A stretch of 64,000 nucleotides of DNA from NCBI GenBank assembly GCA_001179505.1, contig CDMY01000364.1:1-64000 (forward strand), written 5' to 3'. This stretch comes from Vitrella brassicaformis CCMP3155. Taxonomy: Eukaryota > Protista > Chromerida. Made by a program: the position numbers and the translations under genes. Positions 1 to 64,000 of this stretch are shown here, in pieces; the stretch's first letter is position 1, and every line of letters starts with the position of its first letter. Under the pieces are notes generated by a model. That model made no database searches and was not told the origin of the DNA. It saw only the letters and a list, made by a program, of their open reading frames with translations.

Positions 1-1584
1 ACGAGGAGGTGCAGCAGCAGAAGCACCAGTACGACGGCCTCATCAAGGAAGTCATGGTAGGCAGAGAGGGGGAGAGATCAGGGCGAAAGATCTTCGTCAG
101 TGTGTGTCTGTGTGTCTGTGGGCTCTTTAGGCTGTGAGTGCCTTCCTGAAGCCCGTCAGTGGCGACGATCCCATTCGCTCGGTGGAGGTCTGTGGCCATC
201 TCATCGCGACGGCCGAGTCCACACTCACTGAGATGGGCAACGTCGCACTGGCGAGCAGATTCCAGCTGTAAGTGACCACCACACACACACCACACACGAG
301 GCGGGCAGGGAACAGTCGCTCCCTCTTTGGTCGCTTTGTGTGTGTGGCCAGGTGGCCCGCTGCCGTCGAGGACGTGTCGGAGGAGCACATCCGTCGACTG
401 GTCGACTACCACCGCCGCAAACGACACGCCGCCGCCGTCGCTGACGAGTGTCTGCAGGGCTGCGTGGCTGTGCCGCTCAAGATGGGCAACGGCCCCAAGC
501 AGGACTTCTTCAACAAGACAGCCGCCATGTACGGTGTCGATCTCAGTGGCATCGATCTCAGGTAACCCTGCCCAATGATCATACTTATTCTTACCCTCTG
601 CGTGTCTGTGCAGCGTCGAGACTGAGGAGAGTGCGGAGGTGGTGCAGCAGGGCACAACCACGGCCGCGGCCAAGAAGGCGGCCAAGAAGCTCAAGGTGCG
701 GCTGATTCGATCCATCGGCGGTGCCTGGTGTGCCATCTTGTGTCGTTGCTGTGTTGGGTTGGGTTTAGGATTCCAACGAGCCCAAGAGGGCCCGTAGCGC
801 ATTCATTCTGTTCACGATGGACCGCCGCGACGAACTCATCGCGCAAGATCCTAACTTGTATGGGCGCGTGACGGTACGCTCACACTCTCACAGACACACA
901 ACGCACCGACCGATGCCCATCAAGCTGACAGCGGCCATCCATCTGCGTGTGTGTGTGTTGTCTGGATGGATCGATGTCTTCGTCACTCAGGAGGTGTCCA
1001 AGATATGTGGGGCCGAGTGGAAGAGCATGACGGACGAGCAGCGCAACTCTTACAAGATCAAAGCCGAGAAGGACAAGGTCAGACACACACCAACACACAC
1101 ACACACAGACACAGACACAGGGGGGTCAGTTCTTGTGCACGGCGCCCTATGTGTATGTATTGTCTGTGCGTCAGGCGCGTTACGAGCGGGAGATCATCGA
1201 GTACCACAAGCAATTGGCGGCCGTTGACGGAGATCCTCAGCCCGGTGGCATCTCGCGCGACCAAGTCATGCAGAAGCCCGTCGTCTTGCCCAAGTTTCCC
1301 CTCGGCGGCAAGGGCAAGGCCACGGACAAATCCGCACCGCCGCCCTGGGCCAGGCCGGCCGCCAAGAAGGTCAAGGTACGCGGCAACATTCCCAGCATCC
1401 AAGAGGCGCTGGACGAGGCCATCGCGGGGCCGGCGCCCATCCCCAGCAAGATGGGCCAGAAGGCCAGCGCTGCCAAGACGGAGACACAGGAGGACATGGT
1501 ATGCTGGCACACATCGGCTCACGTGACTGCATACCCATTACCATCTTTCTGTGTGTTCTGAGGCGCTAGGGTGACGATGGCTGA
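1..1584 (+). CDS. 3' part of a tandem-BTB (KCTD-type) cassette gene fused to an HMG-box; 5' end outside window
   Basis: Exons encode DPIRSVEVCGHLIATAESTL...RLVDYHRRKRH...YGVDLSGIDLR (second BTB-like unit, same as 11880-12287). A phase-2 intron (563-613) leads to SVETEES..., then an HMG box PKRARSAFILFTMDRRDEL...EVSKICGAEWKSMTDEQRNSYKIKAEKDKARYEREI. Predicted stop at about 1584. Confidence 0.75.
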
Positions 1585-2446
1585 CGAGACAATGCATCAA
1601 CGTGAGTGTAGTAAGCACAACCGACAGCACAGAAGAGAGAGAGAGATCGAGGGAAGGCCGCTACGCACCGGTACCCATATGGCCTTTTTCGTTCCGTCAG
1701 GAGCAACCGCGTACGCCTTACTGCCGACGCGCACCCAGCCACGAGACTGCCATGAGCCAACACAGACATCTGAGAGTTTGTAGCTTTCGAATTGCATGAG
1801 TACTGAGTGTCTGACGTGGTGTGTGTGACACTGAATGGAATGCCCTTCATTCATCGAGGATTCCATCACACGCCCACACACACAAGGACACACAGAGACC
1901 AGGCTACTCACACGGACCAGCACCAAGATGCCGACACTCAGGGAGACCAGAAACAGAGACACGTGTGACTGGCACACGCGGGCAGCACCTACGACCGAAA
2001 AGCAGCCTCTCGAAGACAAGACAGACACACAGACAGACACGCAGGCAGACACTCACGTGTGTGTATTAGATTCACAGAAAAGTCACTCATTACATGGCGC
2101 CCCAGCGGAAATGCATAAGAGACCACCAGTTGCGCCTAGCGGGCCAAAGGATAGTGCCTGTCTGCAGTTTGATTCGCCTGACCTCACCCTCCCGTCTGAC
2201 CGACCAGTGTTAGTCTCACCAGACACATGACCAATGGCTGTGCGTCGTGCACACAGATCAATTGCTTCAATGGATCATGACGCCCAGCCACTCAGCCATC
2301 GATCACGAGAGCGATATCAACTGTCTCGAGAAAGAGCGACAAGCGACCGATGAATCGTGTAGGATAAAAGCCCCCTCACACACACACACACACACACACG
2401 GCAAGAGAAGGCAGATAACATTAATGCACCACGAGCGAGCGGCCGA

Positions 2447-3460
2447 TCAGCTATCCAAAATGCCGATCAACCTGAGCTGCGTGAAGCTGCCATAAGGGTC
2501 GATAAGGCGCCTCGTCTCCCCCTCCCGCATCTGCAGCAGCGCCTCGTCGAGCCAGCACCACAGACTCGACACTCGACACACACCCGCACGGCCATGGAAG
2601 ACTTTGTTGTTGCCGTCGAATGCATCCCGCCACACATCAATGTCGACCTCGACGCTGTCATTGAGTGCCGGCACATTGCCGGTGCCCTCCTGCACCACCT
2701 CATGTTGACATCCAGAGGGCGATCTGCCGATGACACACGCAGAGCCAATGAGCATCTGTAGCTGAGGCGTGAGAGTGAGAGAGAGAGAGGTACTGCTCAC
2801 GTCTGGTCGTTTGGCGCGTCTGTGGCGTTAATTTCGTTCGGCGGGCGCGGCACAAAGTCAAAGTCGGACTCCTGCTGGCGCTGCTGGCGAGCAGTGAGGG
2901 GTGGGTCTTGGCCGCTCGGGGGGACAGCTGGGGTTGTCGGGTCAGTCGGTGCTGCCGCAGTGGCCGTCCGCAGTTGCTCGACAATGTCACGGAGGCCGTA
3001 GTTGATGTGCACATCGGATTGTGAGGTCTCGCGCCTGATTGACAGAAACACACACACATGAGGAGAAAGCCATTTATGCTATGGCCTGGCTGTTGGTTGG
3101 TTGCCTGCAGGTCGGGCAGACGGCAAAAGGGTGGCCATGAGGGTGGCTGCCAATGAGGCCCTCAACACACTGCAGACACACAGACGGACAGAGGGATAGC
3201 GACCAAAGACACAAGGGTCCCTCACTGAGGCGTGAGTGCCGTCTGTCTGTGTGTACCGCTGCGCAGAAGGAGTGACCTGAAAGAGGACGGATGGACCATG
3301 ACACACACACGAACACACTACAAGTGAATTGTCGGTCCTCCCCTCCCTCCCTCTCTCTGTGTGTTTCTCACTGACCGCATCGGAGCCCATGAGGCTGCCT
3401 GTGGGCGTCCTCATGGTGGTACTCCTCCAGACAGACTCCACACTGGGGGATGGAGGCCAT
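2447..3460 (-). CDS. RING finger + UIM-like linker + FKBP-like domain (RING cassette copy 1)
   Basis: MASIPQCGVCLEEYHHEDAHRQPHGLRCG|HSFCAA|CVEGLIG...AVCPTCR gives a C3HC4 RING pattern, followed by INYGLRDIVEQL. A phase-2 intron joins to PSGCQHEVVQEGTGNVPALND...EALLQMREGETRRLI...LRLIGILDS. The model needs one GC-AG intron at 3104. Confidence 0.75.
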
Positions 3461-3849
3461 CTCGCGTCAGATCTGCCGCACACAACGGGCAACAAAGAGG
3501 TGTGTGTCACTGTCGGATGGTGTGGACGGAGAGAAGGCATAGATTCCCCGCTCACCGGGCTATTCTGTGGGTCGCTTTCCAAGGGCGGTGCGCGTGTGAA
3601 TGGCCAGATCTTGACCCGGATGGACGCGCGAGTCAGACAGAGCCCTTTCTGGGAGCGCGGAAAAGAGGCCAACGAGGGGAAAAGGAACAGGCAATCTGAG
3701 ACCTCTACTGTAGGGTTTTGTGGGCCAGCCCCCAACTTGAGACTCGCGAGCGGCGACGAGGCTGAGGCTGCCACTGGCGAGAGTCTGTTTTGCTGATCGT
3801 AGAGTTGTGTGAGGCCGACCAGAGCCCCCCAGCCGACATCCGGACAAAG

Positions 3850-5316
3850 ATGAGCAAACAGGTAAGTGGACGCACAAGACAGCTCAGGGATCAGCTCAGC
3901 GATGTCGAGTCCGTCAAGTATATCATCGACAGGGACGAGCACGTCCTCACACACGACAAGGACGGGGTAGGGACAATAGAAAGAGCATCGGTATGCACTC
4001 AAGAGGCTTTGTTCTTCATTCGTACAGACAACACCGTTCATGTATGCTGCTGTTAACGGACAAGTTGAGGTGATGTCGGTCCTGTATGCCAAGGATAGCA
4101 ACCTACTCACTCAGAAGAACTCTGTAGACACACTCCTCTTCCCTCTACCGCCGTGTCCATTGCCATCCTCTGTGCATGACACACACACAGGATGGCGGGA
4201 CGGCGCTGCATTTCGCTGCTAAGACCGACCACACTGCCGTTGTGACGCAACTGTGAGAGACACAGACAAAAGTTATCATTTCATCATCCACACAAGCTTT
4301 GTCTTTTAAATTCAGGCTCAAGTGGGGAGGCCGTGACTTGGCAGACTTGCTCGATGCACGCACCAATGTAGCACAGCGTGCATGTCTTTGACATATAATG
4401 TGTCCACTATTGTGTGTAAGCATATGTTGATTGCAGGACGGTTGGACGCCATTCATCGTCGCTGCAGGCTGCGGTCAACTTGGCGCGATGAAGCTCATCC
4501 ATGCGAAAGGAGGCGACGACCTTCTCATGCAGAAAACCTATGTAAGCTGCGTCCATAGAGAACTGACTGCCTTTCTCTCTGTGGCTATTGCCTTGTGGAT
4601 GGCAACTACAGGACGACTGGACGGCGCTCCACTGGGCTGCACACGGGGGGCGTTATGCGGTTGTCGCCCAACTGTGAGAAGTGCTCATCCCCTCTCCGAC
4701 GCGGACTCTTCATCTCCTCTTTTTTCGTTGCATGACTCAGGCTCGAGTGGGGTGGTGGCCGTGAAATGCTCGATGCACGGAACGAGGTGGAAGGGCACAC
4801 TTGTCTCCACACGCTCGTTCATGTGGCGATGTGTGTGTGTTGGTTGCAGAATGGCCTGACCCCATTCATCGTCGCTGCTGGCTGTGGTCAAGTCAGTGTG
4901 CTGAAGCTCATCCATGCTGAAGGCGGCAACAGTCTCCTCAAGGATAAGACCCATGTGAGAGAAGGGAGATAAAGGCAGACAGAATGCTGGTGTCCCCCTG
5001 TGTGTTGTGTGTGACAATAGACTGGGAACACGGCGCTGCATCTGGCTGGCATGCAGGGCCATACTTCCGTTGTGAAACAGCTGTGAGCCACGAGTGAATC
5101 ACCCACTTTCGGTGTCTTTGTTTTTCTCCTATGGTGCCATATGTCTGTAGGTTGGAGTGGGGCGGCGGGGCTCTCCTCAACATGAAGAACAACAAAGTAC
5201 TTGACATTTGCCTCACGTAATCGGTCTTCAAGAACTTTCTCCTTTTACAGGGGGAAACGCCATGGGACACCGCGACGAGCTCCGCGAGACAAACCATGGC
5301 TAGCTACAAGAAGTAG
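3850..5316 (+). CDS. Ankyrin-repeat protein (multi-exon, about 5-6 repeats; 5' end uncertain)
   Basis: Exons encode TPFMYAAVNGQVEVM, GTALHFAAKTDHTAVV, GWTPFIVAAGCGQLGAM, WTALHWAAHGGRYAVV, GLTPFIVAAGCGQVSVL, GNTALHLAGMQGHTSVV and GETPWD; stop TAG at 5314-5316. Confidence 0.85.
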
Positions 5317-6158
5317 GTACTCGGCGGTGTGTGAGTTTTGCTTCAAGCCTAAGTCGGCCGGATAGCTTTTGGGGTGTGTGGTGCACATCGGTCTTCGTCA
5401 GGGTGATGAATGGATGTGTGTGGGCGTCTGTGTGTGGGGGCGGCGCCTGTCTGTTTGCCCATGTGTCTGTGTGCCCATGTGTCTGTGCACACATGTAGTA
5501 TCAACGGTGATGTGTGTGAAGACTGGTTGTGCGACAGGGAGGCTCTTGATTTGCGCCGTGTTGGTTGGCAGTTTACAGAAGTGGTTGAGAGCCCACAGAG
5601 AGAGAGGGAGAGACAACCGATGGGCGCAGAAGGTGAATGAACGGGTTTGTGCGAAGCACACACACGCACACACGCAGAGTGCACACATGGAGTTCAGACA
5701 CACGAACGTCACATACGCACACACATAACACACAAACAGACAGGCAGGCAGGCAGGCAGGGAAGCGCCAGCTAATCGACAGGCAGAGACCACCAGAGCAC
5801 AAGAGACCACCAGACTGTGCCGCACCGACAAACAGACACCAGACAAATGGCCTAACTAATGGCGAAGAAGAAAGATGATGGCAGTAGAACAAAGCCTCTC
5901 TTGACAGCACGACTGGCATGAATATGAGCACTCACCGCATGCAGACAAAAAGCGGCCGTGACCAAAAACCCATCACGACACGCACAGAGAGGCCCATACA
6001 TGGTGTGTGCTTCTTTGGTTCAGTACACACGCGCACAGCAAACGTTCTACTTATCCGTCCATGTGTCAGAATAGAGGCTGGCACACACATACGCTACGAG
6101 AACACCCTCCCCTATTCACACAAAACAGCACGACAGACACCAATCGACGCGCTCACAC

Positions 6159-6190
<32 letters not shown>

Positions 6191-6464
6191 TGAGGGGGGC
6201 TGTGAGTGGCCGGCCGACCGATATCGGTGCAGAGCACACTTACTCCTCCGCTCGTGGCAGGCAGGCAGGCAGGTAGACACAGCCAGACACAGACTCAGGG
6301 AGGGGAAGACGTGTCTGCCTGGCGAACAAAAACAAAACACATTCCCTCCTTCCCTCCAACCCGAGGCACACAGTCAGCCAGGCGATGAGGGAAGAGCCCC
6401 CGGCCACACACATGAGTGTGTGACACACACAGCCGCCCCCACGTGTGTGTGTGGACACTCTCTT

Positions 6465-7703
6465 CTATTCTATGCTGACCAAACGCAGCTCAACGTAGCG
6501 GCCAAAGAATCCGTCTGGCTCGATGATTTGCCTGACTTCCCCTTCTCGCATCGACAGCACCGCCTCACGCCGCCACTCATTCAGACGAGACACAGGACAC
6601 ACCAGCCCACGGAAATCGTAGGCTTTGTCCTGGCCGTCGGATCGATCACGCCAAACATCCCATTCGGCCTTGACGCGGTCGTTGGCTGTGGGCACTCTGC
6701 CGGTGCCCTCCGTGACAATGCGATACCGAGCACCCAACGGGGTCATAGTGAAGGCAGGACCGTTGTTGGTTGTCATTGGCACCGATCTGCGGATTCGACG
6801 ACGCGGGGGCGGGGGAAAGGGAGGGCCGTATGCAGACTGCTGGCCTCCGAATCCAAATCCGTCGCCACGACCGTCACCAATACCAGAATAGATCGCCATT
6901 TCACGCCCAACGTTGTCATTCATCTCTCTCAGATGTCGAGAGACCCACTTCCGTTGGCGACACTGCCGATGGCACACACAGACGCACCCACACAGACACA
7001 CAAAGCCAATGACCATCTATGATGACGCACGTGCGAGAGAGAGGTGCTGCTCACGTCGGGCTCGGCGAGTCTGTGGCATTGATTTCGTTCGACAACGGCA
7101 CCTCAAAGGTATAGTCGGCATTCTCCTGCTGGCGCCGCTGGCGAGCAGTGAGGGGTGCGTCTTGGCCGCTCGGGGGGACAGCTGGGGTCGTCGGGTCAGT
7201 CGGTGCTGCCGCAGTGGCCTTCCGCAGTTGCTCGACAATGTCACGGAGGCCGTAGTTGATGTGCACATCAGACTGTGGAGTTTCGCGCCTGATTGACAGG
7301 ACCACACATGAGAGCAGTCAAGCCATTACTAACGTGGTCTAGCTGCTGGTTGGTTGGCGTGCCTGCAAGTTGGGCAGACGGCAAAAGGGTGGCCATGAGG
7401 ATGGCTGCCAATGCGGCCCTCAACACACTGCCGACCCACAGACAGCGACCAAAGACACATGAGTTCTCACTGAGGAGTGAGTGCCGTCTGTCTGTGAGTA
7501 CCGCTGCGCAGAAGGAGTGACCTGATGGAGGACGGATGGACCATGACACACACGCCAACACACTACAAGTGACTTGTCGGTCCTCCCCTCCCTCACTCTC
7601 TCTGTGTTTCCCACTGACCGCATCGGAGCCCATGAGGCTGCCTGTGGGCATCCTCGTGATGGTAGTCCTCCAGACAGACGCCACACTGTGGAAGGGGAGC
7701 CAT
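6465..7703 (-). CDS. RING finger + UIM-like linker + FKBP-like domain (RING cassette copy 2)
   Basis: MAPLPQCGVCLEDYHHEDAHRQPHGLRCG|HSFCAA|CVEG...VCPTCR, then INYGLRDIVEQL, then FKBP exon PLGARYRIVTEGTGRVPTANDRVK...EAVLSMREGEVRQII...YVELRLVSIE*. Confidence 0.75.
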
Positions 7704-7969
7704 CTCGCGGCAGATCTGCCGCACACACCGGGCAACAGAGAGGTGTGTGTCACTGTCAGATTGGTGTGGACGGAGGGAAGGCATCGATTGCCGGCTCACC
7801 TGTCCTCCTCTGTGTCGCTTAACCACGGGCGGTGCGCGTCTGAATGGCCAGATCTTGACCCGCATGGACGAGTGAGTCAGACAGAGCCCTTTCCGGCAGC
7901 GCGAGGAGGCCAACGGAGGGGAAAGGAACACCGAAGGTTGGTTGGTGATTGTGTTTAACGAAAGTCAGA

Positions 7970-8050
7970 TCCTAAACCCTGTGGGCCGCAAATGTAGGGT
8001 TTGGGCAATTCAGGGTTTCTGGGGGGCCGATTAGGGTTTCAAACCCTGAA
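7970..8050. promoter_or_regulatory. Cluster of telomere-like motifs (TAGGGTTT, TTCAGGG, AAACCCT) plus TGGGCC in the divergent RING/BTB intergenic region
   Basis: ctaaaccctgtgggcc...tagggttt...ttcagggttt... and the perfect palindrome AGGGTTTCAAACCCT at 8033-8047, between divergent ATGs at 7703 (-) and 8131 (+). Regulatory role is inferred. Confidence 0.45.
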
Positions 8051-8130
8051 GGGAGATCGGCAGGAGCAGATCTATTGTTTCTCCTTTCGTCTGTCCTTCT
8101 GTGTGTGTCAGTATTGGTCATCCTGTGGCC

Positions 8131-8501
8131 ATGGAGCCGCTCACTCGAGTGAATGCGACATCGCAGCTCGACCGCCACGTCGTCACGCTGCTCGAGTCCC
8201 TTGATGAGCGGCGCAAGGACAACACCTACGACATCAGCAAAGCCCTGACGCAGCATGGCGCATCTGACGGCTCGGCGGCCTCTGGTGACGATATGCTCGA
8301 ACTGAATGTCGGCGGGAGTCAGTCGTGTGTTCGCCGAAAGCACCTGACGAGCATCGAGGGCACTGTGCTGGCGGCCCTGTTCTCGGGCCGGTGGGACGGG
8401 CGGCTCATTCGCGGCGCTGACAATCGCATGTTCATCGACATGGAGTCCGAGGCGTTCGAGAAGGTCCGCAACACGCTGTTTGAGGGCGGCAAGGCGGCCG
8501 T
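8131..8501 (+). CDS. BTB/POZ (KCTD-type) cassette, N-terminal part, cut by assembly gap
   Basis: MEPLTRVNAT...LELNVGGSQSCVRRKHLTSIEGTVLAALFSGRWDGRLIRGADNRMFID; N run starts at 8502. Confidence 0.8.
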
Positions 8502-8801
8502 NNNNNNNNNNNNNNNNNNNNNNNNNNNNNNNNNNNNNNNNNNNNNNNNNNNNNNNNNNNNNNNNNNNNNNNNNNNNNNNNNNNNNNNNNNNNNNNNNNN
8601 NNNNNNNNNNNNNNNNNNNNNNNNNNNNNNNNNNNNNNNNNNNNNNNNNNNNNNNNNNNNNNNNNNNNNNNNNNNNNNNNNNNNNNNNNNNNNNNNNNNN
8701 NNNNNNNNNNNNNNNNNNNNNNNNNNNNNNNNNNNNNNNNNNNNNNNNNNNNNNNNNNNNNNNNNNNNNNNNNNNNNNNNNNNNNNNNNNNNNNNNNNNN
8801 N

Positions 8802-9168
8802 GCTGCCGGCGGAACGGCGGGAGTTTGTCGCACAACGCCACCTTCTCGAACGCCTCGGACTCCATGTCGATGAAAATGCGATTGTCTGCGTCGCGAATGA
8901 GCCGCCCGTCCCACCGGCCCGAAAACAGGGCCGCCAGCACAGTGCCCTCGATGCTCGTCAGGTGCTTTCGGCGGACACACGACTGACTCCCGCCGACATT
9001 CAGTTCGAGCATATCGTCGCCAGAGGCCGCCGAGCCGTCAGATGCGCCATACTGGGCCATCGCTTTGGTGATGTCATAGTCCTTGCGCAGGGCGTCGAGC
9101 CCCTCCAGCAGCGTGACGACGTGGCGGTCGAGCTGCGACGTCGCATTGACGCGAGTGAACGGCTTCAT
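8802..9168 (-). CDS. BTB/POZ cassette, N-terminal part, inverted copy, cut by gap
   Basis: MKPFTRVNAT...LNVGGSQSCVRRKH...FSGRWDGRLIRDADNRIFIDMESEAFEKV running into the N gap. Confidence 0.75.
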
Positions 9169-9450
9169 GGCCACAGGGTGACCAATACTGACACAGAGAG
9201 AGAGAGAGGAAAAGAGAAACGATAGATCTATCACGTAGAGGCCCTGCACCGTCTGGATGCCCTTTGTGAGCCTCCATCTTACCTCTCCCCTCTTATCCTC
9301 TACGGGCTCAAAGCGGAAAGGGGTGAGGCGAAGAGCGTAGTTGTTGTTGAGGTAAGTGAACTCAAACAGCTGCAGCACAATCTCCTCACACACCCGGCAT
9401 GTGCATCCTACCTTCTGTCTGTTGGTCTCTGTGCCCTTCATTTCTCAGTC

Positions 9451-10288
9451 ATGGAGCCGCTCACTCGAGTGAATGCCACATCGCAGCTGGACCTCCAGGT
9501 CGTCACGCTGCTCGAGTCCCTTGATGAGCGGCGCAAGGACAACACCTACGACATCAGCAAAGCCCTGACGCAGCATGGCGCATCTGACGGCTCGGCGGCC
9601 TCTGGTGACGATATGCTCGAACTGAATGTCGGCGGGAGTCAGTCGTGTGTTCGCCGAAAGCACCTGACGAGCATCGAGGGCACTGTGCTGGCGGCCCTGT
9701 TCTCGGGCCGGTGGGACGGGCGGCTCATTCGCGGCGCTGACAATCGCATGTTCATCGACATGGAGTCCGAGGCGTTCGAGAAGGTCCGCAACACGCTGTT
9801 TGAGGGCGGCAAGGCGGCCGTTGACCTGCTCATCACAGAGATAGCCAACCGCAACTACAGAGGTACTCACGGCAACGAGATGAGTGCAATGTGTGTGTGT
9901 GGACGGCCTGTGCCTCTGCCCCTTTGTGTGTGTGCAGGTCTTCATGACTTCTGGGTGCGTCGGCTGCTGTCGCCCATCGAGAAGCCCTCCCGCAAGCGCA
10001 TCCGCACCGACGAGGCGCCCTCGGTGTCGGCCGGCGGCGTGGATGAGCTGCGGGGGTTCTGCAAGACCGTCGAGTCGTTCCTCAAGGGCTACTTGGCGGA
10101 GAAGGGCAAAGTGGACGAGGAGGTGCAGCAGCAGAAGCACCAGTACGACGGCCTCATCAAGGAAGTCATGGTAGGCAGAGAGGGGGAGGGATCAGGGCGA
10201 AAGATCTTCGTCAGTGTGTGTCTGTGTTTCTGTGTGCTCTTTAGGCTGTGAGTGCCTTCCTGAAGCCCGTCAGTGGTGACGATCCCAT
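9451..10288 (+). CDS. Tandem-BTB cassette gene, partial (gap at 3' end)
   Basis: ORF 9451 (MEPLTRVN...NVGG...) is near-identical to ORF 11079 at offset 1628. Confidence 0.8.
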
Positions 10289-10588
10289 NNNNNNNNNNNN
10301 NNNNNNNNNNNNNNNNNNNNNNNNNNNNNNNNNNNNNNNNNNNNNNNNNNNNNNNNNNNNNNNNNNNNNNNNNNNNNNNNNNNNNNNNNNNNNNNNNNNN
10401 NNNNNNNNNNNNNNNNNNNNNNNNNNNNNNNNNNNNNNNNNNNNNNNNNNNNNNNNNNNNNNNNNNNNNNNNNNNNNNNNNNNNNNNNNNNNNNNNNNNN
10501 NNNNNNNNNNNNNNNNNNNNNNNNNNNNNNNNNNNNNNNNNNNNNNNNNNNNNNNNNNNNNNNNNNNNNNNNNNNNNNNNNNNNNNNN

Positions 10589-10796
10589 GGTGCTTTCGGC
10601 GGACACACGACTGACTCCCGCCGACATTCAGTTCGAGCATATCGTCGCCAGAGGCCGCCGAGCCGTCAGATGCGCCATACTGGGCCATCGCTTTGGTGAT
10701 GTCATAGTCCTTGCGCAGGGCGTCGAGCCCCTCCAGCAGCGTGACGACGTGGCGGTCGAGCTGCGACGTCGCATTGACGCGAGTGAACGGCTTCAT
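10589..10796 (-). CDS. BTB/POZ cassette fragment, inverted copy, cut by gap
   Basis: Near-identical to the 8961-9168 copy (MKPFTRVNAT...VRRKH) at offset 1628. Confidence 0.65.
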
Positions 10797-11078
10797 GGCC
10801 ACAGGGTGACCAATACTGACACAGAGAGAGAGAGAGGAAAAGAGAAACGATAGATCTATCACGTAGAGGCCCTGCACCGTCTGGATGCCCTTTGTGAGCC
10901 TCCATCTTACCTCTCCCCTCTTATCCTCTACGGGCTCAAAGCGGAAAGGGGTGAGGCGAAGAGCGTAGTTGTTGTTGAGGTAAGTGAACTCAAACAGCTG
11001 CAGCACAATCTCCTCACACACCCGGCATGTGCATCCTACCTTCTGTCTGTTGGTCTCTGTGCCCTTCATTTCTCAGTC

Positions 11079-12760
11079 ATGGAGCCGCTCACTCGAGTGA
11101 ATGCCACATCGCAGCTGGACCTCCAGGTCGTCACGCTGCTCGAGTCCCTTGATGAGCGGCGCAAGGACAACACCTACGACATCAGCAAAGCCCTGACGCA
11201 GCATGGCGCATCTGACGGCTCGGCGGCCTCTGGTGACGATATGCTCGAACTGAATGTCGGCGGGAGTCAGTCGTGTGTCCGCCGGAAGCACCTGACGAGC
11301 ATTGAGGGCACTGTGCTGGCGGCCCTGTTTTCGGGCCGGTGGGACGGGCGGCTCATTCGCGACGCTGACAATCGCATTTTCATCGACATGGAGTCCGAGG
11401 CGTTCGAGAAGGTCCGCAACACGCTGTTTGAGGGCGGCAAGGCGGCCGTTGACCTGCTCATCACAGAGATAGCCAACCGCAACTACAGAGGTACTCACGG
11501 CAACGAGATGAGTGCAATGTGTGTGTGTGGACGGCCTGTGCCTCTGCCCCTTTGTGTGTGTGCAGGTCTTCATGACTTCTGGGTGCGTCGGCTGCTGTCG
11601 CCCATCGAGAAGCCCTCCCGCAAGCGCATCCGCACCGACGAGGCGCCCTCGGTGTCGGCCGGCGGCGTGGATGAGCTGCGGGGGTTCTGCAAGACCGTCG
11701 AGTCGTTCCTCAAGGGCTACTTGGCGGAGAAGGGCAAAGTGGACGAGGAGGTGCAGCAGCAGAAGCACCAGTACGACGGCCTCATCAAGGAAGTCATGGT
11801 AGGCAGAGAGGGGGAGGGATCAGGGCGAAAGATCTTCGTCAGTGTGTGTCTGTGTTTCTGTGTGCTCTTTAGGCTGTGAGTGCCTTCCTGAAGCCCGTCA
11901 GTGGTGACGATCCCATTCGCTCGGTGGAGGTCTGCGGCCATCTCATCGCGACGGCCGAGTCCACACTCACTGAGATGGGGAAAGTCGCACTGGCGAGCAG
12001 ATTCCAGCTGTAAGTGACCACCACACACACCACACACGAGGCGGGCAGAGAACAGACGTTTCCCTGTTGGTCGCTTAATGTGTGTGGCCAGGTGGCCCGC
12101 TGCCGTCGAGGATGTGTCAGAGGAGCACATCCGTCGACTGGTCGACTACCACCGCCGCAAACGACACGCCGCCGCCGTCACTGACGAGTGTCTGCAGGGC
12201 TGCCTGGCTGTGCCGCTCAAGATGGGCAACGGCCCCAAGCAGGACTTCTTCAACAAGACAGCCGCCATTTACGGTGTCGATCTCAGGTACGCCAGCCGCC
12301 CGAAGGAAAGACCCATTGGATGAGATGGTCGAATCTTTCCCCTCTGTGTGTGTGTGTCACATGGATAGCGTCAAGTATGAGGAGAGCCCGCTGGGAGTGC
12401 GCTACGAGATTGTGACGGCGGGCACCGGCCCCAAGCCGCAGCTCGACAGCCACATCCAATACGACTATACTGAGTGGCGCAATGGATTCGGCAGCGACTC
12501 AAAAGTCTTCAACCTCCAGTGAGTGAGCCAGCCCGTCTTGTCAGCATCCGTCTGCGCGCATGTGTCATGCCTGCCGTAGTGGTTGCAAGAGCTCCGTGTC
12601 GGCCCTGAGCAGTTGGTCGCGTGAGGCCTTGACGAGCATGACTGTCGGCGAGACGCGACGCCTTATCGTGCCCTCAGACGTCCGCAAAGTGTCTGTCTTA
12701 TTTTTCTACGACACGCCGTCGTACGCGGAGCTCAAGCTGGTCGACATTATCAGCAGGTGA
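11079..12760 (+). CDS. BTB + coiled coil + second BTB-like unit + FKBP-like domain
   Basis: NVGG...FSGRWDG BTB, then SVEVCGHLIATAESTL...LVDYHRRKRH. A phase-2 intron leads to SVKYEESPLGVRYEIVTAGTGPKPQLDSHIQYDY...|GCKSS...EALTSMTVGETRRLIVP...AELKLVDIISR*. Confidence 0.8.
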
Positions 12761-12815
12761 ACATGGCACACACTCGACGCGGAGATCCTCTTTGCTGTCT
12801 TTGTGATTCATGTAG

Positions 12816-14398
12816 CGGCAAGCCGGTCGCTGCTGCTGCTGCTGCTGCTGCTTCTGCTCCTGCTCCTGCTGCCCAAACCAAGTGAGTCCATTCACGTGCA
12901 CATGCACTTAGCCACAAGACGGTCTGCCTGTCTGTTTGCTGTCTGTCAGTCTGTCTGTGGCGCCCAACACCAGCAGACATAAAGAAGTTCAGGAGAAGTA
13001 CAAGAAGCTACTTTCTCGGATAGCGCGTAGCCGCACTTCCTGTTTGCCTCCTCCTGGAGCCACAGGTGAGTCGAGTCCAACGCCACTCGCCTCATACAGG
13101 TGCGCCCAACCACCTGTGTCACAACCGTGCGGCTACAGCCGTTCAAGGGGCACCACCACGGCCAAGAAGGTCAAGGTACGTTTGATTGCACACATGACAT
13201 CACCGGTGGGTCCGTCTCGCCATCCTGCCTGCCTGTGTGTGCCATATTGTGTCGTTGCTGTCTTGTGTCGGGTTTACGATTCCAACGCGCCCAAGAGGGC
13301 CCGTAGCGCATACATTCTCTTCAAGATGGACCGCCGCGACGAAGTCATCAGCCAAGACCCTGACTTGTATGGGCGCGTGACGGTACGCTCACACACACAC
13401 ACACACACACACACGCCCCGACCGATGCCCATCAATCAGACGGTGGCCATCCATGTGTGTGTGTGTGTGTGTGTTGTCTGGATGGATCGATGTCTTCGTC
13501 ACTCAGGAGGTGTCCAAGATATGTGGGGCCGAGTGGAAGAGCATGACGAACAAGCAGAAGAGGCCTTACCAGATCAAAGCCGAGAAGGACAAGGTCAGGC
13601 ACACACACATACACGGACACAGGCACAGGGGGGTCACTAATTGTGCACGGCGCCCTATGTGTGTGTATTGTCTATGTGTCAGGCGCGTTACGAGCAGGAG
13701 CTCATCGAGTACCACAAGCAATTGGCGGCCGCTGACTCCGACCACCAGTAGAGCGAACACACCACCCCGCACACAGGCAAACAGCGATCGATGCGGTACC
13801 AACCGTCCGTCTCTGCCTGCCATTCTTTGTGTGTCATGTAGCGGCAAGCCACAGAAGGACGGCGCGCCGGTCGCTGCTTCTGCTGCTGCTGCCGCCGCCA
13901 ACTGCAGCCCTTCAACGGCTACGGGCACCACCACGACGGCCAAGAAAAAAGCGCCAAGAAAAGTCAAGGTACGTTTGATTGCACACATACATGAAGGATG
14001 GGCCTGCATCGGTCGTGTGTTTGTTGGTTTCAGACGTCAGTCAGTCATCCTCTTGCATATACTCTCTTCACGATGGACCGCCGTGAGGCCCTCATCCTCC
14101 AGCATCCTGACCTCAGAGGGAGCGCTGGACGAGAGTGCTGGACGAGTTGTGATATATACGAGAAGAGGTTGGCCAAGATGTTGGCTGCCGAGTGGAACAG
14201 CATGACGGACAAGCAGAAGAGGCCTTACGAGACTCAGGCCAAGAAAAAGGTCACACAGATGCACACACGAGCTCGTGGACGGTGCACTTGTGTGTGTCGG
14301 CCATATGGTGTGTGTGGGCTGTGCGTCAGGCGCGTTGCCAGCGAGAGCTCAACGAGTATTGCAAGCGATTGGCGGCCGCTGACTCCGACCAGCAGTAG
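12816..14398 (+). CDS. Two tandem HMG-box units (second degenerate); separate gene or spliced 3' extension of the upstream BTB-FKBP gene
   Basis: DSNAPKRARSAYILFKMDRRDEVI...EVSKICGAEWKSMTNKQKRPYQIKAEKDKARYEQEL, then a second unit YTLFTMDRREAL...AAEWNSMTDKQKRPYETQAKKK. Both units begin with the same acceptor tcatgtag|CGGCAAGCC. Confidence 0.7.
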
Positions 14399-14825
14399 AG
14401 CGAACAGACTATGCCGCACACAGGCAAACAGCGATCGATGCGTTACCAACCGTCCGTCACAAGCAATTATGGGCCGCCTTCGTCGGCGGATGGTCCACAC
14501 GAATCGCATGGACAGGGAGAGTCTGACGAGCCGCGTGATACATACATGTACACCCCCTAAGAATGCTATCTATCCCACTGCACAGGGCGAAGTAACAAAC
14601 AACAATACTACTGGCACCAACACACACAGACTAAGCTACTCTACCAGCGACCCATGTGGCCGAAACTGGTCACTCGAGCACGGACACACAGATGCACACA
14701 CAGGCAGACAAGCAGAGACACAAACGGCAGGCAGGCAGGAAAGCGCTGACTAATCCGCAGGCAGACACTCATTACATTCATATTCATTCGACACAGAAAA
14801 ATCACCACCTCTGCAGACACGTACG

Positions 14826-15909
14826 TCAGTGACGTACAGTGCGCTGTGTGTGAAAGCGTCGGAAGCCGGAACTGGGAGGGGTGCCCAACGTCTGGCCAGC
14901 ACACATACACACACACACACACTCACAGACGTACACACACCTACCGGTCAACCAACGGGGAAAAGTGCGTGTTTGCTCACCGCAGTATAGCGCTGACACG
15001 GGAGTGACGATGAGTCGCCTTCCTCTGCACACACACATCCACACACAACACAGCCCAAGTGTATCGATACCACTGGTTGTGCGTATGGACTGTTCGTTCG
15101 TTCGCACCGCACCCACCCGCAGCGTGGCCTCCAGCGCTTGTCTGCACGCCTGCACCTTCCGTCCTTCGTGATGATGGTCGGCTGGAGGAGGGGGAGCGGG
15201 CGGCGCTGACGGAGCAGCCATCCCTTCATCACTGCTGGGCAACCTGATCGGGTCATCCACACACACACAAACACACACACATAAACATACACAGCGGTGA
15301 AGTGCACACACCCCCTGACGTCTTGTGTGTGTCTGTCGGTCACTCACGGTCTTCTGTTGTTGATCTTGTTGGACAGCCGCACCGCCATAGCAAAGTCGGC
15401 CGCTTCCTGCGTGGTGGTTGGGGCACCGGCAGCCGCCCGCAGCTGCTCGACGATGTCACGCAGGCCGTAGTTGACGTGCACATCGGTTTCAGCGGTCTCC
15501 CTCCTGATCATGATTGAAGTGAAAATGTTGTGTGGGTGTGTGGAGTGTGGTGTGTGAGCGGTATCTACCTACCTGCACTTTGGGCAGACGGCAACGTGGC
15601 GGTGGTTCCTGGCGATGAGCCCCTCAACACACTGGAGATGCGAGCAGGCAGGTAGGCAGCAAACAAACCGACACACATACAGGTACATGTGGCACGAAAG
15701 GACTCACTCACCTGAGCGCAGAAGGAGTGGCCTGACAGCCAGATGGAGGGATAGGCACACAGGGACAACAAGTCATACAAACACCCACTCCTGACCCGTC
15801 CGTCTTTGTGTGTTTCCCACTGACCGCATCGGAGCCCATGAGGCTGCCTGTGGGCATCCTCATGATTGTACTCCTCCAGACAGACGCCACACTGCGGGAT
15901 GGAGGCCAT
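14826..15909 (-). CDS. RING finger + UIM-like motif protein (RING cassette copy 3) with an unrelated Pro-rich C-terminus, no FKBP
   Basis: MASIPQCGVCLEEYNHEDAHRQPHGLRCG|HSFCAQ|CVEG...VAVCPKCR|RETAETDVHVNYGLRDIVEQL...QEAADFAMAVRLS. A phase-2 intron leads to LPSSDEGMAAPSAPPAPPP. Confidence 0.7.
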
Positions 15910-16159
15910 CTCGCGTCAGATCTGCCACACACAACGGGCAACAGAGAGGTGTGTGTGGTTGTCAGATTGGTGTGGACGGGCAGAAGGATGCCCGCTCACC
16001 TGCCCTCCTGTGTGTCGCTTCAACAAGGGCGATGCGCGCGTGAATGGCCAGATCTTGACCCGGACGTGACAGATAGAGGCCTTCGGGGCAGCAAGGAGGC
16101 CAAGGAAGGGAAAAGGAACGAAACTTGGTGGGTTATTGTGTTTAACGAAAGTCAGCCCT

Positions 16160-16356
16160 AGATCCTAAATCCTGTGGGCCGCAAAAAAGCGCATGTAGGG
16201 TTTGGGCAATTCAGGGTTTCGGGGGCAATTTAGGGTGTAAACCCTAGCCCCAAAAACCCTGTGGGCCACGAAAAAGATTTGGGTGTGGGCAATTCAGGGT
16301 TTAGGGTTTACCAAACCCTAGATGCCCCCCATTGTATTTAGGGTTTAGGGTTTAGG
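16160..16356. repeat. Interstitial telomere-like repeat patch (TT[T/C]AGGG in both orientations)
   Basis: Several TTCAGGG/TTTAGGG/AAACCCTA units, ending in TTTAGGGTTTAGGGTTTAGG at 16337-16356. Confidence 0.65.
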
Positions 16357-16640
16357 ATGTCCACGCCATACGCATTTCAGTTCATCTTCCTATCGACAGC
16401 TGAGCTGACTCACACCCAATCTCAGTCCCCTGTGGCCTTAAACCGACAGCAACGATACATAACACACATGATACCCGCTCAATTCACACCATCCATCTAC
16501 TGCCTCCCTCCTCTCTGTCTGTGTGTGGCACACTCACTGGGGTGGCCTGCCTCTGTACACTGCATGCACTGCAAACAAAACCGGCCGACCGCCCAGAAAA
16601 CTACACACATGACCTGCCTGCCGACTCACTGCTCATTCAC

Positions 16641-18739
16641 TCATTCGGACTGCCAGTCTGACAGGTCAACCCCTCCCTCTCTCTCCCGTGCCTTCCCCCC
16701 GCTGTCTTTCTCTCGTCTTTTGGCCTTCGCGCCGTCCCTCTTGCTGCTCTTCTTCGCCGCTGCGGACCCTGCTTCTGCTGCTGCTGCTGATTCTGGTTGC
16801 TGTCCGTCGTCTCTTTTCACCTTTGTTGTCACCTCTCCTGCAGTCTTCTTGGAAGCGCTGCCAGGAGAGATGCTGCCAGTGGTGTATGTCTTGTTGAAGG
16901 TCTCTTCGCTCGCGTCGGGCGATGCTGTCTGTGTCGCGTTTGCGGCCTTGTCGCTGTCTTTCCCCCCTCCCCTCCGCAGGAAGCCCAGCAGCCCCTTGCC
17001 CGTCGTCGCATTCCTGCCCGTCTCAGCCTCGGTCGCATTCATCATGGTCGTCTCGTTGGCCTCCGTGCGCGTCATGTTTGCCGCCAGCTCTTGAGCTTCA
17101 GGGGGCGCGAGGATATCCATGATCTCCTGGGCAATGTTGGCCGCCTGCACGTCTGTGGATAAGGGCGGTTGCGCCATGGGAGTGGTGGCGTTGAGAGAGA
17201 GTGGTGGGGCGGTGGGTGTGGGAGGTCCTTTGATGCACTTGGCGATCAGGCAGCCGCGGCCCACCTGCCGGACGTCAACCGTCTCGAAACCAGCCCGCCT
17301 GACATAGCAAGAGGGGGCGAATGTCGTGTGTGGCTGTCTGTCCGTCCGTCCGTCCGTCTGTCTGTCTTGCTGGCTGACTTGAGGTAGGTTTTGAGCTCGT
17401 TGACGCTCGAGAAGTAGAAGAAAGAGGTCTGGCGAGCGGCCAGGCCAAAGCCATTAGAGCCAGTCCAGCCACCAACCCTGACGACAGACAGACAGACAAA
17501 CACACCCACACACGTATTCGCACACACACGTGAAGAAATGGATGTGTGGTGTTCTGGCGGCTCACTTGAATGTGGTTGCATAGAACCTCCCTCCCGGCTT
17601 CAGGGCACGATACACCTCGTAGAGCGACTCCTCCAGTGACGGCCAGCAGTGCATCGCCGCACCAGCATGGATCACTGAACACACACACACACACACGACC
17701 ATCCACTCGACACATGCATCATCGTGTAGTGTGGAGCTCGCCCTCCCACCGACCATCGATGGATTCCGTCATGAAGGGCAGCCGTGCGACGTCACACCTG
17801 ACCAGCTCCGGCCTCTGGATGCCTTCCCGCACAAACCCGCCCCAGGTCTCTGTCAGCATCGCCTCAGAAAAGTCCGCCGCGATGACGCGCCCGAACCGCC
17901 CGCTCTTGACCAGACGCCGCGCCATGAAGCCGGGACCACAGCTGAGGTCGAGGGCCACCGATGACGGACCTGCACGAAAGGGAAAGAGAGTGCGTGTCCG
18001 CCGTGTGTGTTTGGTGTGGTTGTGTGGTTGTGTGGTTGTGTGGTTGCCGACCTTCGTTGGGTGAGAAGAATGGTTGTATCTCGGCCCATTCCTTGTCGAT
18101 GCCGGGGAAGCCAGCCCTTGCAAAGTTCTGCCGATAACCCCTGAAACATACGCAGACAAAGACACATACACACACGTGCACGTCCACAAGAAGCGGAGAG
18201 TGTCCGCCATGTTCTCACCTCTCGTAGACGAAAGACAGCAAAGGGTTCCTGAAGTTCTGCGTCTTGACGAGCTCCGACACCGACTGCTGCCACACCGGCC
18301 GCTCAGACACCTCCCGCGGCACCAAGTCGACGTATATCGGGTTCACAGGGTACCTGCACGAGTAGCGCTTCGCCTTCCGATACCCCCGAACCACCAAGTT
18401 GTTGACCACACGCTCGTACTCGGTCAGCGGCTCAAGCGCAACGGGATCTGCCAGCACCGACTCCTTGCCTGTGGCAGGCTCGTTGCCGCCATTGCTGCTG
18501 ATCTCCACATCGGATGGCGGGGCGCCGGCGTCGTCTCGCCTGCTCCTGACGCGGCCGCCGCGTGGTGGGAGAGTGGTTGCCTTGCTGAGCAGTCTTGTGT
18601 GGGTGTGTGGTGTGTCGAGAGAAGGGGAGAGGGAGGGGGAGAGCGGCCGGATGAAGGAAGACAGTGCATGGCTGGTCAGGGGCTGAAGAAGCAGGAAGAT
18701 GCCAGAGGTGGCGAGGGCGAGAAGGGAGGGCGGGATCAT
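16641..18739 (-). CDS. Plastid-targeted SAM-dependent methyltransferase (UbiE/type 11; similar to plant plastoglobule methyltransferases) with a low-complexity C-terminal extension
   Basis: Signal peptide + Phe leader (MIPPSLLAL...HALSSFIRP); motifs SFVYERGYRQNFARAGFPGIDKE, ALDLSCGPG (motif I), IAADFSEAML, RCDVARLPF and HAGAAMHCWPS...LKPGGRF. Confidence 0.85.
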
Positions 18740-19674
18740 GCTGCTGGAAGATCTTGACAGCTGCTGACGCCTGATGCCTCCTGCGTCTGCCGCTGACCTG
18801 CAAACTTGTGATTGCGAGCTCCCACATGGGGCGTTCGTTCGTTCGTTCGTTCGTTCGCACACGCACATGGGGCAGATTCTTATTGCAAAGAAGAGGTTTC
18901 CAGCTCAGTCACGCTCGAGCAGGCTGTCTCAGGGTGAATAATCGCACCAAAAGATGCAAAAAGGCGAAAAAACACCTGATGGATAAGACCTGACCTTTCC
19001 CTTCCTCTTATGCCTTTCCTGTTCTCTGCCTGTCTGGCCTCGTCTGGCCTCGTCGTGTCCTACAAGACCAAACAAACACTTATATGACCTTACAGACAAC
19101 CATGGTAGGTATATGCGGTAGATACACACATACGGTACACATGGCATACATAAACGCACACCTGCCTCGCCTGCCTGCCTGCCTGTCTGTCTGTCTGCCT
19201 GTCTGCTTGCCCTGGCTCCAGACAGGCGCCCGGCTACTAAAGACACAACGCGACAGCGACGACCGATCAACCAACCAACCAATCGAACAATCAAGCAATC
19301 GAGCAATGGATCAAGCAATCACTCCCTCCCTCGTGCACCCCATTCCACCACCAGCACCCGCCTTCCCTTCCCATCTGCCTTGCCTTGCCTTGCCTTGCCT
19401 TGCCTGCAATCCAATGGAAAAAACGATGACGTATGCAGGTATGCAATGCCATCGACTACACCACCCATCCTCTCACCCCACTCTCACCCACTCCCTGCCT
19501 CCCTCTCTCTGTCTCTCTGCCTGTCTGTCTGTCGACAAAACCATCACGCCCCGTACCGTACACGCAAGCAGTCACACCTGTGTCGCATACGAAAATATGA
19601 TATGGCCGGCCATCCATCTCCTTCTGTGTCTCACATTATGTGCCGGTCGACCGACCGACCGGCCAGTCGCTCAC

Positions 19675-22600
19675 TCACTCAGCGCGAAGGGCGTCCTTGC
19701 CACAGGCGGGGCACCACAGCGTCCGCGCGTAGCACCGCACACTCTGCGGCACCGGCATGCCCTCCGCCTGCAGCCGACCCATCTCGTCTTTGGCGCGCTC
19801 GTGCCGCCCCCTCCACTCCTGCCAGCACGACTCGCACAAGCACCGCTGGTTGCAGGGGAAGAATGTGACGACGGCAGCGGCCTTGCGGCAGGAGACGCAG
19901 CTGCAGGAGGTGAGAGTCTCCTTTACGCGGTTGGCGGCCTGCTGCTTGTGGAGGAGGGCCGTCTCCTGTCTGGTGGCTTGTTTGGCGAGCTCTCGCAGGT
20001 GGGTCTTGGCGGTGGCGATCTCGTGCATGAAGGCGGCGATGGCTGCGGGGGTGGCGGAGATGAGGGAGGAGAGCCGGTGGGCCGTCAACCTGATAAGTGG
20101 CCACACACATGAATCCAAGGACAGACATCAGAGTGAGTCTCTCTCTCTCTCTCTCTGTGTGCGCGTGGATGTGGGGAGGGGGGGGGGGGGGGGCANNNNN
20201 NNNNNNNNNNNNNNNNNNNNNNNNNNNNNNNNNNNNNNNNNNNNNNNNNNNNNNNNNNNNNNNNNNNNNNNNNNNNNNNNNNNNNNNNNNNNNNNNNNNN
20301 NNNNNNNNNNNNNNNNNNNNNNNNNNNNNNNNNNNNNNNNNNNNNNNNNNNNNNNNNNNNNNNNNNNNNNNNNNNNNNNNNNNNNNNNNNNNNNNNNNNN
20401 NNNNNNNNNNNNNNNNNNNNNNNNNNNNNNNNNNNNNNNNNNNNNNNNNNNNNNNNNNNNNNNNNNNNNNNNNNNNNNNNNNNNNNNNNNNNNNNGGGGG
20501 GGGCAGTACCCTTCGTCCGCTTTGCTCTGCAGGACGTATCGTTGGTGCTCGAGGTCCCTCAGCTCCACCTCCAGCGTGGCGCACTCCGACTGCAGATCAG
20601 ATATGCGCCGATCCAGCCTGACACACCGACACAGACACAGACACACAGACACGATGAGAAACCTCCCGTCTCGTCTTTGACTGTCGCCCACTCGTCGATT
20701 TCGTTGGTGGTCCACTTGGTCGCCTGTCGCACCTGCTCATCGGTCGGCGCACCGCGGAGCAGACCAGAGACTATCTCATCTGCCGATGGTGGTGCCGGTG
20801 AGGGGGCCATGCTGACAGACACACGTGGACACACCACATCCATAGACCAAATGACTGGGTGGTGGGCGGCTCTCTCATGGAGGGTCTCCCTCCCATCTGT
20901 TGTCCTTCCTACCCTTTGCAAGGGGGTGACGACACCCCAACCCCACCATTTTGCCCACCAGCCGTCCCTTGCTGCTGCTGGTGATGGTACATGGTGGCTG
21001 CCTGCCTGTATAGAGCGTCGAGGCGCTTGTCCTCCTCACCAATGCGCGCGGCAAAGGCCCGCACATCGGTGGGAGACGCCAGTGCCAGTAGAGCCTCACG
21101 CGTCAACCTGCACACACAAAGACAATACAGGAGGGATCGTGTGCCTGTCTGGATGTGGTGGACATGATGGCTGGGCTTCTCCTTGTTACTTGTGTGTGGA
21201 AGTGCCATGGTTCTTGAGCTGTCTGATGGACTCCTGCAGCTGGCCCTTGCGATCGGTGAGGCGTGTGCGCGTGTCCAACAGGGCGTCGTACGACGACTCA
21301 CAACTGACGAATAGACAATGCACACAGACAGCCACGTGCAGCGCCTCTACCGACGCCTTTGGCTTTTCCTTCTCTGCGGCCGTACCTCTGTTTCTTGAGC
21401 AAAGCAGCAGTGAGCTGCACTACCGCCTCTCTCACAGGAGCTGCGGCTGGTCCGCCAGCCACCACACGATGAGGCGCCCTGCGAGGTGCTGCCCCTCCTG
21501 TCGACGGTGGCAGAGCAGGCCAGTGGCTCGACACAGCCCTGACCGAACAAAGGCACGCTTGCATCGATCAAAGACACAGGGGCTTTTGATCTCTCACACA
21601 CCCGTCGTGGTCGCGCAGAGACGGTGGCTTGCTCGGGGTCTGCTGTGCTGGCGCTGGGCTGGAGCTCCTGGCGGCGTCCCACTCGTTCCAGGCTTCCTCA
21701 AACTCTCGCCACGACTCATTGACGTGCCCAGCTGCCCCGCCACGGCCATTGCAACCGTTGCTGTTGCTGTGGCTGTTGCTGTGGCCGTTGTGGTGTGTGG
21801 GTGAGCAGGCGGTGCTGTTGCTGGCCATGCTGGTGAGGGAGGCCTGTGTGAGGAAGGCTGGCGTGGCGATGTTCTTGGGCGTCGTGACTGGCGCAGTAGT
21901 GGTGGCCGCGACGATGGCCATGGTTGCAGGGGGGGCCGGGTGGCGGGAAGAGGACTCCTGGCCGCCGCTGTGCCCGACGGAAGAAGTGCTGCCCGCTTTG
22001 GCCTTGTTGTTCTTGCCTTTGCGGCGACGCGCCGAGGTCCATGCTGATGTCGATGCCGATGTGTGCTCCTGATCTAACGCCGCTTCATTGGTAGCCATAG
22101 CTATGGTAGTGGCCGACTTCACCGACTTCTCTGCAGCAGCGGCTTGCTGCTGCTGTGACTGTTGCTGTTGCTGCACCGCATCCCCCGCGTTGCTGTCGTC
22201 GAGCTCATCTGGAACACTGTTGCCGGCCGATTCGCTGGCCACAGGTCGGACGGCTGCCTCCTTGCCGCCTCCCATCTTGTTCTTCTTTCTGTCTCCCTTT
22301 TTCTTGGCGGCCTCCTTGGCCATGAGCTCGGAGGCCACCTTGTCGGTGTGCCACTGCCGGTGGGCCGCAATCAGCCGCGACGCGATGGGCCGCACGACGA
22401 ACGCGTAGAGCGCCAGCAGAAGGATAACCACACACACCTGCCAGACAGAGACAGAGAGAGAGAGAGAGAGCAGCAGAGGTGGATGGATGGATGGACGGCA
22501 GGTGGGCAAAGGGGCCGACCGACGGGCAGGCAGGCAGGCTTGTGTGGGTAAGAGTTACCATGGGCAGATAGGCCTGCATCTCCTGTGGGCTGGGGAAGCG

Positions 22601-24406
22601 AAGCGTAGGCTGAGTAGAGAGAGAGAGAAGCAAAGACCAGACCAGACACCGTTGATTGAGAAGACCGAGATGCGGTCGTGTCGTGTGTATTGATTTCAGC
22701 GGCTCACTCGGTAGTCCTCCAGAGTGTTGAGCAGCCTCTTGGCCTGGATGGATGTCGCCCCGAGGCCCGTCTTGGCGAGCTCCGTGATCGGCTCCATGCA
22801 CAGCGACTGCACACACGGGGCAAGACCAACAGAGAGACTCTCAACTCATGGGTGATCGATTGGATGAGAGACTCCTGTGCTGACTGACCTCCTGCAGCTC
22901 CCCCTTGACTCTCTCATCAAGCGGCGTGTCCTCACTGAATGGACGGACGCATTTTAGGTGTGCAGTGTGTTGTGTTATTTGTCTGGTGTGTTTGTATGGT
23001 GTGTCGGTCGTGTCGGTCACATACCCACCTGATCTGCACGAGGAGCGTGTTGAAGCTGTGCAGCATGAGGCGGCTCAGGTCCTGGACGCCCAGCGCACTG
23101 CATGTCACCCCCACACAGCCGTGCTTCACACCGTACCAACGCTGGCACACACACACAGAGAGAGAGAGAGGGTGCGTGAGGGTGTGGGTGGGTGAGTGGG
23201 CGCTGTACCTGTTGGTCCGTGCCGAAGTTGAGGATGCCAATGCACGACATGGCAGTGAAGGTGCGGAGGCTACTGCCGTCCCACTGGTGGCTCTTGATGC
23301 CCTGCATGGCCTGCGGGATCACGCCGGCCTCCACAAACTTGTCGATCCCCAGAGTGTACCCCTCGTCAGACAACCCTGTACCCGCACACACACAGACACA
23401 CAGATGTATGGACGAATATATGTGTGTGTGTGTGTGTTGGTTGATGTCTGTGTGCGTGCGTACGAGCTGCGAGGGGCAGCACGGCAATGACGGCGCTCTG
23501 ACGCAGCTCCGGATTGGGCGATGACAGCAGGGGGGCCAGCTTGGCGAGGGCGTGGCGGCTCTCCATCAGCCTCTGCGCCAGCGGCTCAACCACCTTCTCA
23601 AGGCCATACTTCGCTGCTCACACACACACAGAGACACCCTCTCGCCAGATCCCTCTTCGCGCCTCTCTGCCTGCGTGTGTCTGTGTGGGCTGTTGGCATA
23701 CAGTCAATGGCCATGGCCTTGAGCACTAAGGCAGCGTCCATCTGGATGTCCTCACTCTCGTGGCCCATCAGCTCGACCATCACGTCGAATGCCTCCACGC
23801 TGAGCATGATCCCGGCCTCCTCGTCGGCCACCTTATTCTGCTTGGTGTGCAGCACGATGGTCTGCAGCAGTGTGAGCAGCCTCCTGATGGCGCTGTCTGG
23901 CGCAGACACCAGCGCCCGATCCAGATGGCCCACAAGGGCAGGGACGGCACCACGCCTGAGTGGAGAGCACCAGACACACACACACACACACACAAGCAAT
24001 GGAGAGACCGCCCGCCAAGCCCTCAGGCTGTGGCGCGTACTTGATGAGCTGTGGGATGCCTCTTTTGGGGCTGTATCTGGCCATCATTTGCAGCACCGAG
24101 CATCCCTCAAACTGGGCCTCCTCGTTATCGAGCATGCCTGCCAGCCGCAGCAGGTCGGGGACCAGGTGGGCATACCGCGTAGAGACCGCGTGGGGGAACG
24201 TGTACGCCGACAATGTCCTCACCTGCATTGATTGCCATGCGCACACAACACAACACATCCCGACACACACACTCAGTCAGGTGCTCGTGCTTTCCCTTTT
24301 GCTTGTCCGTCCGTCTGAGTGCCCTCGCCTGTCTGGCGGCGTTGATTTGTGTTCTGATGCTCGAGAGCTCCGACAGCCTATCGGTGAACCGGTCGGGCCG
24401 CGCCAT
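19675..24406 (-). CDS. ARM-repeat (importin-alpha-like) protein with a predicted TM segment, low-complexity linker, coiled coil and C-terminal RING (may be two genes)
   Basis: Basic IBB-like start (ARQARALRRTDKQKGK); ARM-like exons (GAVPALVGHL, LMGHESEDIQMDAALVL, LLSSPNPELRQSAVIAVL); TM VCVVILLLALYAFVV; RING CVSCRK...FFPCNQRCLCESC...CPAC. In-frame splicing across 22710-22560 is plausible. Contains a gap at 20196-20495. Confidence 0.6.
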
Positions 24407-25240
24407 CGCTTACGAAAGGAAAATACAGAAACTCGAAGCCTTTTTCCCCCTCACACACTCCGATCTCGCAGGTTTGAGCTCGCCCTGGCGCGTGTATTCT
24501 TTTTCGACTGTCTGGCGGCGTCACGAGCCCCTTATGCAGCGACGGGAAAGGACCCTCCAGCAGATGCAACAAAAAGAGCGAAAATGCGGCAACGATCTGA
24601 GCGGTCCCATGCCACGGAGTGACCATCTATCTGTCCGTATCTATCATTGTCTTGCGCTCACACAGGCATGGCATGCCAGGAGGCAAAGAGGACAGAAGGG
24701 CGAGAGAAGTGTGTACAATAGACAGACACGCAGCCAGACGGACAAGAACGCCAGACAAGAGAGACGGCCCTATCGACCCGACCAACCAACAAACCAGCCA
24801 ACCACCACATACATGTATGCACACATGCGCTAACACTCAATCCATCCATCCATCGAATATGCACACCCAGAAGTGGTGTGTGTGGTTCAGGAAGTGCTAC
24901 AAACCCCTGGGGACGAGGCTGCTTGCCTTCTGCTGTGAGAAGTACGCAGCCGAACAGGCAAACACGAGCGACGAGTTCGTGCCTCGCTGCTCATCCTTTC
25001 CTTATCGCCCACGCAGGCCACACAAGCAGACGGCGCGCGGCTAGGAGTTTACTGTCGGAAAAGGAATAGAATAGGCGGGCTCATCAACTGCACACGTATT
25101 CACAAGACTGACTGTACAGTGAACGACGCAAATAGGGAGAAAAGGCAGAAGCAAGAAAAGGAGCCATCACCCCACCCACCGGTGCATGGCACCCCCGAAC
25201 ACGAGACGCCCCACGAGTATCTATGCGTCTGTGCTTCTAT

Positions 25241-26087
25241 CTACAGGATGGCCCGCAGCCGCACCTCCGCATAATACCTCCTGGGCGTCATGAGCCGCCT
25301 CGTCTCGCCCACACGCATCGACAGCAGCGCCTCAGGCAGCCACCCGTATCCCAGGTCGGCCACACGGCACACACGACCCAGGTAGTTGCCCGTCTTCTTG
25401 CTGCCGTCGAAGCCGTCCACCCACTCGATCCTATCGTACTTGACCGTCTGCTGGCGGGTCGGTTGCATGCCGGTGCCGTGCTGCACGATCTGGTAGCGCA
25501 CGCCCGAGGAGGGCAGCTTGGTGAAGCAGCCGTGGTCACTACTGGTGCCGCGAACCAGCGCCGCGCCTGACACGAACAGGGGAACATGCGATGGGATGCG
25601 TCTGTGCGTTCGGCGAGGATGGCTTGCCGACGGCCTCCCCGTGTACCTCTGAATGGCCCGCATGGCGTTGGCGTGGTGCCGCTGAACATCTCTGCACACA
25701 CATGAGGCGACGTGAACAACCCCTTGCTACTGCTAACAGAAGGTGCGGCACCTGCACGAAACACACCAACCAACCAACCGACCAACCAACCAACCAACCA
25801 ACACGATACCCATGACATCCTCCCTCCTCCCCAACCATCCATCCATCTCCCATATCTCTTACCGAACTCTCCTCCAGTAGTCGTCAGCTGCGCCCCACTG
25901 ATCTGGTGCTGGGCGGTATTGCCACCTACTGTGGGCTGGTGCACGCCATATGCAGGCTCGGATTGGCCGCGGAGCCAGCCCGTTTGCTGCTGCGGCGGCG
26001 GCGACGGCGGCGGCGCGATGCCATGCAAATGGGGAGAATGGTTGCCGATCCAGGCACTGTCAGACTGACGACGCACACTCACGCCAT
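25241..26087 (-). CDS. Single FKBP-like domain protein with a Pro/Gln-rich N-terminus
   Basis: Last exon PSSGVRYQIVQHGTGMQPTRQQTVKYD...EALLSMRVGETRRLM...YAEVRLRAIL*; upstream exons from ATG 26087. This FKBP exon is entered in phase 1. Confidence 0.6.
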
Positions 26088-26311
26088 TGCTGAAGCAGCA
26101 AACACAGGCCCAAACGAAGGAGGGCAAACACGATGACGCCGACTGACGATGGTTGTGCATCTGTTCTGCATGCTTACCTTTGCCCGACAGGTCGCAGTCG
26201 CAGTCGACCATCGGGCTTCGGCTGCATTTCACTCCCCTTCCCGTCGGCTCATGCTGCGAGCCTAAAAATGCTGCAAGCTCAACTTCCGCAAGGGAGAAGC
26301 GGCCGAAAGAG

Positions 26312-29188
26312 ATGCTCCGCCCACTGCGCCGCCTTGCCGATGTGGCAAGGAGGCCAGCAGCAGCAGCGGGTGCACAGCGTGCCAGCGTCCGGTGGATGTC
26401 CGATGAAGTGCCCGCAGAAGCCTGGCTGCAGCCAAAGACTCGTAGGATGGATGGACAGGCAGGGGAGAGGCAGACAGACAGATGAGTGGCAGATTTCTGT
26501 CGGCAGGGTGCCTGCCGACCTCTTGCACGTCGGTGTGTGTCTGTGAGTCTGTGTGTGTCCTGATCTGCCTGTTGCTGTGTGTCCTCGTGTGTGGTGTGTT
26601 GGTGTCATCAGAGGTGACAACTTTGCCGAACGGGCTGCGTGTGGCGACCCAGCAGACCTTCGACGAGACGGCCACCATCGGTAGGTGCAGATGTCAGCTT
26701 CGCATGACAGTCTGACTGTCTGTCTGTCTGTCGTCTATGTGCAGGTCTGTGGATCGACAGCGGGAGTCGGTATGAGACCAAGGAGACCAATGGGGCCGCT
26801 CACTTCCTCGAACACATGGCATTCAAGGTCAATCACACAACCACACACAACCAGACAGACAGACAGCCGAACAAACAATCACCTTATCTTTCTGTCTGTG
26901 TGTGTGTGTGCTTGTCTGTCTGTGTGTCTGTCTGGTGTCAGGGAACGAACAAGCGGAACCGTCTTCAGCTGGAGAAGGAGATTGAGGACATCGGCGGACA
27001 CCTCAATGCCTACACCTCCAGGGAACAGACTGTGTAAGTGTGTCAGTCGCCTGATGGATGGATCCATGCTGCGGGTCTTCACACGTACGTGTGTGTGTGT
27101 GTGCTTGACTGACTGGTCAGGTACTACGCCAAGGTGCACAAGCAGGACACCAAGCAGGCCCTCGACGTGCTCTCAGACATCATCCTTAACTCACAAATCA
27201 CACCTGGTCAGTCACCACACCACATACATACACACACGTCTGTCTGTCTGTCTGTGCGATGGATGAGGGAATGGCGCGTGATATGTGTGTGTGTGTGTGT
27301 GCGTGTGCGTGTGTGTGTGTGTGCAGGTGCGATCGAGGAGGAGCGCGCGGTGATTCTGCGCGAGATGGAGGAGGTCGAAAAGTCAATGGAAGAGGTCGTC
27401 TTCGACCGAATGCACCAATCGGTATGCTCACACACACGAGGACACATGCTTGTCCACACGCCACACCCCCTGCACCGCGGACATCCACCGTGTGTGTGTG
27501 TGCATCAGGCGTTTCGTGACTGTTCTTTGGGCTACACCATTTTGGGTCCGGTCGAGAACATCCAGAACATGCGCCGGGAGCACCTCCTCGACTACATCAA
27601 GAGGAACTACAAGGCGGACAGAATGGTATCAACAAAGGCGACGAGAGGAGAGAGAAACAAAGGAAGAGTCCATCGGTGCTGTAACCACGCTCAGGTGATC
27701 GCTGCTGCTGGTCCGGTGGACCACAAGGAGATCGTGCGGCAGGCCGAGCAGTTCTTCGGCAAGGTCAGCACACTTGCGCAACGCCCATCCACCGATCCAT
27801 CTCTGCCTGCCTGTGTGCCTGTCTGTGTGTGTGCAGGTTGCGACGACGCCCGACGATCTGGTGCAGCCCGTTGAGGAGAAGCCCTACTTCGTTGGCGCGC
27901 AGCTCCTCTACCGGTGAGTGAGTGACTGAGTGAGTGAGTGAGTGAGGAGAAGACGTATCTGTGGCCATCGGGGCTCTCTCTCTCTCTCTCTCTCTGCACG
28001 TGTGTCTGTGTGTCTGTGTGTGTGTGCAGTAACGACGAGATGGGTCCGACGGCCTACATCGCCGTTGCCTGGGAAGGGGTCCCATGGAAATCACCCGGTC
28101 AGCCATACGTTGATCCATCAACACGGCACGGAGAAAGACGCTTGTGCGTTGTGTGTGTGTCTATGTGTGTGTTGTGTGTGTGATTGATGCAGACGCGCCG
28201 GCGTTCATGGTGATGCAGTCCATCATCGGCAGCTACAGAAAGGAAGACCTCTCAAACATCGTTCCGGGTATGGAGAAACACACACGCAGACTTATGCGCT
28301 CGTGAGTACGACCCTGTGTGTGTGTGCAGGTCAGGTGTCGGGCAATATGACGATCCAGCGCATAGCGACCAAGCAGATGGTGGGCTGCGCCGACGCATTC
28401 AGCGCTTTCAACACGCACTACAAAGACACCGGTGGGTGAGCCTGCACATGCTTGACTCACACACACACACATACATGGTGGCATTTGTGTGTGTGTGTGT
28501 GTGTGTGCAGGTCTGTACGGCTGGTATGCGGAGTGTGACGAGGTCGCTGTGACGCACTGCACCCAGGACATGATGTTCGGCAACACATGCATGGCCTACA
28601 ACGTAACACACAGACGCACGCACAGAATGACGTACTCACGCAGATGCCCATGTGTGTGTGTGCAGATCACCGAGGAGGAAGTCAATCGCGCCAAACTGCA
28701 GCTGAAGGTCAGTCCTGCCTCAGACACACACACCAATGCGGCTGCGTGTACGTGTGTTCATCCATCCATCCATCAGACCCAGATGCTCGGCGCGCTGGAC
28801 TCGACCACATCGATCGCCGAAGAGATCGGCAGACAACTCCTGTAGGCCTTCGTAGCCCACACACACACGCCAGCAGACACACTCGTTTGTGTTTGTGTGT
28901 CGACTGATTACCCCTCAGTGTGTACGGCCGTCGTATGCCCGTGGCCGAGTTCATCAAGCGCATCGACGTCATCGACAGTGAGGAAATCAAAAGGGTCGCG
29001 TGGAAGTACCTCCACGACCGGGTAAGACGCTGTGACCGCACACACCCCCTCCCGCCCACACAAACCATCGCGACTCTGTGTGCGTGTGTGGTGCACTGCA
29101 GGAGATCAACATAGTGGGCATGGGTCCTCTGCACGGGATGGAGAGCTACCCCAAAGTCAGGAACCAGACCATGCTCTACAGATACTGA
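26312..29188 (+). CDS. PMPCB: Mitochondrial processing peptidase beta subunit (peptidase M16)
   Basis: Arg-rich presequence; [35 protein letters not shown] (HxxEH), [51 protein letters not shown]; stop at 29186-29188. Confidence 0.93.
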
Positions 29189-29721
29189 CTGAAGCGCCGA
29201 CGTGACGCATCGACGGACGACCCACTCCCTCGTCTCACATGGCGAGAATGAAGTTGTTCTCATGCTGGACGCAGTGCGATTTGTTCACTTTGCCATGCGC
29301 AGAGACAGGCAGAGAGACAGAGAGAGAGAGATGGCGTGCAGGGAGTGTTTTCCTGTCAGCAGTAAGTACACACGTCCTTGTGTCCGCTTGTGTCTGGTGA
29401 AGGTGTTGGCGTTGCAGGGTGGACAAGTGGGGTCGTGCATTGCATGATGAGTGAGTGGACTGACTGTTGTGGTACAGACAGACCACAGGCCTTTAAACCG
29501 TTGATCGACACTCTTGTTTCGTGCAACCCCAGCCGACCGACCGAAATGTCCACTCCATGCATTTCTCGCTTCAACAGAGCACTTTCCTGACGTGTCGAAA
29601 GACAGCCCTCAGCCGCCACCCACCTTTCCCTCCATCATGCGAGGGGGGGGATCCAGCTCATCTTGTGGTCTGATGGCGAGGAATGGGTGGACACGCACAC
29701 GAAGAGAGAGAAGGATAAACC

Positions 29722-30701
29722 TCAGACCTGAGCATTTATTGTGTGGTGTACTTTCGTGCCCCGGAAAGTAGACTCTGTAGTGGACAAGTGTGCGGGCCTT
29801 GCCAAAGTTCTCCGAATACTTGCCGGCGTCGTGGGTGTAGGTCGCTTGCAGTCCTGGCCGATCGAGGCAGGCTTCATCTCCTTTCCATCAAGTCGCTCGA
29901 TCTTCTGCACACACACACACACACACAGAGGGAGAGAGAGAGAGATGAATCGGTATCATGTGTGCCGTGACGTCTGTCTCGCCTGTTGACCGACCGCATC
30001 GCGAGCCATGCAGAACCGGCCATCAAGCTCCTCCAAGACATAAGCCGACCCCTTGGCGCACTTCGAGTCGGCAGAATCGTTGTCCACACAAGTGCCCTGC
30101 ACACCAGACACCCAATCCCTTCACGGCCCACACACGCATCGCCACACACCCGACCTTGCCGACGGAAGGATGAAACGACGCAGCGTCCTCCGGCCTGCCC
30201 CAGGGGAGGCTCCGTTTGTCGGCCCCCGCGTTGGTCACTAAATTGACGTGGTCGACCACACACGTCTCCGTGTTTTTGTAGCACCAGCCGGTGGCGCCAG
30301 ATTGGTACTGGTCGCCGACCATGCTGTATTCGTAGTCCTCATGGGATTCCAGCCCGTCTTTCTCCATGCGAGCACCTGACTCCCACGTAATGACGGCACC
30401 AAAGACCACGGCGCACCCGCCCCCAGGCTTGTTGTCGTCATGGGCAGAGGCGCTCCCTGTGTGTGCAGACACACGCCATGTGTGGTGTGTGTGATGCATG
30501 CAGTGCGTATACCTTCGCGAAGGCGCCACTTGTCCGCGGCATCGCCAACTGCAGGCATACACACACAGGGAGCATCATGTCATGGATGCATGGCTTCTGA
30601 CATCTACCGATGCATTTGTCCTCCAGTGTATCGCCACTTGCGTGCTGCATGGTGGCACAAAGGGCGAGGAGAAGCGCCAAAGCCATCTTGATACCGACCA
30701 T
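29722..30701 (-). CDS. Secreted cysteine-rich protein of unknown function
   Basis: Signal peptide MALALLLALCATMQHASG, then exons with spaced Cys (KCIGRCQKPC, GGCAVV, GWCYKNTETCVV, GTCVDNDSADSKCAKG, RFCMAR). No family recognised. Confidence 0.55.
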
Positions 30702-31059
30702 TAAAATTTTCCCCGAGTGCCGAGGAACCGTCGCGGCCAGGTGCAGATCTTGGCCAGATCAGCTCAGGATTCCTCGGAGAATCCGCCCCCTCAGGGCTAT
30801 CGTGTGCTGCGATGCCTTTACTTTCTCGAAGGAGCTGTCGTGTCTGTGAGGCGATCTTCTGATGACATGTCGTATCTTCTGCGTGTGAGTGTTGTCCAGC
30901 CACATGCGAATTTTGGGGCTGTGCACATGCGTGCATCCAATCATTACTCCACTAATCGAGCCTAGTATATGCAAGAATAGAGGCGAGTAGATTAGAGTAG
31001 AACACCCGACAGGCAGACACACGGCAATGCACTAGAAGACAGTGCTCACTGCTCACTGC

Positions 31060-32676
31060 TCACAGTATCTCCACCAGCCTGTACTCACCGAACAGGGCCT
31101 TCATTCTATCGTAGCTGAATCTGGCCGGGAGGATGACCCGCCGCACCTCACCCACACGCATGTCAGTGACGGTCTCAGGGAACCACTCAACCCCAACAGA
31201 TACAGGAAACACCTGCCCACGGAGATCGCATATCTCGTCTCGTCCGTCAAAGTCGTCACGCCACTCGATGTAGTCGACCTTGACCCGTTGGTCACGGGTC
31301 GGTTTGGGTCCACTGCCCGGCCGCACCACTCGAAACCGCACACCCGACGGCATCTGTGTGAACTCATCGCCACTGCAAGGGAAGACCAATACGACAGATG
31401 GTGGCACCAGCCCCTCCTCTTGCTGCTCTTGATATGTGTACCTGGTGTCTGAGATGACTTTGTCTGTCTTGACGCTGTACATGGCCGTGTTGACGTCGAA
31501 GGCCGCCTGCTCTGTCGAATTGGCCATCTTCAGCACCGCAGCCATGTCGGCGGCCGACGCACCGAGTCGCTTTCGGCGGTAGTGATCGACCATACGGCCG
31601 ATGTGGTCGGGCTGCACCACCTCAACAGGCCGCGGCCACCTAAGGACACACACACAGCCACTGGCAGTGTGCATCGCTGATACTGTGTGCTTCGATGGAT
31701 CGAAACTCACATATCGAATCTGTTTCGCAGCTCGTCGCCCATTTCGTCCAAAGTGGACTGAGTGGTGGATATGACCTGGCCGCACACGTCGACAGACCGG
31801 ATGGCATCGCCGCCACTCAGAGGCAGCAGGAAGGGACTCACCGCCTGTGTGAACCACACCATCGACGGACGCACAGCAGACAAACAGCCCCTTCCTCTCT
31901 CGGTGCCTCCCACCTGTATCTCTTTGTCGAGGTTGTCACGTCGTCCTTGTGCCGCCTGCAGCAGGCCCTCCAGCCGGGCCTTCTCCTTGGTGAATGACTT
32001 CATGATGGCTTCGAGCGTCTTGACGGCGTCGCCCATCGCGGCAGGGCTGTCAGTGGCGGACAGGCGCGGCTCAGTGACGCCACTGGGAGGGGCCGCTGAG
32101 GCCGCCTTGTCCAGTGGCGACAGCAGCAGCTCGGTCCAGAAGCCATGACGACCTACACCACGGTCAGCCAGAGACAGAGTGAGAGGACAGGATGAGTGCG
32201 CTGTCGCTTTCATGGCCCTTACCGGTGTAGTCCCGCTGGGATGCATCCTCGAGCAGCGTGACAGCCGACGCCGCCTTGCCCGCCTGGCGGAGGGTGGCGG
32301 CGTTGAGGATGGCCGTGTGGATGGTCTTGAAGGCCTCCGGGCAGATGTCGATGAACACCCGCTGTTTGTCGTCCCTGACCAGACGGCCATCCCAGCAGCC
32401 CGAGAAGAGCGCCGCCAGCAGAGTGCCCTCCACCCCCTCCCCCTGAGTCATGTGCTGCCGCTTCACTCGCCACTCGCTGCCGCCCACATTCAGCATCAGC
32501 ACGTCATCGGGCGATGCCGCTGAGGGGTCCGATGCGCCGTGCGTCTGCCTCTCTTGCTGGGCGTCCTCGTCAGCCTGGCGGATCTGGGCATGCAGCTGGC
32601 TGATGGCGTCGCTGATGGCCGTCAATGGCCCCTGCAGCTGAAGCTGCATCACAGGGACGCTGAAATCGGCATCCAT
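31060..32676 (-). CDS. Tandem BTB + FKBP-like domain (PKPTRDQ/TDMRVGEVRR subfamily)
   Basis: MDADFS...LMLNVGGSEWRVKRQHMT...FSGCWDGRL; second unit SVDVCGQVISTTQSTL...MVDHYRRKR; phase-2 intron to GDEFTQMPSGVRFRVVRPGSGPKPTRDQ...TDMRVGEVRRVILP. Confidence 0.82.
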
Positions 32677-32968
32677 CGTCACTGGCGTGCCTCTGCACCA
32701 CACAAGCATGACAGATCTGGATCGTTTTTGATTGCTATCTCTCCTGCCTCACCTGGGTGGTGCTCTCGACCCCCTGACGTGCAGCGATGCCTTCCGAATC
32801 GCTCACGACCGTGCGAGCTCAGCTTACAAGAAACCAAAGCTGAAGGAGGAGAGGAACAAATGAGGTAGGGGCAGAGCTGAGGAGTGACACAGAGGCTATG
32901 ATCAAGAAGATCATGAGTGCATCTGCCGATTGTCTGTTCTGTGTGTCAGCGTTCGTCGGTCTGCTGTC

Positions 32969-34551
32969 ATGGAGCCCTACACTCGCCACGAAGCCCTCTG
33001 CCGACTGGACAGGCAGATCATCCCCTTGATGGAGATCCTCGAGGCCGAGCGGGCTGACATCGTCTCCTCTTATGACATTGGCAAACTGCTGAGTGACCAC
33101 GGCGCCTTAGACCCATCGGCGGCCTCTGGCGACGACCTGCTTAAGCTCAATGTCGGCGGGAGCCACTCGTCTGTGCGCCGCAAGCACCTGACGAGCGTCG
33201 AGGGCACACTGCTGGCGGTGCTGCTCGGTGGCCGATGGGACGGCCGCCTTGTTCGTGATGCAGACAGCCGCATTTTCATCGACGTGTGTCCGGATGCCTT
33301 CGGAGCTGTGCGGGACACGCTGCTGGAGGGCGGCAAGGAGGCGGTGGACCAGCTGATGGACCAAATCAAAGAGCGAAACCGCTCAGGTGAGCCATTAGGA
33401 CAGACGCCATCTGCTCTCTTCATATATTCCTGTGTGGTGTGGGTGCAGGTCCGCACGACTTTTGGACAGCATTGCTGCTGTCGCCCATCGACAAGCCGTC
33501 CAGTGACGCACCGACTACCACACAGGCCGAGTGTGATGAGCCGACTGTGCCATCAGAGGGATTGCTGTCGGAGCTGTCAGGCTTCATGTCGGAGGTGGAG
33601 AGCTTCGTCAAGACATTCACTGCGAAGAAGAACGAGCTCGACAGCGAGCGGGCGGCCAAGAAGGCCGCATACGACCAGACGATGATGGAGATTACGGTGA
33701 GAGAAACAAAGCCAACCGAAGCACAAGGTTGTCAATCGGTGCATCTGTCCGTCTCTCTGTCTGTCTGTCTGCCCATCAGGCCGTCATGCCATTTCTGGCG
33801 CCTCTGAGTGGCGACGATCCCATTCGGTCTATCGACGTGTGCGGCACTCTCATCTCGACGGTGCAGTCCACTTCGGACGAAATGGGCGACATTGGGCTTC
33901 ACAACCGATTCGATATGTAAGCGGGTGCAGAGGACACAACAACACGGGCATATGGTATGTGTGATGTATTGTCGTCGATCAGGTGGCCGGCTCCCATTGA
34001 GGATGTGCCTGTCGACCACGTCCGCCGTCTGGTGGACTACTACCGCCGCAAACGCCACGCGGCCTCACTGCCTAACACACACCTGCTGGGCGGGGTGCGA
34101 GTGCCGCTGCTGACAGAGAGGGCGGCCCGGCAGGAGACCTTCAACAAGACGGCACAGATGTACGGCGTCGACACGCAAAGGTGAGATGCCTATGAGAAGA
34201 GTGATCGTCAAGTGATGATTGGCTCGCTCTTTTCCTCTCCTCAGCTCTCCGAATGGCCGGGGCGGCGGCGCTGTGTTCACTGAGATGCAATCGGGGGTTC
34301 GCTATCAGGTGGTGCGGCCGGGTAGTGGACCCAAACCGACACGTGACCAGCACGTCAAGATCGACGTCATCGAGTGGCGTGACGACTTCGAGGGACAAGT
34401 GGTGGTTCGTGTGTCTGATCAACCTGAGTGGACCCAGGAGGTCCTCACTGACATGCGTGTGGGTGAGGTGCGGCGGGTCACCCTGCCAGCCAGACTGAGT
34501 GACACTGGAAAGGAGGCTTACCTCGAGTATAGGCTGGTGGCCACCCTGTGA
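32969..34551 (+). CDS. Tandem BTB + FKBP-like domain (PKPTRDQ subfamily), head-to-head with the previous gene
   Basis: MEPYTRHEAL...LKLNVGGSHSSVRRKH...GGRWDGRL; SIDVCGTLISTVQST...LVDYYRRKRH; phase-2 intron to SPNGRGGG...SGVRYQVVRPGSGPKPTRDQ...YRLVATL*. Confidence 0.82.
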
Positions 34552-35187
34552 GCACTGTCTCCTGGTGTGTCTGCTGTGTGAGTTGGGTGTCATTACGGCA
34601 CAAATGCGTTATTGCATGGCCACCTGCTGCGGAACGTACGGTGGTTCCTGGTGTCATTCTCGTGAGGTGCAGGGGTGTCTGCTTTATTGCATGGACGCGT
34701 GCATCAGTGTGCTTGATGTGCCGGCAGTTATGGTAGAGTTTCTCATGGCCTTCTCTCAACGGTGTGTTCTGATACTCGATGCAATTTTCTGAGTGCATTG
34801 GGTCTCACGACGCTATAGGGACTCTGTGAGCCTGGTGTTTCTATTCTATCACAATCAACCGATCGGCGTCCGACCTGCCACCCAGCCACACTCCACTCTG
34901 AAGAACTGTCTGACATCCCTACACACACCGGTCCATCCATCGCCTACATCTGCACACAAGCATCCAGCAGATGCGCGCAGCATCGCGGAAGTGACAACTG
35001 CCAGTCAGTCAACGACATGCAGAGATCAACAGCTACCTGGAAGGCCAGAAAGAACGACCTACATCGATGGATACATTCACCCGACAGCACCATTCCCTTT
35101 GCCCGCCCTCGAGCTCCTCTGTTGCCAAATCGATCGATCGGTGAGTCAGTCAGGCACATTCACTGAGATCGATGCCCTCACTCTCAC

Positions 35188-37439
35188 TCACAGAATCGCC
35201 AGCAACCTATACTCACGGTACGACGTCGCGTGTCTCCCCTCCGCCGGGACAATGACCCGCCGCACCTCGCCCACACGCATGTCCGTCCACATCGCCTGGA
35301 GCCACTCAGCCCAGTCAGACATGCGATAATCCCGCCCACGGGGGCAATAGTACTCGTTGTGTTCGCCGAAGTAGTCACCCCACTCGATCATATCGATCTT
35401 GACGGTCTGGTCACGTGTGGGTTTGGGGCCGCTGCCCTCCTTGACAATCTTGTACTGCACTCCAGACGGCAGCTGTGTGAAGCCCACAGGAGTCCTGGCA
35501 AAGAAAATATCAGAGAGGGGAGGATGAGCAGCATAGACAAAGTGAGTGCCATGCCACTTGTGCGTGTTTCTCACCCGTCGTCCATGATGCTGATCAGCCG
35601 CAGCTCGATATACTTCCCATCTGGCGTGTCTGTCACGATGAGGCGCCTAAGCTCGCCCTCGCGCATCGACAGTATCGCCTCACGGTAAACTTCAGACAAA
35701 TCCGACACGCGAACCGTCCGCCCACGGCGACTGGTGGTCGTGTACTTGTAGAAGCCATGACTCCACTCGACGTACTCGTACTTGACGTGCTGGGTGAGTG
35801 TGGGGTTGGGTCCACTGCCCTCTTTGACGACTTGATGATAGGCGCCAGAGGGATACAGGGTGAAGCCTTCGTGGCTGCTGTCATCATTGGGCGACGTCGT
35901 AGCTGCTGCTGGTGGCGGAGGTGGCGGCTGGGTGCTGCTGTCTTGCTGCTGGAGAGCTTGAGGGCCTTGCTCCATGCTGACAGTCGACCTGACAACAAAG
36001 GAGGGGCGCCAGGAAGGACAAAGATGAAAGCCATGACCCACAGCGACGCTCACACGCGTGTGTGACTTTGTGTGTGTGTGTGTGTGTGTGTATGTGAGGC
36101 ACCCGTTGACAATGCAAACGAGCTGCAGCTGTTCGTATCCCTCAATTCTCTTATTATCTGACAGTATGATTTGCCTGACCTCCCCCTCGCGCATCGACAG
36201 CAATCCCTCACGGAGCCACCCATTCCCAAAATCAGACAGACGATACTCCAGCCCATAGACCTTGTAGAAATCGTCGTTCGTGTCAAAGCCGTTACTCCAC
36301 GAAATCCAGTCGTATTTGACGGTGTCGTTGAGTGTTGGCACACTGCCGGTGCCCTGCCGCACGACCTTGGAGAATGCACCAGATGGTTGGCGTACAAAGC
36401 CGTCGGAAATGGCGTTGCCGTTACGTGGTGCTGGGTGAGGCAGCTGCCTTTGAGGTGACCTGACGAGCGAGTCAGGCAGAGTACACGGGCAAAGTGACAT
36501 CCATGTGGCACACGCGCTCGTGCGTGTGTATGTGTGTGTGTATACCCATCGATAATCTTGATCAACCGCAGCTGCGCAAAGCCGTCCTCTACCCCCCTTA
36601 GCCCAAGTATTTGCCTCATCTCCCCCTCACGCATCGACAGCAACAGGTCAGCAACGGGCGAGTCCGCCTCCCGGAGATAAGTCTCCCAGCAACGGATATC
36701 GACCCAGGTGTCATTGCCGTCGAAGGCATCCCGCCAAACAGTCAAGTGCCACTCGACAGCCTGGCTGAGTGTTGGCGCATGGCCGGTGCCCTCTTGCACC
36801 ACCTTGTAACGAAGACCAAGAGATGGATGTTCCACGAAGCCATCGTCGGCCGTGTTCTCCCCTTTGCCGGCCGCCGCCCCTTCATCTGCCGCTGGTCTCG
36901 CTGCTGAGGTTGGTGCGGGTGCTGGTGGCTGATCGCCTTCCTTATTCTCTTGACCTTTGTCGGTGCCCATAGCCGACCTGAACACCAGCACCAAGTCGGG
37001 GATAAAGCACACCTGCCTTGTGTGTCTGTGTGTGTAGGTCACTCACGTGTCGGGTTCGATGCAGAACTTGATGTGCGAGTGGAATGACGGCTTGATGGCC
37101 AACCGCTGACCATTGACGTCAAACTCATAACCGCCTTTGCCATCACCATGGACCAACTGACCATCCAACAGCCCAACAGGTTCTCCACTCATGGCGGCAA
37201 CACACCGCCCTACACACACACACACACACACACACACACTCAGAGTGACGTTCACTTCAGCGAGAGATCTGTATGTGTGTCGGTGTTGGCTGACGTCCTC
37301 TGAGTCGGCTGTTCCGGTGGAAGACATCCAGCCGTGATATGAGCTGCATCTGCGGCTGCAGTGGTGCGAGTGGTGGTCGCACAAACCCACAGATAGTCGC
37401 CCAGGGCACCAACAGGACGCCAAACAGCCACACGACCAT
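35188..37439 (-). CDS. Plastid-targeted protein with a small N-terminal domain and four tandem FKBP-like modules
   Basis: Leader MVVWLFGVLLVPWATICG-FVRPP (signal+Phe); GGYEFDVNGQRLAI domain; FKBP exons at about 36548-36850, 36101-36420, 35573-35890 and 35188-35490, all joined by phase-2 GT-AG introns. Confidence 0.75.
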
Positions 37440-37528
37440 CTCACGACAGTCACGACACACGCCCGATTTGTCGCTTGTTCTCTGCTGTTGATGAATCAAA
37501 TGCCTCCAGATCGCAGGTGGGAGCTCTT

Positions 37529-38257
37529 ATGGCTGTTCTCCTAGCGCAAACGTCGCTTCTTCAAAGGAAAGCGGCCGATCGGCCTGTGGCTCGCAGCTTC
37601 CATGACAAACCGTCGCCATGTGAGCCAAAAGCGACAACGAGCATCTCCCAGGTCAGCTGACATCACGTGCAAAATCTGACTGAGATCTGTCAACACGTTC
37701 ATGTCTGTGTGTCCCCTCTTCGCGTGTCCTTGATGCAGGTCTGCTGTAGGATGTCGTCGTCTGTTGAGCAGCCGGCCGGGCCGACGGGCGGTCGGTCTGT
37801 TTTTTGCATGCCAGTGCATAAGGATCTCTCTGTATGTTTGTCGGTGAGTGTGGGTGTGGCCAATGGCAATGGCGCCACAGTGCTGCGGCGTCAGGAGGTC
37901 TCATCGCCAACCACAGCAAGTGGCCAGGGCGGTGGCGCTGATGTGTTCTTTCGGTTGCCGTCGGGTGTGTTCTATCAAGTGGTGCGGCAGGGCAGTGGGC
38001 CCAAACCCACACGTGATCAGACCGTCAAGTACGACCTCATCGAGTGGCGTGACGACTTCGATGGACAGCGCAAGAAATATGATCTCGGTGGGCTGGAGGG
38101 TCGTGTGTCTTGGCAACAGGAGTGGCTCCAGGAGGTCTTCACTGACATGCGTGTGGGTGAGGTGCGGCGGGTCCTCGTGCCGTTCAACAGACTGAGCTCT
38201 CGTGGAACTCTCAGTTTGGTGAGATATATCCAGTACAGTCTGGTGGCCATCCTGTGA
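37529..38257 (+). CDS. Single FKBP-like domain protein, divergent from the tandem-FKBP gene
   Basis: MAVLLAQTSLLQRK... leader exon; PSGVFYQVVRQGSGPKPTRDQTVKYD...TDMRVGEVRRVLVP...YSLVAIL*. Confidence 0.65.
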
Positions 38258-39015
38258 TCGCCGTCTCCTGGTGTGTCTGCTATGTGTGCGTCTGTGGCGG
38301 TGAGGCGCCATCCAGCTGACGTTTTTTGTTTCTATAGCTGCTGTGTTGGTGTGGGGAATTTCGGTCGTTCTTTCTGGACTTTCCCCTCTGTCGATGATCG
38401 CTCTTTATGGGAGTGTATGCCTCGTGTGTGTCTGCACGACGGGCGCATTCCACGACCGACGATGTGACGACTTTTTTTTTCCTGTCGCCCGTGCATGTGC
38501 AGTTCTGTGTTGGCGCTGTATGACACATGTGTTCTCACAGAGATGCTCTGACTCCTTCCTGTGACTCCATCCTTATATGTCAAATCAACTTGTCGGTGTG
38601 CTGTTTTTGATGGTTGAAGTGTGGCACCCAGATGAAAGCAACACTTCTGACATCGGCGTGGCCTGAGATGACGTGTATGCAGGCGGCCAGTGGGAGTGAC
38701 GGACCCGACACACATAGGCATGGATTGACAAGAATGGACGCATGTCGTTTCCGGCCGTCAGTCATACACACTCAGTGATAGACAGCCACCACGCTTTGTC
38801 CATCCATCCATCAATCAACAGCTAGATCCGATCGGCTGTGTGTCCCTCATCCCACCGCAGCCACCAACACTCCAACCAACAGCCGAGGAGCTGGCTGTCG
38901 ATATCTACGACTACCTAAAGACACACACACACACGCAGAAGCCGACCAGGTCAGTACGCACATGTGCCCTTTCTGTCTGCCACGCCAATTCCACTCCTTA
39001 CCTGTTGTGTGTCTA

Positions 39016-41632
39016 TCAAGTGCGTCTGGCGACGGTGATGGCGTCGTACCGCATGGTGATGGTGTTCGGTGCGCCGAGCAGGTTGAGCGCCGCCAGCTGC
39101 GTGTTGAAGAGCCGCCGCACGCCCTCGCGCACACGCTGGTTCCAAAGGGAAGCGGACGCCTTGCGCACGCCGGCCCTGCTGATGACGCCACCGAGCGACG
39201 CCATCAGCGAGCCGTTGAACACCTCCTCCGTCGCACCAGCTGGCAAGCTGCCTGCATAGCCAGACCAACACAGACAGCCAAATGTGACGCGCGGGATTCC
39301 TCAGTCGGTCTGCCGATTCCACTCCTTCTTACCGTACACATCGAGATGCACGTCGTCAATGGCCGGCAGGTCGTGGCTCGCCCACTCCTGCAGCGGCCGG
39401 CTGCCATCTAAGATGCCACCCGCCGACACCTTGATGTTCACCGACAGGCACATTTCCCCCTCGCTGCTACTACTACCGCCCCCTCGCCGCCCCCCTGTCC
39501 CTCCCCTGTGGCCATGTGCCTCTTGAGTGCACTCAGGTACACCACAGCATTGTTTGCCGCGTTAAGGTGCGTCCCTGTGTCCACGAATTGGATGGTGCGG
39601 CACTGCGGCATGCTGTTGGCGACCGTCCTGGCCAGGCCGTCGACCACCTCTGCCGACAGCTGCCGTGGCGGGCACCGGAAAATTGTGGCGCTGGGGAAAT
39701 ATGTGCTGTCTGCGGCGGCGTTGAGGTCGGTCAGCTCATTCTCGTACACCACTACATCGGCGAGATCGGCAAACTCACGAACGAGCTTCTGCACCTGCAC
39801 AGAGACGACATTGGGGACAACGATTGCGTTGTGATTGGATGAATGTGCAGCCATCTATGGTGTGTTTGGTACCCGAGAGCTTTCATCGGCCATCCACTCG
39901 ATGAGCTCCAGCTCCATCTCGCCCTCGCATTCTATCTTGAACTGCGGCTTGTCGAGGGCTTGTGGCTGCAGCACTGCCTCCGATAGCCGTGCCAACTCAC
40001 GCAACACCCCCTTGTGCTCGGCCGTGATCTTCCCCTTGACCGCGATGGGCAGCTCGCGGAGGGACTTGCGGCACCCCCGCTTCAAAAGGGCCTCCCGCAT
40101 GCTGGCCAGCACATCCCGCATGGCATCGGCATTCCCCTCATACAAATCCCATCCATGTTTGCCGAGGGTGCCGATGGACTGCAGGCGGGCGAGGGAAGTG
40201 CCGGGGGGCGGCACGGACAGCAGCTGCACCTTGTCGACGGTCGACGAACTGCCATCGTCGAATACCTCCAGATGCTCGCATTACGTCATCCATTCCTTCG
40301 CCGCCTCCACTTCATCATCACCCTCGTCCCACTCGAATGTCATGACCCGCACTGATGGCGTGTGCCACACGCGATTGCCCGTGCGCACGGCCGCACAGGC
40401 ATGAGGCATGGAGTGGACCTCCTCGAGGGCAGACAGGTCGACGGGAGAGGGGCAGGGGGGCAGGGGGTCGGCAGAGACGTCGCTGCCCTCAAGATACAGC
40501 TCTCCGTCGCTGTCTTTCTCGAAGCTGAGGACCTTGATGGATGAGGCGGCGGATGGGCCGTCCTGCCTTGACGCCACCGCTGCTGCTGCCGAGGTTCCGC
40601 CCTCGCCCTGCCCCTCCTCCCTCCTCCCCCTCGTGGCCTTCCTGGCCGACCGCATTGCCCTCGAGGATCGCCACCCAAATCCCACGACACCAGTAGCTGG
40701 CCTCCCAGCACGCGTAGATGACGTGCAGGTGGGTGAGGTTGGCGGCCCGCTGGCCCCACCGGTATGCCACCTCCAGCGGCAGCCGCTCCCACAGTCGACG
40801 CACGCCGCCCTTGTCTGACCCGTCGATGGTCAGGTGGGTGTACTGCTGGGCCGCCCAGCCGACGAGGGTCTTGCCGATCGTGGGGGCGACGCGGGCCAGC
40901 TCCCATGGCTGGTAGAAGCCGAACACACCCGCCAGCTCATCGCGGGAGAGGCGAAAACGGGCCTGAACACACATTCCAGTGCACAGATGTGCTTGAGTTG
41001 CACGTGTGCTCCTCTCACCGGTCCATTGTTTGGCGGCGGTCTCCCCGATTTGCAGACCAGGCGAAACGACAGCACCTTCCCCTCTACCACACTACTCTGC
41101 ACCGGCCAGCAACACACGCACAACACACAAATGCCACACACCGCCTTGCACTCATTCCTCTTCAGTCCTCCATACCTCGGCATTGGGAGCCGCTTCAGAT
41201 GACGCTTCGGCCGCAGCAGGGGCGACAGCGGAGGACGCAGCGATGTCATTCGGTGGCTGATGGGGGAATGACGCCGCTGCTCTGGTGAGGGCATCCATCG
41301 TCCCACGCACAGAGGACTCGGCAACTGAGGCGTGAGTCGATGCAGCCGAGAGCGACAGAAGCGTCGCCAACACGTCCGCAGGACCATTGCCGTCCCGTTG
41401 AAACTCGTCGCTGAGCAGCTGGATCTCCCGCTGCAGTTGCTGAAGGCCCTCGCGCCACACACGAGCGTCGGCGCACAACTGTGCAAACCACACACCATAA
41501 CGCCGATATTTTAGAGCTGTTTGCCCTCGCCGGTCATCTTCCGCCCCGTTGGTGCCCTCTCACCTTGCTAATCATAGTGCCAGATGCTGAGGTCTGGCCC
41601 GACGGATCATCCTCCTCCGAGCCATCCATCAT
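39016..41632 (-). pseudogene. Disrupted member of a lineage-expanded repeat-protein family (LSRDELAGVFGFYQPWEL type)
   Basis: Long coding-like exons, but an apparent +1 frameshift at about 40645 (EGNAVG to RKATRGRREEG frame) and an in-frame TAA at 40281-40283 after which the frame continues (CEHLEVFDDG...). Confidence 0.6.
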
Positions 41633-41972
41633 GGCGACACACTATCGCTCGTCAGAAACCGCCCGTGCGACCCTCGCATGACGTGTGGCCGACACAAAAT
41701 ACCACCAACAAGGCCACACGCAGCTCATTTGGCAACTCCTTTCCTGGTCGTATTTAAGCTCGCAAAGGGGAAGCGGATTGAACCTATGGATACAAGCTAA
41801 TTTGGCCTGCGACCTTGATGCCCTGTGGTATGCCGACCAGTACATGGCCACAACATGACTCACAACGCGGCGAAAGCGTCTCAATATCGTCATTTACGAT
41901 ATCACTGTGGCGTTACGTACGTAGTGGGGATGCGGAAGGCGCAGGCGTGCAGCTGCCTCGGCTGTCCTCTGC

Positions 41973-43450
41973 ATGACAGCCACGGTGACAATGGTTTTTG
42001 AGGGCCTTTCCTCTCTGGCCTGCCTCATCTCTGTCGCCTCTGCCGCCTTCGGCGACCTCAGCTATGGCGTCCCAGCCTCACGGGGGCGATTCAGTCTCTC
42101 ATTCAGCCACCACACCACCACTGAGGTCCCCGACAGCGATGAGAGGGAGAGCACCTACGTCAGCACCGCATTTTCGCTCTCTCCGGGTGACGTCCTCAAC
42201 ACCGATCCCTTCGACGTCCCCGTCGAGATGCCTTACAATGAACCGATGGCGATAAGAGGCCTGTGGGGGGAGATTGTGGACGACAGGAATGTCAGCGTGC
42301 CACTCGACGAGGTATGCTCATCAATGAAGGCGGTCTCCATGGATTTGTGTGTGTGTGAGTTAAAAGGTGTACGTGCATCATTGGTTTCTGTTCTACACGA
42401 CGCCTGACGCCGGCAACGAGCTGGTGGGGAAGCTGGGCACAGGCGCAGAGACCAGAGGTCACTGACTGACTGACTGACGGACGGACGGATGGATGGATGG
42501 ACGTGAAGGCACATTCGTGTGTGCTCCCATGTCTGGCTGCAGGCACTCCGATAGTATCTCTCACCGCTCCCTATGCCTTCACGACGACAGGCAAGGAGAA
42601 GTGGTGGCTCAACGTGCACCTGCTGATGCTGCAAAACGTCACCAACGTGTCGGCGTGCATTCAGGTAAGACACACATGGCATCAATGGGACCCCTGCAGG
42701 CCTTTGCGTGCGACATGTCGGGATATATGTGTGTGTATCTTTCAGTGCCTGTGCCCTCCCGATGGCCGACATGGGTCTTTCAACTGCTGCCCAGATGGGG
42801 TGAGTCTCCTGTGCTCACGGGTGTGTGCACTCTCACCACTTGGCCTCTCTGTGTGCATCCCACAGGCCCACTGGCACACGACATTCGACCCCTTCGTGAC
42901 CTCCGACGGCACAGATGCCTTCGATGACCCCCACCAGTGCGCCAACTGCAACAGCGACCCAGATGACGTCTTCGGTCCGCCCATCCAGAGCGGTTTTCTT
43001 GCCCGCCCCGCCCCCAAGTACTACCGAGTCAAGTACACGGTGCGGTATGCCCATGTCAGCCCCATTGTGCGGCCGGTCCGCGCCAACATGATCATCGATG
43101 CCGTCGGCGGACGGCATGAGTGGAATGTCTTCCCTGCAGAGGGATGCCTGAAGCCATCAGCCAGCCATCTTGCGGTTGCCATCAAGGAACGGCGGCTGGG
43201 CGACAGTGGCCATGATGATATTGCCGAGAGGTGTGTCGACACCAAGACGGCCACTGTGGTGGTGGATGAGGACTTCCAGCTCATCGGCATGCGCGCCCAT
43301 ATGCACATCGGGGCCATCGACGCGGTCCTTGCCGGCATCAGCAGCAACAGCAGCGACACAGATGACGGTAGTGGGATCGATTGGCGCTGCGACATGCGGG
43401 CCATCTACGGCCGCACGCCCCACACGGCTGGCGACCTCAGGGGCGACCTT
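41973..43450 (+). CDS. Secreted SURNod19 (stress up-regulated Nod19)-family protein, C-terminally truncated
   Basis: Signal-like N-terminus; FSLSPGDVLN, GEIVDDRNVSVPLDE, EKWWLNVHLL, CIQCLC, FNCCPDG, YRVKYTVRY and CVDTK...AHMHIG match the recalled SURNod19 motif order. Homology stops at YGRTPHTAGD. Confidence 0.7.
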
Positions 43451-43547
43451 CCTCTCTCCCTCCCTCCCTCCCTCACACCCCCAGTCACCGTTTCTCTCTC
43501 TCTATCTCTCTCTCTCTGTGTGTGTGTGTGTGTCATGACTACTTCAG

Positions 43548-43727
43548 GTCAGAGACGGCGAGCAGAGGATGCAGAAGCATCCTGAGGAGGACGCCGAGGA
43601 GATCAAGGCTAAGCACAAGGAGATCGAAGAGATCTGCAACCCCATCATCTCGGCCGTCTACGGCGCCGCGGGCGGCGCGGGCGGCCCCACCGGCGAGGAG
43701 GACTACAAGGCACACGACGAACTCTAG
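43548..43727 (+). other. BiP: Isolated terminal exon of an ER Hsp70 (BiP) ending in HDEL
   Basis: After acceptor ttcag: VRDGEQRMQKHPEEDAEEIKAKHKEIEEICNPIISAVYGAAGGAGGPTGEEDYKAHDEL*. No other Hsp70 sequence in the window. Confidence 0.8.
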
Positions 43728-44787
43728 ACACAGACAGAGAGACAGACAGACAGACAGACGGATGGATCGACCGACGGACCTGGATAGATAGATGGTAGCT
43801 TCCGTCCTCCCGTCGTAGCTCCTCCCTCCCTCCATCCATCCATCCATCGACCGATCGCTAAGCCTGCATGTGTGGGTCGACGTCAAAGCACTCACTCCAA
43901 TGCACACGCAAATGCAGCACCGTCGACGTCGAAGTGCTCGCAGTGCAGTGCTGGACTTCTGCTTTCTTTTCGGATGGATGGATGGATGGATGAGTGCTAT
44001 CGCTCTCTTTGTCCGTGTGTGTGTGTGTGTGTGTGCGGGCGTGTTGGTGGTTGCCTTCCACGGCAGCATTTTTGCTTATAGGGGGTGGATGGGGGTGGGG
44101 CGGGTTGGAGCGGACTGAGTGCATGTCTGCCTGCATGATGGATGGACCGGCGAACATCTCTCTGTCTGCCGTTTTCCCGCACACAGACAGAGACGCAGTG
44201 AGTGGACGGATGAGATGAATTAGCTGCCTCCCTGCCTGCCTGCCTGCCTGCCTGGGTGTCTGTCTGCCTGCGTGGTGTCTGTGACACACACATAATCCAA
44301 TACGTACGGTCTGACTAGTGAGTGTCGGCTTTATCTCTGTGAATACCCCTACTCCCTTTCTGACTCGCTTTGAACATCTACTCACTGTCTGTCTGTCTAG
44401 CTTCCCTTCCCCCCTCCTATCCTATCCGCTGCCCCTCTCTCTCTCTCCCCGTTTTGTTGCCACTGCCTCCCTGTCTCATTGTCCCGCACGCCAGTCGCAC
44501 GCCTCCTCAGATCTGCCTTTCCTGTTCTCAGTGCCTGCTGGGCAGGGCAGGTAAGCGTGTGGAGTGTCATCTGCTCCGATGGCTCGTCACTCGCTTGCCG
44601 CCGCGAGGGAATGAGAGCAGACAGACGGGTGTCGCAATCGGCCCGGTCTGGTTTATTGCTGATGCCTACTCGGCCTCTGTGTGTGGCTATCGACACCGGT
44701 CCATGCAGGCCCGTGTATTCTGCGTGCGTCGCACTTCGTGTACATCTACAGAACAGAGACCACGAATCAATGCGCAGATGCATCGAT

Positions 44788-45765
44788 TCAGTCACGCGTG
44801 ACTGGCAGGGTGGCAGCCCATGCGTATGAGATGGCTGCGGGATTGTAGACCAGGCCCAATCCTGAGCGGACACGCAGAGACGCACGCACACACACATAAG
44901 CACACGGAGCCTCTCTGTCTGTCTGTCTGTCTGTCCGTCCGTCTGAATGGGTGGTGTATTACCCCTTTTCTCAGCGAGCTCTGCAGCCATCAGGTCTACA
45001 CACACAACACACGCACACACGTACACACAATGCGACATTGTCAGACACGCTCAGACACACAGACAGATGGTGTTCTTACAAAGGTTTGCCATGCCCCTTT
45101 TCAAAGCCGGCAGGTCTTCACGTAAGAACACCTCCGCTTCTTCCCTGCTGACACCAGCAGAAGACAGCCTGCAGCAAGCAAGCAAGCACAGAAACCACGA
45201 GGCACACACACATAACTAGACGCACTCTCTCGCACGCACGCACGCACACAATTCATTGGCAGTCACGTAGGCTACAACCCACCTTTCTTTCGGCAATCCT
45301 TTCTTCTTCAAGCGATTCTCGTCGTCAAGTAGTGCCAGAAACATGTTCTCCCCGTCAGTCACCCACTGGCGGAGCTCATCATCGGACGGCGGTGGGCTTT
45401 TCTTCCCAGCCATCCGGCCCTGCCACACGCACAAACAAACTGGTTGAGATATAGGTCAGTTTGCGCGTTGCCTCCCTTTCCCCACTCACCGCAGCCACCA
45501 TCATCGCATCGAACCACCCGTCTTTGCCCAACGCTGGGATGGCGCGAGTGACCATGGTGAGGGGATGACGCACCACCCGGACCGGGTCAGCGGTGGGCAG
45601 ACGTCCTTCTCTGGGCTTGCAGGTGATGCCATTGCCCCTGTTGGCGAAGCTGCTCGTGCACGGGGGATGACGGATGAGGAACGACAACGGCGTGCCCGTC
45701 GGGGAAGCAGATGACGCCGCTGTCGCTAGGCAGATGGCGGCAGCGACCGCATATATCATCCACAA
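44788..45765 (-). CDS. Putative plastid-targeted hypothetical protein
   Basis: Signal peptide MIYAVAAAICLATAASSA and a transit-like stretch; coding-like exons DDELRQWVTDGENMFLALLDDENRL, VSREEAEVFLREDLPALKRG and LMAAELAEKRG. The 3' end is uncertain. Confidence 0.45.
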
Positions 45766-45911
45766 AGATGGAAAAGCGGTCTAGGCGGATGCAGGTCTTT
45801 CTCTCCTTTGACGTAAAAGCGCGCAGCCCTTCATCCCTCTATGAAGTGCCAAGCTGTGCAGCCCTTGCACACTAGAGAGGAAAGCGATGAGTCATTACAT
45901 TACGCCTCAGA

Positions 45912-45980
45912 TCAGGGTTCCCACTCGCTTCCGTTTTTGCCCTCCTGCAGGGTTTGAAACCCTTAACCCGTAACCCTAGC
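45912..45980. promoter_or_regulatory. Telomere-like palindrome AGGGTTTGAAACCCT plus AACCCTA in a divergent intergenic region
   Basis: The palindrome at 45949-45963 is the exact reverse complement of the one at 8033-8047; it lies upstream of BTB gene 46266. Confidence 0.45.
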
Positions 45981-46265
45981 ACCCCGTCGCCCACTGGGTC
46001 GTGGTGAGCGACAAGCGCAGAAAGAATCACGAATGACGTGCATGCGTCAGAACATCCACCTCTGAGCTTGCCGGTCTTCAGCTCGTTGGGGAAAAAACAG
46101 GTCCCTCAAAACCCTGCCTGCGAAGAACAGGAATATGACTTCGGCCTCGTGAGGGCATCAGGTGTGCAACGACAATGGGACCAGACTCAAACCTACTCAT
46201 GGTGCCTGCTCGGTTGTGTGTGGTTGTCAGGCATCGCTGACAGATCTGCTGCGCCGCAACAAACG

Positions 46266-47844
46266 ATGGAGGCCGAGTTGTCCGCTCGCCAGTTCAGCGC
46301 CCAGGCGATTCTCAATCAGCTGCACGTGCCCGTGACGGCCATCGGCGACGCCATAAGCCAACTGCATGCCCAGATCCGCCAAGCAGACGACGCCGCCCAG
46401 CGAGAGAGGCAGACGCACGGCGCCTCGGACCCATCAGCAGCGTCGCCCGATGACGTGCTGCTGCTCAATGTGGGCGGCAGCGAGTGGCGAGTGAAGCGGC
46501 AGCACATGACTCAAGGAGAAGGCGTGGAGGGGACTCTGTTGGCGGCGCTGTTCTCGGGCTGCTGGGACAACCGATTCATCAAGGACGACAAACAGCGGGC
46601 GTTCATCGACATCTACCCGGAGGCCTTCAAGACCATCCACACGGCCATATTGGATACCGCCACCCTCCTCCAGGCGGGCAAGGCGGCGTCGATTGTCACG
46701 CTGCTCGACGAGGCATCCCAGCGGAACTACACCGGTAAGGGGCATGAAGGCGACAGCGCACTCATCCTGTCCTCTCACTCTGTCTCTGGCTGGCCGTGGT
46801 GTAGGTCGTCATGGCTTCTGGATCAAGTTGCTGCTGTCGCCACTGGACAAGGCGGTCTCAGCGGCCCCTCCCAGTGGCGTCACTGAGCCGCGCCTGTCCG
46901 CCACGGACAGCCCTGCCGTGATGGGCGACGCCGTCAAGACGCTCGAGGCCATCATGAAGACATTCACCAAGGAGAAGGCCCGGCTGGAGGGCCAGCTGCG
47001 GGCGGCACAAGAGCGACGTGACAACCTCGACAAAGAGATACAGGTGACCCACACAGACAGAGCCAGGGGATGTGGATCGGTGCTGTGTGTGGTTCACAGG
47101 CGGTGAGTCCCTTTCTGCTGCCTCTGAGTGGCGGTGACCCCATCCGGTCAGTCGACGTGTGCGGCCAGGTCATATCGACCACTCAGTCGACTGTCGATGA
47201 GATGAGCGACGAGCTGCGGAATCGATTCGACCTGTGAGCATCGACCCATGCACCGAAGCACACAGTGACAGCGATGCCCTATCGAGGATGGCTGTGTGTG
47301 TCTTTAGGTGGCCGCGGCCGGTTGAGGTGGTGCAGCCCGACCACATCAGCCGTATGGTCGATCACTACCGCCGCAGACGTCTCGGCGCGTCGGCCGCCGA
47401 CATGGCTCCGGTGCTGAGGATGGACAAGACTACCAAGCAGAATGCCTTCGATGTCAACGCAGCCGTGTACGGCGTCATCAGGAAACGCAGATGGAGAGCC
47501 GCGCAGGAAGGCTGACCTCGCCGTCTCTCTGTCTATGTTTTTCCCTTTGCAGTGCTGACTTCACTGTGATGCCATCTGGTGCTCGGTATCGCATCGTCAC
47601 GGAGGGCACCGGCAGAGTGCCCACACTCAACGACACCGTCAAGTTCTACGAGATCTGGTGGCGTGATCGATTCGACGGCCGGGACAAACGCTACGACCTC
47701 CGTGGGGCGGTGTATCGTGTGTCTGATCTGTATGGGTGGGAGCGCGAGGCGTTGCTGTCGATGCGGGAGGGCGAGGTGAGGCAAATCATCCCGCCACCCG
47801 GGTTTGTCCGCTACGTTGAGCTGCGTTTGGTCAGCATAGAGTAG
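46266..47844 (+). CDS. Tandem BTB + FKBP-like domain (RVPTLND/MREGEVRQI subfamily); BTB-FKBP donor is non-canonical
   Basis: MEAELS...LLLNVGGSEWRVKRQH...; FKBP exon ADFTVMPSGARYRIVTEGTGRVPTLND...YVELRLVSIE*. The donor reads AG|gaaacg at 47482 where paralogs have AG|gt. Confidence 0.75.
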
Positions 47845-48229
47845 GAGAGAGTCCACACACACGCATGTGGGGGCGGCTGTGTGTCACACACTCATGTGTG
47901 TGGCCGGGGGCTCTTCCCTTATTGCCTGGCTGACTGTGTGCCTCGGGTGTCTGTCTGTCATTGGCCACTCACAGCACTTGTGGGTGTCACGTCTGCTGCT
48001 CGGCCGTGGGTTTATTCCTGTCTGCCGTGCTGCAAAGAGAAGAGCCCTTTTCTCTCCTCTCTCCCCCTCTCTCTCTCTCTCTCTCTCTGCGTGTGTGTGT
48101 GTGTGTGTGGCTGCTTTTATTCAACTCGAATGCATGGCTGTCTGATCCGATGCAGTCTTGCTGAAGGGCGTGGGCGGGTTCTTTGTGTGCGTGGTGTATA
48201 TGAGTGGGTGTGCGTGGGGTGAGGGAAGG

Positions 48230-48370
48230 GACACTTCACGTCGAGGTCAGGTTCTTGGCGATTTAATGAGTGCCACACACCACATTTTTCGGTGAGGGTG
48301 AGGTGCGGCGGGTCATCCTGCCTACAGTGGAAAGAAGATATGTCGAGTATAGGCTGGTGTCCATCCTGTG
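48230..48370 (+). pseudogene. 5'-truncated FKBP-like remnant
   Basis: GEGEVRRVILPTVERRYVEYRLVSIL* with no intact N-terminal half. Confidence 0.6.
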
Positions 48371-48965
48371 AGCTCTCTGCTCGTGGGTGTGGCGACAGTG
48401 CGTGTGTGGGAGGTGGTGAGTGCTGTCTGCCTTCATTCATTCATTCAGGCCACCTATGCGTTTATGTATTGTGGCCATCGATGTGACATGTCGTTCTCGT
48501 GTGTGTCTATGTATTGTGTTTCACACTGACGTGATGACTCGGTGGGTCTAATGTTTGTGCTTATCATAACGGACAAATTGGCTCGTTGTCACATACGTCA
48601 CAATCAACCCATCGCCGTCCGACCCGCCACCCAGCCACACTCCACGCTGAAGAACTGTCTGACACCCCTACACACACCGGTCCATCCATCGCCTACATCT
48701 GCACACAAGCATCAGATATACGCGCACAATTGCGAAAGTGACAGTAGCCAGTCAGTCGACGGCACGCAGAGGTCAGTAAAGATAAGACAGCTAACCGGAA
48801 GGCCAGAACAACCTACAGACGCTCCTGCATCCATCCTTGCATTCACCCATCAGCGTCACTCCCTTTGCCCGCCCTCGGGCTCCTCTGCTGCCCGATAAAT
48901 CGACGAGTCAGTCAGGCACATTCACTGAGATCGATGCCTTCCATCTCACACTCAATCTCACTCTC

Positions 48966-51623
48966 TCAGAACCGCCAGCAGCCTGCACTCCGGAACCGGG
49001 CCTTCCTTCTATCGTAGCTCAATCTGGCCGGGACAATGACCCGCCGCACCTCACCCACACGCATGTCAGTGAGGGTCTCCTGCCACCACTCAGCACAGTC
49101 AGACCCACGCCACTCCACCCCACGCTCCTCGACTATCTTCTCTTGTCCGTAGAAGTCGTCACGCCAGTCGATGTAGTCGACCTTGACCCACTGGTCACGT
49201 GTCGGTTTGGGTCCATTGCCCGCCGGCGGCCGCACCACTTGGTGATAGGCGCCAGAGGGGTACAGAGTGGATCCTTCGTGGCTGCTGTCGTTATTGGGCG
49301 CCATCGTAGCTGGTGGTGGTGGTGGTGGTGGGCCGAAGCCCACAGGAATCCTGGCAAAGACAATACCAAAGAGCACCGCCCACACATAAAGTGAATGCTG
49401 TGAGGCACATCGACGTCCGCAAGTGTCAATGCCCCGACTCATATGATGTCCAATAGCCGCATCTCGATGTAGGCATCCTTGCCAGTGGTGCTAAAGGATG
49501 CCGGCAGGATGACCCGCCGCACCTCGCCAACACGCATGTCAGTCCACATCTCCTGGAGCCACTCACGTACATCAGACAGACCGAACTCCAGCCCACTGCC
49601 CTCCCCTCTCTTGTCCTGGCCGTCAAAGTCGTCAGACCACTCGATAATGTCGGCCTTTATCCGCTGATCACGGGTCGGTGTGGGACCGCTGCCCTCCTGC
49701 ACCACCCAAGACAACACGCCCGTCGACCGCCTCCTGCTGCCATCGCTGGCCGCCGCTTCTTCTCTTGCTAGTGCTGGCGGTGCTGCTGCTGCTGCTGCTG
49801 ACGGTGGTGGTGGTGGTGGTGGCCGCTCGGAACCGACAGAACTCCTGACAAGAAAATACCAAAGAGCAATGCGCACATATGAATGAGCCCCGTGGCGCAC
49901 ACCAATCCTCACACGTGTGTGAATGTGCCCGACTCACCGGATGTCCACCAGCCTGTACTCGAGATATCTCTCCTTAAAGTTTCCGTTGCCTGGCACGAAT
50001 ACGCGCCGCACCTCACCCACACGCATGTCAGTGAGGACCTCCTGCTCCCACTCAGCCCAGTAAGACACACGACCCACCACCCCACCGAGATCATATTCCT
50101 TGTCTTGTCCGTCGAAGTTATCACGCCACTCGATGATGTCGACCGTGACATTCTGTTCATACGTCGGTTCAGGCCCACTGCCCTCCTTGACCACTTGATA
50201 GTAGGCGCCAGACGGCATCCGTGTGAAGCCGGCGGGAGTGCTGGTAAAGACAACACCAAAGAGCACCGCCCACACATAAAGTGGATGCCGTGAGGCACGT
50301 GTGAATGTACCCCGACTCACAGGATGTCCAAAAGCCGCAACTCGTTGTAAGCATCCTTGTCAGTGGTGCTAAATGGCGTCGGGACGATGACCCGCCGCAC
50401 CTCACCAACACGCATGTCAGTGAGCACCTCGTGTTGCCACAGACCTCGAGCACACGGACGATCCACCTCCCCCCGCCTCACGCACACGTTGTCTCCGTCG
50501 AAGTCGTCAGCCCACTGGATCCAGTCGAACTTGACGCGTTGGTCACCTGTCGGTTTTGGCCCACTGCCCGGCTGCACCACTTCAATCAGATAGTACGCGC
50601 CAGACGGCATCTGTCTGAAGCTCACAGGAGTCCTGGCAAAGAAAACACCAAAGAGGAGAGGATGAGCAACACCCACATGCACACCATGTGAGTGCCGTGC
50701 CACTTGTGCGTGTCTCTCACTCCTCGTCCATAATGCCGATCAACCGCAGCTGACGGTACCAGCCTCTATAGCCGTCTGGCACTTTGATTTGCCTGATCTC
50801 CCCCTCCCTCATTGACAGCACCGCCTCACGCCACCAATCACGCTCATCAGACACACGAGCGACCACCCCACGGTGATCGTAGTAAATGAACTGGCCGTCG
50901 AATCCATCACGCCACTCGATGACGTCGTACTTGACGCGGTCGTTGGCCGTGGGCGCTCTGCCGCTGCCCTGTCGCACCACCTTGTGAAGTGCGCCAGACG
51001 GGCGCTGAACGAAGCCATCGTCGGCCGTGTTGTCGTCTTTGCCGGCCGCCGCCCCTTCATCTGCCGCTGGTCTCGCTGCTGGGGTTGGTGCGGGTGCTGG
51101 TGGCTGATCGCCTTCCTTATTCTCTTGGCCTTGGTCGATGTCGACAGCCGATCTGACCACCAGCACCAAGTCGGGGATAAAGCACACCTGTCTGTGTCTG
51201 CTTGTTCAGGTCGCTCACTTGTCGTGTTCGATGCAGAACTTGATGTGCGAGTAGAATGACGGCTTGATGGCCAACCGCTGGCCATTGACCTCGAACTCAT
51301 AGCCGCCTTTGACATTCCCATAGACAAAGTGACCATCCAACAGCCCAACAGGTTCTCCACTCATGACGGCAACACACCGCCCTGCACAGACACACAGACA
51401 CAGACACACACAGACACAAACAGTCAGAGTGACGTTCACTTCAGCGTGAGATCTGCATGTGTGTCGGTGTTGGCTGACGTCCTCTGAGTTCGCTGATGCG
51501 TTGGAATAGATTCAGCCGTGATGTGAGCTGGATTTGCGACCTCAGTGGTGTGAGTGGTGGTCGCACAAACCCATCGACAGCCGCCCAGGGCACCATGAGG
51601 ACGGCAAACAGCCACACGACCAT
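48966..51623 (-). CDS. Plastid-targeted tandem FKBP-like array gene, paralog of 35188-37439, five modules (fifth apparently decaying)
   Basis: Leader MVVWLFAVLMVPWAAVDG-FVRPP; GGYEFEVNGQRLAI domain; modules at about 50717-51030, 50317-50630, 49934-50250, 49439-49850 and 48966-49350. The donor after module 4 is mutated (AT|atgagt). Confidence 0.72.
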
Positions 51624-51708
51624 CGTGACAGTCACGACACACGCCCGATTTGTCGCTTGTTCTCTGCTGTTGATGAATCAAATGCCTCCAGATCGCAGGT
51701 GGGAGCTC

Positions 51709-51848
51709 TTATGGCTGTTCTCCTAGCGGAACGTCGCTTCTACAGAAGGAAAGCACGCGATCGGCCTGTGGCTCGGAGTCTTCCGTGCGTGAACCGCTCT
51801 CCCGTCGGTGAGCCGGAGCACCTCGTAGGTCAACTGATCTCACGGTGA
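51709..51848 (+). pseudogene. Truncated copy of the leader exon of gene 37529-38257
   Basis: MAVLLAERRFYRRKARDRPVARS... is homologous to 37529 onward, but no FKBP exon follows. Confidence 0.45.
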
Positions 51849-52923
51849 GGCACACTTGCAGATCTTCACTAGAATGAATGATTCATCACTGTCCTCTTTT
51901 GTGCGTACGCGTAGCTGTGTGTGGAGCATTCGCCCGACCCATGGCGGTGATTGTCTCTCACCCGTCACTGCAGCAGAGCTTTGTGCTGTTTCTGGTGGGG
52001 CCTCCACCTCCCCAATATCTTCGCCGAGGCTGAATGATCTGACGCGAGTTACCGGACGCGCAACCTCTCAGCAGCACCCGGTGGGTGGCACTGAATGATG
52101 GGTCGATCTGAACGGACGCTGAGCTGCTTTTTGGTATGTGCAATCAATCAGATGTGGCGCATTGGCAATGGCTGGCACCGGATGATAAATGCATCGAAGG
52201 AGGAGGAGGGTGGAGTGAGTGAGTGAGTGTATTGGTTACTGCTTCTAGTGGGGCGTCGGAACACATGCATACCAGGCAGAGAGCGGTGTGTGTGTGTGCG
52301 TGCATGCGTGTGTGTGTCATGATGTTTTGTGACAACCTCGACAAATCATCGCACAGACTCGCAAGCAGACACAGATGCTGTCCGTAAAATCGATTCGTTC
52401 ACGCAATGGGTCTGCACATATCAATGTCCGCACCACACACAGTGACAGAAAGCTGCCAAGAGAGAGAGAGAGAGAGGGAGGCAGGCCAGACACTCACAAA
52501 TAGCGTCATCAGTGACCTAGTCAGCGGCGAGCACCCCAAAGTGACAAATGAATACCCTCCTATCTCTCCGCCCACCCCGTCGTACGACTGTCTGTCTGTG
52601 TGTGGGCACCGCAGCCGCACATCGGCACCCGCCCTCCACGGCAGCAGCATATCCACACACATCACCACTGCAGTAAGGGGCGTGCGGCATCCATCAACCA
52701 AGCCACACAAGGCCGCCCAACTCGTGCCATGACACCATGCACAAAAACGCCAAGGCAGAACGCCACAAGACAAGAAAAGACAAGACAAGACAAGACAAGA
52801 CAAGACAGGACAGAACCGCAGCGAGTTATGTGTGAGTATATATAATGATTTTGTACAAGTAAGTATATCGGATGTCACCGCAGTGATACAGACAGACAGA
52901 CAGACAGACAGACGGCCTAGCTA

Positions 52924-54240
52924 TTATGCACATACAGGTATGTATGCTGGTGTGTGTGTCTGTAGAGAGGGTGCCCCTCGCCCCGTCCATGAGCCCACCG
53001 GCCCATCATCCCCGGCTGTTCAATGTGCGTGTGTGTTCCATGTGGATGAGTCGGATCTCGACGTACCGCTTGGTCTTGCCCAGCCGATGCACACTCGGAG
53101 GCACTATCATCCTGCACACAGCAGCACACACACAATACATACATCAACACGCACCACCAACCTTAGCCACCCACCGACCTGCGTATCTCTCCGACCCGCA
53201 TGCTGAGGACGGCCTCCCGCTCCCAGGGGAAATACAGGTCACTCACCACCACAGACCAGCCCTACACATAATTGGTTGATAGCCACACACACACACAGAC
53301 GCACACACCCATAAGTGATGCCATACTCAATCCTCGCCCATCTGTGTGTGTGCGGACATGCCTTCTTGTGGACCATCTTGTTGCCCTCGAAGTAGTCGTA
53401 CCTGCACACACAGACAGAGACCACACACGTACGTCTACCCAACATGGGCACACACACGCACGAGCTGACCAGACGGTGTAGTCGATCTTGACGGTTTGGT
53501 TGAGGTAGAGAGGGAAGGTCCCCTTGCCCATTTGCACTATCTGGAAGCGCACACCCAACACAGATGTCTGCGGCTGAGCGATGAAGGCCAAATCGTTCTG
53601 GTGAGCCGAGGGCAGCTCGTCGGGGATCGACGCCGATAGGCTTGTGGGTGTGCTGGCGCTGCTGCTGCTGCTGGCGCTGGGCACACCCACATTGCTGAAT
53701 CAGACAGACAGACAGACAGACAGACAGATCCTCACAACACATGGATGGCTGCATGCGGTGTGTTTGTGGGCACTTCTTGTGCACTGTGTTGTTGGCGATC
53801 TCAATGCCGTCGGGGCACATTATCTGCTTGACATGCTCCTGCCGAATGTGCCGCCGCTGCCCGGCGGCCACGTAGTAGAAACCGCCGTGTGCGTCAACGA
53901 AGGCCTCACGGCCGAAGAACAGACCCACAAACGCCTCTTTGTCTTCCATCGCCTTCGCAAGACCATTCCACCACACACACAGCGCACTCCGTGATGCTAT
54001 GAATGGTGCATCCTGGGATGAGCTCTTTTCGTCGTTTTCTCACTTGAGGCGGTGTTGTGGGTCTTCTGTCGTCAAATAACAGCACAGATCTTCGTAAAGG
54101 CCAGATCTGCGAGCTCAGGAGAGCTGGCATCTGCGAGCTTGGATGTGGGAGCAGTAAAGAGAGTCAAAGAGGTCAGTAGGCCGTCAAGGAAGGCGTCAGA
54201 GTCACCAGGCAGGCACAGATCTGGAGTCGGATGTCATGCA
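52924..54240 (-). CDS. Intron-interrupted FKBP-like gene with the same small GQR N-terminal domain
   Basis: DAHGGFYYVAAGQRRHI resembles GKGGYEFDVNGQRLAI. FKBP pieces VLGVRFQIVQMGKG...QTVKIDYTVW|YDYFEG...|WEREAVLSMRVGEIRR|MIVPP...RYVEIRLIHME are split by at least three introns. Start uncertain. Confidence 0.6.
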
Positions 54241-54605
54241 TGTTGCCGTTCTGGTGTGCTGGTGTTGTGCAGTTTCGTCGAGCGCTGGTAGCTGTAGAGG
54301 CGGCCTTTGTGGTTCGAAGCAGACGCCTTCTTGACAGATCACGCGCTGCCACACGCAGAGGTGAACAGAAAAGGCACACGGGGGCTGCAGCACTCTGTTT
54401 GCACGGGGGAGATGCGAATTGATTGTTCGTTTGACCGGTGGCTTTGCAGGCTGGAGTGTCGTCGTGGTGTCGCGAGGCAGTCAAACAGGTGAACAGCGCT
54501 CAAGTGAATGAGTGAATGCAAAGAGGTCGAGCTGTTTGTATGTGGGCTGGCGTGACGGCTGCAGGGTTGGTTGAGGTCTGATCGATTTGACTCGTGCGCT
54601 CGCCA

Positions 54606-56156
54606 ATGATGGATGGCACCGAAGCCGTAAGCAAAGACACATCGCATCAACATGATCACTTCACCCAATGAGCCTGTCTTCCGACACGTACACATGCTGT
54701 GTGCAGGCTGCTGCTGCTGCTGCTGCTCTTGTCACTATCGACGTGTCAGGTGACTGCACACGTGATGGGTGACCGACTGCATGAATGTAAGATTTCTTGT
54801 TTGCAGGCACGGACGAGTGGCCTTCAGGCGTGGAGCGCGTTCAGGGGACCGTCATCGACACGGAGCGGACCTGGCCGCAGCTCAAAAAGGCCATTGCCAA
54901 CAAGGGAGCAGTCGGCGAAGCACCACCTGGCCTTCTCGAGGACAAATACTACGATGGGAAAGACTACTTGTGTCTGAGCCTCCCAGTCAAACAGGTGGGC
55001 ACCACCAATGGCCACATGGGGCAGTGGCTTGATGTTATCTGTGTATGTCACTTCAAGAGCGTGAGGAGGTGGTGAAGAACACCACCGTGATTGTAGCTGA
55101 GGAGCTAGCGCGCAAGGTGACTGAGGAGAAGATGAAGATCATCATCTACGACATGCTCTCGCGCGAGGACACCGAGCTGACCGAGACTCAGGAGATCATG
55201 GACAGCTCCCACCCTCTCTACAGAAGCGCCTCAGAGCGGGAAAGAGACGGATACGCCTACATGGCTCTGGCGAAGGACGTCATACCAAGACACACAGCCA
55301 TCGGTAGGCGACTGACGTCGAGCAAACAATCTGCTTCTCACCTTCCCGTTCTGTGTGGTTGTCTCAGGCCTGTACGGTGGGCGCCTGGTGGCGACGACGG
55401 ACAGGCGGTGCAAGCCGGAGAACTACAACCGATTCTACATTTATGGCGTGGATGCCTACCAGACAAAGAAGGGCAATAACATCTTTCATCTTGATGGCTT
55501 CAGATTTAGAAGCGCCGCCGGTCAGTCAGCAGGCAGGCAGGCAGGCAGTAAAGATGGGTAACCTTGTGACTTGATATGTGTGTGCCTGTGTGGTGTCTCC
55601 TCTGTCCAGGGATGATGACCCGCGTGGCATGACGGGCAAGAGCGCCAATGTGGTGGCTCAGCCTTTTGAGTTGTTCGGCGTCCCTTTCATCTGCCATATT
55701 TCACTCAGGGCCATCAACAAGGACGAGGTACTCACACACGACGCCCGCACATGCTTCAAAGGACTGACGGTTGATTGGCTCAGGAGGTGCTGGTGGACTA
55801 TGGGAGGGATTACTTCACAAGTGACGATTGGAGGGCTCAGGAGAAGAAACAGGTGCCTACTTCCAATCAATGGCAGCACACATGTGTATATTCTATGTTA
55901 TCTGCGTCATTCAGTCGCAGCAAGCCATGGAGGAGCTGCGTCGGTTGAGGGACCGACAGCCGTTGCTATCTGACGTCAAAGAAGAGGCAGATGGTACGCA
56001 GGCGTCGCATTGATACTTAAGACATTGCCAGGCAGATGTGTGTGAATGTGTGTGCAGCGTTGAAAGAAGGGATGGCCAAGAAAGACGAAGAGATTGCCGC
56101 TCTAAAGCAGGAGGTGGAGCAGTTGGCGCAGGTGCAATGTCCCGCCAAGAGGTCAC
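54606..56156 (+). CDS. SET-domain-like protein with a C-terminal coiled coil (possibly spliced to the downstream BTB-FKBP cassette)
   Basis: Motif order ALAKDVIPRHTAIGLYGG, FHLDG...RSAA, DDPRG...ANV and RAINKDEEVLVDYGRDYF matches the SET fold (A..DI..G..IG.Y.G / DG...N / R.I..GEEL..DYG..YF). One internal splice is unresolved. Confidence 0.6.
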
Positions 56157-56241
56157 GTGGCGTCGGCACCGAAAGTACAGAGGCCCTCCGTCTATAGTCC
56201 ACCCACGTGTGTGTGCTGATGTCTTGTATTTACGCACGTAG

Positions 56242-57969
56242 ATGTGCTACCCGACGGTGACGCCACCAGCTCCAAGAAACGACGTCAAGACCAGCACAAT
56301 GGACCAGCAGCACCAGCAGCAGCAGCAGCCAGCAAGGGCGACAACATTTATGAGGAGTTCAGCGCCCAGGCGATTTTCAATGAGCTGCACATGCCTGTGA
56401 CGGCCATCAGTGACGCCATCACCCAGCTGCACGCCCGGATCCGCCAAGCTGACGACGATGCTCAGCGAGAGAGGCAGAAGCACGGCGCATCGGACCCATC
56501 AGCAGCGTCGCCCGATGACATTCTGCTGCTCAATGTGGGCGGCAGCGAGTGGCGAGTGAAGCGGAACCACATGACTCAAGGGGAGGGCGTGGAGGGCACT
56601 CTGCTGGCGGCGCTGTTCTCGGGCTGCTGGGACGGCCGGCTGGTCAGTCACGACAAACAGCGTGTGTTCCTCGACATCTGCCCGGAGGCCTTCAAGACCA
56701 TCCATACGGCCATCCTCAACGCCGCCACCCTCCGCCAGACGGGTAACGCCGCGTCAGTTGCCACGCTGCTCGACGAGGCATCGAAGCAGAATAGCTACAC
56801 CGGTAAGGGCCATGAAGGCGACTACACACTCATCCCCTCTTATCACACTTTTCGTTTGTCTGGCCGTGGTGTAGGTTCCCATGGCTTCTGGATCAAGCTG
56901 CTGCTGTCGCCACTGGACAAGGCGGCCTCAGCGGCCCCTCCCGGAGGCGTCGCTGAGCCGCGCCTGTCCGCCACGGACAGCCCTGCCGCGATGGGCGACG
57001 CCGTCAGGACGCTCGAAGCTATCATGAAGGCCATCGTCAAGGAGAAGGCCCGGCTGGAGGGCCAGCTGCTGGCGGCACAAGGACGACGTGACAAACTCGA
57101 CAAAGAGATACAGGTGACGAGATGCGCCCAGAGGGAAAGGAGGCGCCTTGATGTGGATCGGTGGCTTGTGCACCTGGCAGGCCGTCATGCCCTTCCTGGC
57201 GCCTCTGAGTGGCGGCGATGCCATTCGGTCTGTCGACGTGTGCGGGAGTCTCATCTCGACGGTGCAGTCCACCTTGGACGAAATGGGCGACATTGGGGCT
57301 TCACAACCGATTCGATATGTAAGTTAAGCCAACCACACACATCATTCAGATGTCCCTCAATACGGGGTTTCCGTCAGGTGGTCGCGCACACGTGCGGTTG
57401 AGGTGGTGCAGCCCGACCACATCTGCCGTATGGTCGATTACTATCGCCGCAAGCGGCTCGGTGCGTCGGCGGCCGACATGGCTGCGGTGCTCAAGATGGC
57501 CAATTCGACAGAGCAGGCGGCCTTCGACATCAACACGGCCATGTACGGCGTTGTCAAGCCCGACACACACACCACACACGGCGCGCAGCAGACCAGGTAC
57601 GCAGATGGAGAGCAGCGCAGGAAAGCTGCCCTCGCCGTCTATCTGTCATGTTTGTTCCTTTGCAGCGACATTGATGGCTTCATTGAGATGCCATCTGGTG
57701 TGCGCTATCGCATCGTCACGGAGGGCACCGGCAGAGTGCCGACACTCAACGACCGCGTCAAGACCGACACCATTGCGTGGAGTGACGGATTCGACGGCCG
57801 GAAGAAGGCATTCGATTACCGTGGGGAGGTGCGTCGTGTGTCTGATTTGGCTGAGTGGTGGCGTAAGGCGGTGCTGCCGATGAGGGAGGGGGAAGTGAGG
57901 CAAATCAAACTGCCACGCGGATATCCTTATCCCCGCTATGTTGAGCTGCGTTTGATCAGCATAGAGTAG
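56242..57969 (+). CDS. Tandem BTB + FKBP-like domain (RVPTLND subfamily)
   Basis: EEFSAQAIFNELHMPVTAI...LLLNVGGSEWRVKRNHMT...; phase-2 intron ACCAG|gtacgc...ttgcag|CGACATT to GFIEMPSGVRYRIVTEGTGRVPTLND...YVELRLISIE*. Confidence 0.8.
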
Positions 57970-58401
57970 GAGAGAGTTCACACACACGTGGGGGCGGCTG
58001 TGTGTGTCACACACTCATGTGTGTGGCCGGGGGCTCCTCCCTCTCTGCCTGGCTGACTGTGTGCCTCGACATTGTGAGCCACCGAGGGAATGTGCTGTGA
58101 TTTTCGTTTAGCGCAGCATCGTGTTGTGCGACGTGTGTGCCTGGGGAGCGTGGGTGTTTGTGTGCGTGTCGCATGTCTTTCACTCTGTCTGCCTGCCTGC
58201 CTGCCATGATTGGGTGGGTTTTTCGGTCGGTCGGCCACTCACAGCCACTGTGTGCGGTGCCTGACACACATAATGTCTGTGTTTGCGGTGACCTCGCGCT
58301 GAGTTGTTGTGTGTCAACGCATGTCGCAATAGACTCGCATTCACCGCCGACGCAGCCTCACAGAAAAACTGCACATGCCCACACTACCAATGTCATCCGC
58401 A

Positions 58402-59832
58402 CTATGTCTTCTCGGTTGTGGTGGGCGCGTTGAGCATCGGCTCCCCGTAATACTTCTGATACTCCTCCGCGTTCACTGACACCCAGGACACACAAGATAC
58501 GTGTGAGTATTGGACCTGTGTGTGTGTGTGTGTGTGTGTGCTGGTACACAATAACCATGTGCAACCGTACTTTTGTTTTCGAGTGCGATGACGTCTTTGG
58601 CTTTGGCGACTTCGTCGGCCGGCAATGCATCCACCACATCGCCCAAACGATCCCTGACCACATACACGCAGCATCACACAGCAGGCACACCAGCACATCC
58701 GTGTGTGTGTGACACATGCGCACGGTGTGCAGATGGATGGATGGATGGATGGATACCTGACGGTCTTGAGCGCTCTGGCGATGAAGTCTGGACGCCAAGA
58801 CAAAGACGCACAGGTACAAGGCATTCGGTGCGCCAGGCAGCCACGCTTTGTTGCACTGACCTGTTTTGGTGCGGTCTATGTCGCCCACTTTCAGCGAATT
58901 CGCCCTCGGATCGAAATACTCGAGCAGCGTCGTCAAGGAATCGACCGCCTCGCCGCCGGCATTCCGCACCTGACGTCGACGGACACGCGTACGTGCGCCA
59001 ACGTGGTGTGTGGAGGTTTGTCGTGTGTGCACCTGTTGTTGTCTGTCTTGTGGGGCGTACAGCGCTAGGATCTGAATGTTCTCCTTCAGCCGATAGTTGT
59101 CCAACATGTAACTCACAGCCTGATCAGACACACAAACATTCATTCATTCATTCATGCACACCTCACTGTCCGGGTGTGTGTGTACCCGTACGTACCAGCT
59201 TGATGTTGGCTCTCTGTGCATCTCTGAATTTGCCGCTGCGAATCAGACGTTCCTCCTGATTCGTCGCTGCACACGCATCAAGCAGGCGCCCACACACAGA
59301 CAGACGCACATGTGCATCTGCTTGTATGAGTCTGTTGGCAACGCACCTTCAATCACCCGCAGAATGCTCACAAGCGGCTTCTGAATGGGCGGCAGGCCAG
59401 TAGAGGAGTCCGCATAGGATGACGAGAGGGGCAAGAGCAGCCCAGCCATGATGCCCAGTGCCCACATCCCTCCATCACCCAGGTTCTCTCTCCGTGTGTT
59501 TGTCACACTCATGTGCAAAGCAGATGGGCTCGGTTGCCTGTAGGCAGACACAGAGATAGATGCTTGTGTGTCTGTATGTGACGCAATTGTGGAGAGCTCA
59601 CCTTGTCGATGGTCTTCGAAAGCTGGTCTGCGTCTGTGTCTGTGTGTGTCTGGAGAAGGGAGAAACCACACAAACAGTCAATGTCTGTGTTCCCACATGC
59701 AACAGCATATGTGTGTGTGTACCGTTCTCTCCATCCATCTGTCCTCGACGGCAGCACAAAGCCGATCACAGAGCAGCACAAGAGGTGAACAGTCAGCAGC
59801 AACAGGATGAAAGACGGCGGAAGATCTCTCAT
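58402..59832 (-). CDS. Thylakoid-lumen protein, PsbQ-like helical family
   Basis: Tripartite leader: signal MRDLPPSFILLLL...VIG-FVLP, transit, then Tat-like TRRE...ALGIMAGLLLPLSSSYA. Mature exons EERLIRSGKFRDAQRANIKLAVSYMLDNYRL...LLEYFD...LPADEVAKAK. Family assignment is from recalled algal homologues only. Confidence 0.55.
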
Positions 59833-59968
59833 TCTTCTATGCCCGATGGTCATTTGCTTCACTGTGCAGACCCGAAAACAGCGAGAGGAAGGCAGAAAGG
59901 CGACTCGGAAGCGGCGCTGACGATCGCCGATACAGCTCGCAGTGATTGGAGAAAGCAAAAGCGAAACG

Positions 59969-61639
59969 ATGGCAGCCATGCTCCTGTGTTTGCTTGTCGC
60001 GACCACATCTGTCGGTGTGCTTGGCTTCGTTCCGCCGTCTGTCACGCCAACCAGAGCAAAGCAAGGTGAGAGCACCGATAGATCCGCACGCAGACAGTCA
60101 CTGCCACATAGCGCTTTCTTGTCTGCTGCTGCTTGTCAGGCATGTGGCCTTTGAGTGTCCCTCGGGCCTCTCGGCAGCCCGCCACATCTGCATCTCCATC
60201 GAGTGTCGTCGAAGACGCACTCGGCGTGGTGAATGGCGAAAGCAACATACGATACACGTGAGGCTCTCAACAGAGAGAGAGAGGGCAGCACACGTAGAAA
60301 TCACCTTTCTTTTTGTGCGGTCAGTGACTACGTCGAGACTGCATCTTTCCCCCCTGAGAGCTCTGTGCTGTCCACTGCTGAGGTTTCTGAAGAGGTCGGC
60401 AGACCCCAAAAACACACACTGCTCCCTCTCAGAGATCCGAGTCATGTCATGTGATGTTGCTTGTGATCGATGCAGTCAGCAGCACCCGCGGCACCGAAGA
60501 GGCGGCGGCCATTGTCCAAGGATCCGCAGCTGATTGTGGAGGGGGACTCGACACAAGTGACGCCATACCAGCAGCTCGTCACCTACGGTACTCTGGCTCT
60601 CGCACTGGCCGCTATCGCACAAGTGAGAAAGAAAGAAGGACACACGCAGACGGCAGCTGTATTGTGTGTGGGCGATGGTGTGTTCAGGCATTGGTGTCTG
60701 ATGCTTCCAATCCTGCGCTGATGTCGCTGATGGTGCCTTTCGCATTGCTGTTCGGTGACCTCTTCAGCGGAGTCTTCCACTGGTATGAGCGCGTCCACCT
60801 TTTATTCTTTTGCGGTGTTGGACATATTCCATTGATGTCGGTGTGTGTCTGTCTGTGTGCATCAGGGCTGTTGACAACTACGGCAACAAGAACACTCCCG
60901 TGTTCGGCAGTGTGATAGAGGGCTTTCAGGGACACCACAAGTACCCATGGACCATCACATACCGGTGAGCATGGACACAGAGGGGCGAGAGAAAGATACC
61001 ATCTGCTTTGCGGGATGTGTGTGTGATGCAGTCCGTTTGCGAACAACGTGTACAAGATCTGTTATGGTGTACTGCTCATCATGGCCACCACATTCATCCT
61101 GCAGGCACCACCTGGTACCCTCACACACGCACACACGTGCCGTTTCATGGATGATCTTTTTGCTGCGTGCGTGTGTGTGTCCATATCGTCAGCTGTCCGT
61201 GTGTTCATGACGGTGTTTGGGTTGTCCCAAGTGATGGCTCAGGAGTTCCATAAGTACAGCCACATGACCAAACCACCCATCATCGTCCAAAGGTGCGAAC
61301 GTCCTCACCGGAATACACTCGTGGGCTCACACATCCATGTGTGTGTGTTGTCGATGATTGCAGGTTGCAGGGCATGGGGCTGATGCTGCCAAGGAAAGAG
61401 CACGGGCTCCACCACTCAGAGCCTTTCGAAGGTCAGCCATGAACATGACTACACACAAGCATGTCAGTACATGTATGTGGTGTCGTGTGGTGTGATGTGT
61501 GCAGGTCACTATTCAATTTTGTTTGGGTGGTTCAACCCGCTGCTCGACCACTCACAGGTCTTCAGGCTGATGGAGAGGGCCATCTACAAGTGGAACGGTC
61601 AGTTACCACACAGGCGCGTTCCCATCCATCGCACACACG

Positions 61640-61686
<47 letters not shown>

Positions 61687-61786
61687 TGTATCTTATCTAC
61701 CAGGTCACATGCCGAATAGCTGGAAACTCGACGAGAGGCTGAGACAGGAGCAGGTTGACATGATCGAGGGCTCACAGAGGACATGA
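59969..61786 (+). CDS. FAD4: Plastid FAD4/TMEM189 (Kua) type fatty-acid/lipid desaturase
   Basis: Signal+Phe leader (VGVLG-FVPP); His motifs DLFSGVFHWAVDNYG, FQGHHKYPW, QEFHKYSH and EHGLHHSEPFEGHYSILFGWFNPLLD. Confidence 0.85.
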
Positions 61787-63009
61787 CGTGCCGTCCCGTG
61801 TGATGTGTGTGTGTGTTGGTGGTCGGGGGGCGGGGCTGAGTGTACAGCGATTTTCCACCATCCCGTCTGTCAGTTGACGTGTACATAGAGACGTGGGATC
61901 AGGGAGGTTGGCATGAGTGTTCAGTGTTGAGTGTTGATACTTGGCTGGATGCATTGCCCTTGCAATCAGTCAGTCTGTGTGGGGAGCGATTGTAGTGGAC
62001 CTCGACGCTCAAACGCAGTGGAGTGACGGCCCTTCTGCCTGTGATCAGCGGCAGGCAGAGAGAACGTCGCTTGAGCGCGTTTGAGCGCCGAGAGGACACC
62101 AGAAACACTACCCCTTGTCCGGATAACTCTCACTATCGTTTTGTCATCGAGAGAGACAGTTTTGTCACCCGCTCTCACCATTTTGACTTCCGCATGCGCA
62201 CAATCGTGTGAGTGTCGATAGAAAGAGCCGACCGACCAAGTGCGTGTATGGGTTCTCTTGGCACTACGATCAGCTTGGTGGACGTCTTCTCTGCCTGTGA
62301 TTGACAGCAGGCATGAAATCCGTCTGTCGAGGGGATCTGAGCACCGAGAGAGCACCAGACACGCACATGCACACACCAGTGTATGTCTGAAGAGAGAGTT
62401 TTGTCTTGACACCGTTCTGCCTCGCTGTCGAATACAATGGCCTTGCCTCTCCGCTCGCCTGTCTTTCATGCATTCACACCGGTCTTGCCTTCATTACTTG
62501 ACAGGTTTCTCGGTGTCTGCGATATCGATGTGTGTTTTTCGGTGTGCTGCTGTGACTGCAGTGAGTGGACAGCCAGCCTGTTGGTTGACGGTGCTGATCA
62601 CGTGAATCATGCTCAGTAAGAGTGGGTCAGAAGGGAAGGACGCGTTCATTGGCAGAGCACACATAGTTTTCGCGCACCGCACGTCCACACCATGAGACAG
62701 CACAACACACCGCTCACATGCTGAATCGACTACTACAGGGACACATACACACACACGCGAACGAGGACAAGACAGCCACAGAGCCATAGATGCCACAGAC
62801 GGACCACGCACACACAGGAGGCATAGTATGCGCCTACGTGTATGTGTCCTCACACCAAGACATAAAAAACACTTAGACTCTCTGGCACACAGGCCGCCAT
62901 GGACAGCACACTCACTCCTTCACTCAGCACCGGGGCAGACACTCACCCAGGCACACATGAGTGTGACGAACACAGCCGCCCCCACATGTGTGTCTGTGTG
63001 CACTCTCTC

Positions 63010-64000
63010 CTACTCTATGCTGATCAGCCGCAGCTGAACGTAGCGGCCATATCCGGCTGGTAAAATAATTTGCCTGACCTCCCCCTCACTCATCGACAGC
63101 ACCGCCTCACGCAGCCACCCATACAGACCAGACACACGACCCACCCGCCCACGGTCATCGTAGTATTTGTCCTGGCCGTCGAATGCATCACACCACGTTA
63201 TCCAGTCGTACTTGACGCGGTCGTTGTTGTAATTTGTCGGCACTCTGCCGGTGCCGTCCGTGACGATGCGATACCGATTACCTAACGGGGTCACAGTGAA
63301 GCCATCACCGCTGCAAAAAGGACAAACAAGACAGATGGATGGCGAGGTCATCTTTCCTGCGCTGCTCTCCATCTGCAGACCTGATGACGCCGTACATGGC
63401 CGCGTTGACATCAAAGGCCCTCTGCGCCTGCTCGTCGGTCAGCTGCAGCGGCACACTCGCTTCTTTAGGTGAGGCGCCGTGTCGTTGACGGCGGTGGTGG
63501 TCGATCATTCGGCTCATGTGGTCGGGCGGCACGTCGTTAACGGAGCCGCCCCACCTGAAATGGTTGGCACACAGGACACGATGAGCACCCGTGTCTGATT
63601 TTCTTGTTGTTGGTTTTGTAATGTGATCTCATCACTCACACGGATGCACTGTTGCGCCGCTTGAGTGCCATATCCTCCGGCATCGCGTCGATGGTCGACT
63701 GACACGTCGAGAGGACTTCTCCACACACATCGACAGAGCGAACGGGGTCATCGCCGTCGATGGGCGCGAGGAATGAACTCACAGCCTGGCAATACAAACG
63801 ACGAGCGAATGAATCCTCGGACGGTTTCCCTTTGTGAGTGCGTGTCGCTCACCTCTATTTCGGTCATGAGCTGCTCGTATCGCATTTTCTCTGTGTGCAG
63901 CTCCCCTTCGAGTTGTCGGTTCTGGTCAGCATGGGCCTCGAGGACGTTGTTCAGTGCCACGATGAGACCCCTGGCTGCGTCGGGGATGCCCTCTGCAGTC
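63010..64000 (-). CDS. 3' part of a tandem BTB + FKBP-like gene (RVPT subfamily); 5' end outside window
   Basis: Coiled coil QLEGELHTEK, DDPVRSVDVCGEVLSTCQSTI, MIDHHRRQRHG, AMYGVI; phase-2 intron to GDGFTVTPLGNRYRIVTDGTGRVPT...YVQLRLISIE*. Confidence 0.8.

What the first reader, a model, noticed from the sequence alone, without database searches (positions are those of the whole stretch)
2447..63330. Local expansion of a divergent FKBP-fold module: 21 copies in 64 kb, plugged into unrelated proteins
FKBP-like modules (G[VA]RY.VV..G.G..P...Q.V....W.D.FDG...MR[VE]GE.R.I...Y.E.RL..I) start near 2447, 6465, 12370, 25241, 31060, 34246, 35188, 35573, 36101, 36548, 37920, 47552, 48290 (remnant), 48966, 49439, 49934, 50317, 50717, 52960, 57665 and 63010. 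They sit behind RING cassettes, tandem-BTB cassettes, plastid leaders and an unrelated Pro-rich leader, and are followed in one case by HMG boxes. Classical FKBPs are low-copy foldases, and I know no described BTB-BTB-FKBP or RING-UIM-FKBP family. Inference: this is a mobile, rapidly diversifying recognition module, the candidate undescribed system of this window.
Basis: partly seen in the sequence, partly recalled or inferred. Interest (0 to 1): 0.88.

Follow-up and report, generated by a model that had tools for sequence, protein, structure and literature searches.

The report
Shuffled enzyme-dead FKBP exon family
The coral-associated alga Vitrella brassicaformis has multiplied one small gene piece, a stripped-down and probably enzyme-dead FKBP domain, and swapped it among neighbouring genes, including ubiquitin-ligase-type genes. 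It looks like a home-grown binding module; what it binds is unknown.

Summary
All 21 stated places carry a ~95-residue module: 18 full-length copies (one of them decayed by a frameshift), 2 split by introns, 1 remnant. None touches an assembly gap. The window is Vitrella brassicaformis CCMP3155 scaffold CDMY01000364.1, positions 1-64000.

The module has an FKBP fold (AlphaFold pLDDT 94.8, TM about 0.8 to Mip-type FKBPs). It has lost the 80s loop and most pocket residues, so it is probably not a prolyl isomerase.

It is encoded as a self-contained exon, mostly entered through a phase-2 intron. Many stop codons overlap a GTGAG donor, which explains the two spliced four-module arrays. RNA contigs show BTB-to-module and array splicing.

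Exchange between neighbouring genes is supported:
- Paralogous BTB_2 genes carry modules of different clades (AU p = 1.8e-5).
- One RING paralogue received a BTB-type cassette.
- One HMG paralogue lost its module by an internal deletion.

The pocket-side half evolves near neutrality (dN/dS 0.99) and the rest at 0.36. This shows uneven constraint, not positive selection.

'Tandem BTB' and 'UIM' were not supported. All named relatives are from Vitrella, and I found no paper on the family. This scan had already found the same family on other pieces of this genome. I class it as a new variant of a known kind.

The parts
2447..3460 (-). Annotated 226-aa gene: RING finger plus a C-terminal FKBP-like module (module at 2456-2731).
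   Evidence: Gene call with RING Pfam hits. Module HMM E = 3.5e-30. RING ligands are visible across the exons, and a phase-2 acceptor lies just before 'SPSG'.
6465..7865 (-). RING paralogue (6929-7865, 171 aa) followed by a type-B module ORF (P0014, 6465-6899; module 6468-6752). The ancestral acceptor now leads to a short tail. An in-frame phase-2 acceptor 34 nt before the module could join the two parts, but this is untested.
   Evidence: From the module start to more than 100 nt past the stop, the sequence is 84% identical to the BTB-gene cassette at 47552-47948.
8131..14398 (+). Annotated 1161-aa gene: BTB_2, an intron-split FKBP-like module (12376-12516 and about 12587-12751), then HMG boxes. 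It crosses two assembly gaps inside a 99.5% tandem repeat, so the model is unreliable upstream of about 11900.
   Evidence: The paralogue P0065 elsewhere has the module followed by an HMG box (73.7 bits).
3..1584 (+). HMG-box gene, a duplicate of 11743-13736 that lacks the module. It keeps the first 18 nt of the module exon and then joins in frame to the later 'TTTA..KK' exon, so an internal deletion removed the module.
14636..15909 (-). Third RING paralogue (195 aa), with a different tail and no module.
25241..26227 (-). P0025 (235 aa): an N-terminal part with no recognisable domain plus a terminal module (25244-25525), entered by a phase-1 intron.
31060..32649 (-). 436-aa BTB_2 gene with a type-A terminal module (31063-31362). 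The gene body is paralogous to the 45887 gene (86.7% nt identity). The module and its 3' flank are closest to the decayed array module at 48957-49239 (81%).
32860..34551 (+). 443-aa BTB_2 gene with a type-A terminal module (34276-34548).
   Evidence: BTB_2 at 22.1 bits. Gene call. Module E = 2e-43.
35188..37439 (-). Array A = P0005 (605 aa). It has a hydrophobic leader, a 45-aa N-domain and four modules (36551-36838, 36108-36398, 35583-35864, 35191-35481), each on its own exon with phase-2 introns.
37529..38254 (+). P0011 (213 aa) with a terminal type-A module (37946-38254).
45887..47844 (+). 496-aa BTB_2 gene with a type-B terminal module (47560-47841). RNA contigs show the splice from the body exon into the module exon (47466 to 47553, GT..AG, phase 2).
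48276..48368 (+). Remnant of a type-A module: the last 30 residues plus the stop.
   Evidence: E = 7e-7. It is covered by a 295-nt contig in the spliced-RNA-like runs.
48966..49304 (-). Decayed fifth module of array B, annotated as the 112-aa protein P0017. Its acceptor is kept, a 1-nt deletion near the 3' end shifts the frame, and the upstream exon has lost its GT donor.
   Evidence: An unspliced contig spans 49045-49531.
49439..51623 (-). Array B = P0004 (586 aa). It has a leader, the N-domain and four modules (50729-51013, 50320-50619, 49937-50227, 49442-49735). All internal donors read NN|GTGAG, so an unspliced transcript meets a TGA stop.
   Evidence: Spliced joints at 50631>50720 and 50240>50321 in run X7.
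53006..54130 (-). N-domain plus a more divergent module interrupted by three introns (P0067-like; module pieces at 53352-53573 and 53169-53258).
54609..57969 (+). P0012 (800 aa): an N-terminal region that UniProt names SET, then BTB_2, a coiled coil, a conserved unknown region and a type-B module (57679-57966) entered by a phase-2 intron.
63010..64000 (-). Fourth gene of the BTB_2 paralogue group that also holds 31060, 45887 and 54609 (the window has six BTB_2-bearing genes in all), with a type-B terminal module (63013-63300). Its body runs off the window.

Best explanation
This is a multigene family seen so far only in Vitrella, built on a ~95-residue degenerate FKBP-fold domain.

Shown:
- The domain keeps the five-stranded sheet and helix of FKBPs, but the 80s loop is halved.
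- Only the equivalents of F36, D37 and W59 of the canonical pocket are conserved.
- It is encoded as one self-contained exon. In the arrays and the BTB genes this exon is entered through a phase-2 intron.
- It ends in a stop that, in type-A copies, overlaps a GTGAG donor. The same exon can therefore be terminal or internal, and tandem copies splice in frame at once.
- Local duplication has stacked it into two four-module arrays.
- Exon-scale replacement and deletion have given paralogous BTB_2, RING and HMG genes different modules or none.
- The core is under purifying selection, while the former pocket face changes at about the neutral rate.

Inferred:
- The module no longer isomerises prolines and serves as a protein- or peptide-binding head.
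- Behind BTB_2 (KCTD-type) and RING domains it would be the target-recognition end of ubiquitin-ligase adaptors.
- In the arrays, which carry a signal-peptide-like leader followed by Phe, it would act as a multivalent binder or holdase in the plastid or secretory route.
For: - Fold: the profile of 18 modules hits Mip-type FKBPs at E = 2.6e-7. The AlphaFold model has pLDDT 94.8. Foldseek gives TM about 0.8 to LpMIP, BpMip, FkpA and FKBP12. The best AFDB matches are Vitrella paralogues.
- Degeneracy: Pfam FKBP_C reaches its cut-off in only 1 of 10 copies. Alignment with a canonical FKBP domain shows the 80s loop deleted and the Y26, F46 and V55/I56 equivalents not conserved.
- Exon cassette: exact mapping of annotated proteins and the splice-site phases.
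- Expression: GT..AG joints in two runs for the BTB-to-module splice and for the array introns. MMETSP transcripts exist for paralogues, including BTB+module and SET+module forms.
- Exchange: type-A clade supported at 97/96. The AU test rejects the BTB-gene modules as one clade (p = 1.8e-5) and the array-B modules as one clade (p = 4e-4).
- Rates: module dN/dS 0.73-0.93 against 0.41-0.53 for BTB bodies at similar dS. Pocket side 0.99 (CI 0.68-1.5) against 0.36 (0.26-0.52) for the rest.
- Range: at least 61 of the best 150 cluster representatives (50% identity) match the whole profile. All 22 sampled clusters whose source names an organism are Vitrella, as are all 7 named hits of a separate protein search. 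The rest are unnamed transcripts or environmental contigs.
Against: - No binding partner, localisation or enzymatic data exist. The recognition role is an analogy.
- F36, D37 and W59 equivalents remain, so weak isomerase or ligand binding is not excluded.
- dN/dS is not above 1. The pocket/rest partition was drawn after I had seen the alignment, and gene conversion between copies distorts pairwise rates.
- BTB_2 hits in the window are at or just below the Pfam cut-off (13.7-22.5 bits), and Cul3 binding is untested.
- RNA evidence covers only two of about 14 genes and comes from assembled contigs.
- The AU groups were defined by architecture, but I tested them after viewing the tree.
Confidence: 0.6

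Rival explanations
1. Neutral birth-and-death ('genomic drift'). The cassette multiplies because tandem clusters and phase-compatible introns make duplication easy. The module is a generic scaffold or solubility domain, and change on the pocket face is relaxed constraint left over from loss of catalysis, not diversification of targets.
For: Pocket-side dN/dS is about 1, not above it. One copy is decayed and one is a remnant. One paralogue lost the module in frame and is still annotated as a gene. The same debate exists for plant F-box genes (PMC3030570, abstract seen).
Against: 17 of the 18 full-length copies keep open frames. The core is under purifying selection at 0.36. Fusions are spliced and transcribed. 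The module recurs behind two kinds of ligase domain.
Confidence: 0.2
2. The modules are still active FKBP-type prolyl isomerases or chaperones, and the family is an expansion of foldases (for example for the plastid) fused to client-recruiting domains.
For: The FKBP fold is intact. The F36, D37 and W59 equivalents are mostly kept. UniProt names two of the proteins 'Peptidylprolyl isomerase'. Both arrays carry a leader.
Against: The 80s loop (Y82, H87, I90/I91) is deleted, and the Y26, F46 and V55/I56 equivalents vary. Pfam scores fall below the cut-off in 9 of 10 copies. The pocket face evolves neutrally, which is unexpected for an active site.
Confidence: 0.12
3. Artefact: an assembly or annotation error, or dead pseudogene copies, inflates an ordinary small family.
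For: Gaps lie inside a 99.5% tandem repeat at 8.9-11.9 kb. Some gene models are doubtful: the split RING/P0014 pair, and P0017 called as a gene.
Against: Copies differ by 15-60% and are not collapsed repeats. Several independent DNA-like runs hold the region. Spliced RNA joints exist. No module touches a gap.
Confidence: 0.03
4. The module is carried and spread by a transposable element.
For: The type-B cassette moves together with about 110-400 nt of conserved 3' flank. That flank is very deep in all runs, so it is multi-copy.
Against: No inverted terminal repeats flank three cassettes. No transposase or reverse transcriptase appears among the annotated genes with Pfam hits. Breakpoints lie at the module start or inside homologous introns, as expected for recombination between paralogues.
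Confidence: 0.03

Closest known systems
FKBP-type peptidyl-prolyl isomerase domain (Pfam PF00254 FKBP_C), Mip/FkpA-like subgroup
   Same: Same fold (TM about 0.8), detectable profile homology (E = 2.6e-7), and shared GxGxxP, F-D and M-x-x-G-E-x-R motifs.
   Different: The 80s loop is halved. Most pocket residues are not conserved. There is an 8-residue insert after the F-D-G motif. Scores are below the Pfam cut-off in most copies. The family is high-copy and exon-modular rather than low-copy.
Non-catalytic FKBP-like domains used for protein binding (AIP, FKBP52 FK2, FKBP38, FKBP6). That these are inactive is my own knowledge.
   Same: They are FKBP folds that appear among the structural and profile matches. 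They act as interaction domains rather than enzymes, which is the role proposed here.
   Different: Those are single-copy, conserved co-chaperone parts, usually joined to TPR domains. Here the domain is a fast-changing C-terminal cassette on BTB_2, RING, HMG and array genes.
Expanded ubiquitin-ligase substrate-receptor families (MATH-BTB, F-box superfamilies; F-box case in PMC3030570)
   Same: A ligase-docking domain is joined to a variable binding domain. The family is lineage-specific, tandemly clustered, and shows birth-and-death with pseudogenes.
   Different: The variable head is an FKBP fold, and the BTB is the T1/KCTD type. The same head also occurs without any ligase domain. Ligase function is not shown.
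Multi-FKBP tandem proteins (for example the 669-aa five-domain protein P0026 from the library search)
   Same: Several FKBP domains sit in one chain.
   Different: Those domains are canonical, with the full 80s loop. The Vitrella arrays mix module clades and grow or decay exon by exon.

Membership tests
FKBP superfamily (fold level) | Five-stranded antiparallel sheet wrapped around a short helix | tested here: met
   AlphaFold model at pLDDT 94.8 with strands and helix in FKBP order. Foldseek TM 0.76-0.83 to many FKBP structures.
Pfam FKBP_C (PF00254) | Score at or above the curated gathering cut-off (21.1 bits) | tested here: not met
   Of 10 copies, one scored 21.6 bits, one scored 16.2, and the others gave no hit. 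Homology is still supported by the profile search at E = 2.6e-7.
Catalytic FKBP prolyl isomerase | Conserved pocket residues (FKBP12 Y26, F36, D37, F46, V55, I56, W59, Y82, F99) and an intact 80s loop. The residue list is my own knowledge. | tested here: not met
   Alignment with the canonical domains of P0026 keeps only the F36, D37 and W59 equivalents. The 80s loop is cut from about 20 to about 10 residues.
Catalytic FKBP prolyl isomerase | Measured isomerase activity or FK506/rapamycin binding | not testable with these tools
   Needs recombinant protein.
BTB_2 / KCTD-type Cullin-3 adaptor | T1-type BTB domain | tested here: inconclusive
   Window copies score 13.7-22.5 bits against a cut-off of 21.4. 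The paralogues P0082 and P0127 score 26.2 and 25.5 bits.
BTB_2 / KCTD-type Cullin-3 adaptor | Binding to Cullin-3 | not testable with these tools
   No interaction data.
RING-type E3 ligase | C3HC4/RING-H2 zinc-ligand pattern | tested here: met
   Precomputed RING Pfam hits on the three annotated genes. Ligands are visible across the exons. The paralogues P0020 and P0029, which have RING plus module, score 33-41 bits.
   Profile-profile comparison of the second region with the first BTB gave probability 0.2%. No BTB appeared in the PDB profile search.
Transposable-element cargo | Terminal repeats or an element-encoded enzyme near the cassettes | tested here: not met
   No flanking inverted repeats around three cassettes. 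No such Pfam hits among the called genes.

The most novel reading that the evidence does not exclude
The FKBP-derived cassette is the variable target-binding head of a Vitrella-specific repertoire of BTB_2 and RING ubiquitin-ligase adaptors and plastid-routed multivalent binders. It is diversified by exon swapping and by selection on the former proline-binding pocket. In effect this would be a new class of substrate receptor built from a dead isomerase, possibly used against microbes, viruses or partner organisms on coral reefs.
Probability: 0.25. Interest if true: 0.75.

Novelty: new variant of a known kind. Interest (0 to 1): 0.5.

Why it matters
FKBPs are normally few, conserved enzymes. 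Here one has lost its enzyme features and become an interchangeable exon seen at 21 places in 64 kb, in at least about 60 sequence clusters genome-wide.

The locus is a clean natural example of exon shuffling in a protist. Phase-compatible introns, a stop codon that doubles as a splice donor, arrays that grow and decay exon by exon, and datable exon replacements between neighbours are all visible in one window.

If the module is a binding head for BTB and RING proteins, it would be a new type of ubiquitin-ligase substrate receptor. It could also be a compact scaffold of interest for engineered binders.

It also matters for annotation. These proteins are currently labelled 'peptidylprolyl isomerase' or 'uncharacterized', and the first label is probably wrong.

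Tried and rejected
- Pfam on single modules gave almost nothing. A family profile and a structure prediction were needed.
- A word-indexed protein search with one module found only two environmental proteins. The exhaustive profile search was needed to see the family.
- The second conserved region of the BTB genes is not detectably BTB.
- The 45-residue N-domain matched nothing in PDB. The Atlas gave only weak leads to OCRE/WW-like domains (score 0.39), which I do not rely on.
- No Atlas cluster combines BTB_2 with FKBP_C.
- No inverted repeats flank the cassettes.
- There is no real telomere at the scaffold end, only a short interstitial TTTAGGG patch at 16293-16357.
- The AU test did not reject the two RING-associated modules as a clade (p = 0.13). 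The RING swap therefore rests on the DNA breakpoints alone.
- Literature searches for Vitrella with FKBP or prolyl isomerase found nothing relevant.
- RNA support could be checked for only one 5.8-kb stretch.

Full report
**Identity of the window.** Exact look-ups of proteins encoded here place the window on Vitrella brassicaformis CCMP3155, scaffold CDMY01000364.1 (99,867 bp). Window coordinates equal record coordinates 1-64000. G+C is about 0.57, and there are three runs of N at 8502-8801, 10289-10588 and 20196-20495.

**Observation.** I cut the six frames into stop-free pieces and ran an iterated HMM search from one module.
- Eighteen are full length, with E from 1e-24 to 2e-43.
- Two are interrupted by introns (12376/12548 on +, 53352/53169 on -).
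- One is a 30-residue remnant (48276-48368).
- Fifteen of the 21 lie on the minus strand.

No module lies near a gap. The annotated 1161-aa gene at 8131-14398 contains the 12376 module and crosses two gaps. Those gaps sit inside a 99.5% identical tandem repeat (8961-10288 = 10589-11916), so that model and the local copy number cannot be trusted.

**Fold.**
- Single modules barely register in Pfam: FKBP_C at 21.6 bits in one copy, 16.2 in another, and nothing in the other eight.
- The family profile finds Mip-type FKBPs in the PDB at E = 2.6e-7, and further FKBP52, FkpA, AIP and FKBP6.
- AlphaFold2 on the alignment gives pLDDT 94.8 with strands and helix in FKBP order.
- Foldseek returns more than 100 FKBP structures with TM about 0.8.
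- In AlphaFold DB the best matches are Vitrella paralogues named 'HMG box domain-containing' and 'Potassium channel tetramerisation-type BTB domain-containing'.

**Degeneracy.** I aligned the modules with canonical FKBP domains of a library protein (P0026). The modules keep the equivalents of F36, D37 and W59. The Y26, F46 and V55/I56 positions vary. The loop between the last two strands is about 10 residues instead of about 20, which removes Y82, H87 and I90/I91. There is also an 8-residue insert after the F-D-G motif. The residue numbering and roles are my own knowledge of FKBP12. I infer that isomerase activity and FK506 binding are unlikely. This is not shown.

**Gene context.** Public gene calls and exact mapping of library proteins give the following architectures.
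- RING plus module: 2447-3460, 226 aa.
- A RING paralogue (6929-7865) next to a separate module ORF (P0014, 6465-6899).
- A third RING paralogue without a module: 14636-15909.
- Five BTB_2 genes ending in a module: 31060-32649, 32860-34551, 45887-47844, 54609-57969 (P0012, 800 aa), and 63010 onward.
- A sixth BTB_2-bearing gene with module then HMG boxes: 8131-14398.
- Two arrays, P0005 (35188-37439) and P0004 (49439-51623), each with a leader, a 45-residue N-domain and four modules.
- Three smaller genes: P0025, P0011 and a P0067-like gene.

Domain support varies.
- BTB_2 scores in the window are at or near the cut-off (13.7-22.5 bits). In two paralogues elsewhere they are clearer (about 26 bits).
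- The HMG boxes are solid (33-35 bits in exon pieces; 73.7 bits in P0065).
- RING is supported by precomputed hits and by the paralogues P0020 and P0029.
- The 'SET' label of P0012 is only an automatic name, and Pfam gave nothing at E <= 0.01.
- The supposed second BTB shows no profile similarity to the first (hhalign probability 0.2%).
- No UIM hit is on record for the annotated RING genes.

**Exon cassette.** In both arrays each module is one exon whose length is a multiple of three, flanked by phase-2 introns. The BTB genes enter their module through a phase-2 intron too. For P0012 this follows from the gene model. For the 45887 gene it follows from the RNA joint 47466>47553, which lies 7 nt before the module's first codon. 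Sequence inspection suggests the same for 31063, 34276, 63013 and 2456. P0025 is an exception, with a phase-1 intron.

All three internal donors of array B, and one of the three in array A, read NN|GTGAG, so an unspliced transcript meets TGA immediately. The terminal type-A modules end in 'CTG TGA G..', which is the same sequence. A module can thus be terminal or internal depending on whether that GT is used, and a tandem copy of intron tail plus exon is spliceable in frame at once.

Array B shows the reverse process. Its fourth module has AT where its neighbours have the GT donor. The fifth module downstream keeps its acceptor but carries a 1-nt deletion, and it is annotated as a separate 112-aa protein. 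One RNA-like contig runs unspliced across that junction.

**Expression.** Two of the four runs laid on 45880-51640 contain spliced contigs.
- GT..AG joints at 46157>46227, 46733>46804 and 47466>47553, in the BTB gene. The last of these enters the module exon.
- Joints at 50631>50720 and 50240>50321, the array-B introns, in run X7.

Several paralogues elsewhere exist as MMETSP transcripts, among them BTB+module and SET+module forms.

**Exchange between genes.** A maximum-likelihood tree of the window's modules has a well-supported type-A clade (97/96). It contains modules from both arrays, from two BTB_2 genes and from P0011. A type-B group is formed by 6468, 47560, 57679 and 63013.
- Holding together the modules of the four BTB-gene paralogues is rejected (AU p = 1.8e-5). 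So is holding together the five array-B modules (p = 4e-4).
- At DNA level, the body of the 31060 gene is 86.7% identical to the 45887 gene and shares its last intron. From the module start to just past the stop it instead matches the decayed array-B module (81%).
- The RING paralogues are 84.5% identical down to the module start. Beyond that point, the 6465 copy carries a type-B cassette with more than 100 nt of BTB-gene 3' flank. The protein tree alone does not reject a RING-module clade (p = 0.13).
- The HMG gene at 3-1584 duplicates 11743-13736. It retains only the first 18 nt of the module exon, fused in frame to a later exon, which is a deletion of the module.
- No inverted repeats flank the cassettes, and no element-type genes are annotated nearby.

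I read this as recombination and gene conversion among clustered paralogues, not transposition.

**Rates.** Close module pairs have dN/dS of 0.73-0.93. The bodies of the same BTB genes have 0.41-0.53 at similar dS. I split the module into a pocket-side half (seed residues 29-56 and 71-82) and the rest, and pooled five independent pairs. The pocket side gives 0.99 (bootstrap CI 0.68-1.5) and the rest 0.36 (0.26-0.52). The pocket side was higher in every resample. This shows uneven constraint, not positive selection. Gene conversion and my after-the-fact partition weaken the result further.

**Range.** The exhaustive profile search of 1.84 billion cluster representatives found 1266 hits at E <= 1e-3 and 245 at E <= 1e-10. 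Among the best 150, at least 61 match the whole profile including the short C-terminal part. The others are canonical multi-FKBP proteins that match only profile positions 3-85.

I sampled 30 representatives from that search. In all 22 clusters whose source names an organism, that organism is Vitrella brassicaformis. All 7 named hits of a separate protein search are Vitrella too. The rest are MMETSP transcripts without an organism name, or unnamed ENA and JGI contigs. One of these is a 2.5-kb metagenome contig with at least three modules at 72-85% identity to this window.

The Atlas holds no large cluster combining BTB_2 and FKBP_C. Two literature searches found nothing on this family. The proteins are public under automatic names, two of them as 'Peptidylprolyl isomerase'.

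**Earlier notes of this scan.** The same family was already noted on other pieces of this genome. Two of those notes were followed up with conclusions like mine, and overlapping notes cover parts of this window.

**Verdict.** The structural and evolutionary reading is well supported: a degenerate FKBP fold, packaged as a shufflable exon, amplified and exchanged locally. The functional reading, a binding head for ligase adaptors and other proteins, is plausible but inferred. I class it as a new variant of a known kind, of moderate interest.

Noticed in passing
window 51218-51379 and 37046-37207 (exon 2 of both arrays); 53776-53949; paralogues P0022, P0051 and others: A conserved ~45-residue N-terminal domain (VGLLDG..VY.DG.GGY...V.G.R..I) precedes the module in 23 of the fetched paralogues. 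AlphaFold predicts four short strands (pLDDT 82-95) followed by a disordered linker. There was no PDB match, and the only Pfam scan that covered it (full-length P0022) gave no hit. The Atlas gave only weak OCRE/WW-like leads.
   Followed up: partly
window 8068-11916: Direct and inverted repeats of a BTB_2-coding unit surround two assembly gaps (8961-10288 = 10589-11916 at 99.5%; 8068-8465 is inverted relative to 8840-9229). The copy number and the 1161-aa gene model here are doubtful.
   Followed up: partly
window 47810-48002: The 3' flank of the type-B cassette contains a 17-nt imperfect hairpin (47853-47903). Contig depth there is 10-40 times that of its neighbours in all four runs, so this flank is highly multi-copy in the genome.
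   Followed up: no
window 57181-57594, 47201-47466, 31367-31935 (protein region 'IRSVEVCG...DHIRRLVDYYRRKRL'): A conserved ~65-residue region lies between the coiled coil and the module in the BTB genes. It is not detectably BTB and matches no solved structure.
   Followed up: partly
window 16210-16357: A short interstitial patch of telomere-like TTTAGGG / AAACCCTA motifs in both orientations lies in the intergenic region between the RING gene and a methyltransferase gene. It may be a promoter element.
   Followed up: no
L004 (ENA metagenome contig ERZ893784 k147_3488946, 2458 bp): An environmental contig carries at least three modules, with 72-85% nt identity to 48352-49554 and 33815-34580 of the window. 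It is either an unassembled Vitrella paralogue cluster or a close relative in nature.
   Followed up: partly
paralogues P0153 (647 aa) and P0013 (240 aa), elsewhere in the genome: A predicted transmembrane stretch (WGWLKGRWWL...) lies next to the module in both. In P0153 it follows the module and is followed by a Cys-rich region; in P0013 it precedes the module. The family therefore also includes membrane-anchored forms.
   Followed up: no
P0004, P0005, P0048 and P0149 N-termini (window 51477-51623, 37293-37439): Hydrophobic leaders end in G or A followed by Phe, and then an S/T/R-rich stretch. From my own knowledge this pattern is typical of bipartite plastid-targeting signals of red-lineage complex plastids. 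No predictor was run.
   Followed up: no
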